Assembly: GCF_030684315.1 (NCBI RefSeq)
Contig: NC_081391.1
Span: 20,668,629 to 20,732,628, forward strand
From: Stegostoma tigrinum
Taxonomy: Eukaryota
Reading direction: 5' to 3'
Length of the DNA stretch: 64,000 bases
In this document: piece by piece, positions 1 through 64,000 of the stretch
How the letters are laid out: each line of letters starts with the position of its first letter
How positions within the stretch are numbered: the stretch's first letter is position 1
Notes under the pieces: model-generated
Told to the model about the DNA's origin: nothing
The model's database searches: none
Seen by the model: the letters and a program-made list of their open reading frames with translations, nothing else
Position numbers and translations under genes: made by a program

Positions 1-200
1 GTGTGGTGCATTTGGAATGAGCTGCGAGAGGAACTGGTGGAGGCTGGTACAGTTAACAACAGGAGATGGTACTTGGCTGTGTCTCTGAAGAGTAAGTGTT
101 CAGAATAATATGGGCAAATACTCATGAATGGGACCAGACTGGTTTTGTATATCTGGTGGACACTGTTGAATGGGACTAAATAGTGAGTTTCCATAATGAC
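1..200 (+). mobile_element. CR1/HER1-type LINE 3' end fragment
   Basis: gtggtgcatttggaatgagctgcgagaggaactggtggaggctggtaca... typical CR1-clade 3' end. Mirror at about 56975-57360. Confidence 0.6.
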
Positions 201-2779
201 TATTCGTCCAACTGAGGAATGGAGTGCGCATCTGAGGGTTTACTCTAACAAGCTGGTGGCTGAGCCCCAACATTACATTTTCTTCATAAAGTTCGAGGAC
301 TAAAGGAGGGGAACAGGAACTTCACAAAAGAAACACTATTTTCCATCTACCTGTCGCCTGCAGGAATGAAAGCCCACCTTAAGGGGCTCTGTTAGACATA
401 TGACAAAACAGGAGAGATCCCAACAGAAAGTTTTAGAGTCCCTTCCAAACAAAAGGATGGAAAGCAACAAAAAAACAATTATCAGTCGACGACTGCCACT
501 GTGTCAGGATCAGGTCTTGAAAAGTAGGAATTTATTTTATTTCAGAGGCTCAGCTTCTACATGAGCAGGAATGGCAGGGAGCTAACCTCCTTCTCACTCT
601 GGGGCCTGCAGAATTTGTAAGAATAACATCCTCTGGCATTTCTGATGATGGTAAGGGTTGTGCTGACATTGAGATGTCCAATTGTGGGAGATATAGCTTG
701 AGTTCATGTCATGCAGCCAATAGCCAGGGCAAGTGTTTGATCGGTGCAAAGGGAGATGTTGAAGAGCAGGTATGAAAAGTGAATTCACTGAAGCCAATCT
801 ATGTGGAAAAGTTTGAACTCAGTGTTATCTGTACATCCATCGTTTCCTCATAAAGGATCCTCTTGAACAAACACAAAGAATTGATGGCCAGCTGGGTAAA
901 AGAAGCAACTGTAAAACAATGACGACAAGCCAGTAGCATCTGCCAGTGCTTGACTGTGGAACAATTATTCCAATCCTTGAGTCAGATGTGGCTCATCTCA
1001 CCCACCAAAGCACAGTCCATTCTTTCAAAATACATCCAGGTTGTGTTGTACGGGAGCAGATTGAGTTCAAATCTGTCAAAGTCCAATCGCCCAGCAAAGC
1101 CCAAATTGTCACAACCCCGTGCGAAGAAGGGCCAAGGAGGAAACAATGCCAAATGAGCTTGGAACAGTGTGTCAGGCAGGATCGATTCCAACAACAGAAG
1201 GATAGCTTCAGTGAGAAACTGCCAATATATTTACATCTTGTAGATACCATTCGCAGAACAAATACACTTTAGCAAAACGAAAATCTTCTTCAACTGATGA
1301 CAGTAGCAAGGAATTATGGTCTTGTTTTCAACCGTATAAAAGATCAAATAAATTTGAGCCAAATCAATTTATTTTGTTGAATCTCCTGATCAGATGATAT
1401 TGAACTTCATTCTGCAAAATAAAACATAAATGAGATGCCGATGTCAGATAGAAATTACTGACAGAGGTGTCTCAATTTCTTAAGCTTTCTCTACCCACAT
1501 GCTCGGAACCTTGCACCCGCTCAGGAGTTCTCTACAAAAACATGAGATAAGGCGATTAACCAGTCAGTGTGTCCTTCAACATTGTATTATGAACTTCCTG
1601 CAGTGTATTTATTTGGATATCAACTTGAGAAGAACGTGGCTATCTGTGGTTGATGTTACACAGACAACCAGGGAGTAAGCCAGGAACACCACCTATTCCC
1701 ACAGAGCCAGGCACCACAGTCATTCATCAAAGTCTCTGGTGACCATTGAATGACCATGCGATGTGCATTAGTTTAGAAAAAACCCTTTGTGACCATGGGT
1801 CATTCCCTGCAGCTCAGGTCCATTCTGACCAAGATATTTGTCAATCACCAGATACATTTTCTGTTCAAATGGATGAAAAGTGTCTGTCCCAAGAGGGCTG
1901 TGTGTGGAAGATGATTGGTGGATTCTGATGTCAATCCCATCTGGCCCGTTAAATCTAAAGGAACACATCTCATCACCTGTTCCAGGACCAAACTGCTCAG
2001 AGTTACAGTATGAAGCAACATGGAAACAGACGGTTTGCTCTAACTCATCCATGCTAACCAGGTACCTCAAACTGAACCAGCGACATTGGCCTGCATTTGG
2101 CTCATATCTTTTGTTGAGGGCCAGACCAAACCTCCTCCAAAGACATTAAGAGTGTCATTTTTTATTTTTAAATGTAAGTGACAGTCATTGTGTTCCAGAT
2201 ACAATTTGATTGATCAAACTATTAACTTCAGACAAAGCATGCTTTATTTTTATAGTACAGTTGAAGTACAGACGAAACAAAATGGAAAGTATTGGCTTAC
2301 CTCTCGAATTGCTGAACAGAATAGTAGACACATTAACTATTATTAATTGACTGTTCCAACACAGTGACATCCTGTAAACACACCCTTGGCAAAGGCAGAT
2401 TCAGTGAAATAGATTGACTCACATGCAATTCTAACAGCCGGAGTCCCAGATTGTAGCTATAACAGAGAGAGGAATAAAAGATCCCGTGGCCAGCTCGAAG
2501 ACCTCAGCCACTGCTGAAATTTAAAACTAAAAATCCTGTTTCAGTGGGTGCTTAACTAAACACTCACCACCTTCACCATCACCAAAACCCCCTCCCACAA
2601 TTCCCCACTTACCCACTCCCCCAAGCAACTCGACTCAGATCGCTTTGAATGTTCGAACAGCAATAAAAAGCCTCAATGCCACACAAGTTACTTTCTTGAC
2701 TTTGAGCGATGCGCTCTCCACCTCTGTCACCAGCTTTCTCCATTTGAAACTAAAGGCAAAATACACCTCTTCAAGCCGT

Positions 2780-2925
2780 TGTTTTGTCACACCTTCTACA
2801 CCCTTCCTATTCATGTTCCTGTCCAAATTGCTTTTAAACGTCTCTACGAGGTCCTCCGACAGTTCATTCCAAACATGCACCACCCTCTGCATGAAAAACC
2901 TGCCCCTCCGGTCCCTTTTCAATCT
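2780..2925 (-). mobile_element. CR1-type LINE fragment upstream of the ferritin promoter
   Basis: Translates KRDRRGRFFMQRVVHVWNELSEDLVETFKSNLDRNMNRK, a CR1 ORF2 C-terminus. Paralogs at about 20300-20440, 31935-32070, 35785-35910, 54248-54390. Confidence 0.65.
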
Positions 2926-3279
2926 TCTAGAACGAAGCTAATTGTAAACACTTGGGGTATCGGTGAAACATTTGAGGCAAAAGAATCATCTTTGTTCAGA
3001 TGGTGGAAATCTGCTTCACTCAAGGTAACATTTTTAATCACTTCATCCCTGTCCCAGAATAGACACTTTTTGAGCAACCTGTTCAGGAGGCAGTGGCACC
3101 TGACACCAGTGTCCTCAGAACCAGAGGCATGGACACTGCCACCCCACATATCTATTTACAAACGACCAGCTCGATTGGCCTGCATTGAAAAAACTATCAC
3201 TGCAAAAGCACTTGCTTCATCAAGAATAATTTGCCAAACCTCTGTCTCTGTCTCAGCATTGTCCCCATAACAACCTTTC

Positions 3280-3400
3280 CCTTTTCATTGGTGCCTAGAT
3301 TGATGGGACATTCCTGATTGGATGTTAGGAATTGTCAGTAATCAGTGGTAATGTCATTCACTGGTTGAGTGCAGGATGTTCCCAGGAGTTATAAATACAA
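3280..3400 (+). promoter_or_regulatory. Ferritin core promoter (inverted CCAAT boxes + TATA)
   Basis: ATTGG twice (about 3287 and 3317) and TATAAATA at 3390-3397, about 70 nt before the ATG. The block is conserved in front of every copy. Confidence 0.7.
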
Positions 3401-3464
3401 AAGTTTGTAGTAGAGCGATTTAGTTTTTGTTTGGTCTGGGTAACAGTGAGCAGGAATAGTGAGG

Positions 3465-6295
3465 ATGTCCTCCCAAGTCTGCCAGAACTACCACAAGGAC
3501 TGTGAGGATGCTGTTAACAAGCAGATCAACCTGGAGCTCTATTCCTCTTATGTCTACCTCTTTATGGTGAGGCTTGAGCGTTCACTCTTTCTCCTTGCTT
3601 GCTTTAGGTCACCGTTTTGCCCCCTCCACTGACCCCACTCCCACCACACAAGAAAAGGCAATTAGGGGTGGGCTATATGTTAGTGCTGTCCATGTCCCAT
3701 GTGTTTCCTTGTTGTCTTTTTCATTGTATCTGGGGTGGATACAGTTTCTTTTGAAGTTGACTTTTGAATGTTTCTTCCCTCTACCAAATGCCTCTCCACT
3801 CAACTGATTAAGGAACTTTTGTTTGTCTTAGTAAGGAACTAGCTACTTTGCATTCTCTTTCTTGGGTTTTATTCTTAAGTGTTTTACATTGGGATAAAAT
3901 CCAAGGATTCTTGGAGGATGATTTTTCATGTTGTAAGAACCTGTTCCATTTCTATGCCACAGCAGTTATGCTGCTTGGCCTGCTGTGTTCATCTAGCTTC
4001 ACACTTTATTATCTTGGCTTCTCCAGCATCTGCAGTTCCCACTATCTCACTTCAAGTGAAGTGGCTGACTCTCAAATGAAGCAGTCACTGAGTCCTCCTG
4101 CCTGTTTCTGAAGGGGGATAACCCTGCTGTGTTTCATTAACACTTCATCCTTCAATGATGATGTCTTACATTATTATCCCAATGGCAGGGGATGTTCTCC
4201 CAACTGATGGAAGGCATTACTTTCACCCTTTTGGTGACAAGGTCTCCTGATTACATCCCTTCAGCTGAGTCCTGAAACAAATCTGGGTTCCCTGTTAAAA
4301 TGGAAGTTGGTCTCTTGACTTTGCTCATGATATTCTGAGGAAGCAATGGCTATTGAACAGTTTTTTTCCAAGTTGCAACTCAGCTCCTACTTGCACACAC
4401 ATGGGTCTCATAGGCAAAGTGGGAACAACCTGTGTTAAAATGGAGGTCACATTTGGAGAAGACCTTGAGTCTAGGGGGCAGTCATCTCCTCGGGCTGGTT
4501 GAGTTGACAGATGTCACATGATCCCCTGTAGATGTGCTCACTGCCCTTACAAAGATTGTGGCTGTTTTGTTTGCATTCTGCACTTGTCCTGTGGCTAACC
4601 AATAACTGCCTCATAGTATCCACTTCTGATAGAAGCCAACAGACACCTAATTGGAGTTGGAGAACCAAATGAAGCCTCTCATCAGTCAAGAACTGTCTCT
4701 TGTATTTCTAAACTATGATCTCTAGTTCTGAACTGTATTCCCAGCCCAATGTGTACCCAGATTGCAAGTCCTGAATGTCTAGACATATTTTCTCTTTTTT
4801 GTCTAGTCTGGGGGGGTGCGGGGGGGGATTAAAAAACTCTCTCTCTTGCTGAAGTTTGACTGGATGCGATCTGGAGTTTGCCGGACTCTATCACTATCAC
4901 TTTCTCCTCTTCTCCTAGTCCTTCCACTTTGACCGGGATGATGTTGCCCTGCATCACTTTGCTGCGTTCTTAGGGGAGCAGTCCCATGAGGAGCGGGAAC
5001 ACGCTGAGAAACTGATGGCTTTCCAGAATAAACGTGGAGGTCGAGTTCTCCTGCAGGACATCAAGGTTGGTGTATCCCCCTACATTACACCTACCTGAAC
5101 TAGACATGGATATGAAGCTTGAAATCTGGGGTAATACCAAAAGGTTACATGGTGCGCACTCTTCTCTAGTTTAGTTGCAGCTCACTGCATTGCACTTCCC
5201 TTCAATTTTCACACGAGTGAAGCATCTGTCTCTTCCCTCTCTCCAGAAGCCAGAGCAGGATGAATGGGGCAGTGGTCTGAAGGCAATGCAGAGAGCTCTG
5301 CAGATGGAGAAGGATGTGAACCAGAGTCTGCTGGATCTACACAAACTCTCCTCTGGCAACACTGACCCTCATGTGAGTTTCTAATGTGGGTTTTTTGAAA
5401 GCCTCAGCTGTAGAATTCCTCTGCATTGAGGATCAGTTTTTAATCTGGTAACAAAGGCATGTTGACTGACAGGACACTGGCTAAAGCATTTTCTTGGGCT
5501 GTTAGGCTCTTGAATTGCACGTGTACAGCAATTCATCCTGCCGCAACACCTCCACTCTGGGAGGGTATTTCCTTCAATTTGAAAGAGGGAAGGCAGAAGT
5601 ACTGAGCTGGCTTGTCAGGCCTTGGGATTTTTCAAGGCCTCATTGGTGTGGCCAAATCTCGGGGTTCTGATTTTACAGCAACATCAGAAGCATTTGTCTC
5701 AAAGAAATGGAAGCTTCACTGCTTCCTGGCTGATTCTCTAGCTTTGCTTTCCCCTCTAAGGAAACTGCATGTGAGAATCTGTCTGTATGTTCCCACTTTA
5801 GGCAAGGGGTATGTGTGGGATTATTGTATTGCAACAGTTACTTGTTAGAAATTAGAGACAATTGTTCATTGTCTTAAATTCTTTTGGCTGTAGTTGACCC
5901 ACAACATAACATTCCCACTGACCAGGTGCATTGTATCCAAAACAGCCTGCATCTGTGTTTAAATGAAGTCCCAGTCGGGGCTAAATAAAATATTGGGGAA
6001 GGGGGTTGTGGTTCTGATCGCAAATCCTCTGCATGAGGACTGCATCAGTATCAAACTCCATTGTTCCAGTTCACAGATTGAAAGGTCAATCTGTTGGGGG
6101 AAACTGGTCTTGTTTAAATTCTCTCCTCTTTCTGGTCAGCTGTGTGACTTCCTGGAGAGGCACTACCTGGATGAGCAAGTGAAGATGATCAAGAAGCTGG
6201 GAGATCACATCACCAACCTGAAGAGACTGGGAGCCCCTGACAATGGCATGGGAGAGTACCTGTTTGACAGGCTCACCTTGGGGGACAGTGACTGA
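3465..6295 (+). CDS. Ferritin heavy-chain-like (H/M-type) gene A, 4 exons, 176 aa, apparently intact
   Basis: Exons 3465-3566 ([34 protein letters not shown]), 4919-5065 ([49 protein letters not shown]), 5247-5372 ([42 protein letters not shown]), 6140-6295 ([51 protein letters not shown]). All introns are GT-AG phase 0 at the vertebrate ferritin positions. AATAAA at 6397-6402. Confidence 0.95.
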
Positions 6296-8292
6296 ACTGC
6301 CAGCAGGGAACAAGCTTGTTGTCATGTGTCTGAATGTGAGACCTGTAAAGACTTCTCCTTTTTGTAGAAGCAGCTCCTTGTCCTGTACCAAGTGTAAATA
6401 AACTGCTCAAGGATTGTGTCTTGACTCCCTTTGGTTAACCCTTGTTGTGAGCTGTGCTACAGCTTGATCCTGTTTTGGTTCCGTTGCTGATGGGAACACT
6501 CTCCCTACTGGGCTGTGGGTTTTGCTGTCTGTCTAGACCAGTCAATTTCCTGGACCAGGTTGACTTTGAGACAGTGAGCTGCTTCCTGGAGCCATTCTAC
6601 GATATTCTGTGAGAACCCACAACATTCTTTGAAGGAATTAGCACTGTCCCAGGAACAGTGAAGGGTCAGGTATGGCTCATGGACCTATCCTTCTTGGCAA
6701 AAGCTCCAACTGAGCAGATGGTTGGAAGAACTCAGGAGAAACAAGGGTTTATTGTGAAAGATGGAATTACAGTAACTTAAGCATAACCAATAAATCCAAG
6801 CACTTCTAGCTGTGAACAGAATAACTTTCAAGGTTGTGCTTGTGGGCATTTGCTTTCAATGCTTGTTTCTACAAGCTGTTCAGTATTACAATCAAAAGGA
6901 GCAGGGCAATCTTGTACCCATGCCTCCCTGACAAGGGGTAGTCACTCTACCACTCCAACACCAGGGGCTTTTCAAGCACATCATGCTGAGTGCATGTCTG
7001 AGGGAGAGCAAATCTGACACTCCCCTGGTTGAAACTTTCCTGGTTATTCAAATTTCAGTTCTAGCTCTCTTCCTGGGGAGCATTGACAACTGAAGGCTGA
7101 GGGTAGCGTTAAACAGGTCCTTTGAAGGTGTGGAGGGAAACATTTGGGATGTTTTCCCTTCATTTGTCAGTGCAGGTTTAGGGTTGCCATGTTCTAACTC
7201 TCAGGCTGCGGTGAGGTCCCTTTGGGAATATGGCATTCAGGTCCGTGATCATCTTGCTGCAGTCACTGTGTTTGTGTTTTTCTGAAACCTCAAGGTTCAG
7301 GAAAATGACGTGTGAGGTCACAGTAAGCCGTGGCGAACCTCCTTGGACTGTCAGAGGCTGAAGGGGGGTACATGGGCAGAGTAAATATCTGAAGACTAAC
7401 ATTCCAGGGTTGGGGCAAGCTGAGGGCATAGTTGACAGGTGAGAGAGAGGAGAGCCTTAAAGAGGATTTTGGGACAACCTTCCACCCAGGGTGGTGAATC
7501 TGGAATGAGCTGCTGTTGGAGGCCGGTCCAGCCCCAAAATAGAGAAGGCACTGGCCTCGCTACAAGAATCGTAGTCCAACAGAGGTATTTTCATTGCATC
7601 AAAACGTTTATTCTAATATATTTGTGGTTGAACCAAACAATGTATGCTCTTCAAAAAGTTCAACAATTCAAGGAGGGGGACATAAACCATTCTAATATAA
7701 ATGGTTTTTTTTTTCCACATGGCTATCCTCTGCAAGCAAAAAACCCATCCTCCAATGCAGTTGGTCAAAGGGCTGGAACAACTAACAAAACAGGAGAGAC
7801 GCCAACAGAAATATCAAAATGTCTCCCTCAAAACCAAAATGAGTGAATGCAAATCCACAACCAAGGATTAACAAACCACTGACGGTCTGTCAGGGTCAGG
7901 TCCTGGAAGGCAATCTTTATTTTAATTTTCAAGATCAGCTGCTAACTGAGCTGGAATAGCAGGAAGCAAAGCTTGTTCTAGCAGTGGGTACTGCAAAAGT
8001 CATGGGAAGAATAACATTCTCTGGCATTTCTCATGATGATGGCGAGGGTTCTGCTGACATTCAGACTTCAGATGCTCCGTTTTGGGAGACACAGCTTGAG
8101 TTCATGTTGTACTGCCAACGGCCGGGGGAAATGCCTATCATTTCACAGGTAGATGTAGAAGCTAAGGTATGAAGTGATTTCACAGAAGCCAATCCATGTG
8201 GAAAGCTTATGAACACCATGTAATCTGTCATCCATCATTTCCTTGTAAAGGACCCTTCTAAGCAAACACAAAGAATGATCCCTTGATGCCCA

Positions 8293-10020
8293 GTGATAGT
8301 GGGAACTGCAGATGCTGCAGAATCCAAGATAATGAAATGTGAGGCTGGATGAACACAGCAGGCCAAGCAGCATCTCAGGAGCACAAAAGCTGACGTTTCG
8401 GGCCTAGACCCTTCATCAGAGAGGGGGATGGGGTGAGGGTTGTGGAATAAATAGGGAGAGAGGGGGGATGTGGACCGAAGATGGAGAGAAAAGAAGATAG
8501 GTGGAGAGGAAAGTATAGGTGGGGAGGTAGGGAGGGGATAGGTCAGTCCAGGGAAGACAGACAGGTCAAGGAGGTGGGATGAGGTTAGTAGGTAGATGGG
8601 GGTGCGGCTTGGGGTGGGAGGAAGGGATGGGTGAGAGGAAGAACAGGTTAGGGAGGCAGAGACAGGTTGGACTGGTTTTGGGATGCAGTGGGTGGAGGGG
8701 AAGAGCTGGGCTGGTTGTGTGATGCAGTGGGGGGAGGGAACGAACTGGGCTGGTTTTGGGATGCAGTGGGGGAAGGGGAGATTTTGAAGCTGGTGAAGTC
8801 CACATTGATACCATGTGGCTGCAGGGTTCCCAAGCGGAATATGAGTTGCTGTTCCTGCAACCTTTGGGTGGCATCATTGTGGCACTGCAAGAGGTCCATG
8901 ATGGACATGTCATCTAAAGAATAGGAGGGGGAGTGGAAATGGTTTGCGACTGGGAGGTGCAGTTGTTTATTGCGAACCGAGCGGAGGTGTTCTGCAAAGC
9001 GGTCCCCAAGCCTCCGCTTGGTTTCCCCAATGTAGAGGATGCCACACCGGGTACAGTGGATGCAGTATACCACATTGGCAGATGTGCAGGTGAACCTCTG
9101 CTTAATGTGAAAAGTCATCTTGCGGCCTGGGATAGGGGTGAGGGAGGAGGTGTGGGGGCAAGTGTAGCATTTCCTGCGGTTGCAGGGGAAGGTGCCGGGT
9201 GTGGTGGGGTTGGAGGGCAGTGTGGAGCGAACAAGGGAGTCACGGAGAGCGTGGTCTCTCCGGAAAGCAGACAGGGTTGGGGATGGAAAATTGTCTTGGG
9301 CGGTGGGGTCGGATTGTAGATGGCGGAAGTGTCGGAGGATGATGCGTTGTATCCGGAGGTTGGTGGGGTGGTATGTGAGAACAAGGGGGATCCTCTTTGG
9401 GCAGTTGTGGCAGGGGCGGGGTGTGAGGGATGTGTTGCAAGAAATATGGGAGACGCAGTCAAGGGCGTTCTCGACCACTGTGGGGGGAAAGTTGCGGTCC
9501 TTGAAGAACTTGGACATCTGGGATGTGCGGGAGTGGAATGCCTCATCGTGGGAGCAGATGCGGCGGAGGCTGAGGAATTGGGAATAGGGGATGGAATTTT
9601 TGCAGGAGGGTAGGTGGGAGGAGGTGTATTCTAGGTAGTTGTGGGAGTCGGTGGGCTTGAAACGGACGTCAGTTACAAGCTGGTTGCCTGAGATGGAGAC
9701 TGAGAGGTCTAGGAAGGTGAGGGATGTGCTGCAGATGGCCCAGGTGAACTGAAGGTTGGGGTGGAAGGTGTAGGTCAAGTGGATGAACTGTTCGAGCTCC
9801 TCTGGGGAGCAAGAGGCGGCGCCGATACAGTCATCAATGTAACGGAGGAAGAGGTGGCGTTTGGGGCCTGCGTAGGTGCGGAAGAGGGACTGTTCCACGT
9901 AACCTACAAAGAGGCAGGCATAGCTAGGCTTCACCAGCTTCAAAATCTCCCCTTCCCCCACTGCATCCCAAAACCAGCCCAGTTCGTCCCCTCCCCCTAC
10001 TGCACCACACAACCAGCCCA
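8293..10020 (-). mobile_element. Penelope-like retroelement (Neptune-type), 5'-truncated, with a short inverted 5' piece
   Basis: ORF 8648..about 9925 with RT motif (SYACLFVGYVEQ...LRYIDD), Cys-rich linker (CNRRKCYTC) and GIY-YIG endonuclease ([30 protein letters not shown]). Pyrimidine-rich tail. 9929-10020 is an inverted copy of the 3' region. Confidence 0.92.
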
Positions 10021-10102
10021 TCACATCACCAACCTGAAGAGACTGGGAGCCCCTGACAATCTCATGGGAGGGCACCTGTTTGACAGGCTCTCACTCAGCT
10101 GA
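10021..10102 (+). pseudogene. Ferritin exon-4 3' fragment fused to a Penelope-like element
   Basis: [26 protein letters not shown] directly abuts the PLE. It and its 3' flank resemble the LTLS-type gene at 62.6 kb. Confidence 0.88.
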
Positions 10103-10885
10103 TGAGCTTTGGAACCATTTTCCAATTTTCTCACTGGATAATGAAATAAATTTCAGTCCAACTGACTTGCTTCTGTATAGCTCATTACATGTAGAATGAT
10201 CGAGATCAAAGATTGCTAGCTGTATGAACTGATCTTGTGAAAAATGTCATGTGTTATTGGTATGCTTCACTGCGTTCCAATGTTATCCAGTGTTAGTGAC
10301 CTCTCCAGGCTACACTTGAGCTGCATGGGGTTTTGGGCTGTGGAGGTGGGGGGATGTGGAGTGACAGTTGCCAATTCAGAGTTGGCTGCTTTCGGGGGGG
10401 CTCCTTTGATTTTAATGTCATGTACTCTCAATCCTGATCCGTATCAACACTGCTTAACATATGGCATTTGGAAACACCATTACTGAGCTACAGCATGCAA
10501 TTAGAAAGGGGATAAAACTTCGACTTGCTTTCAGTAAGACGAAAGCTACTTCAGCACCTGCCATCAAACACACTGAGGATAATGACATTGCAAGGCAAGC
10601 TGCCTTGTAGTTCAACCTGCAGACGTTCTACAGAAAGTCAAGTAGTCTTTACCCTTTTGAGCAGAAAGTAAAGCATTCTTGATACTATTCTCAACTAGTG
10701 TCAGATCAATTTCTTCTGTTTTATTTTCATTTGTCTTCATCAGCAAGAATGTTTCCCATTCCGTGCAGGGATAAAACGATTACGCTGCTGTGTGTAACAG
10801 AATGCAACGTATGCTTCAGTTCTCCAGGTAGGTTCATGGTATTCATTCACCTTGCCTCAAAGAAACGAGAATCACTGTAGAGGAA

Positions 10886-11866
10886 TCCGACCCCACCACC
10901 CAAGACATTTTTCCATCCCCACCCCTGACTGCTTTCCGGAGAGACCACTCTCTCCGTGACTCCCTTGTTCGCTCCACACTGCCCTCCAACCCCACCACAC
11001 CCGGCACCTTCCCCTGCAACCGCAGGAAACGCTAAACTTGCCCCCACACCTCCTCCCTCACCCCTATCCCAGGCCCCAAGATGACATTCCACATTAAGCA
11101 GAGGTTCACCTGCACATCTGCCAATGTGGTATACTGCATCCACTGTACCCGGTGTGGCTCCCTCTACATTGGGGAAACCAAGCGGAGGCTTGGAGACCGC
11201 TTTGCAGAACACCTCCGCTCAGTTCGCAACAAACTACTGCACCTCCCAGTCGCAAACCATTTCCACTCCCCCTCCCATTCTCTAGATGACATGTCCATCA
11301 TGGGCCTCCTGCAGTGCCACAATGATGCCACCCGAAGGTTGCAGGAACAGCAACTCATATTCCGCTTGGGAACCCTGCAGCCATATGGTATCAATGTGGA
11401 CTTCACCAGTTTCAAAATCTCCCCTTCCCCCACTGCATCCCTAAACCAGCCCAGTTCGTTCCCTCCCCCCACTGCATCTCACAACCAGCCCAGCTCTTCC
11501 CCCCCACCCACTGCATCCCAAAACCAGTCCAACCTGTCTGTGCCTCCCTAACCGGTTCTTCCTCTCACCCATCCCTTCCTCCCACCCCAAACCGCACCCC
11601 CACCTACCTACTAACCTCATCCCACCTCCTTGACCTGTCCGTCTTTCCTGGACTGACCTATCCCCTCCCTACCTCCCCACCTATACTCTCTCCACCTATC
11701 TTCTTTACTCTCCATCTTCGGTCGGCCTCCCCCTCTCTCCCTATTTATTCCAGTTCCCTCTCCCCATCCCCCTCTCTGATGAAGGGTCTAGGCCCGAAAC
11801 GTCAGCTTTTGTGCTCCTGAGATGCTGCTTGGCCTGCTGTGTTCATCCAGCCTCACATTTTATTAT
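10886..11866 (+). mobile_element. Penelope-like (Neptune-type) 3' fragment, left arm only
   Basis: GIY-YIG ORF 11081..11551 plus tail. Absent at the mirror position. Confidence 0.9.
11776..11803 (+). ncRNA. Minimal hammerhead-ribozyme-like core in PLE tail
   Basis: CTGATGA-a-GGGT-ctag-GCCC-GAAAC-GTC. Related copies at 8419-8392 (-), 48765-48792 (+) and about 59885-59912 (+). Stem I pairing is weak in the monomer. Confidence 0.55.
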
Positions 11867-12409
11867 CCAGATCCAAAATGTTAGCTTTCCTGCTCCTTTG
11901 GTGCTGCTTGGCCTGCTGCGATCATCCAGCTTTACAACTCGTTACCTCAGATTCTCTTGCATCTGCAACTCCCATGATCTCAAATGGCTCTAATCTACTT
12001 TGAATAGCAAAGCTATGGCAATCTTTCAAAGGAACCTGTACTTGGGCCTGGGGTCACGGTCAGATTTAGAAATAGCCTCGTTGAGGGAATAGAGAGATGT
12101 GCATTCTCGGTTTCCTCACTTCCCACACAAAGAATATCAATGTATGAAAACCTGAATTGAACATCGACTCTATTGATTACTTCAAACTGAGATTGGTGAC
12201 TATCTGTTAAGAACAGTGTGTAAAGACAATATGGTAGGTTGCACAGGTTTTAAAGACAAGCCAAGTAAGATCCAGTTGAATGGTGCAATATGCTTGAGGA
12301 GTTGAAAACCCTCCTCCTGTTTGCATGGTCCAAATAATCTGAAACTCCTCGTATTTATTGGAATACAAGCTCGGCTCTTTCAGTTACATACCATTCCCTG
12401 ACTGAAATT

Positions 12410-12520
12410 AGTGCCTAGATTGATGGGAGATTTCTGATTGGCCATCAGTGATTGTCAATTGTCATTGGTAACATCATTTGCTGGTTGAGAGCAGGATATC
12501 CCAGGAGCATAAATACATGA
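12410..12520 (+). promoter_or_regulatory. Ferritin core promoter, gene B
   Basis: Same block (ctgattgg...gcaggat.tcccaggag) with CATAAATA at 12508-12515. Confidence 0.65.
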
Positions 12521-12582
12521 GCTTGTGGGAGAAAGGCCTAGATGTAGAGTTCTCCCAGTGGTTGTGAGTGGGAATAGTGAAG

Positions 12583-16134
<3,552 letters not shown>

Positions 16135-17169
16135 ACTGACTGCAGGGAGTGAGCTTGTTGTGAGTGTCTGAATAGGAGACCTGGTAGAGACTCCTTTTAG
16201 TAGGAGCAGCTCATTGCCCTGTACCAAGTGTAAATAAACTGCTCAATATTGGATTGTGTCTTGCCTCCCTTTCTTGGTTAATCCTTGCTGTGAGCTGTGC
16301 TATAGCTTGATCCTGTCTTAGTTCTGTTCCTGCTCATGGGAACACTTTGCACTGGGCTGTGGTTTCACTGTCTGGCCCAGATAATTGCCTGAACCAAGCT
16401 GCCTTTGAGATGGTGAGTTGTTGCCTTGAGCCACTCTACTAGATTGTGTGTGGGTAGAGCCACACTCCCCTTGAAGGAATTAGCACTGACTCAGGAACAG
16501 TGAAGGGTGAGGAATTGCTCAGGGACCTAGCCTTCTTGGTAGAAGGCTAGGAGCCATTGGGGAAATGCAAGGGATATTGTGAATGCTGGAATTAGTTAAT
16601 GAAGCATAACTAACAAATCCAGGCATTTCTGGGTTTGAATAGAACAACTTTTGATGTTGTGCTTGTGGAAATTTGCTTTCCACATTTAACTTCTCTACAA
16701 GCTGTTCAGCATTTAACTCAAAGGGAGCAGGTGCAGCTTGAACCCATGCCTCCCTGACAAGGGCTAGTCACACTACCACTGCACCACCAGGGGCTTTTCA
16801 AGCACATCATACTGAGTGACTCTCCCTAGTATGTACAATCTGACACTCCCCCTGATTGGGACTTGTCTGGTTTGTGACATTTCAGTTCTGATTAGGTTCC
16901 TGGGGAGCATTGACAAATGAAGGCTGAGGGTGCAGGTGAACAGGTTCTTTGAAGGCGTGGATGGAAACATTTGGGGTGTTTTCCCTTCATTTCTTAGTGT
17001 ATTCAGTACAGGATTGGGGACACCATGTTCCAACTGTGGAGGGCAGTGGTGAGGTCCCTTCAGGAATATTGCATTCAGTGATCATCTCCCTGCTGTCAAT
17101 GTTTGCCTTTCTTGCTTTTCCTGAAAGCTCAAGGACCAGGAAAAAGTTCTGCAAGAAGGCAGAGTAAGC

Positions 17170-17540
17170 TATGGCTAACCTCCTTGGACTGCCAGAGGCT
17201 GAGGTGGGACTTTAGATGATAAAACAACGGGGGGCATGGACAGAGTAAATAGCTGACGATGAACATCCCAGGGTTTGGGCAAGCAGAGGGTGTAGTTGAT
17301 TAGTTGAACGGTGGGGGGAGAGAGATTTAAACAGGACTGTGGGGCAACTTTCCCACCCAGGGTGGTGAGTCTGGAATGAGCTGCTGCTGGAGGTTGGTCC
17401 AGTGACAAAATAGAGATGGACCCCACCTCAGTAAATGATTAGGAATGGTTCAGAGGGATATAGCCAGATGGGGCCAGACCAGTTTTGGATAAATGGTGGG
17501 CATAGATGGACTTCAGGTATTAGTCATTCTCCATGCTGAA
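17170..17540 (+). mobile_element. Degenerate CR1-type LINE 3' fragment
   Basis: ggggcatggacagagtaaatag...caactttcccacccagggtggtgagtctggaatgagctgc. Paralogs at about 7330-7520, 28850-29230, 38710-39080, 49650-49850. Confidence 0.55.
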
Positions 17541-17720
17541 TCTTAGTCTTAGTCCAACTGAGGTTTTATCAGTGCTTTACAAGGTTTATTCTAATGCATT
17601 TGTGGTTGAACCAAACGATGTATGTTCTTTGTAAAGTTCAACGATCCGAGGAGTGGGGCATAAACTATTCCAACACACGTGCCCTTTTCCATGTCGTTAT
17701 CAGCTGCAAGCAAAACAACC

Positions 17721-17874
17721 CCTCCTACAATGCAGTGATAATGGGAACTGCAGATCCTCTCTGATGAAGGGTCTGGGCCTGAAATGCCAGCTTTTGTGTT
17801 CCCGAGATGCTGCTGGGCCTGCTGTGTTCATCCAGCCTCACATTTTATAGTCTTGGAGCCTCCTACAATGCAGT
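17721..17874 (+). mobile_element. Mini Penelope tail insertion (122 bp) with 16-bp TSD
   Basis: cctcctacaatgcagt at 17721-17736 and 17859-17874 flanks a PLE tail. The paralogous site near 7750 is empty. Mirror copy at about 38376-38529. Confidence 0.8.
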
Positions 17875-19344
17875 TGGTTAAAGACCTATAACAGACAGCT
17901 AACAAAGCAGTAAAGAGAGCAACAGAAATATCTGTGTTCCTTCCCAAAACCAAAATGAGGGGAAGCAAATCTGTAACCAAGGATTAGCACCACTGACGTT
18001 TTGTCAGGGTCAGATTCTGTACAGCAATTTTCATTTTAATTTTCAAGATCAGCTGGTGGGAAGCAAAACTTGTTCAAACATTGGGTACTGCAGAAATATG
18101 ACGAATAACATTCTCTGGCATTTCTGATGATGACAAAGGTTCTGCTGACATTCAGACTTCAGATGCTCTATTTTGGGAGACACAGCTGGAGTTCATGTTG
18201 TACTGCCAATGGCTGGGGGAAATGCCTGATCATTTCACAGGTATATGTAGAAGCTAAGGTATGAAGTGATTTCACAGAAGCCAATCCATGTGGAAAGCTT
18301 ATGAGCACCATGTAATCTGTCATCCATCATTTCCTTGTAAAGGACCCTTCTAAGCAAACACAAAGAATGGTCCCTTGATGCCCATCTGGGGAAAGGAAGC
18401 AAGGTCAAAACAAGACTACAAGCCAGTAGCATCTGCCAGTGCTTGACTAGGGAACAACTATTCCAATCCTTTTAGACTCAAATCAATTTATTCAGTTGAA
18501 TCTACTCAGTAGATGGTACTGAACTTCATCCTACCATAATAAAACAAATACACAAGATTCTTATAACAGATAGAAATTATCTCTAAAGGGGTCTCAATTT
18601 CTTTAACGTTCTCTGCCCACATGTTCTGAAATCTGCAACCACTCAGGAGCTCTCTGCAAAAACTTGACACAAGACCATTAACAAGTGAGTGTGTCCGTCA
18701 ACATTGTATTATACATTTCCTGCAGTGTATTTATTTGGATTAGGACGTGAGAAGAACGTGACTATCTGTGGTTTATGTTACACAGACAACCAGGGAGTAA
18801 GCCAGGAACACCAACTATTCCCACAGAGCCAGGCACCATTGTCGCTCATCAAAGTCTCTAGTGACCATTGAATGACCATGTGACATCCATTAGTTGGGAC
18901 AAAGCCCTTTGTGACAAATGGACATTCCCTGCTTCTCAGATCCACTATGACCAAGACATCCGTCAATGTCCAGATACATTTCCAGTTCGGGTGGGTCGGC
19001 TGTATCCGGTGATGGTGTCTGTCCCGAGAGGCCTGTGCGTGGATTGTGATCGGTGGATCCTGATGTCAATCACTGGTTGCCTGATCTGGCCCATCAAACC
19101 CAAAGAGTTAAATCCAAAAACACATCTCATCACCTATTCCAGGAGCGAACTGCTGAGTGTTACAATGTGAAACAGCTCAGAAACGAACACTTTGGTCCAA
19201 CTCACCCATGCGAGCCAGGGATCTCAAACTGAACTGATCCCATTAGTAGGCATTTGGCTCATATCTCTTCTTGAGAGCCAGACCAAGCCTCCTCAAATAC
19301 TCAGAGACACACAGCATGGAAACAGACCCTTTGGAATATTTTTC

Positions 19345-19690
19345 CATCGGAGTGAGAAGGTTGAGAGGTGACTCATAGAGGTTTATGAAATAATGAGGGG
19401 CATAGATTGTGTTTTTGTCTTCTGTAGTATCTAGATTGCAAGACTAGGATGCACATCTGTAAGGTGAGAGAAGAGGGAATTTAAAAATACGTGAGGGGCA
19501 GATTTTTTCCAGAAAGGGTTATTTGTGTGTGGAATGAATGTCCAGAGGAAGTGCCGGATGTAGGTACAATTACAAAGGTAAAAGACATTTGGATAGGTAC
19601 ATGATCGGGAAGGTTTTGGAGGGATCTGGGCCAGAATCAGGCCGTGGAATTAGTTTAGTTTGGGATTACGGTTGGCGTGGACTGGTGAAG
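19345..19690 (+). mobile_element. CR1/HER1-type LINE 3' fragment
   Basis: ggttgagaggtgactcatagaggtttatgaaataatgaggggcataga...tggaatgaa..ccagaggaagt...aaagacatttggataggtacatg. Mirror at about 36565-36905. Confidence 0.65.
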
Positions 19691-20799
19691 AGTGTCATAT
19701 ATTTTCTTGTTTTAAACGTGTTACAGATGAAATTTGATTGATCAAACTATTAACTTCAAACAAAGCACGTTTTATTTTTATACGACAGTTGAAGTACAGG
19801 CAAAACAAAAAGGAAAGTATTATCTTACCTCTCGAAATGCTGAACAAAATAGTAGACACATTAACTAATACTAATTAACTGTTCCAACACAGTGACATCC
19901 TGCAAACACACCCTTGACAAAGGCAGATTCAGTGAAAAAGATTGTCTCACATGCAATTCTAACAGCTTGTAGATGTAACAGAGAGAGGAATAAGAGCTCC
20001 CACGGCCAACTCAAAAACCTCAGCGACTGCTGAAATTTAAAACAAAAATTCCTGGTTCATTGGGTGCTTGACTAAACACTCACCACCTTCACCATCACCA
20101 AATCCCCCTCCCACAATTCCCCACGAACCCACTCCCCCAAGCAACTCAACTCAGGTCGCTTCGAATGTTCGAACTCCAATAATAAGCCTCGATTCCTCAC
20201 AAGTTACTTTCTTGACTTTGAGTGAAGTGCTCTCCACCTCTGTCACCAACCTTCTTCATTTGAAACTAAAGGCAAAATACAACTCCTAAAGCCGTTGTTT
20301 TGTCACACCTGCTGAACCCTTCCTATTCATGTTCCTGTCCAAATTGCTTTTAAATGTCTCTACGAGGTCCTCCGACAGTTCATTCCAAACATGCACCACC
20401 CTCTGCATGAAAAACCTGCCCCTCCGGTCCCTTTTCAATCTTCTAGAACGAAGCTAATTGTAAACACTTGGGGTATCGGTGAAACATTTGAGGCAAAAGA
20501 ATCATCTTTGGTCAGATGGTGGAAATCTGCTTCACTCAAGGTAACATTTTTAATCACTTCATCCCTGTCCCAGAATAGACACTTTTTGAGCAACCTGTTC
20601 AGGAGGCAGTGGCACCTGACACTCGTGTCCTTAGAACCAGAGGCATGGACACTGCCACCCCACATATCTATTTATAAACGACCAGCTCGATTGGCCTGCA
20701 TTGAAAAAACTATCACTCCAAAAGCACTTGCTTCATCAAGAATAATTTGCCAAACCTCTGTCTCTGTGTCTCAGCATTGTCCCCATAACAACCTTTCCC

Positions 20800-20920
20800 T
20801 TTTCATTGGTGCCCAGATTGATGGGACATTCCTGATTGGATGTTAGGAATTGTCAGTAATCAGTGGTAATGTCATTCACTGGTTGAGTGCAGGATGTTCC
20901 CAGGAGCATAAATACAAGAG
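20800..20920 (+). promoter_or_regulatory. Ferritin core promoter, pseudogene C
   Basis: Same conserved block, CATAAATA at 20907-20914. Confidence 0.55.
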
Positions 20921-20968
20921 TTTGTGGTAGAGTGGTTCAGTTTTTATTTGGTCTGGGTAATAGTGAAG

Positions 20969-23433
20969 ATGGTTTCCCAAGTATGTCAGAACTACCACCA
21001 GGACTGTGAGGATGCTGTTAACAAGCAGATCAACCTGGAGCTCTATTCCTGGATGTGAGTTTGCTCGCTGAGCTGGAGTGTCAGTTTTCAGACATTTTGT
21101 CACCATTCTAAGTAACATCATCAGTGAGCCTCTGATGAAGTGCTGGTGTCATGTCCTGCTTTCTATTTATCTGGCTAGGTTTCCTTGGGTTGATGTCATT
21201 TCCTCTTCTTTGGCTCCAAATCAATCTGCCATCTTCTGAGAAAATGTGTTGGTTGATGGAGTTCCGGTTGGAATGACATGCTTCTAGGAATTCTTGTACA
21301 TGTCTCTGTTTGGCTTGTCCTAGGATGGATGTGTTGTCCCAATCAATGTGGTGTCCTTCCTTATCTGTATGTAAGGATACGAGTGATAGTGGGTCATGTT
21401 GTTTTGTGGCTAGTTGATGTTCATGTATCCTGGTGGCTGGCTTCCTGCCAGTTTGTCCAATGTAGTGTTTGTCACAATTCTTGCAAGGTATTTTGTAGAT
21501 GTTCGTTTTATTTGTTGTCTGTATAGGGTCTTTTCAGTTCATTAGCTGCTATTTTAGTGTGTTTGTGGGTTACCCTGATGCCAAGGGGTCCGAGTAGTCT
21601 GGCAGTCATTTTGGAAATGTCTTTGTAGGGGAGAGTGGTTATGGTTTCTGAGCCTGTTTGGTCTGTTTGGGTTTGCTGAGGAATCGGCGGACTGTGTTCA
21701 TAGGGCAGCCATTCTTTTTGAATACGCTGTATAGGTGATTTTTCTTCTGCTCTTTGTAGTTCCTCTGTGCTGCAGTGTGTGGTGGCTCGTTGGAATAATG
21801 TTCTAATGCAGCTTCGTTTGTGGGTGTTGGGATGGTTGCTCCTGTAGTTCAGTATTTGGTCCGTATGTGTTGTTTTCCTGTAGACACTGGTTTGAAGTTC
21901 CCCATTGACTGTTCGCTCTACTGTGACATCTAGGAATGGCAGTTTGCTGTTGTTCTCCTCCTCTTTTGTGAATGTTATGCCAGTAAGGGTATTATTGATA
22001 GTCTTGAAGGTTTCCTCTAATTTGTTTTGTTTAGTGATGACAAAGGTGTCGTCCACATAGTGGACCCAAAGTTTGGGTTGTATGATTGGCAGAGCTGTTT
22101 GTTCAAGTCTCTGCATTACACCAGACACCCCCAACCTCATCAGCAAGGACAACATCATCAAGCTAGTGGACCTATGCCTTGCCACCCACTTCACTTCCAA
22201 TAACAAAACCTACAGACAAACCAACAGTACACCCATGGGATCTCCGATATCAGGGTTCTTAGCAGAGGCAGTAATGCAGAGACTCGAACAAACAGCTCTG
22301 CCAATTATCCAACCCAAACTTTGGGTCCGCTACGTGGATGACACCTTGTTTCATTTAGTGATGACAAAGTTAGAGGAAACCTTCAAGACCATCAACAATA
22401 CCCTTTACTGGCATAACATTCACAAAAGAGGAGGAAAACAACAGCAAACTGCCATTCCTAGATGTCACAGTAGAGCGAACAGTCAATGGGGAACTTCAAA
22501 CCAGCGTCTACAGGAAAACAACACAAACGGACCAAATACTGAGCTACAGGAGCAACCATCCCAACGCCCACAAACGAAGCTGCATTAGAACATTATTCCA
22601 ACGAGCCACCACACACTGCAGCACAGAGGAACTATGAAGAGCAGAAGAAAAATCACCTATACAGCATATCCAAAAGGAATGGATGCCCTATGAACACAGT
22701 CTGCCGTGTTTTTTTTTCCCTCAGCAACAAACCCAAACAGACAAAACGGGCTCAGAAACCATAACCACTCTCCCCTACATCAAAGACACTTCCGAAATGA
22801 CTGCCAGACTACTCGGACCCCTTGGCATCAAGGTAGCCCACCAACACTAAAACAGCAGCTAATGAACTTAAGACTCTATACAGACAACAAATAAAAATGA
22901 ACATCATCTACAAAATACCTTGCAAGAACTGTGACAAACACTACATTTGACAAACTGGCAGGAAGCTAGCCACCAGGATACATGAACACCAACTAGCCAC
23001 AACGACATGACCCACTATCACTCGTATCCTTACATACAGATGAGGAAGGACACCACTTTGATTGGGGACAACACATCCATCCTCGGACAAGCCAAACAGA
23101 GACATGTACGAGAATTCCTAGAAGCATAGCATTCCAACTGCAACTCCACCAACAAATACATTGGCTCCAAAAAAAAATCAATCTACCATTCCCCCTGAGG
23201 AAAAAGAACAGGAAATGACATCACCAACCCAAGGAAACCTAACTAGATAAATAGAAAGCGGGACATGACTCCCAGTGTGGCTTCGGAGGATCACTGATGA
23301 TGTTACCTAGAAATGGTGACAAAATGAATGAAAACTGACCTTCCAGCTCAGCGAGCATACTCACATCCAGAACCTCAACCTGAGCTACATATCTTCTCAA
23401 AAGCTCTATTCCTCTTATGCCTACCTTTCCAGG
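20969..23433 (+). pseudogene. Ferritin pseudogene C: exon 1 only, split by a 2.35-kb retroelement
   Basis: [27 protein letters not shown] at 20969-21049 resumes at about 23414 (SYAYLSR|gtgag, ends 23433). Intron 1 runs to about 24210, then a PLE. No exons 2-4 follow on this strand. Confidence 0.9.
21051..23401. mobile_element. Penelope-like element of a second family (Penelope/Poseidon-type): two 5'-truncated copies head-to-head, 12-bp TSD
   Basis: Plus copy about 22120-23401 (PMGSPISGFLAEAVMQRLE...WVRYVDD; decayed GIY-YIG NIIYKIPCKNCDKHYI). Minus copy 21051-about 22119. TSD agctctattcct at 21039-21050 and 23402-23413. Confidence 0.9.
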
Positions 23434-24210
23434 GTGAGCCTTGAGAGTTCACTCTTTTTCTCCTTGCTTGTTTTTGCTCACCATTTTCTTTCTCCCCCCA
23501 CTACCCTATTCCCCCACCACACAAGAGGGGAAATTAAGGGTGGGAAATATCTGTGATGCCCAAGTCCCATGTGTTTTCATACTTGTCTTTTTTAATTGTA
23601 TCTGGGAGGGGCAGAGTTTCTTAACTCCATGAGTTGACTTTTTTGAATCATCCTCCTTTTTTTTTTCCCCCCCTCCTATCTTTTTCTTGCCTTGTTAAGA
23701 GGCTAGCTACTGTGTGTTCTCTCTTGGGCTTTGTTCTGAAGTGTTTTTTTATTAATTGGGATAAAATCCAAGGCTCTTTGTAGCTTCTTGGATGATTTTC
23801 ATCTTTTGTCAAACTGCTCCCTTTCTATTCCAATGCTGTTAAAGTGAATTGGGTGACTCACGCTTGAGGCGGTCACTATTTGAGTCCTCCTGCCTGTTTC
23901 TGAAGGAGTATAACCCTGCTGTGTTGACCCCAACACCTAGTACACCTAGTCCTTCAATTATGATATTTTACATTACTATCTCAATGGCAAGGGATTTTCT
24001 CTGAACTGATAGGAAGTGATTACTTTCAGGTTTTTGGTGAAAGGGTTTCTGATTATATCACTTGAATTGAGCACTGAAATTAATCTAGGCTCCCTGTTAA
24101 AATGGATGGATTGGGCATCACAGATATTTCCCACCCTTAATTTCTCCTGGATATTGAGGAAGGAATGGCTATTGAGTTGTCTGGCGCAAGTTGCAACTCA
24201 TTTGCTCCAT

Positions 24211-24460
24211 CAGCGGTGGGCGGGGTTGCGTCGGCGTCGGGGCGGGGTTTCGTCGGCGTTTAGGGTGCGGCGTCAGCGGTGGGCGGGGTTGCGTCGGCAT
24301 CTGCGTGGGCGGAGTTTTGACGGCGGTGGGCGGAGCGGGATGGGCGGTCTTCCAGCAGCGGTGGGCGGTGTTGCATCGGCGGTGGGCGGAGCGGCGTTGG
24401 CGGAGGGCGGGGTTTCGTCGGCTGTGGGCGGAGCGGCGTGGATGGCAGCAGCAGCGGTGC
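24211..24460. repeat. GC/CpG-rich degenerate minisatellite (gcggtgggcgg-containing units, roughly 20 bp) inside PLE 5' region
   Basis: Recurrent gcggtgggcgg(g/a) and cgtcggc motifs. Confidence 0.7.
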
Positions 24461-26572
24461 AGGTTCCGTGGTGTCAGTTCTGGAAGTGGAGGCGGTGACT
24501 GCAGGAGCAGGGATAAACGTTGCTGAAGGGGCTCGATGTCCTGGATGTAGAGGTTGTAGATGGTCACGTTTGGGGATAAATTGGGAAGGCTTGAATGTGG
24601 ACTGTAGCCCATTGGGGATGATCTGGTTCCGTAGGCAGGTGCTAGCAACCCCTGGCAACGTCTCTCCCTGCGAGTCCTGAAACAGACACTCACAGCCATG
24701 CGCCGGCATCCCCAGGCACTGCAATCCAGCTCAGAGCTTCCCTCTCCCAGACCTGCAAAGGACCTCTGCTGTTTTCTATCCTCCGCAGGACCCACAGACT
24801 GAACGCCCAGTTCTACTCAGCTCTACTGGACACCAAAAATCGTAAGTACAACCAACTCACTGGCTCCTGCCACCCACTAGAGGATTCCTCCACCTCCCAA
24901 ATCCCCAGCCTGACCCTGCACCTCCCCAACCATGTATCCGCCGCCATTGACCATGAGGACACGGCCGGGGACCGTGAACGCGACCGCTACTGCAGTCACT
25001 GCCTCCACTTCCAGAACGAACACCACAAACATCAGCCTCAGCCCGCTTCTATCTCCTTCCCAAAATCCACAAATCCGCCTGCCCTGGTCGACCCATTGTC
25101 TCCACCTGCTCCTGCCCCACCGACCTCATCTCCACCTATCTGGACTCCATTTTCTCCACCTTGGTCCAGGAACTCCTACCTACATCCGTGACACCACCCA
25201 TGCCCTCCACCTCCTCCAGAACTTCCAATTCCCTGGTCCCCAACACCTCATTTTCACCATGGACGTCCAGTCCCTATACATCTGCATTCCCCATGCAGAT
25301 GGCCTCAAGGCCCTCTGCTTCTTCCTGTCCTGCAGGCCCGGCCAGTCCCCCTCCACCGACACCCTCATCAGCCTAGCCAAACTCGTTCTCACCTTCAACA
25401 ACTTCTCTTTCGATTCCTCTCACTTCCTACAGACATGGGGGTGGCCATGGGCCCAAGCTTTGCCTGCCTCTTTGTAGGTTACGTGGAACAGTTACTCTTC
25501 CGCAACTACACTGGCCACCCAAACCCCATCACACTCATCTTCCTGCAAAAAATTCCATCCCCTATTCCCAATTCCTTCGTCTCCGCCGCATCTGCTCCCA
25601 GGATGAGGCAATCCATTCCCACATATCCTAGATGTCCGCATTCTTCAAGGACCGCAACTTCTCCCCCGCAGTGGTCGAGAAGGCCCTCGACTGTGTCTCC
25701 CGCATTTCCCGCAACACATCCCACACACCCCACACCCGCAATAACCGGCCAAAGAGAATCCCCTTGTCCTCACATACCACCCCACCAACTTCCGGATACA
25801 ACGCATCATCCACTGACACTTCTGCCATCTACAATCCGACCCCACCACCCAAGACATTTTTCCATCCCCACCCTTGTCTGCCTTCCGGAGAGACCACTCT
25901 CTCTGTGACTCCCTTGTTCGCTCCACACTGCCCTCCAACCCCACCACACCTGGCACTTTCCCCGGCAACCACAGGAAGTGCCACACTTGCCCCCACACCT
26001 CCTCCCTCACCCCCATCCCAGGCCCCAAGATGACTTTCCACATTAAGCAGAGGTTCACCTGCACATCTGCCAATGTGGTATACTGCATCCACTGTACCCG
26101 GTGTGGCATCCTCTACATTGGGGAAACCAAGCGTAGGCTTGGGGACCGCTTTGCAGAACACCTCCGCTCGGTTCGCAACAAACAACTGCACCTCCCAGTC
26201 GCAAACCATTTTAACTCCCCCTCCCATTCTTTACACGCCATGTCCATCATGGGCCTCCTGCAGCGCCATAATGAAGCCACTGGAAGGTTGCAGGAACAGT
26301 AACTCATATTCCGCTTGGGAACCCTGCAGCCCAATGGTATCAATGTGGACTTCACTAGCTTCTAAGTCTCCCCTTCCCCGACTGCATCCCAAAACCAGCC
26401 CAGCGCATCCCTACCTCCCTAACCTGTTCTTCCTCCCACCTATCACATCCTGCCACACCTCCATTCCCCACTACTAACCTCGTCCCACCTCCTCGACTTG
26501 TCCGTCCTCCCTGTTCTGATCTGTCCCCTCCCTACGTCCCCACCTATACTCTCCTCTCCACCTATCTTCTCC
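24211..26572 (+). mobile_element. Rearranged, degenerate Penelope-like (Neptune-type) element with inverted 5' part
   Basis: Plus part about 24655-26572 has RT pieces ([29 protein letters not shown]) and GIY-YIG (25874..26302), with frameshifts and deletions. 24211-about 24655 is inverted 5' material (24464-24505 is complementary to about 24990-25030). Confidence 0.85.
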
Positions 26573-29500
26573 TCCGGCTGTTAGAATTGCATGTGAGACA
26601 ATCTATTTCACTGAATCTGCCTTTGCCAAGGGCGTGTTTCTGGAATGTCACTACGCTGGAATACTTAGTTAGTATTAGTTAACGTATCTACTATTTTGTT
26701 CAGCATTTTGATAGATAAGCCAATACTTTCCTTTTTGTTTTGTCTGTACTTCAACTGTGCTATAAAAATAAAGCATGCTTGGCTTAAAGTTAATAGTTTG
26801 ATCAATTAAATTTCCTCTGGAACACAATGCCTTCCACTTACCTTTAAAATAAGAAACATTGACGGTCTTAATGTATTTGGTGGGGTTTTGGTCTGGTCCT
26901 TAACAAGAGATATGAGCTAAATCTCTCCAAATGAGAGTAGTTCAGTTTGATATATCTTGTTAGCATGGATGAGTTGGCCTGAAGGGATTGTTTCTGTGCT
27001 GTATGACACTGTAACTCTAACAGTTCCACCCTGGAATAGGTGATGAGATGTGTTCCTTTGGATTTAGTTTTGGGTTTGATGGGCGAGCCTGTGATTGACA
27101 TCAGGAACTACTAAACACCATCTAAGCACAGCCCTCTTGCTAGGGACCCCACCAATAGACCCGCTTGACCCGCCCAAACAGAAACAGGATCTGGAGATTG
27201 ACAGATGTCCTGGTCAGAGTGGACTGACATCCAGGGAATGTCCATTAGTCACAAAGGACTTTGTCCCAACGAATGGAAGTCACACGGTCATTCAATTGTC
27301 ACCAGAGACTTTGATGAATGACTGTGGTGCCTGGCTCAGTGGGAATAGGGTGTTATTCCCGGCTTACTCCCTGGTTTTGATGTAACGTAAACCACACATG
27401 CTCGTGTCTTCGAGTGAATACCCAATTAAATATACTGCAGGAAATTTATAATACAATGTTGAAGTACACACTTAGTTGCCAATAGAAAATTTTTGAGAGA
27501 TTGACAGGTCCCCTGCAGCATTTCAGTCTCATGTTTTTGTCGAGAATACCTGAGCAGTTGCAAGTTTAAGAACATGCGGGCAGCAAAAGTTAAAAAGAAT
27601 TCGAGACACCTCGGAGTCATTTCCATCTGATATAGGCATCTTATGTATATATTTTGCTGTGGTAAGATGAAATCCAATACCATTGGATGAGTAGATTCAA
27701 CCAAATGAATTGATATGGCTCAAACATATTTTGTCTTTTGTGCTGTTGAAAACAAAACTGTAATTCTTTGCCACTGTCATGAGTTGAAGTTTTCTGTTTT
27801 GCTCAAGTGTACTTCTGAGAATCGTCTCTCCAAGATATAGATATCTTGGCAGGTTCTCACTGACGCTGTCCTTTTGTTGTTGGAATGTGTCCTCACCAAC
27901 GTACTGTTCCAAGTTACCTCGGTGTTGTTTCTTTCTTAGCCCTTTTTCACATGAGGTTACAATTTGGGCTTTTCTGGGCTATTGGATACCAACAGATTTG
28001 AACCCAATCTGCTGACAGAGCACAACTTGGATGTACCTGGAAAGGATGGACAGTGCTTTTGGAGGGGTGGGGGTGGGGGGTTGAGATGAGCCACATCTGG
28101 TTAGAAGGTTTGGAATAGTTGTTCCCTAGTCAAGCACTGGCAGATGCTACGAGCACGTAGTCATTGTTTTGGCCTTGCTTCCTTTACCCAGATGGGCATC
28201 AAGGGAACATTCTTTGTGTTTGATTAAAAGGGTCCATTATAAGGAAATGGGTATATAGAATATTGCATTCATAATCTTTCCACGTAAATTGTCTTCAGTG
28301 AATTCACTTTTCAGACCTTCCCTTCAACATCAGCCTACCAATCGATCAAATATTTCCCCTGGCTATTGGCAGTACAACAGGAGCTCAAGCTGTGTCTCCC
28401 ACCATTGAGTATCTGAATGTCATCAGAACCCTTGACATCAGAAATGCCAGAGGATATTATTCTTCTAATCTCTGCAGTACCCAAATGCTGGAACAAGTTC
28501 CACTCCCTGCCTTTCCTGCTCAGGTAGCAGCTGATTTTTCAGAAAAAAGTTCTGTTTGACAAAACCTAACGCTGACACAGAGTCAGCGGCCTACTAATCC
28601 TGAATTATGTTTTTGTTTTGTAATTTGTCTGTCACAGACCTTTGACCAGCTGCCTTTTTGGGTGGGGTTTAGTGCCTGCAGGTGACAGGCCTGTAGGGGC
28701 GGGAAAAAAAGGTGTTTCTTTTGAAACATTCACATTCTCCTCCTTCAGTCCTTGAACTTCCTGAAGGACATGCAACATTTGGCTCAGCCACCAGCTTGTT
28801 AGAATAAGCCCTCTGATGCACTCAATACCTCAGTGGGATTAATAGTCAGTCTGGAGACTGACTATTTAGTTCCATGCACATCTGCCCACTACAAATACAA
28901 AATGGTCTGGTCTGGTCCCATTCATGAGCAGCTGGCTATATCCCTCTGAACCCTTCTGTTTCATTTACAGAGTCAGGTGCTTTTTCCTCGGTTGTAGCGG
29001 TGCCAGCCCCAACCAGATCTGCTTGCAGCTCATTCTAGAGGCACCACCCTGGGTGGGAAAGTTGTCCCAAGAACCCTTTTAAATCCTCTCAACTATGCCC
29101 TCTGCTTTCCTCGACTCTGCGAAGAAAGGCCCTGCCTATTTACTGTCCATGTCTCATGATTTGACATCTCATGTCTCCTCTCAGCCTTGGAGAGTCAAAT
29201 GAGGCTTGGCCCACTTTACTCAGCCTCCTTACCTGCTCTTTTTCCTTGAACCTTGAGCTTTCAGAAGATGTTTAGCAGGAAATCCAGCACTGAATGCAGT
29301 TATCCAAAAGTGACCTCACCACTGCTGTACACAGCATTAGTATTGCATCCCAAGTCCTACACTCCATGCACTGACCAAGTGAAGGGAAGCATCCCAAATG
29401 TTTTCTTCCTTGAAGGTGCGGACAGGGTGGGGAACTTAGTCCCTGCACCCTAGGCCTTCATTTGCCAGTGCTACCCAGGAGCCTAACAAGGACTGAAACT

Positions 29501-30266
29501 TGACAAGTCAAGAGATTTACACCTCACTCTGATTAGAGACTTGCTCTGATCCAATAGGCACACTTGGTATGTATTGTTTGCATAGCTCTTGGTGGTTCCC
29601 TGGTCAGGGTCACAAACCCTTGTCTGGGAGGGATGGGTTCAAGTCCCACCTGCTTCATTAGTGGGATACTGAACAGCTTGAAGAAGCAAACATGTAGCAT
29701 TGAAATCAAAATTTCATTGGCACAACCTTAAAGTTATTCTATTCCAAACCAGGAGACCCTAAGTTTCTGTTATGCTATTTTACAGGAATATTAGTTTACC
29801 CTATAGGAAACTCAGGTTCCCCTGGTGGCTTCCAACCTTCTGCTCAGTTGGCCCTTTTGCCAAGGATAGGTCCACAAGTCTTTCCTCAACCCGCAATGTC
29901 CCTGGGCCAGCACACTAATTCCTTCCAAGGATATTGCAGTCAAACTACACAAGATGCAGGGTTGCTCAAGGCAGCAGCTCACCATCTCAAAGGTAATTAC
30001 AGCCAGACAATTGTCCGGCCCACACAGTGAAACACACAGCCCAGTGGGGAAAAGTGCTCCCATCAGCAAGAACAGAACCAAAACAGGATCAAGCTACAGC
30101 ACAGCTCTCAGCAAAGATTAAATGAGAAAGGGAAGCAAGTCATGGTCCAATATTGAACAGTTCACTTACACTTGGTGCAGGACAATGAGCTGCTTCTACA
30201 AAAAGGGAACAGTATCTACAGGTCTCCCATTTGGAGATGGCAACAAGCTCGCTCCCTGCAGTCAGT

Positions 30267-31252
<986 letters not shown>

Positions 31253-34108
31253 CTGTGAGAGAAGAGGAGAAAGTGGCCAAGTCAGGCAAGCTCCAGATCT
31301 CATCGAGTCAGAGCTTCAGCAAGAGCCTGTCTCTTTCAGGCTAGACTCAGAATGAAGTGCACACATCCTGAATGTCTTCCCAATGTGGGAACATATTGGG
31401 CTGGAGGTACAGTTCAGATCAAGAGGTCATCGATAAGGAATATAAAAGGTAGTTCTTGACTGACTGACTGTCCTGGGAGCATCCTGCACTCAGCCAGTGA
31501 ATGACATTACCAATGATTACTGACAATTCCTAATATCCAATCAGGAATGTCCCATCGATCTGGGCACCAATGAAAAGGGAAAGGTTGTTATGGGGACAAT
31601 GCTGAGACACAGAGACAGAGGTTTGGCAAATTATTCTTGATGAAGCAAGTGCTTTTGGAGTGATAGTTTTTTCAATGCAGGCCAATCGAGCTGGTCGTTT
31701 GTAAATAGATATGTGGGGTGGCAGTGTCCATGCCTCTGGTTCTGAGGACACTGGTGTCAGGTGCCACTGCCTCCTGAACAGGTTGCTCAAAAAGTGTCTA
31801 TTCTGGGACAGGGATGAAGTGATTAAAAAATGTTACCTTGAGTGAAGCAGATTTCCACCATCTGACCAAAGATGATTCTTTTGCCTCAAATGTTTCACCG
31901 ATACCCCAAGTGTTTACAATTAGCTTCGTTCTAGAAGATTGAAAAGGGACCGGAGGGGCAGGTTTTTCATGCAGAGGGTGGTGCATGTTTGGAATGAACT
32001 TCCAGAGGACCTCGTAGAGACATTTAAAAGAAATTTGGACAGGAACATGAATAGGAAACGTTTAGCAGGTGTGACAAAAGAATGGCTTTAGGAGTCGTAT
32101 TTTGCCTTTAGTTTCAAATGAAGAAAGCTGGTGACAGAGGTGACATCGCTCAAAGTCAAGAAAGTAACTTGTGCGGCATCAAGGTTTATTATTGCAGTTC
32201 AAATGTTCGAAGCGACCTGAGTTGACTTTCTTCGGGCAGTGGGTTCATGGGGAATTGTGGGAAGGGGGGGGTTTGGTGATGGTGAACGGGGTGAGTGTTT
32301 AGTCAAGCACCCAATGAACCAGGAATTTTAGTTTTAGATTTCAGCAGTTGCTGAGGTTTTTCAGCTGGCCATGGGAGCTCTTATTCCTCTCTGTTACAGC
32401 TACAAGCTGGGAGTTCTCCTCCGGCTTTTAGAATTGCATGTGAGACAATCTATTTCACTGAATCTGCCTTTGCCTTGCACTATAAAAGTAAAGCATGCTT
32501 TGTTTGAAGTTAATAGTTTGATCAATTGAATTGCATCTGGAACACAATGCCTGTCACTTACGTTTAAAAGAAAAAAAAAGAAATGACACTCAATGTATTT
32601 GGTAGAGGTTTGGTCTGGCCCTCAAGAGATATGAGCCAAATGCAGGCCAATGGTGCTGGTTCACTTTGAGCTACCTGGTTAGCATGGATGAGTTAGACCA
32701 AATGGTCTGTTTCCATGTTGTTTCACACTAACTCTCAACAGTTTGGTCCTGGAACAGGTGATGAGATGTGTTCCTTTGGAATTAACTGTGGGTTTGATGG
32801 GCCAGTTGGGGGGAGACTGTGATTGACATCAGAATCCACTAATCATCATCCACACACAGCCCTCTCGGAACAGACACTTTTAATCCACCTCAGCCGAAAA
32901 TGTATCTGGTGATTGACAGATCGCTTGGTCAGAATGGACCTGAGCTGCAGGGAATGACCCATGGTCACAAAGGGCTTGGTCTAAACTAATGCACATCGCG
33001 TGGTCATTCAATGGTCACCAGAGACTTTGATGAATGAATGTGGTGCCTGGCTCTGTGGGAATAGATAGTGTTCCTGGCTTACTCCCTGGTTGCCAGTGTA
33101 ACATAACTGCAGATAGTCACGTTCTTCTCAATTTCATATCCAAATAAATACACTGCAGGAAATTCATAATACAGTGTTGAAGGACACACTTACTGGTTAA
33201 TAGTCTTTTCTCTTGTTTTTGAAGAGAATTCCTGAGCAGGTGCAATGTTCTGAGCACGTGGGTAGAAAGTTTAAGAAATTGAGACACCTCTGTCAGTGAA
33301 TGAGATGCCTATGTCAGATAGAAATTATGTTTTATTTTGGCAGAATGAAGTTTGATATCAGCTGATGAGTAGATTCAACAAAATAAATTGATTTAGCTCA
33401 AATTTATTTGATCTTTTATACAGTTGAAAACAAGGCCATAATTCCTTGCTACTGTCATCAGTTGAAGAACATTTATGTTTTGCTAAAGCGTCGTTCTTCT
33501 GCAAATGGTATCTGCAAGATGTTGATAGTTTGGCAGTTTCCCACTGATGCAATCCTTCTGTTGTTGGAATTGATCTTCGCTGACTCACTGTTCCAAGCTG
33601 ATTTGGCATAGTTTCCTCCTTGGCCCTTCTTCGCATGGGGTTGTGACAATTTTGGCTTAGCTGGGCTATTGGACTTGACAGATTTGAACCCAATCTGCTC
33701 CCGTACAACACAACTTGGATGTATTTTGAAAGAATGGACTGTGCTTTGGTGGGTGAGATGAGCCACATCTGACTCAAGGATTGGAATAATTGTTCCACAG
33801 TCAAGCACTGGCAGATGCTACTGGCTTGTCGTCATTGTTTTACAGTTGCTTCTTTTACCCAGCTGGCCATCAATTCTTTGTGTTTGTTCAAGAGGATCCT
33901 TTATGAGGAAACGATGGATGTACAGATAACACTGAGTTCAAACTTTTCCACATAGATTGGCTTTTCATACCCTCCCTGCAACACCTCCCTTTGCATCGAT
34001 CAAACACTCCCCCTGGCTATTGGCTGAATGACATGAACTCAAGCTATATCTCCCACAATTGGACATCTCAATGTCAGCACAACCCTTACCATCAGAAATG
34101 CCAGAGGA

Positions 34109-35256
34109 TGTGCAGATCCAGCAGACTCTGGTTCACATCCTTCTTCATCGGCAGAGCTCTCTGCATTGCCTCACTCACCCTGCTCTGGCTTCTGGAGGGG
34201 ACGGGGGGGTGGGGGGGGGAAAGAGGCAAATGTTTCAGTAGATTGGAAAGTCCACAAAAAGGAGATACAAGGAGAAAATAGCATTCTTAAATCACTGCAT
34301 TAATCAAATTGTTCTCAACTATAATACCACAAGTTGCAGTGAAGCTATAATGAGGTCACAGATATTGCTAACAGGAATAATTAAAACCCAACCTTGATGT
34401 CCTGTAGGAGTACTCAGCCTCCACATTTATTCTGAAACACCATCAGTCTCACAGCATGTTCCTGTTCCTCATGGGACTGCTCCTTGAAGAACTCAGCAAA
34501 GTGATGCAGGGCAACATCATCCCGGTCAAAGAGAGAGAGAGAACTGTAAGATTGGTGACAAGTGGTAGAATCAACCATGCTCCAGATCACAACTTCAAGA
34601 GGCCGTGTAGGTTTTTTTAAGACTGGGCAAAGAACAACATGTACACACCCTGAATGTCCAGACAATATAGGAATATAAAAGGTAGCTCTTGACTGACTAG
34701 ATGCTTCATTTGGTTTTCCAACTCAAATGGAGATTAGGAGGTTGTTGACTTCTTTCAGAATTGGATAGTATGAGCCAGAGTTACTGGTTATCCACAGGCT
34801 AAGTGTAGAATGCAAATAAAACCACCATGATCTGACCACAATTAGTGAGCATGCCTACAGGGGACATGTGACATCTGTCAAGTTATGTGATGAAAGGAGA
34901 CCACAACTCCCTGGACACAGGAACTTCTCCAAATGTGACCACCATTTTAACATGGGCAGCAGTCACAATCCTTTAGACCTGAGTGGCTTAGAGTAGGAGC
35001 TAATGAGTTGCAACTTGCACCAGACACCAGACTTGGGCGTCACTGAGATATTTCCCACCCTTAATTGCCCCTTTCTTTGGTGGGGGAGGGGGCAGGCAGT
35101 GGGGCATGGTGAGCAAAAGCAAGCAAGGAGAAAGAGTGAACTCTCAAGTCTCACCATGGAGAGGTAAACATAGGAGGAATAGAGCTCCAGGTTGATCTGC
35201 TTGTTAACAGCATCCTCACAGTCCTTGTGGTAGTTCTGACATACTTGGGAAACCAT
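34109..35256 (-). pseudogene. Ferritin pseudogene E (mirror position of C)
   Basis: Exon 1 35256-35155 is intact. Exon 2 34543-34393 has a (CT)n-expanded start (+4 nt) and a CGA>TGA stop at 34416-34414. Exon 3 34191-34109 is internally deleted and truncated. Exon 4 is absent. Confidence 0.9.
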
Positions 35257-35304
35257 CTTCACAATTACCCAGACCAAATAAAAACTGAACCACTCTACCA
35301 CAAA

Positions 35305-35425
35305 CTCTTGTATTTATGCTCCTGGGAACATCCTGCACTCAACCAGTGAATGACATTACCACTGATTACTGACAATTCCTAACATCCAATCAGGAATGTC
35401 CCATCAATCTGGGCACCAATGAAAA
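35305..35425 (-). promoter_or_regulatory. Ferritin core promoter, pseudogene E
   Basis: Same block on the minus strand, CATAAATA at 35318-35311. Confidence 0.55.
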
Positions 35426-35876
35426 GGGAAAGGTTGTTATGGGGACAATGCTGAGACAGAGACAGAGGTTTGGCAAATTATTCTTGATGAAGCAAGTGCT
35501 TTTGGAGTGATAGTTTTTTCAATGCAGGCCAATCGAGCTGGTCGTTTGTAAATAGATATGTGGGGTGGCAGTGTCCATGCCTCTGGTTCTGAGGACACTG
35601 GTGTCAGGTGCCACTGCCTCCTGAACAGGTTGCTCAAAAAGTCTCTATTCTGGGACAGGGATGAAGTGATTTAAAAATGTTACCTTGAGTGAAGCAGATT
35701 TCCACCATCTGAACAAAGATGGTTCTTTTGCCTCAAGTGTTTCACCGATACCCCAAGTGTTTACAATTAGCTTCGTTCTAGAAGATCGAAAAGGGACCGG
35801 AGGGGCAGGTTTTTCATGCAGAGGGTGGTGCATGTTTGGAATGAACTTCCAGAGGACCTCGTAGAGACATTTAAAA

Positions 35877-35950
35877 GAAATTTGGACAGGAACATGAATA
35901 GGAAGGGTTCAGCAGGTAACCCTTCCTATTCATGTTCCTGTCCAAATTTC
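35877..35950. repeat. Perfect 33-bp inverted repeat with 8-nt loop
   Basis: gaaatttggacaggaacatgaataggaagggtt-cagcaggt-aacccttcctattcatgttcctgtccaaatttc. Confidence 0.9.
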
Positions 35951-38900
35951 AAAACAACGGCTTTAGGAGTTGTATTTTGCCTTTAGTTTCAAATGAAGAA
36001 GGTTGGTGACAGAGGTGGAGAGCACTTCACTCAAAGTCAAGAAAGTAACTTGTGAGGCATCGAGGCTTATTATTGGAGTTCGAACATTCGAAGCGACCTG
36101 AGTTGAGTTGCTTGGGGGAGTGGGTAAGTGGGGAATTGTGGGAGGGGGGTTTGGTGATGGTGAAGGTGGTGAGTGTTTAGTCAAGCACCCAATGAACCAG
36201 GAATTTTTGTTTTAAATTTCAGCAGTCGCTGAGGTTTTTGAGCTGGCCGTGGGAGCTCTTATTCCTCTCTCTGTTACATCTACAAGCTGTTAGAATTGCA
36301 TGTGAGACAATCTTTTTCACTGAATCTGCCTTTGCCAAGGGTGTGTTTGCAGTATGTCAGTATGTTGGAACAGTTAATTAGTATTAGTTAATGTGTCTAC
36401 TATTTTGTTCAGCATTTCGAGAGGTAAGATAATACTTTCCTTTTTGTTTTGCCTGTACTTCAACTGTCGTATAAAAATAAAACGTGCTTTGTTTGAAGTT
36501 AATAGTTTGATCAATCAAATTTCATCTGTAACACGTTTAAAACAAGAAAATATATGACACTCTTCACCAGTCCACGCCAACCGTAATCCCAAACTAAACT
36601 AATTCCACGGCCTGATTCTGGCCCAGATCCCTCCAAAACCTTCCCGATCATGTACCTATCCAAATGTCTTTTACCTTTGTAATTGTACCTACATCCGGCA
36701 CTTCCTCTGGACATTCATTCCACACACAAATAACCCTTTCTGGAAAAAATCTGCCCCTCACGTATTTTTAAATTCCCTCTTCTCTCACCTTACAGATGTG
36801 CATCCTAGTCTTGCAATCTAGATACTACAGAAGACAAAAACACAATCTATGCCCCTCATTATTTCATAAACCTCTGAGTCACCTCTCAACCTTCTCACTC
36901 CGATGGAAAAATATTCCAAAGGGTCTGTTTCCATGCTGTGTGTCTCTGAGTATTTGAGGAGGCTTGGTCTGGCTCTCAAGAAGAGATATGAGCCAAATGC
37001 CTACTAATGGGATCAGTTCAGTTTGAGATCCCTGGCTCGCATGGGTGAGTTGGACCAAAGTGTTTGTTTCTGAGCTGTTTCACATTGTAACTCTCAGCAG
37101 TTCGCTCCTGGAATAGGTGATGAGATGTGTTTTTGGATTTAACTCTTTGGGTTTGATGGGCCAGATCAGGCAACCAGTGATTGACATCAGGATCCACCGA
37201 TCACAATCCACGCACAGGCCTCTCGGGACAGACACCATCACCGGATACAGCCGACCCGCCCAAACTGGAAATGTATCTGGACATTGACGGATGTCTTGGT
37301 CATAGTGGATCTGAGAAGCAGGGAATGTCCATTAGTCACAAAGGGCTTTGTCCCAACTAATGGATGTCACATGGTCATTCAATGGTCACTAGAGACTTTG
37401 ATGAGCGACAATGGTGCCTGGCTCTGTGGGAATAGATGGTGTTCCTGGCTTACTCCCTGGTTGTCTGTGTAACATAAACCACAGATAGTCATGATCTTCT
37501 CAAGTCCATATCCAAATAAATACACTGCAGGAAATGTATAATACAATGTTGACGGACACACTCACTTGTTAATGGTCTTGTGTCAAGTTTTTGCAGAGAG
37601 CTCCTGAGTGGTTGCAGATTTCAGAACATGTGGACAGAGAACGTTAAAGAAATTGAGACCCCTTTAGAGATAATTTCTATCTGTTATAAGAATCTTGTGT
37701 ATTTGTTTTATTATGGTAGGATGAAGTTCAGTACCATCTACTGAGTAGATTCAACTGAATAAATTGATTTGAGTCTAAAAGGATTGGAATAGTTGTTCCC
37801 TAGTCAAGCACTGGCAGATGCTACTGGCTTGTAGTCTTGTTTTGACCTTGCTTCCTTTCCCCAGATGGGCATCAAGGGACCATTCTTTGTGTTTGCTTAG
37901 AAGGGTCCTTTACAAGGAAATGAAGGATGACAGATTACATGGTGTTCATAAGCTTTCCACATGGATTGGCTTCTGTGAAATCACTTCATACCTTAGCTTC
38001 TACATCTACCTGTGAAATGATCAGGCATTTCCCCCAGCTGTTGGCAGTACAACATGAACTCCAGCTGTCTCTCCCAAAATAGAGCATCTGAAGTCTGAAT
38101 GTCAGCAGAAACTTTGTCATCATCAGAAATGCCAGAGAATGTTATTCGTCATATTTCTGCAGTACCCAATGTTTGAACAAGTTTTGCTTCCCACCAGCTG
38201 ATCTTGAAAATTAAAATGAAAATTGCCTTACAGAATCTGACCCTGACAAAACGTCAGTAGTGCTAATCCTTGGTTACAGATTTGCTTCCCCTCATTTTGG
38301 TTTTGGGAAGGAACACAGATATTTCTGTTGCTCTCTTTACTGCTTTGTTAGCTGTCTGTTATAGCTCTTTAACCAACTGCATTGTAGGAGGATCCAAGAC
38401 TATAAAATGTGAGGCTGGATGAACACAGCAGGCCCAGCAGCATCCCGGGAACACAAAAGCTGACGTTTCAGGCCCAGACCCTTCATCAGAGAGGATCTGC
38501 AGTTCCCATTATCACTGCATTGTAGGAGGGGTTGTTTTGCTTGCAGATGATAACGACATGGAAAAGGGCACGTGTGTTGGAATAGTTTATGCCCCACTCC
38601 TCGGATCGTTGAACTTTACAAAGAACATACATCGTTTGGTTCAACCACAAATGCATTAGAATAAACCTTGTAAAGCACTGATAAAACCTCAGTTGGACTA
38701 AGACTAAGATTCAGCATGGAGAATGACTAATACCTGAAGTCCATCTATGCCCACCATTTATCCAAAACTGGTCTGGTCCCATCTGGCTATATCCCTCTGA
38801 ACCATTCCTAATCATTTACTGAGGTGGGGTCCATCTCTATTTTGTCACTGGACCAACCTCCAGCAGCAGCTCATTCCAGACTCACCACCCTGGGTGGGAA

Positions 38901-39455
38901 AGTTGCCCCACAGTCCTGTTTAAATCTCTCTCCCCCCACCGTTCAACTAATCAACTACACCCTCTGCTTGCCCAAACCCTGGGATGTTCATCATCAGCTA
39001 TTTACTCTGTCCATGCCCCCCGTTGTTTTATCATCTAAAGTCCCACCTCAGCCTCTGGCAGTCCAAGGAGGTTAGCCATAGCTTACTCTGCCTTCTTGCA
39101 GAACTTTTTCCTGGTCCTTGAGCTTTCAGGAAAAGCAAGAAAGACAAACATTGACAGCAGGGAGATGATCACTGAATGCAATATTCCTGAAGGGACCTCA
39201 CCACTGCCCTCCACAGTTGGAACATGGTGTCCCCAATCCTGTACTGAATACACTAAGAAATGAAGGGAAAACACCCCAAATGTTTCCATCCACGCCTTCA
39301 AAGAACCTGTTCACCTGCACCCTCAGCCTTCATTTGTCAATGCTCCCCAGGAACCTAATCAGAACTGAAATGTCACAAACCAGACAAGTCCCAATCAGGG
39401 GGAGTGTCAGATTGTACATACTAGGGAGAGTCACTCAGTATGATGTGCTTGAAAA

Positions 39456-39552
39456 GCCCCTGGTGGTGCAGTGGTAGTGTGACTAGCCCTTGTCAGGGAG
39501 GCATGGGTTCAAGCTGCACCTGCTCCCTTTGAGTTAAATGCTGAACAGCTTG
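39456..39552 (+). mobile_element. tRNA-derived SINE head (degenerate), downstream of ferritin genes
   Basis: A-box-like tggtgcagtggt and B-box-like ggttcaag. Paralogous copies at about 16700-16795 (-), 6875-6968 (-), 29590-29680 (+), 50190-50297 (+), 57708-57800 (+). Confidence 0.6.
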
Positions 39553-40121
39553 TAGAGAAGTTAAATGTGGAAAGCAAATTTCCACAAGCACAACATCAAA
39601 AGTTGTTCTATTCAAACCCAGAAATGCCTGGATTTGTTAGTTATGCTTCATTAACTAATTCCAGCATTCACAATATCCCTTGCATTTCCCCAATGGCTCC
39701 TAGCCTTCTACCAAGAAGGCTAGGTCCCTGAGCAATTCCTCACCCTTCACTGTTCCTGAGTCAGTGCTAATTCCTTCAAGGGGAGTGTGGCTCTACCCAC
39801 ACACAATCTAGTAGAGTGGCTCAAGGCAACAACTCACCATCTCAAAGGCAGCTTGGTTCAGGCAATTATCTGGGCCAGACAGTGAAACCACAGCCCAGTG
39901 CAAAGTGTTCCCATTAGCAGGAACAGAACTAAGACAGGATCAAGCTATAGCACAGCTCACAGCAAGGATTAACCAAGAAAGGGAGGCAAGACATGGTCCA
40001 TTATAGCACAGTTTATTTACACTTGGGACAGGGCAATGAGCTGCTCCTACAAAAGGAGCAATCTCTACAGGTCTCCCATTCAGACACATGACAACAAGCT
40101 CACTCCCTGCAGCCAGTTCAG

Positions 40122-43635
<3,514 letters not shown>

Positions 43636-43697
43636 CTTCACTATTCCCACTCACAACCACTGGGAGAACTCTACATCTAGGCCTTTCTCCCACAAGC

Positions 43698-43810
43698 TCA
43701 TGTATTTATGCTCCTGGGATATCCTGCTCTCAACCAGCAAATGATGTTACCAATGACAATTGACAATCACTGATGGCCAATCAGAAATCTCCCATCAATC
43801 TAGGCACTAA
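43698..43810 (-). promoter_or_regulatory. Ferritin core promoter, gene B'
   Basis: CATAAATA at 43710-43703 plus a CCAAT box. Confidence 0.65.
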
Positions 43811-46124
43811 TTTCAGTCAGGGAATGGTATGTAACTGAAAGAGCCGAGCTTGTATTCCAATAAATACGAGGAGTTTCAGATTATTTGGACCATGCAAACA
43901 GGAGGAGGGTTTTCAACTCCTCAAGCATATTGCACCATTCAACTGGATCTTGGTTAGCTTGTCTTTAAAACCTGTGCAACCTACCATACTTCCATATTGT
44001 CTTTTCACATTGTTCTTAACAGATAGTCACCAATCTCAGTTTGAAGTAATCAATAGAGTCGATGTTCAATTCAGGTTTTCATACATTGATATTCTTTGTG
44101 TGGGAAGTGAGGAAACCGAGAATGCACATCTCTCTATTCCCTCAACGAGGCTATTTCTAAATCTGACCGTGACCCCAGGCCCAAGTACAGGTTCCTTTGA
44201 AAGATTGCCATAGCTTTGCTATTCAAAGTAGATTAGAGCCATTTGAGATCATGGGAGCTGCAGGTGCAAGAGAATCTGAGGTAACGAGTTGTAGAGCTGG
44301 ATGATCGCAGCAGGCCAAGCAGCACCAAAGGAGCAGGAAAGCTAACATTTTGGGTCCGGAACCTTCTTTAGAAATTCCTGAAGAAGAGACCAGACCTGAA
44401 GCCTTAGCTTTCATGTTCCACTGATGCTGCTTGGCCTGCTGTGTTCGTCGAGCTCCACACGGTGTTATCTCAGATCGCCATTAGCTCTCCTCCATCTCCA
44501 AACGATTTCTGAAGGTTTTCTCCACATGCCTCACTTTCTTACAGTTATGTCATGGACTCTTGTCTGCAATGGAAATTAATTGCTGTGGCTTTCCTCAAGT
44601 TGAAACTGATAGAATTCTCGAAATCAGATTTTCCCAATACATCTCAGTAAATTCAACCCTGCCGACACGATTTAGTACAATTCCTCGTGTATTCGCCCAC
44701 CTCTTGACGAATTGACACATCACTTGTCAGGTTCAGAAGAGGTCAGTGATGCAGATAATAATGACAACAGTTGACGACAAACATCACTCAGTCTAACGTG
44801 CTGTTCCTTCTGCAAATGTTGACTTTAAAATGAGAGGTATTCGTGAGACAAAATTTAACATTTGATACTTGGAGAGCCTTGGGATGTAACTTGAGCCTTT
44901 CTGCTTTTATTCATCCAACACATTGTATGGTCTTTGGACAGTGAGGGTGCAGGCAATAGTTCCCAACATGTGGCACCTTTCATGACAGGCATCTTAAAGT
45001 GATCAATTCTCGGTCGCATAAACGGGAGAAAACAAAACCTCATTTCACGATCTTGTGAGCAGTAGGATTTGGAACATAACCAGCCAGCTGTTTGAGCACT
45101 GAAACAAGACCATGTCTGATGTGGCCACAACTATAATACCATTGGTAATGAACCAGGAGAGGGCTTGCCAGAGCAGAGCTGAAATAGAGGGAATCATGAA
45201 TTCTGCAATGACCATCAGGGAGTTGGTGCTGTAACAGATGTGCTCCTGCTCTCAGCTCTCTCGGTGACCATTTAAGCCTCAAAACAACTTTAACAATGGC
45301 CTGTCATGACACACTTCCTGTTGTTAGTTACTAACAATCCTCATTAACAGCTATTCAGCCTCCTAGCCAGATCATTATCAACTCCTCTGTCTGTTCATCT
45401 GCTCTTCTGCGTCCTTGGGCTCTATCCTTTCTCCTATCCTTTGATCCCTACCCCATCCCCAGCCCTACCTTCTGCATATGAACTGACATTTTCCAAGCTC
45501 CCGTATATTCTGAGGAAGGGTCATTGGACCTGAAACGTTAGCTCTGATGCCTTCTCCACGGATGCTGACAGACCTGCTGCACTTTCCCAGAAACTTCTGT
45601 TTCCGTTGTTGATGGTGGGGAAGTGTTTGGAATGCACTGAATGTGGGGAATGATTGTGAAGCGTTAAGATCCGGAGGCTCTATTTATTTCATGAGCAAGA
45701 GCACGTCAGCCCACCAGGTGCATGGAGAACTGTAAGAAACACTTCCAATAATTTGGTGGAATTGAAGAGATATTGTTCCATTTCTGGTTCCAGTAAACAA
45801 TCAGCAGAACCCCACCAACTTGGGTCAAAATTTCACCTCTGCTCATGAAGAATCTCTCTCAGTAATGTTCGGAATCACTTTGACAGAGACTTTCAATTCC
45901 TCAACCTACCGGTGCAAAGAAAGGTTTCATTTTAAATGGGTGACCTGCTACTCTAAACTCTCCCAAGAGTGGCATCCTCCCCACGATCTGTCAACAGCTG
46001 CCAGTCAACTCCCTGTTGCTCAACAAGGATGAGCAGATGCAAGTTAGTCCCACACCTCATCAACATGAAGCCCAACCCCTCCCAAATTCATCTGGAAAAC
46101 CCTTATTTGAAGAACTTATGCAGT

Positions 46125-46305
46125 AGTGGCTTGGGTATGCTCAGGGTTCTCCTGCTCCCTCTTCGTCCAATGATGTGCACGCTAGCTGGATTGGCCATGA
46201 GAAATTGCCCAGTGTTCAAATCTTTGACAATTAGGTGAGATATAGGGGACAGGGTCAGCTCGGACTTGTTGGGCCAAGGGGCCTCTTCCTGCACTGTAGG
46301 GATTC
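46125..46305 (+). mobile_element. HE1-like SINE 3' body (elasmobranch)
   Basis: gatgtgcac...ggattggccatg..aaattgccc...ggacttgttgggccaagggg...cactgtagggattc resembles the shark HE1 SINE as I recall it. Paralog at about 61575-61750. Confidence 0.6.
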
Positions 46306-47081
46306 AGTGATTCTCGTTTCTTTGAGGCAAGGTGAATGAATACCATGAACCTACCTGGAGAACTGAAGCATACATTGCATTCTGTTACACACAGCAGCGT
46401 AATCGTTTTATCCCTGCACCGAATGGGAAACATTCTTGCTGATGAAGACAAATGAAAATAAAACAGAAGAAATTGATCTGACACTAGTTGAGAATAGTAT
46501 CAAGAATGCTTTACTTTCTGCTTAAAAGGGTAAAGACTACTTGACTTTCTGTAGAACGTCTGCAGGTAGAACTACAAGGCAGCTTGCCTTGCAATGTCAT
46601 TATCCTCAGTGTGTTTGATGGCAGGTGCTGAAGTAGCTTTCGTCTTACTGAAAGCAAGTCGAAGTTTTATCCCCTTCCTAATTGCATGCTGTAGCTCAGT
46701 AATGGTGTTTCCAAATGTCATATGTTAAGCAGTGTTGATACGGATCAGGATTGAGAGTACGTGACATTAAAATCAAAGAAGCCCCCCCCCGAAAGCAGCC
46801 AACTCTGAATTGGCAACTGTCACTCCACATCCCCCCACCTCCACAGCCCAAAACCCCATGCAGCTCAAGTGTAGCCTGGAGAGGTCACTAACACTGGATA
46901 ACATTGGAACGCAGTGAAGCATACCAATAACACATGACATTTTTCACAAGATCAGTTCATACAGTTAGCAATCTTTGGTCTCGATCATTCTACATGTAAT
47001 GAGCTATACAGAAGCAAGTCAGTTGGACTGAAATTTATTTCATTATCCAGTGAGAAAATTGGAAAATGGTTCCAAAGCTCA

Positions 47082-47163
47082 TCAGCTGAGTGAGAGCCTG
47101 TCAAACAGGTACCCTCCCATGAGATTGTCAGGGGCTCCCAGTCTCTTCAGGTTGGTGACGTGA
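47082..47163 (-). pseudogene. Ferritin exon-4 3' fragment (mirror of 10021-10102)
   Basis: [26 protein letters not shown] abutting the PLE at 47164. Confidence 0.88.
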
Positions 47164-48891
47164 TGGGCTGGTTGTGTGGTGCAGTGGGGGGAGGGGACGA
47201 ACTGGGCTGGTTTTGGGATGCAGTGGGGGAAGGGGAGATTTTGAAGCTGGTGAGGTCTAGCTATGCCTGCCTCTTTGTAGGTTACGTGGAACAGTCCCTC
47301 TTCCGCACCTACGCAGGCCCCAAACGCCACCTCTTCCTCCGTTACATTGATGACTGTATCGGCGCCGCCTCTTGCTCCCCAGAGGAGCTCGAACAGTTCA
47401 TCCACTTGACCTACACCTTCCACCCCAACCTTCAGTTCACCTGGGCCATCTGCCGCACATCCCTCACCTTCCTAGACCTCTCAGTCTCCATCTCAGGCAA
47501 CCAGCTTGTAACTGACGTCCGTTTCAAGCCCACCGACTCCCACAACTACCTAGAATACACCTCCTCCCACCTACCCTCCTGCAAAAATTCCATCCCCTAT
47601 TCCCAATTCCTCAGCCTCCGCCGCATCTGCTCCCACGATGAGGCATTCCACTCCCGCACATCCCAGATGTCCAAGTTCTTCAAGGACCGCAACTTTCCCC
47701 CCACAGTGGTCGAGAACGCCCTTGACTGCGTCTCCCATATTTCTTGCAACACATCCCTCACACCCCGCCCCTGCCACAACTGCCCAAAGAGGATCCCCCT
47801 TGTTCTCACATACCACCCCACCAACCTCCGGATACAACGCATCATCCTCCGACACTTCCGCCATCTACAATCCGACCCCACCGCCCAAGACAATTTTCCA
47901 TCCCCAACCCTGTCTGCTTTCCGGAGAGACCACGCTCTCCGTGACTCCCTTGTTCGCTCCACACTGCCCTCCAACCCCACCACACCCGGCACCTTCCCCT
48001 GCAACCGCAGGAAATGCTACACTTGCCCCCACACCTCCTCCCTCACCCCTATCCCAGGCCGCAAGATGACTTTTCACATTAAGCAGAGGTTCACCTGCAC
48101 ATCTGCCAATGTGGTATACTGCATCCACTGTACCCGGTGTGGCATCCTCTACATTGGGGAAACCAAGCGGAGGCTTGGGGACCGCTTTGCAGAACACCTC
48201 CGCTCGGTTCGCAATAAACAACTGCACCTCCCAGTCGCAAACCATTTCCACTCCCCCTCCTATTCTTTAGATGACATGTCCATCATGGACCTCTTGCAGT
48301 GCCACAATGATGCCACCCAAAGGTTGCAGGAACAGCAACTCATATTCCGCTTGGGAACCCTGCAGCCACATGGTATCAATGTGGACTTCACCAGCTTCAA
48401 AATCTCCCCTTCCCCCACTGCATCCCAAAACCAGCCCAGTTCGTCCCCTCCCCCCACTGCATCACACAACCAGCCCAGCTCTTCCCCTCCACCCACTGCA
48501 TCCCAAAACCAGTCCAACCTGTCTCTGCCTCCCTAACCTGTTCTTCCTCTCACCCATCCCTTCCTCCCACCCCAAGCCGCACCCCCATCTACCTACTAAC
48601 CTCATCCCACCTCCTTGACCTGTCTGTCTTCCCTGGACTGACCTATCCCCTCCCTACCTCCCCACCTATACTTTCCTCTCCACCTATCTTCTTTTCTCTC
48701 CATCTTCGGTCCACATCCCCCCTCTCTCCCTATTTATTCCACAACCCTCACCCCATCCCCCTCTCTGATGAAGGGTCTAGGTCCGAAACGTCAGCTTTTG
48801 TGCTCCTGAGATGCTGCTTGGCCTGCTGTGTTCATCCAGCCTCACATTTCATTATCTTGGATTCTGCAGCATCTGCAGTTCCCACTATCAC
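47164..48891 (+). mobile_element. Penelope-like retroelement (mirror of 8293-10020)
   Basis: ORF 47160..48536 with RT C-terminal half and GIY-YIG domain; nearly identical to the left-arm copy. Confidence 0.92.
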
Positions 48892-50873
48892 TGGGCATCA
48901 AGGGATCATTCTTTGTGTTTGCTTAGAAGGGTCCTTTACAAGGAAATGATGGATGACAGATTACATGGTGTTCATAAGCTTTCCACATGGATTGGCTTCT
49001 GTGAAATCACTTCATACCTTAGCTTCTACATCTACCTGTGAAATGATAGGCATTTCCCCCGGCCGTTGGCAGTACAACATGAACTCAAGCTGTGTCTCCC
49101 AAAACAGAGCATCTGAAGTCTGAATGTCAGCAGAACCCTCGCCATCATCATGAGAAATGCCAGAGAATGTTATTCTTCCCATGACTGCAGTACCCACAGC
49201 TAGAACAAGTTTTGCTTCCTGCTATTCCAGCTCAGTTAGCAGCTGATCTTGAAAATTAAAATAAAGATTGCCTTCCAGGACCTGACCCTGACAGACCGTC
49301 AGTGGTTTGTTAATCCTTGGTTGTGGATTTGCATTCACTCATTTTGGTTTTGAGGGAGACATTTTGATATTTCTGTTGGCGTCTCTCCTGTTTTGTTGGG
49401 CGTACAGCCCTTTGACCAACTGCATTGTAGGATGGGTTTTTTTGCTTGCAGAGGATAGCCATGTGGAAAAAAAGCATTTATATTAGAATGGTTTATGTCC
49501 CCCTCCTTGGATTGTTGAACTTTTTGAAGAGCATACATTGTTTGGTTCAACCACAAATATATTAGAATAAACGTTTTGATGCAATGAAAATACCTCTGTT
49601 GGACTACGATTCTTGTAGCGAGGCCAGTGCCTTCTCTATTTTGGGGCTGGACCGGCCTCCAACAGCAGCTCATTCCAGATTCACCACCCTGGGTGGAAGG
49701 TTGTCCCAAAATCCTCTTTAAGGCTCTCTCCTCTCTCACCTGTCAACTATTCCCTCAGCTTGCCCCAACCCTGGAATGTTAGTCTTCAGATATTTACTCT
49801 GCCCATGTACCCCCCTTCAGCCTCTGACAGTCCAAGGAGGTTCGCCACGGCTTACTGTGTCCTCGCACATCATTTTCCTGAACCTTGAGGTTTCAGAAAA
49901 ACACAAACACAGTGACTGCAGCGAGAGCAAGATGATCACTGACCTGAATGCCATATTCCCAAAGGGACCTCACAGCAGCCTGAGAGTTAGAACATGGCAA
50001 CCCTAAACCTGCACTGACAAATGAAGGGAAAACATCCCAAATGTTTCCCTCCACACCTCCAAAGGACCTGTTTAACGCTACCCTCAGCCTTCAGTTGTCA
50101 ATGCTCTCCAGGAAGAGAGCTAGAACTGAAATTTGAATAACCAGGAAAGTGTCAGATTTGCTCTCCCTCAGACATGCACTCAGCATGATGTGCTTGAAAA
50201 GCCCCTGGTGTTGGAGTGGTAGAGTGACTACCCCTTGTCAGGGAGGCATGGGTACAAGCTGCACCTGCTCCTTTTGATTGTAATACTGAACAGCTTGTAG
50301 AAACAAGCATTGAAAGCAAATTCCCACAAGCACAACCTTGAAAGTTATTCTGTTCACAGCGAGAAGTGCTTGGATTTATTGGTTATGCTTAAGTTACTGT
50401 AATTCCATCTTTCACAATAAACCCTTGTTTCTCCTGAGTTCTTCCAACCATCTGCTCAGTTGGAGCTTTTGCCAAGAAGGATAGGTCCATGAGCCATACC
50501 TGACCCTTCACTGTTCCTGGGACAGTGCTAATTCCTTCAAAGAATGTTGTGGGTTCTCACAGAATATCATAGAATGGCTCCAGGAAGCAGCTCACTGTCT
50601 CAAAGTCAACCTGGTCCAGGAAATTGACTGGTCTAGACAGACAGCGAAACCCACAGCCCAGTAGGGAGAGTGTTCCCATCAGCAACGGAACCAAAACAGG
50701 ATCAAGCTATAGCACAGCTCACAGCAAGGGTTAACCAAAGGGAGTCAAGACACAATCCTTGAGCAGTTTATTTACACTTGGTACAGGACAAGGAGCTGCT
50801 TCTACAAAAAGGAGAAGTCTTTACAGGTATCACATTCAGACACATGACAACAAGCTTGTTCCCTGCTGGCAGT

Positions 50874-53707
50874 TCAGTCACTGTCCCCCAAGGTGAGCCT
50901 GTCAAACAGGTACTCTCCCATGCCATTGTCAGGGGCTCCCAGTCTCTTCAGGTTGGTGATGTGATCTCCCAGCTTCTTGATCATCTTCACTTGCTCATCC
51001 AGGTAGTGCCTCTCCAGGAAGTCACACAGCTGACCAGAAAGAGGAGAGAATTTAAACAAGACCAGTTTCCCCCAACAGATTGACCTTTCAATCTGTGAAC
51101 TGGAACAATGGAGTTTGATACTGATGCAGTCCTCATGCAGAGGATTTGCGATCAGAACCACAAACCCCTTCCCCAATATTTTATTTAGCCCCGACCGGGA
51201 CTTCATTTAAAAACAGATGCAGGCTGTTTTGGATACAATGCACCTGGTCAGTGGGAATGTTATGTTGTGGGTCAACTACAGCCAAAAGAATTTAAGACAA
51301 TGAACAATTGTCTCTAATTTCTGACAAGTAACTGTTGCAATACAATAATCCCACACATACCCCTTGCCTGAAGTGGGAACATACAGACAGATTCTCACAT
51401 GCAGTTTCCTTAGAGGGAAAGCAAAGCTAGAGAATCAGCCAGGAAGCAGTGAAGCTTCCATTTCTTTGAGACAAATGCTTCTGATGTTGCTGTAAAATCA
51501 GAACCCCGAGATTTGGCCACACCAATGAGGCCTTGAAAAATCCCAAGGCCTGACAAGCCAGCTCAGTACTTCTGCCTTCCCTCTTTCAAATTGAAGGAAA
51601 TACCCTCCCAGAGTGGAGGTGTTGCGGCAGGATGAATTGCTGTACACGTGCAATTCAAGAGCCTAACAGCCCAAGAAAATGCTTTAGCCAGTGTCCTGTC
51701 AGTCAACATGCCTTAGTTACCAGATTAAAAACTGATCCTCAATGCAGTGGAATTCTACAGCTGAGGCTTTCAAAAAACCCACATTAGAAACTCACATGAG
51801 GGTCAGTGTGGCCAGAGGAGAGTTTGTGCAGATCCAGCAGACTCTGGTTCACATCCTTCTCCATGTGCAGAGCTCTCTGCATTGCCTCCAGACCATTGCC
51901 CCACTCATCCTGCTCTGGCTTCTGGAGGGAGAGAAGAGACAGATGCTTCACTCATGTGAAAAGTGAAGGGAAGTGCAATGCAGTGAGCTGCAACTAAACT
52001 AGAGAAGAGTGCGCACCATGTAACCTTTTGGTATTACCCCAGATTTCAAGCTTCATATCCATGTCTAGTTCAGGTAGGTGTAATGTAGGGGGATACACCA
52101 ACCTTGATGTCCTGCAGGAGAACTCGACCTCCACGTTTATTCTGGAAAGCCATCAGTTTCTCAGCGTGTTCCCGCTCCTCATGGGACTGCTCCTTGAAGA
52201 ACGCAGCAAAGTGATGCAGGGCAACATCATCCCGGTCAAAGTGGAAGGACTGTGGGAGAAGAGGAGAAAGTGATAGTGATAGAGTCCGGCAAGCTCCAGA
52301 TCGCATCCAGTCAAACTTCAGCAAGAGAGAGAGTTTTTTAATCCACCCCCCCCCCCCCCCCAGACTAGACAAAAAAAAAGAAAATATGCAAGTCCTGAAT
52401 GTCTAGACAATCTGGGTACACATTGGGCTGGGAATACAGTTCAGAACTAGAGATCATAGTTTAGAAATACAAGAGACAGTTCTTGACTGATGAGAGGCTT
52501 CATTTGGTTCTCCAACTCCAATTAGGAGTCTGTTGGCTTCTATCAGAAGTGGATACTATGAGGCAGTTATTGGTTAGCCACAGGACAAGTGCAGAATGCA
52601 AACAAAACAGCCACAATCTTTGTAAGGGCAGTGAGCACATCTACAGGGGATCATGTGACATCTGTCAACTCAACCAGCCAGAGGAGATGACTGCCCCCTA
52701 GACTCAAGGTCTTCTCCAAATGTGACCTCCATTTTAACACAGGTTGTTCCCACTTTGCCTATGAGACCCATGTGTGTGCAAGTAGGAGCTGAGTTGCAAC
52801 TTGGAAAAAAACTGTTCAATAGCCATTGCTTCCTCAGAATATCATGAGTAAAGTCAAGAGACCAACTTCCATTTTAACAGGGAACCCAGATTTATTTCAG
52901 GACTCAGCTGAAGGGATGTAATCAGGAGACCTTGTCACCAAAAGGGTGAAAGTAATGCCTTCCATCAGTTGGGAGAACATCCCCTGCCATTGGGATAATA
53001 ATGTAAGACATCATCATTGAAGGACCAAGTGTTAATGAAACACAGCAGGGTTATCCCCCTTCAGAAACAGGCAGGAGGACTCAGTGACTGCTTCATTTGA
53101 GAGTCAGCCACTTCACTTGAACTGAGATAGTGGGAACTGCAGATGCTGGAGAAGCCAAGATAATAAAGTGTGAAGCTAGATGAACGCAGCAGGCCAAGCA
53201 GCATAACTGCTGTGGAATAGAAATGGAACAGGTTCTTACAACATGAAAAATCATCCTCCAAGAATCCTTGGATTTTATCCCAATGTAAAACAATTAAGAA
53301 TAAAACCCAAGAAAGAGAATGCAAAGTAGCTAGTTCCTTACCAAGACAAACAAAAATTCCTTAATCAGTTAAGTGGAGAGGCATTTGGTAGAGGGAAGAA
53401 ACATTCAAAAGTCAACTTCAAAAGAAACTGTATCCACCCCAGATACAATGAAAAAGACAACAAGGAAACACATGGGACATGGACAGCACTAACATATGGC
53501 CCACCCCTAATTGCCTTTTCTTGTGTGGTGGGAGTGGGGTCAGTGGAGCGGGCAAAACGGTGACCTAAAGCAAGCAAGGAGAAAGAGTGAACGCTCAAGC
53601 CTCACCATAAAGAGGTAGACATAAGAGGAATAGAGCTCCAGGTTGATCTGCTTGTTAACAGCATCCTCACAGTCCTTGTGGTAGTTCTGGCAGACTTGGG
53701 AGGCCAT
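50874..53707 (-). CDS. Ferritin heavy-chain-like gene A' (mirror of A), 4 exons, 176 aa, apparently intact
   Basis: Exons 53707-53606, 52249-52103, 51921-51796, 51029-50874; GT-AG; ferroxidase motif QSHEEREH intact; ends LTLGDSD*. AATAAA at 50772-50767. Confidence 0.95.
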
Positions 53708-53769
53708 CTTCACTATTCCTGCTCACTGTTACCCAGACCAAACAAAAACTAAATCGCTCTACTACAAAC

Positions 53770-53890
53770 TTTTGTATTTATAACTCCTGGGAACATCCTG
53801 CACTCAACCAGTGAATGACATTACCACTGATTACTGACAATTCCTAACATCCAATCAGGAATGTCCCATCAATCTGGGCACCAATGAAAA
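53770..53890 (-). promoter_or_regulatory. Ferritin core promoter, gene A'
   Basis: TATAAATA at 53782-53775 plus CCAAT boxes. Confidence 0.7.
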
Positions 53891-56800
53891 GGGAAAGGTT
53901 ATTATGGGGACAATGCTGAGACAGAGACATAGGTTTGGCAAATTATTCTTGATGAAGCAAGTGCTTTTGGAGTGATAGTTTTTTCAATGCAGGCCAATCG
54001 AGCTGGTCGTTTGTAAATAGATATGTGGGGTGGCAGTGTCCATGCCTCTGGTTCTGAGGACACTGGTGTCAGGTGCCACTGCCTCCTGAACAGGTTGCTC
54101 AAAAAGTCTCTATTCTGGGACAGGGATGAAGTGATTTAAAAATGTTACCTTGAGTAAAGCAGATTTCCACCATCTGAACAAAGATGATTCTTTTGCCTCA
54201 AATGTTTCACCGATACCCCAAGTGTTTACAATTAGCTTCGTTCTAGAAGATTGAAAAGGGACCGGAGGGGCAGGTTTTTCATGCAGAGGGTGGTGCATGT
54301 TTGGAATGAACTGTCGGAGGACCTCGTAGAGACGTTTAAAAGCAATTTGGACAGGAACATGAATAGGAAGGGTGTAGAAGGTGTGACAAAACAACGGCTT
54401 GAAGAGGTGTATTTTGCCTTTAGTTTCAAATGGAGAAAGCTGGTGACAGAGGTGGAGAGCGCATCGCTCAAAGTCAAGAAAGTAACTTGTGTGGCATTGA
54501 GGCTTTTTATTGCTGTTCGAACATTCAAAGCGATCTGAGTCGAGTTGCTTGGGGGAGTGGGTAAGTGGGGAATTGTGGGAGGGGGTTTTGGTGATGGTGA
54601 AGGTGGTGAGTGTTTAGTTAAGCACCCACTGAAACAGGATTTTTAGTTTTAAATTTCAGCAGTGGCTGAGGTCTTCGAGCTGGCCACGGGATCTTTTATT
54701 CCTCTCTCTGTTTTAGCTACAATCTGGGACTCCGGCTGTTAGAATTGCATGTGAGTCAATCTGTTTCACTGAATCTGCCTTTGCCAAGGGTGTGTTTACA
54801 GGATGTCACTGTGTTGGAACAGTCAATTAATAATAGTTAATGTGTCTACTATTCTGTTCAGCAATTCGAGAGGTAAGCCAATACTTTCCATTTTGTTTCG
54901 TCTGTACTTCAACTGTACTATAAAAATAAAGCATGCTTTGTCTGAAGTTAATAGTTTGATCAATCAAATTGTATCTGGAACACAATGACTGTCACTTACA
55001 TTTGAAAATAAAAAATGACACTCTTAATGTCTTTGGAGGAGGTTTGGTCTGGCCCTCAACAAAAGATATGAGCCAAATGCAGGCCAATGTCGCTGGTTCA
55101 GTTTGAGGTACCTGGTTAGCATGGATGAGTTAGAGCAAACCGTCTGTTTCCATGTTGCTTCATACTGTAACTCTGAGCAGTTTGGTCCTGGAACAGGTGA
55201 TGAGATGTGTTCCTTTAGATTTAACGGGCCAGATGGGATTGACATCAGAATCCACCAATCATCTTCCACACACAGCCCTCTTGGGACAGACACTTTTCAT
55301 CCATTTGAACAGAAAATGTATCTGGTGATTGACAAATACCTTGGTCAGAATGGACCTGAGCTGCAGGGAATGACCCATGGTCACAAAGGGCTTTTTCTAA
55401 ACTAATGCACATCGCATGGTCATTCAATGGTCACCAGAGACTTTGATGAATGACTGTGGTGCCTGGCTCTGTGGGAATAGGTGGTGTTCCTGGCTTACTC
55501 CCTGGTTGTCTGTGTAACATCAACCACAGATAGCCACGTTCTTCTCAAGTTGATATCCAAATAAATACACTGCAGGAAGTTCATAATACAATGTTGAAGG
55601 ACACACTGACTGGTTAATCGCCTTATCTCATGTTTTTGTAGAGAACTCCTGAGCGGGTGCAAGGTTCCGAGCATGTGGGTAGAGAAAGCTTAAGAAATTG
55701 AGACACCTCTGTCAGTAATTTCTATCTGACATCGGCATCTCATTTATGTTTTATTTTGCAGAATGAAGTTCAATATCATCTGATCAGGAGATTCAACAAA
55801 ATAAATTGATTTGGCTCAAATTTATTTGATCTTTTATACGGTTGAAAACAAGACCATAATTCCTTGCTACTGTCATCAGTTGAAGAAGATTTTCGTTTTG
55901 CTAAAGTGTATTTGTTCTGCGAATGGTATCTACAAGATGTAAATATATTGGCAGTTTCTCACTGAAGCTATCCTTCTGTTGTTGGAATCGATCCTGCCTG
56001 ACACACTGTTCCAAGCTCATTTGGCATTGTTTCCTCCTTGGCCCTTCTTCGCACGGGGTTGTGACAATTTGGGCTTTGCTGGGCGATTGGACTTTGACAG
56101 ATTTGAACTCAATCTGCTCCCGTACAACACAACCTGGATGTATTTTGAAAGAATGGACTGTGCTTTGGTGGGTGAGATGAGCCACATCTGACTCAAGGAT
56201 TGGAATAATTGTTCCACAGTCAAGCACTGGCAGATGCTACTGGCTTGTCGTCATTGTTTTACAGTTGCTTCTTTTACCCAGCTGGCCATCAATTCTTTGT
56301 GTTTGTTCAAGAGGATCCTTTATGAGGAAACGATGGATGTACAGATAACACTGAGTTCAAACTTTTCCACATAGATTGGCTTCAGTGAATTCACTTTTCA
56401 TACCTTCCCTGCAACATCTCCCTTTGCACCGATCAAACACTTCCCCTGGCTATTGGCTGCATGACATGAACTCAAGCTATATCTCCCACAATTGGACATC
56501 TCAATGTCAGCACAACCCTTACCATCATCAGAAATGCCAGAGGATGTTATTCTTACAAATTCTGCAGGCCCCAGAGTGAGAAGGAGGTTAGCTCCCTGCC
56601 ATTCCTGCTCATGTAGAAGCTGAGCCTCTGAAATAAAATAAATTCCTACTTTTCAAGACCTGATCCTGACACAGTGGCAGTCGTCGACTGATAATTGTTT
56701 TTTTGTTGTTTTCCATCCTTTTGTTTGGAAGGGACTCTAAAACTTTCTGTTGGGATCTCTCCTGTTTTGTCATATGTCTAACAGAGCCCCTTAAGGTGGG

Positions 56801-58412
56801 CTTTCATTCCTGCAGGCGACAGGTAGATGGAAAATAGTGTTTCTTTTGTGAAGTTCCTGTTCCCCTCCTTTAGTCCTCAAACTTTATGAAGAAAATGTAA
56901 TGTTGGGGCTCAGCCACCAGCTTGTTAGAGTAAACCCTCAGATGCGCACTCCATTCCTCAGTTGGACGAATAGTCATTATGGAAACTCACTATTTAGTCC
57001 CATTCAACAGTGTCCACCAGATATACAAAACCAGTCTGGTCCCATTCATGAGTATTTGCCCATATTATTCTGAACACTTACTCTTCAGAGACACAGCCAA
57101 GTACCATCTCCTGTTGTTAACTGTACCAGCCTCCACCAGTTCCTCTCGCAGCTCATTCCAAATGCACCACACCCTACAGGGCAGCTGCCCCAGGAACCCT
57201 TTTTAATCTTGCCTCTCACTTTTCATCTATGCTCTCTTCAAGCCTGGGAAGAAAGGCCTTGACTATTTATTCCATCCACGTCCCTCGATATTACAAATCG
57301 AATGTCTCCTCTTGGCTTCTGGCACTCAAATGAGGCTAGAGCCAGTTTACTCAGCCTCTTTGCTGATGTTTTTCCTGAATCTTTAGCTTTTAGGATATCT
57401 TTAGGAGGAAACCCAGCAATAAATGCAGTATTCCTAAAGTAACCTCACCACTGCCCGATTCAGCTGTAGGGTGACATTCTAAATACTGTACCCCATGCCC
57501 TGACAATGCAGGGAAGCATCCCAAATATTTTCTTTCCCACCTTCAAGGAACTTAATACCTGCACCCTAGGCCTTTATTTGAAAGTGCTCCCCAGGAGTCT
57601 AACAAGGACTGATAAACTTGACAAGTCAAGAAATTTACATCTCACTCTGATTTGAGAGTTGGACTCACCCCATATGCACACTTAGCATGTATTATTTGCT
57701 TAACTCTAGCTGGTGCAATGGCAGCATCCCTACCCCTCGTCTTGGAGGGGTGGTTTCAAGTCCCAACCACTCCATTAGAGTGTAATACTAAACAGCTTGA
57801 TGAAGCCAACTAAAGTAGCATTGAAAGCAAAATTCCATAGGCACAACCTGAAGTTTATTCTTTCCATACCCACAAGTGTCTTGAATTGTGGGCTGTGCTT
57901 AACTTACTGGAATACCAGTTTTCCCAATAACAACCCCCCCACTCGCCCCACCAACGTTTCCCTGATGGCTTAGAACCTTCTGCTCAGTTGGCCCTTTTGC
58001 CAAGAAGGGTAGGTCCATGAGCCATTCCTCACACTTCACTGTTCCTGAATCAGTTCTAATTCCTTCCTACAGAGGATATGGTGGGTCAACCACTACAGGA
58101 TGCAGGAAGGCTCAGGGCAGCAGCTCCCCCTGTCCAAGGTAACTCGCTGCAGACTATTGTCTGGTCCACATAGTGAAACCCACAGCCCATTGGGAAACGA
58201 GTTCCCATCAGCAGCAGCAGAACCAAACAGGAACTAAGTACAGAACAATTCACAGCAAAGATTAAAATGAGAAAGGGAGGCAAGACATGGTCCACTATTG
58301 AGCAATTTATTTACACTTTGTACAGAGCAATGAGCTGCTTCTACAAAAAGGATAAGTCTCTACAGGTCTCCCATTCAGACACATGACAACAAGCTCACTC
58401 CCTGCAGGCAGT

Positions 58413-59976
<1,564 letters not shown>

Positions 59977-59978
59977 TA

Positions 59979-62740
59979 TTTCTCCACATGCTTGACTTTC
60001 TTACTGTTATGTCATGGACACTTGTCTGTAATGGAGATTGGTTGTGTGACTTTCCTCAAGTTGAAACTGATAGAATTCTCGAAATCAGAGTTTCCCAATA
60101 CATCTCAGGAAATTCAACCCTGGAGATGCTATTGTGTACAATTGCTCCTGTATTCGCCCATCTCTTGATGAATTGACACATCGCTCATCAGGTTCATAAG
60201 AGGTCAGTGATCCTGATAATAATCACAACAGTTGATGACAAACATCACTCAGTCTAAATGTTCTTTTCCTTCTGCAAATGTTGACTTTAAAATGAGAGGT
60301 ATTTGTGAGACAAGATTTAACATTTGATACTTGGAGAGCCTTGGGATGTAACTTGAGCCTTTCTGCTTTTATTCATGCAGCGTGTTGTATGCCCATCGGA
60401 CAGTGCGGGTACAGACAATAGTTCCCAACAGTTGGCATCTGTCAAGGGGGTCATCTCAAAGTGGTCAATGCACAGTCACATGAACGGGTGAAAACAAAAC
60501 ATCCTTTCACTGTTTTGTGAGCTGTAGAATTTGGAACGTAACCAGCCAGCTGTTTGAGAACTGAAACAAGACCATGTCGAATGTGATCACAACTACGGTA
60601 CTATTTGTAACTAACCAGGAGAGGACTTGCCAGAGCAGAGCCGAAATAGAGGGAATCATGAGTTCAGAGGCAACAATGGCCATCGGGGTGTTGGTGCTGT
60701 CACAGATATACTTCTGCTTTCAGCTCTCTGTGACCATTTACGCCTCAGAACAAGTTTAATGATGGCCTGCCTTCACACACTACCTGTTATTAGTCGCTAA
60801 CAATCCTCATTAACAGCTATTCACCCTCTTAGCCACATTGTTATCAACTCCTTTGTCTGTCCATCTGCTCTTGTGTGTTCTATCCTTTATCCAACCTTTT
60901 AATCCCTACCCCATCCCCATCCCTATCTTCTGCATATGAACTGACATTTTCCAAGCAGCCATTTATTCTGAGGAAGGGTTACCGGACCTGAAATGTTAGC
61001 TCCGAAATTTACTTCACAGATGCTGACAGTGACAGACCTGCTGTGCTTTTCCAGCAATTTCTGTTTCTGTCATTGATGGTGGGGGAAAGTGTTTGGAATG
61101 CATTGAACATAGGGAATGATTGTGAAGCATTTAGATCCAGGGGCTGGACTTATTTCCTGAGCAAGAGCACGTCAGCCCATCAGACACATGGAGAACTGCA
61201 AGAAACACTTTCAATAATTTGGTGGAATTGAAGAGATTGTTCCATTTCTGGTTCCTGCAAACAATCAGCAGAACCCCACCAACATGGGTCAAAATTTCAC
61301 CTCTGCTCATGAAGAATCTCTCAGTAATGTTCAGAATCACTTTAACGGATACTTTCAACTCCTCAACCTACCAGTGCAAAGCAAGATTTCATTTTAAATG
61401 GGTGACCAGTTGCTCTAAGCTCTCCCAAAAAGGGGTGTCCTCCCCACAACCATCAGTCAAGTCCCTGTTGCTCAACAAGGATTAGCAGATAAAAGTTTGT
61501 CCTGCACCTCATCAACACGAAGCCCCTCCCCAACTTGTCTGCAAAAGGCCTTATCTGAACCCCTTATGCAGTAGTGGTGTGGGTATCCTCTAGCTTCCTC
61601 TCACCACCCAAAGAGGTGCACACTGGCTGGATTGGCTGTGAGAAATTGCTAAGTGTTCAAGTATTTTGCAAGATAGGTGGGTTATAAGGGAATGGGTCAG
61701 CATGGAATTGTTGGGCCAAAGGGCCCTTTTCCCACACTGTAGGGATTTGGGAATGCCATGATTGTAATTTCTTGGAGAGGAGATAAATGAATCTTAAACT
61801 CCAGCTCTGCTCAACTCAAACATACCTTGTACTCCAATGCACACAACAGGGCATTAACTTCTCCCCCTGGTGGGAGTGGGATCATTCTTCAGGCCAAGAA
61901 AAAAAACCATGTCCTGACACGATTTGAGAAGAGTATCAAAGATGCTTTACTTTGAAGCTGAAAGCATCAAGACTTCTTTTCTTTTAAGTAGCTCTACCAC
62001 GCCTCCTGCCCTGCAATGTCATTGGCCTGGGAGTGTTTGACAGCAGGGGCCTAACCGGCTTTTCCTCTTGCTAAAAGACAGCATTTTCACCCTTTTCTAG
62101 TTCTGTGATCTAGCTCAATGATGTTTCCAAATGACATATCAGACCATAAGACTGAGCAGAAGTAAGGCCATTCGGCCCATCAAGTCCACTCAGCCATTTA
62201 AACCATGGCTGATGGGCATTTCAACACCACTTCCCTGCAGCCCTTTATTCCTTTTGAGATCAAGAATTTGTCAATCTCTGCTGCACAGTGTTGAACTAGG
62301 TCATGATTGTAAATACATGCCGTTGAAATGGAAGAAGTCCCTTAATGCAGTAAACGGAGTAGCCAATTTTCATCCTGCATTCTCAACCCAACACCAAAAG
62401 CCTCATGCAGCTCAACTGTAGCCTGGAGAGGTAGCCTAGCACTGGATAACATTTAGGGAGCCAGAAGGAATGCCAATATTAAAGTTTACCCACCATCAGT
62501 TCAAACAGCTAGCAATCTTTTGTCTGGATTGCTGTGCATGGAATGAGCAACACAGCAGCATGTCAGTTTCACTGAAATTTATTTCCATACCCAGAGAGAA
62601 AGAAGAACAGGCTTATGTTAGCATTCTACACAAAGTAGAAAACGGTGCCAAAGCTCAGCTGAGTGTGAGCCTGTCAAACAGGTACTCTCCCATGCCATTG
62701 TCAGGGGCTCCCAGTCTCTTCAGGTTGGTGATGTGCTCTC
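59979..62740. repeat. Older direct paralog of about 44517-47163 (3' flank of the LTLS-type ferritin)
   Basis: Collinear similarity (e.g. ORFs 45820..46032 vs 61219..61485), visibly more diverged than the palindrome arms. Confidence 0.8.
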
Positions 62741-63616
62741 CCAGCTTCTTGATCATCCTCACTTGCTCATCCAGGTAGTGCCTCTCCAGGAAGTCACACA
62801 GCTGGAGGAAACAAGAGTAATTAGTTCAGACAGACATGTTTGGATTGGCCTTCCTTGGTGTTACTATTATGGATAGCTACAGCAACTGGCGATCTCCAAG
62901 AACAGGCTAGAAACAGCCTCCTGAGCTACAGGTGTTACAGAAGGCAGAGCAAAGCTGACTTGTCCACATTTGCCAAGCTAATTCATTTAATTGGCCATAA
63001 TCCCTATAATAGCTTACACACTGAATACTACATCAAATTAGTCACAGACAATTAGCACAAGTGCTTTTTGCACCAAAACAAGCTTGCATGGACATTGGTC
63101 AATATGCAGGGCAGGGCAGATTCCACTATCACCTTCAATACCCTGATGATTGATCATCAGTAACTCACATGAGGGTCCATATGGCCAGAGGAGAGTTTGT
63201 GCAGATCGAGCAGACTCTGGTTCACATCCTTCTCCATCTGCAGAGCTCTCTGCATTGCCTCCAGGCCATTGCCCCACTCATCCTGCTCTGGCTTCTGGAG
63301 GGAGGGAAGAGACAGATGCTTCACTCATGTGAAAAGTGAAGGGAAGTGCAATGCAGTGAGTTGGAAAGGCAACTAGGAACTAATGTGCCATATAGCATTA
63401 TCCCAGTAGAATTCAAGCTTCAAATCCATGTCTAGTTCAGGTCATTACAATGTAGGCGGATAGACCAACCTTGATGTCCTGCAGGAGGACTCGGCCCCCA
63501 CGTTTATTCTGGAATGCCATCAGTTTCTCAGCATGTTCCCATTCCTCTTGGGACTGCTCCTTGAAGAACTCAGCAAAGTGACGCAGGGCAACATCATCCC
63601 GGTCAAAGTAAGAGAA
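62655..63616 (-). CDS. Ferritin heavy-chain-like gene, exons 2-4 (exon 1 presumably beyond the window end); short C-terminus LTLS*
   Basis: Exons 63616-63470 ([49 protein letters not shown]), 63294-63169, 62801-62655 ([27 protein letters not shown]...DRLTLS*). Open frame with canonical splice sites. Confidence 0.85.
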
Positions 63617-64000
63617 CTGTGGGGAGAAGAGGACAAAGCGGCCAAGTCAGCAAAGCTCCAGATCTCATCCAGCCAGAGCTTCAGCAAGAGCTTGTGTAGT
63701 TTTTCTTTTAAAAAGACAAAGAATGAAGCATTCAAATCCTGTCTATACAGACAATATAGGACCATATTAGACTGGGTATACAGAGTGCAGTACTAGAGAC
63801 AAGTGTACGAATGTCTATGTCATTTGACTGACAAGCAGCTTCAATTGCTTGTGCAACTGAAAGATTTGGGTGTTGGGGAAATGTGGAATAGTTAAGGAAG
63901 TGGATATTGAGGCAGAGTTACTGGTTAGCTAGAAGATTACTGTAGAATGTACACCAAATGACCATGATCTTACTACAAATAGTGATCACAGCTACAGGTC

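Follow-up and report, generated by a model that had tools for sequence, protein, structure and literature searches.

The window analysed here (the whole 64-kb stretch of DNA, which contains no N and no gap) carries four 4-exon ferritin genes arranged within a large inverted repeat. Genes A (3465-6295; exons 3465-3566, 4919-5065, 5247-5372 and 6140-6295, with GT-AG introns) and B (12583-16134; exons 12583-12684, 15150-15296, 15467-15592 and 15979-16134) lie on the forward strand and each encode an intact product of 176 aa, while B' (40117-43635) and A' (50874-53707) lie on the reverse strand, so that all four genes point inward. A' is likewise intact at 176 aa; in B' a run of G close to the end of the gene is one base longer, which leads to a 175-aa product with the last residue or two altered, and this extra base may be a homopolymer error.

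Judged by their ferritin domain and length of about 176 aa, the four arm genes are vertebrate M/H-type ferritins. Pfam PF00210 was found on all three gene A exons that were scanned, and the top PDB matches to exon 2 of gene A are described as 'ferritin, middle subunit' and then 'heavy chain' (frog M, salmon and human H). The exon-2 stretch bearing the ferroxidase ligands matches frog M ferritin, and the translations of A, A', B and B' all keep the ligand positions E23, Y30, E57/E58, H61, E103 and Q137, in frog-M numbering; with these ligands present, all four are predicted to be ferroxidase-type ferritins. A 5' UTR iron-responsive element (IRE) is typical of somatic H, L and M ferritin genes. 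There were no Rfam matches to such an element across the window, and a CAGUGN loop on a stem was absent from all six of the 5' regions examined, so that the genes here resemble vertebrate M/H subunits in their exon-2 match and ligand positions but differ from them in being without an IRE. This suggests iron-independent translation, which would fit a role in bulk oocyte iron storage.

Broken ferritin copies and retroelements

Five further ferritin copies, in the spacer of the inverted repeat and beyond it, are broken or partial, and the 64 kb hold nine copies or fragments overall. Pseudogene G (20969-24210, forward strand) consists of an exon 1 split by a retroelement and then the 5' part of intron 1. 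Pseudogene D (34079-35256, reverse strand) has an intact exon 1, an exon 2 with a stop and a broken exon 3, and has lost exon 4. Copy C (30267-31252, reverse strand) is represented by exons 2-4 only, with a stop three codons early, a deletion at about 31470 having removed exon 1 with the TATA box and the greater part of intron 1. On the far side of the right arm, copy E (58413-58568, reverse strand) is an exon 4 cut off by a Penelope-type element at 58675-59977, and copy F (62646-63616, reverse strand) comprises exons 2-4, with its exon 1 beyond the window; F is possibly mirrored to the left of the window. In addition, a ferritin exon-4 fragment (10020-10090) is fused to the retroelement T1.

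The retroelements belong to a family that we take to be Penelope. GIY-YIG matches were obtained in three of the five ORFs scanned, all of them (that of T1 included) below the Pfam cut-off, and the homologues carry PF00078/PF01541/PF26215. The top homologues of the Penelope ORF are from Stegostoma (87%) and Rhincodon (84%), in agreement with the cartilaginous-fish host proposed in the first-pass annotation, although this call of the taxon is drawn from a retroelement. T1 is present in both arms (8327-10020 on the reverse strand, with its mirror at about 47164-48857), and T2 (10884-11867, forward strand) in the left arm only, where it replaces 1.9 kb kept by the right arm. An older, Penelope-like element with RT/GIY-YIG coding (21051-23401) lies at the left arm end as two inverted halves with a 12-bp target-site duplication; these halves differ at 82 of 1,056 bases (7.8%), and the element thus predates the arm identity. 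The ferritin units switch from forward to reverse at a degenerate, 3'-truncated Penelope-type element (24210-26571, forward strand), which is joined to host DNA via about 4 bp of microhomology and around which no target-site duplication was seen.

The inverted repeat and the divergence of its arms

The inverted repeat is confirmed in the sequence of the window. In a self-BLAST of the 64-kb window, positions 1-10877 (outer block) are mirrored at 57172-46305 with 98.58% identity over 10,892 columns, and positions 11866-21050 (inner block) at 44360-35175 with 96.72% identity over 9,241 columns (E=0 for both). The arms, left in forward and right in reverse orientation, are at least 21 kb in total, are built of these 10.9-kb and 9.2-kb blocks and flank a spacer of 14.1 kb (21051-35174). 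The palindrome of about 57 kb noted earlier, with mirrored, convergent ferritin genes and arms at 1-21050 and 35175-57172 around a spacer of about 14 kb, is therefore borne out, with the provisos that the arms are interrupted and that 57 kb is a lower bound: the left arm begins at base 1 and continues past the window edge, which also sets the outer end of the right arm, so that the size given is a minimum. Between its two blocks the left arm has the 1-kb insertion T2, and the right arm keeps 1.9 kb (44361-46304) that is the ancestral state and has a 79% homologue at 59979-62139. The inner arm end falls in register inside exon 1 of the two older, opposed copies G and D, and stops at the retroelement; exon 1 of D (35155-35256) straddles the right arm end. 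In exon 1, G and D differ at one of 82 bases before the retroelement and at five of 20 after it (Fisher p=0.001), and over the exon tail and the start of intron 1 they differ at 23 of 142 bases (16%), compared with 21-24% relative to A/A'.

Over 19,989 aligned bases the arms differ by 345 substitutions and 32 indels (123 and 12 in the outer block, 222 and 20 in the inner). With three complex events removed, 311 substitutions remain, a mean divergence of 1.56%. Two of the densest clusters of differences are microinversions of 23 and 20 bp, and a templated local inversion accounts for one 28-bp indel. On a kb scale divergence varies patchily between almost 0 and about 10%, being lowest, at about 0.24 events per 100 bp, in five tracts chosen after segmentation (1-3.0, 8.1-9.9, 12.27-12.93, 16.26-17.7 and 19.19-19.89 kb). 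The near-identity previously described over 1-3.4, 8.3-10.9 and 16.3-21 kb holds for four of these tracts (1-3.0, 8.1-9.9, 16.26-17.7 and 19.19-19.89 kb) but not for 9.9-10.9, 17.7-19.2 and 19.9-21.05 kb, which have 1.3-1.6 events per 100 bp; the lower identity described for intron 1 and the 3' UTR of gene B is confirmed by the arm alignment.

Uniform divergence following one recent duplication, a pattern named beforehand as speaking against a maintained amplicon, is rejected, since divergence is overdispersed: for substitutions in 99 bins of 200 bp the BIC is 460 for a gamma-Poisson model (best fit with shape 0.89 and mean 1.56%), 470 for three classes, 494 for two and 635 for a uniform rate. 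At conversion-mutation balance an exponential distribution of divergence is expected, and the fitted shape is near that of an exponential. The overdispersion is significant in the raw data and when differences are merged over 3 or 10 bp, and is lost once differences within 25 bp are merged (p=0.13-0.16); part of the patchiness is therefore clustered complex mutation. A strict two-class model was dropped as a by-product of merging neighbouring differences. Among the polarised arm differences there is neither GC bias (71 weak-to-strong against 70 strong-to-weak) nor donor-arm asymmetry (86 against 92), and thus no signal of gBGC.

Contigs assembled from sequencing reads provide a measure of copy number. 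Four of the ten runs, among which no RNA run is listed, were used; the three bisulfite raw-read runs X6-X8 were left out, as were X4 and the two runs with a share of 0.00, X9 and X10. Depth was taken from single contigs among the 8 records listed per run of more than 267,000, with 40 of 91 difference rows; four of 30 bins lacked X5 cover and were excluded from the evidence, and bin-mean depth was rejected as a copy-number measure because repeats inflate bin means. The arm-to-spacer ratio of contig depth is 2.09, 1.74 and 1.59 in three runs (1.89 expected), with seven spacer contigs per run at one-copy depth, although these depths are relative, and a 2:1 ratio also fits two haplotypes. Samples S1 and S2 show the alleles of both arms, and nine of the 12 arm rows listed are right-arm alleles. 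For seven of nine multi-copy segments the depth fits the k-mer multiplicity of the window itself (ratios worked by hand), and most divergent patches therefore need no hidden near-identical donor. The other two segments (15676 and intron 3 of F) and one X1 value at 18616 exceed the depth predicted from the window, and close copies therefore exist outside it; contigs of F-type intron 3 are at about 1.6-1.7 times one-copy depth, where 1.16 would be expected. Run X5, which is filed under another study, contains left-type B intron 3 (a contig with one difference in 247 bp) as well as right-half spacer pieces (no differences in four pieces, about 1,370 bp). It also holds exon-joined ferritin contigs; joints of D exon 1 to C exon 2 in this run have sides of 24-27 bases and may stem from any cluster copy. 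The joints linking 17848 with 19311/21049 were discarded, being short repeat matches.

These data bear on whether the palindrome could be an artefact of assembly, with two divergent haplotypes joined head to head via the Penelope element at 24.2-26.6 kb, in which case the arms would be alleles of one locus and both spacer halves hemizygous. A mis-join of this kind also predicts 2:1 depth, the orientation switch does sit on a repeat, and among the contigs assembled from the four runs used none spans that switch or the palindrome. Allelic coalescence times are also exponentially distributed, which counts in favour of this explanation, and the divergence of the low tracts (0.24%) matches allelic diversity in the epaulette shark (pi=0.002 in the available part of PMC10587355). 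The mean of 1.56% is about eight times that diversity, however, and is accompanied by patches near 10% and by two large heterologies. The window is gapless, and the central element, which is old and over 0.9 kb about 90% similar to other copies, would be a poor bridge for a false overlap; its right junction shows microhomology with host DNA. X5 would moreover need to carry the same two haplotypes, although the X5 animal may not be independent. We consider it improbable that the structure arose in assembly.

Gene conversion and the history of the arms

Conversion from non-mirror copies is evident, and it lowers the identity of the arms. In the upstream block, both alleles at eight of 19 G/D substitution sites are found in A, A' or C (P from 1e-5 to 6e-8), four consecutive sites (20346-20376) are common to D and C, and in short tracts the alleles on one arm are those of a non-mirror copy. 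Such sharing reaches significance only in the upstream block and in some of the short tracts; among the 235 arm differences with an aligned paralogue there are 42 for which paralogues supply both alleles, a number that chance can account for in flanks that are 20% divergent.

The two retroelements provide evidence of a different kind. Between the arms T1 has two differences in 988 bp (P=5e-5 at 1.5% divergence), its adjoining unique flank differing by 1.4%. Its two arm copies have 16 private changes in common and T2 has 21 in 983 columns (one a stop), although element subfamily structure could inflate both counts. For T2, 7.5 changes would be expected had its insertion coincided with the split that 1.5% divergence implies (P=4e-5); with non-synonymous changes only there are 7 against 3.6 expected (P=0.08), and the excess age is not significant. 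Because T1 is near-identical and the left-only T2 is of similar age, the split between the arms seems to lie further back than their identity would indicate. T2 and the older arm-end element together suggest the same, in favour of arm-to-arm conversion, and these elements and the divergence are best read as homogenisation that followed the split. The idea of a conversion-maintained ferritin amplicon is thereby supported in part, as regards arm homogenisation, but the clearest tracts come from non-mirror copies and act against arm identity.

The account that we prefer, with a probability of roughly 60%, is an inverted segmental duplication of a two-gene block within what is likely a carpet-shark ferritin cluster, the patchy identity probably reflecting mutation against recurrent conversion, both arm-to-arm and with other copies. 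Homology-directed copying, with the conserved exon 1 as its anchor, would have created or lengthened the arms, after which kb-scale arm-to-arm conversion may have reset about a third of their length to about 0.2%, and retroelement insertions would block conversion tracts. The mirror arrangement would then be a by-product of cluster turnover and not a selected gene-preserving device.

It is rather unlikely that one inverted duplication of comparatively recent date, followed by scarcely any arm-to-arm conversion or none, is sufficient, the patchiness being due to clustered complex mutations (microinversions and template switches) and to tracts contributed by other copies of the cluster. Both the non-mirror tracts and the microinversions are seen directly, the overdispersion does fade on 25-bp merging, the pattern with 10-bp merging looks two-level (0.24% against 1.52%, each homogeneous), and the surplus of depth at 15676 points to a third B-like copy. 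Such a history does not accommodate the contrast between T1 and its flank, however, nor a T2 that is confined to the left arm yet seems as old as T1; furthermore, the 1.3-1.5% tracts at 17885-17991 and 18988-19158 have a contig depth that fits two copies only (1.4-1.8, where 1.53 and 1.73 are expected), and for the raw substitutions a continuous distribution is a better fit than two classes. Also doubtful is an ancient palindrome, of which G and D, 16% apart, would be the decayed innermost mirror, while over at least 21 kb further out arm-to-arm conversion would have kept identity near 98% through tens of millions of generations, with retroelements fixing the boundary. Were this true, the building blocks of shark ferritin mega-clusters would be inverted amplicons that conversion maintains and that carry IRE-less genes of the ovary type; they would parallel, in the female germline, the testis amplicons of mammals.

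Mammalian palindromes and shark ferritin clusters

Palindromes have been defined as having arms longer than 8 kb and an arm-to-arm identity above 99% (PMC8327919), and the arms of Y palindromes are given as 99.9% identical (PMC3403216), each in the available part of the source. As in primate X and Y palindromes (PMC8327919, PMC3403216), the shark arms exceed 8 kb, surround a spacer, contain protein-coding genes (A, A' and B intact, and B' of 175 aa) and have likely undergone arm-to-arm conversion. They are unlike them in identity, at 98.6% and 96.7% (with 1.56% substitutions even without complex events) compared with >99-99.99%, in their large internal heterologies and in being embedded in a multi-copy cluster with non-mirror conversion. 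The coding exons also match no better than their flanks (10 of 528 nt differ between A and A', and 13 of 516 between B and B'), and the likeness to mammalian sex-chromosome palindromes drawn in the first-pass annotation is not supported by these comparisons. A sex-linked, gene-preserving palindrome like those of the mammalian X and Y, kept by selection and frequent arm-to-arm conversion, is accordingly very unlikely here, even though the long arms, the spacer, the signs of conversion and four essentially intact arm genes beside broken spacer copies are what it would lead one to expect. Apart from the shortfall from >99% (PMC8327919) and the distance from 99.9% (PMC3403216), A and A' differ at seven amino acids, the arms also carry the pseudogene exon 1 of G/D, the main text of a paper on shark sex chromosomes has no matches for ferritin, palindrome or amplicon (PMC12318234), and the shark clusters reported are ovary-expressed, according to the available part of 10.1101/2024.09.09.611499.

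That source describes 155 FTL and 179 FTH1 copies in three clusters that are ovary-specific and syntenic in Greenland and white shark, and the window is likely to lie in one of the large clusters of ferritin genes previously described from sharks, a context missing from the first-pass annotation. An elasmobranch genome (the taxon being taken from retroelement homologues) and clustered, multi-copy ferritin are both found here, and the nine copies or fragments in 64 kb resemble the mega-clusters of Greenland and great white shark in the number of close-set, near-full-length copies (10.1101/2024.09.09.611499), a likeness of clustering and taxon; no flanking non-ferritin gene lies in the window. 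Unlike in those clusters, about half of the copies here are broken. The available text of the Greenland and great white study gives counts, synteny and ovary expression, with no mention of inverted duplications or conversion (10.1101/2024.09.09.611499); no account of either in shark ferritin clusters was found in the accessible portions of the open-access literature, and 10.1101/2025.02.19.638963 has no matches for ferritin. The role of the locus would be that of the whole cluster, the supply of extra ferroxidase-type, IRE-less ferritin, probably for oocyte iron loading as reported for another shark.

The mammalian X-linked FTHL17-type loci (PMC5363321, dog; PMC2724270) are similar in that, as far as the available parts of these papers describe them, they comprise conversion-homogenised ferritin-family copies that are substrates for homologous rearrangement. 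Those loci are few and retrocopy-derived, with homologies of about 550 bp over 6 Mb, whereas the shark genes are intron-bearing and lie in 20-kb arms (PMC5363321; PMC2724270).

The locus is in all likelihood a true instance of an established type of structure, and gene conversion is a familiar process; no new mechanism is involved. It illustrates one likely route of turnover in shark ferritin clusters, by block inversion-duplication anchored in conserved exons together with inter-copy conversion, in which retroelements both kill genes and stop conversion tracts. If the very low mutation rate given for the epaulette shark (7e-10 per generation, in the available part of PMC10587355) applies, 1.56% corresponds to about 11 million generations; at so low a rate, sister-species assemblies should still hold the structure, and its persistence there would make an ortholog-versus-mirror test of conversion easy outside mammals.

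Inverted arms within a ferritin cluster

Self-BLAST of the window aligns 1-10877 in inverted orientation with 57172-46305 (98.58% identity) and 11866-21050 with 44360-35175 (96.72%); both block pairs are collinear, a 14.1 kb spacer lies between them, and the window holds no Ns. The palindrome of two inverted arms around a spacer of about 14 kb proposed in the first-pass annotation is thus borne out, and its 57 kb describes the inverted span seen, albeit as a minimum, since the left arm is open at base 1 and its outer end lies beyond the window. Between the blocks the left arm carries a 1-kb Penelope-type insertion (T2, 10884-11867), and the right arm retains at that place 1.9 kb with a homologue at 59979-62139.

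The mirrored, convergent ferritin genes are present as described, each with four exons and GT-AG introns: A (3465-6295, 176 aa) and B (12583-16134, 176 aa) on the forward strand, and B' (43635-40117, 175 aa, with an additional G in a G run) and A' (53707-50874, 176 aa) on the reverse. All three exons scanned match Pfam PF00210, exon 2 matches M ferritins first and H ferritins next in the PDB, and the ferroxidase ligand positions (frog-M numbering) are retained. Rfam gave no iron-responsive element (IRE) match in the window, and none of six 5' regions has a stem. A TATA box followed by a short, IRE-less 5' UTR occurs at 3380-3465, 12500-12583 and their mirrors, and differs from typical somatic ferritin genes.

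Because five broken or partial copies accompany these genes (G, forward, at the inner end of the left arm, its exon 1 interrupted by a retroelement; C and D, reverse, in the spacer; E and F, reverse, past the right arm), the window represents part of a ferritin cluster whose repeat units are 70-92% identical by self-BLAST. Such multi-copy clusters are already known, as a preprint in its available text reports 155 FTL and 179 FTH1 copies in the Greenland shark, about 80% within three ovary-specific clusters syntenic with white shark (10.1101/2024.09.09.611499). The role of the structure is likely that of the cluster, a high dosage of IRE-less ferroxidase-type ferritin, and by analogy with another shark the ovary is probably the site. 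The locus is most likely a segmental duplication in inverted orientation, subject to conversion and lying in a gene expansion already known from sharks; our literature search found no account of the internal inverted structure of shark ferritin clusters, and this one is apparently undescribed.

It works as a slow, leaky version of the primate palindromes. The arms exceed the 8 kb of the published definition, but at 96.72-98.58% they fall short of its >99% identity, which excludes membership as worded in the available text (PMC8327919), and of the 99.9% given for Y palindrome arms in the portion consulted (PMC3403216). With exons no better kept than flanks (A and A' differ at 10/528 coding nucleotides and 7 amino acids, B and B' at 13/516), the suggested likeness to mammalian sex-chromosome palindromes is not supported, and a selected, sex-linked palindrome is improbable. 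A term search of the main text of a shark sex-chromosome paper returned neither ferritin nor palindromes (PMC12318234). Relative to other copies, nine of the ten A/A' coding differences fall in gene A, which suggests relaxed selection or a foreign tract there.

Divergence and conversion

Global alignment of the arms gives 345 substitutions and 32 indels over 19,989 columns. Three dense clusters of differences are template-switch events within 20 kb, one complex event each (23-bp and 20-bp microinversions and a templated 28-bp inverted insertion, at 4764-4787, 13858-13879 and 35910-35946), and without them 311 substitutions (1.56%) remain. The differences are overdispersed raw and after 3- or 10-bp merging (p 1e-46 to 0.002), an effect gone with 25-bp merging (p 0.13-0.16). 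The patchy identity first noted by eye is evident in five low tracts chosen after segmentation (0.7-3 kb each, 7.6 kb in total), with 0.24 events per 100 bp vs 1.52 elsewhere. When the raw substitutions are counted in 99 bins, the best fit is a continuous gamma-Poisson model (shape 0.89), ahead of one, two, three or four classes; the overdispersion and this fit reject a single duplication with uniform divergence, the outcome that had been named as counting against conversion. A near-exponential spread is expected from conversion-mutation balance, and from allelic coalescence too. Neither GC bias nor donor-arm asymmetry was seen among the arm differences.

In the Penelope-type element present in both arms (T1, 8327-10020, reverse strand), 16 private changes occur in each of the two copies, yet the arms differ at only 2 positions over 988 bp, beside a flank at 1.4% (P=5e-5). 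T2 has 21 private changes over 983 columns vs 7.5 expected (P=4e-5), or 7 vs 3.6 for non-synonymous changes alone (P=0.08); if T2 gives a minimum age, the arms should differ by about 3-4%, vs the 1.56% seen. From these elements we infer kb-scale arm-to-arm conversion. One recent inverted duplication with imports from other copies is a less probable account of the locus: depth in two tracts at 1.3-1.5% fits two copies only, evidence against a hidden donor for either tract.

Short conversion from other cluster copies is shown statistically. In a 1-kb upstream block with five copies in the window, both alleles recur among A, A' and C at 8 of 19 G/D substitution sites (P 1e-5 to 6e-8), D and C have four consecutive sites in common, and A' and D, both right-arm, share one indel and one substitution; over all 235 difference sites with a paralogue, both alleles occur in 42, which alone is not above chance. 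The idea that arm-to-arm conversion keeps the arms alike is probably right, but the clearest tracts come from non-mirror copies and reduce arm identity. Conversion among ferritin-family copies has likewise been inferred at mammalian X-linked FTHL loci, in the sections available (PMC5363321, PMC2724270). Non-mirror copies of a 1.3-kb upstream block (2190-3546; copies at 19718, 32474, 36534 and 54983) are 94-95% alike and their introns only 70-85%, which suggests that exchange is more frequent in promoter regions than in gene bodies.

The inner arm boundary lies in register within the first exon of both G and D and coincides with an insertion whose halves are 7.8% apart and which is flanked by a 12-bp target duplication. 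G and D differ at 1/82 bases before the insertion and 5/20 after it (p=0.001). Over 142 bases past the boundary they are 16% apart, against 21-24% from A/A'. The boundary is therefore not a random break: copying was probably homology-anchored and halted at the element. We give a probability of roughly 0.6 to a cluster-internal inverted duplication evolving by mutation, arm-to-arm conversion and conversion from other copies, together with retroelements. It would have arisen inside the ferritin cluster and be older than its mean identity implies; the arms would change by mutation and kb-scale exchange, short tracts would enter from other copies, and retroelements would break genes and set tract limits.

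Copy number and retroelements

Contigs from four public runs were placed on 15400-35399. Mean depth of seven spacer contigs is 9.3, 21.3 and 9.7 in runs X1, X2 and X3, and that of a collapsed arm contig (16287-17781) 19.4, 37.1 and 15.5, giving ratios of 2.09, 1.74 and 1.59 vs 1.89 expected, with ploidy uncalibrated. Right-arm alleles occur in 9 of the 12 arm difference rows listed, and samples S1 and S2 have both arm types. Two haplotypes of one locus mis-joined as inverted arms would equally give 2:1 depth, no placed contig spans the inverted structure, and the orientation switch of ferritin units coincides with a retroelement at 24.2-26.6 kb. Such a mis-join is nevertheless unlikely, as it would require alleles to differ by 1.56%, when the pi reported for epaulette shark (PMC10587355, available text) is 0.002, about one eighth of that, and a bridge that is an old element, only about 90% like other copies, with a microhomology junction; the inverted structure is very probably real.

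Seven of nine multi-copy segments agree with the window's own 31-mer multiplicity and two exceed it, contig limits being approximate and ratios calculated by hand. Given the excess at 15676 (in 15600-15700; about 3 vs 1.96), a third B-like copy may lie outside the window. Depth at F intron 3 is about 1.65 where 1.16 is expected, and the nine alleles listed there are all F-type. This two-copy-like depth at F (62646-63616) is a hint that the mirror runs on to the left of the window and is at least 6 kb longer than the part seen. X1 depth at 18616 is likewise high (one value).

X5, a run of another study and not recorded as RNA, has exon-joined ferritin contigs absent from X1-X3, a B-type intron-3 contig (1 difference in 247 bp) and four spacer pieces with none. 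A chimeric read-through gene is possible, the intact D exon 1 (35256-35155) and C exons 2-4 (31252-30267), reverse strand, forming a joined frame open for 173 codons; X5 has short D-C joints, for which other copies are a possible source.

A search with the retroelement ORF at 8651-9946 ranks homologues from Stegostoma (87%) and Rhincodon (84%) highest, followed by Hypanus, Chiloscyllium and Mobula, with 59 proteins at E<=1e-100 out of 3,594 candidates; this ranking suggests a carpet shark as the source. Penelope-type elements at 8327-10020, 21051-23401, 24210-26571 and 58675-59977 lie within or beside ferritin exons (G exon 1, E exon 4, an exon-4 fragment at 10020) or at deletions, and may drive the loss of ferritin genes from the cluster. 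Judged roughly from contig depths, the family has about 1e5 genomic copies.

Follow-up and report, generated by a model that had tools for sequence, protein, structure and literature searches.

Ferritin genes without an iron-responsive element in an inverted array of the zebra shark Stegostoma tigrinum: a separate cartilaginous-fish lineage of candidate maternal ferritins

Layout of the array, promoters and 3' ends

The window, i.e. the whole 64-kb stretch of zebra shark (Stegostoma tigrinum) DNA analysed here, holds nine ferritin copies, termed A to I, which form an inverted array among retroelement fragments. Four copies are intact or near-intact and five are broken or partial. A large inverted duplication (1-57172), in which positions 1-10877 correspond to 57172-46305 (98.6% identity) and 11866-21050 to 44360-35175 (96.7%), accounts for two mirror pairs, A/G (98.6%) and B/F (96.7%). 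Gene A (3465-6295, + strand; exons 3465-3566, 4919-5065, 5247-5372 and 6140-6295) is intact with an open frame of 176 aa. Gene B (12583-16134, +; exons 12583-12684, 15150-15296, 15467-15592 and 15979-16134) is intact as well; its spliced protein is 100% identical to P0156, the Stegostoma tigrinum RefSeq entry XP_059496509.1, and contains a full ferritin domain (Pfam PF00210, 136 bits against a cut-off of 24.5). On the minus strand follow gene F (40118-43784; TATA box 43703-43710, ATG 43635), where one additional base in a run of G close to the end leads to a frame of 175 aa, and the intact gene G (50874-53858; TATA box 53775-53782, ATG 53707, 176 aa). Genes A, B and G share four exons and three GT-AG introns, all in phase 0.

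The remaining copies have suffered in different ways. Copy C (20832-21050, +) has a promoter, a TATA box (20907-20914) and an ATG (20969), and its exon 1 is broken off at 21050. Copy D (30267-31551, -) kept the CCAAT part and exons 2-4 with a late premature stop, while TATA box and exon 1 are gone. Copy E (34084-35393, -) has a promoter, a TATA box (35311-35318) and an ATG (35256), together with a stop in exon 2, a damaged exon 3 and no exon 4. Copy H (58413-58568, -) consists of exon 4 alone with its 3' UTR, and copy I (62646-63616, -) of exons 2-4, its exon 1 being expected past the end of the window. Fragments with GIY-YIG and reverse-transcriptase similarity just below the Pfam cut-offs lie at 11036-11548 and 21511-22585, and we take them to resemble Penelope-type retroelements. 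Related copies are found near 8300-9600, 25500-26400, 47500-48900 and 58900-60000; pieces of ferritin exon 4 are located inside some of the retroelement copies (10020-10091 and 47093-47164). Upstream of copy E, a near-perfect 68-nt inverted repeat (35880-35947) reaches 40.6 bits against a microRNA model, the threshold of which is far higher. As the mirror copies lack it, it is likely a local fold-back duplication.

Four sequencing runs (X1-X4), which belong to one study and at most two samples, provided contigs that include introns. Among the pieces listed, a difference-free contig spans positions 3359-3509 in three of the four runs, therefore the leader of gene A is not an assembly error. The summed depth of exon 1 was some hundred times that of intron 1, which is not a measure of copy number; this excess is a hint at many ferritin copies in the genome.

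The promoter module of gene A (3287-3389, +) contains two inverted CCAAT (ATTGG) boxes, with CTGATTGG at 3314-3321, and is followed by the TATA box TATAAATA (3390-3397), the TATA-to-ATG stretch (3398-3464) and the ATG at 3465. In gene B (promoter and leader 12434-12582, +), CTGATTGG is located at 12434-12441 and the TATA box at 12508-12515. From the start of the TATA box to the ATG there are 75 nt in A, B, F and G and 62 nt in C and E, which leaves 67 and 54 nt, respectively, after the box; the short spacing pointed out in a first-pass annotation of this DNA was thus measured, and its coordinates were correct. Placing the transcription start site (TSS) 30 nt past the TATA box, we infer leaders of approximately 32-45 nt for the array, with the TSS of gene A near 3420 and its leader about 45 nt long. 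The pattern TGATTGG-N55-80-YATAAATAC matched six times, once ahead of each of the six copies with an exon 1, and not at all in 100 shuffled sequences. Between A and B, identity is 79% in the CCAAT module, 90% in the TATA region and 86% in the 3' UTR, and drops to 52% in the leader, 55% in intron 1 and 51-59% in far-upstream and flanking DNA. Judged by these values, selection acts on the promoter and the 3' UTR, and no hairpin of the leader is under selection.

No E-box is shared among the promoters of the window. The promoters of B (12434-12445) and F (43784, -) carry CTGATTGGCCA, which comes near the Y-box/NF-Y element of frog oocyte promoters. Elements of this kind are also present in ordinary CCAAT promoters.

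At the 3' end, a Pumilio-type element of gene A (6393-6402, +) overlaps the AATAAA signal in the 3' UTR. The motif TGTAAATAAA, as defined in 10.1101/2023.10.18.562922, occurs five times in the window, each time at a poly(A) signal and overlapping AATAAA: at 6393 and 16229 on the plus strand and at 40021, 50776 and 58315 on the minus strand, belonging to A, B, F, G and H. These five sites go back to a single ancestor and do not count as independent; in copies D and I the element is lost. In frog gastrulae, according to the same preprint, Pumilio elements situated close to the 3' end promote deadenylation. A conserved CPE was not found in the 3' UTRs of the window, where a TTTTA word occurs in B alone.

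Iron-responsive elements, CAGTG words and upstream exons

Cytosolic ferritin of vertebrates is the textbook target of control by iron-responsive elements (IREs) and the iron regulatory proteins (IRPs), and M ferritin mRNAs, too, carry a 5' IRE. IREs have been found in teleost ferritin cDNAs (PMC2774873, PMC2902525), and the ferritin IRE is described as ancestral to animals (10.1101/2020.05.01.071498). Its absence from the array is therefore a loss.

With the Rfam model RF00037 (IRE_I, gathering threshold 34 bits) no IRE was found in the 64-kb window on either strand, be it at the gathering score or at E<=10, and 121-nt pieces with the leaders of A and B, scanned at E<=10, gave none either. A second model, R2, was built from four fetched IREs and run unfiltered, so that its training IREs match by construction; it gave at most 3.1 bits (E 0.61) for the leader of A and 0.8 bits for that of B, the best match in the window having 11.3 bits. 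The first-pass annotation had seen no copy with an exon 1 that bears the C-bulge, 5-bp stem and CAGUGN hairpin, and had proposed the Rfam scan as a check; pattern, Rfam and R2 scans all agree with it. As a control, IRE_I scored 53-56 bits in all three vertebrate ferritin cDNAs with a 5' UTR (of six loci given), which are stray contigs of mammal and teleost ferritins, and 36.6 bits in two out of nine metagenome loci. In the five control loci with a readable distance, the IRE loop lies 130-295 nt before the ATG. Furthermore, 24 out of 136 loose ends of contigs from X1-X4 were viewed, 30 nt each, and none contained an IRE-like sequence, which is a weak negative. The pattern scan returned two strict IRE-like hairpins, at 5559 (-) and 51609 (+), which were rejected because they lie antisense inside intron 3 of A and G.

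Scans of metagenomes, genomes and viruses yielded ferritins of invertebrates, mammals and teleosts, or no match, but no mRNA of shark FTH1 or of the single M-like gene. Among the fetched records, an intronless ferritin gene on a plant-metagenome contig of 77 kb is preceded, at a distance of about 90 nt, by an IRE-like hairpin of 23 bits (L008:2893-2934). Vertebrate ferritin cDNAs and proteins were also met as contaminants in records of bacterial genomes (L012, L013, L014; P0226, P0256, P0289, P0327).

The leader of gene A contains the word CAGTGA (3444-3449, +), which represents one instance of a short repeat unit, AA(C/T)AGTGA, and that of gene B contains CAGTGG (12556-12561, +). Both had been noted before as having flanks that cannot pair, and as missing from C and E, and this is what we see: in the loop of A and G one out of five upper-stem pairs forms, without a bulged C, in that of B and F the sixth base is a G, outside CAGUGH, and the leaders of C and E have no CAGTG, 13 nt being absent at the repeated unit. 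The suggestion that these words are decayed IREs did not hold. In an ungapped alignment the words of A and B are offset by 6 nt and occupy different columns, and other genomic copies have mostly T, not C, at position 3444 (5, 6, 8 and 9 contigs in X1-X4) and mostly G at 3442; one contig has a 13-nt deletion at the unit. At the window's own frequency, a CAGTG is expected by chance in approximately 8% of 45-nt leaders. A fairly recent decay in place could explain why AA precedes the word of A, as it does in real IREs of the control alignment, and why this word stands at a cap-proximal distance. However, the different columns, the minority status of C at 3444, the single pair without a bulged C, the score of 3.1 bits and the frequency of chance occurrence all speak against it, and we regard it as the least credible of the readings considered here. 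The identity of 52% between the A and B leaders, which is the level of introns, the offset of the words, the T at 3444 and leaders that are short compared with 130-295 nt make it more likely that an IRE-bearing leader was lost as a whole, long ago.

An IRE could also reside in an untranslated exon further upstream. Yet among the 29 YAG sites that lie no more than 80 nt from one of the six ATGs, the pyrimidine fraction never exceeds 0.60, whereas it is >=0.70 at each of the 19 real acceptors of the window; CAG|TG as acceptor of an upstream exon was rejected on the same comparison. Thus, the upstream untranslated IRE exon, which the first-pass annotation named as the finding that would speak against its view, did not appear, and judged from the sequence such an exon is unlikely for array genes.

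Gene models of other sharks bear on the same point. In the basking shark model P0031, the residues YKYKSL are found 23 codons ahead of the ferritin Met, and A of the window has the same six residues at 25 codons, where they span its TATA box. In the horn shark model P0055, AGCS..SINTR stands 26 codons before the Met; copy C has both parts around its TATA box, in two frames. Both models read through a TATA box 69-79 nt before the ATG and contain no IRE peptide, which argues for a short leader without IRE common to three shark orders. An IRE-derived peptide is present in none of eight N-terminally over-extended array-type models, against 12 out of 13 H-type extensions of at least 50 aa. Since most array-type extensions are short (six of eight below 45 aa) and two alone clearly reach the TATA box, P0031 and P0055 provide the strong evidence in this comparison. 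A third protein search added no further over-extended models of the array type. From these alignments we infer that the IRE-bearing leader was lost before carpet, horn and mackerel sharks split.

Could IRPs nevertheless still control these mRNAs, by way of an untranslated exon further upstream, another TSS or an IRE of non-canonical form? The TSS used here is derived from the TATA box, the window contains just 3.4 kb upstream of A, and IRPs bind some non-canonical hairpins too. In spite of these points we hold such control to be very improbable, as there is no IRE on either strand of the 64 kb, including 10 kb upstream of G, no YAG resembles an acceptor, the TATA box keeps its distance in three shark orders, and the leader drifts at the rate of an intron.

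Family position, selection and protein features

Two trees of 57 and 36 rows, hand-chosen from about 320 fetched proteins, contain three groups of chondrichthyan ferritins: FTH1, a single M-like gene, and the array. The array together with one Callorhinchus gene (P0285) forms a clade with support of 99/97 and 98/94 in the two trees. All three groups exist in the zebra shark (FTH1 P0307, M-like P0294, array P0156). Its FTH1 is on another chromosome than the array, and the M-like gene is on the same one; in all 12 species for which both are on record, array and single M-like gene share one chromosome-length contig. This suggests a local origin of the array from the M/L locus. In AU tests the sister group of the array could not be placed (p 0.08-0.32): sisterhood with H was not rejected (0.27), with shark H alone p was 0.078, and for a grouping with M/L it was 0.32 with the backbone unresolved. 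Array and H chains are separate supported clades, and the array does not come out as orthologous to FTH1. The phylogeny against shark ferritins, likewise proposed in the first-pass annotation, therefore sets the array apart, and on these trees it is a chondrichthyan ferritin lineage distinct from both shark FTH1 and the single M-like gene.

We take E27, Y34, E61, E62, H65, E107 and Q141 (human H numbering) to be the ferroxidase ligands. All seven are present in A, B and G, and each site is kept in 77-83 of 83 array proteins. The ratio dN/dS was 0.10-0.20 in five of six pairs and 1.04 for A versus G (eight nonsynonymous and two synonymous changes). Codon comparison thus shows purifying selection between the A/G group and the B/F group. 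Part of the array drifts, as follows from the A/G ratio together with the five broken or partial copies. These two features, and the retroelement fragments and the large inverted duplication, are also what a largely neutral birth-and-death expansion by repeats and inversions would produce, in which the IRE disappeared early by accident and just a small number of copies are of importance. We consider such an origin unlikely, because of the low ratios in the other five pairs, because promoter, TATA box and 3' UTR (86%) are conserved far above the intron level, and because expansions are kept in many shark orders.

At position 23 (human FTH1 numbering) none of the 83 array proteins has Arg; Lys is found in 78 of them and in the Callorhinchus member, and all exon-1 copies of the window encode it at codon 19 of exon 1, which equals human FTH1 Arg23. 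Position 19 is Asp in 68 of 83 array proteins, gene B having Asn, and position 144 is Met in 78 of 83. Ala19 and Arg23 are both kept in 21 of 21 single M-like and 32 of 32 H-like proteins. Human FTH1 no longer binds NCOA4 when it carries the replacement R23A or A19Y (PMC11076521). Lys23 and Asp19 may therefore weaken the NCOA4-driven turnover of array ferritin. This weaker ferritinophagy is a prediction, since replacing Arg by Lys is mild, residue 19 of gene B is Asn, and the position of human Asn22 is occupied by Ser in shark FTH1; the latter means that the human rules for NCOA4 may not transfer to sharks.

Possible function and comparison with known ferritin systems

For the Greenland shark a cluster of more than 200 ferritin copies has been reported, which is common to the white shark and ovary-specific by RNA-seq (Sahm et al., 10.1101/2024.09.09.611499); the preprint gives 155 'FTL' and 179 'FTH1' copies in clusters, the largest being ovary-specific. 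Like the array, these clusters are a very large and ancient expansion, likely of the same family, but the copies are labelled FTH1 or FTL there, whereas the array forms a clade of its own, separate from shark FTH1. The equation of both is indirect, since no Somniosus protein was among our matches. In the accessible text of the preprint IREs are not mentioned and the word 'iron' is absent. Ferritin mRNA is furthermore abundant in ovaries of teleosts (PMC1488847, PMC2262088); for the zebrafish fthl genes, an IRE status was not found in the parts of the zebrafish papers examined.

The explanation we favour, with some reserve, is that the array represents a third ferritin lineage of cartilaginous fishes, organized in tandem, with a TATA box 62-75 nt before the ATG and without an IRE, and that it probably encodes a maternal ferritin expressed in the ovary, the amount of which would depend on transcription and gene dose rather than on IRP1/2. 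Expression in the ovary is likely by analogy with another shark. A strong CCAAT/TATA promoter multiplied by many copies would yield abundant ferritin mRNA, the translation of which IRPs would be unable to block as there is no 5' hairpin. Growing oocytes might in this way build ferritin shells before the iron arrives, and the egg ferritin would then store iron for the large yolky embryo and buffer oxidative damage, with the Pumilio-type site at the poly(A) signal possibly helping to remove this mRNA from the embryo. FTH1 and the single M-like gene, whose IREs are presumed, would be retained for ordinary iron-regulated storage. A specialised, iron-independent family had already been suggested in the first-pass annotation; its expanded, intron-containing and IRE-less character and a likely specialised role stand, with the oocyte fitting best in view of the Greenland shark preprint, and its derivation from decayed IREs does not.

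The intact ferroxidase centre and a CCAAT plus TATA promoter that is not tissue-specific would equally suit an array without IRE that serves the defence of somatic tissues, be it by withholding iron in an immune response or by protecting from oxidative stress or ferroptosis, and that is induced by transcription in liver, spleen or blood cells, and ferritins are generally induced by stress (PMC11719527). However, the sole statement on expression that we found, for the Greenland shark, is ovary-specific, and we think a defence role unlikely.

The yolk ferritin of the snails Biomphalaria and Lymnaea, as described in PMC10799875, also lacks a 5' IRE and is a reproductive ferritin alongside IRE-type soma ferritins. 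It differs in having a signal peptide and a 42-aa insertion, in being secreted and in its independent origin. The array proteins of the shark, with 176 aa, align end to end with cytosolic chains and have neither signal peptide nor 42-aa insertion, therefore they are likely cytosolic. Compared with M ferritin of fish and amphibians, the array proteins have the same 176 aa, four exons and intact ferroxidase centre, and their best matches among solved structures are M chains; unlike these, they form a separate clade with Lys for Arg23, Asp for Ala19 and Met144, no IRE and a very high copy number. FTMT and FTHL17 are paralogues of ferritin that are not controlled by an IRE and whose expression is biased towards the gonads; FTHL17 is intronless and without ferroxidase activity, and FTMT has a mitochondrial leader. 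FTMT is intronless, too (PMC11719527). The genes of the shark array, in contrast, contain three introns, and their proteins lack a leader peptide and retain an intact ferroxidase centre. An analogy with FTMT and FTHL17 drawn earlier is therefore weak, and in function the yolk ferritin of snails is the closer analogue, while the presence of introns that was set against them (three, all GT-AG) is right.

What was already known is the expansion of shark ferritins and its expression in the ovary, from the Greenland shark preprint, and the existence of egg ferritins without IRE in invertebrates. A literature search that covered few subscription journals found no report on the IRE status of shark ferritins, on a loss of the IRE or on a separate lineage. 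An intron-containing lineage without IRE, catalytically intact by sequence and under selection across shark orders, would be a natural experiment in which iron storage is uncoupled from iron sensing. The absence of the IRE would also explain how a ferritin cluster of many copies could raise its output undamped by IRP. Shark copies called FTH1 or FTL would belong to a lineage of their own, and this affects the interpretation of the shark ferritin expansion.

A more far-reaching proposal, which we put forward tentatively and with considerable doubt, is a dedicated egg ferritin of cartilaginous fishes that pre-dates the split of sharks and chimaeras, exists in hundreds of copies, escapes both IRP (no IRE) and NCOA4 (Lys23/Asp19), and is the vertebrate counterpart of yolk ferritin, with a ferroxidase-dead partner of the same lineage. 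If true, the shark ferritin expansion would be a reproductive adaptation and not a longevity trait.

Two further groups of proteins were noticed among the fetched sequences. A second Stegostoma ferritin subfamily (P0006, P0007, P0009, P0191) is encoded on the chromosome of the array and has no close copy in the window. It has Lys23 and, at the ferroxidase ligand E62, a Lys, which is L-like, and it groups weakly (80/80) with the array. The copies termed 'FTL' in the Greenland shark preprint may correspond to these proteins, which may also act as a heteropolymer partner. Six M-like proteins of frogs (P0022, P0038, P0059, P0075, P0089, P0096) have Lys or Gln at the ferroxidase ligand E27; the two of them that were tested in a tree formed a branch of their own, and these variants are possibly another egg-type ferritin.
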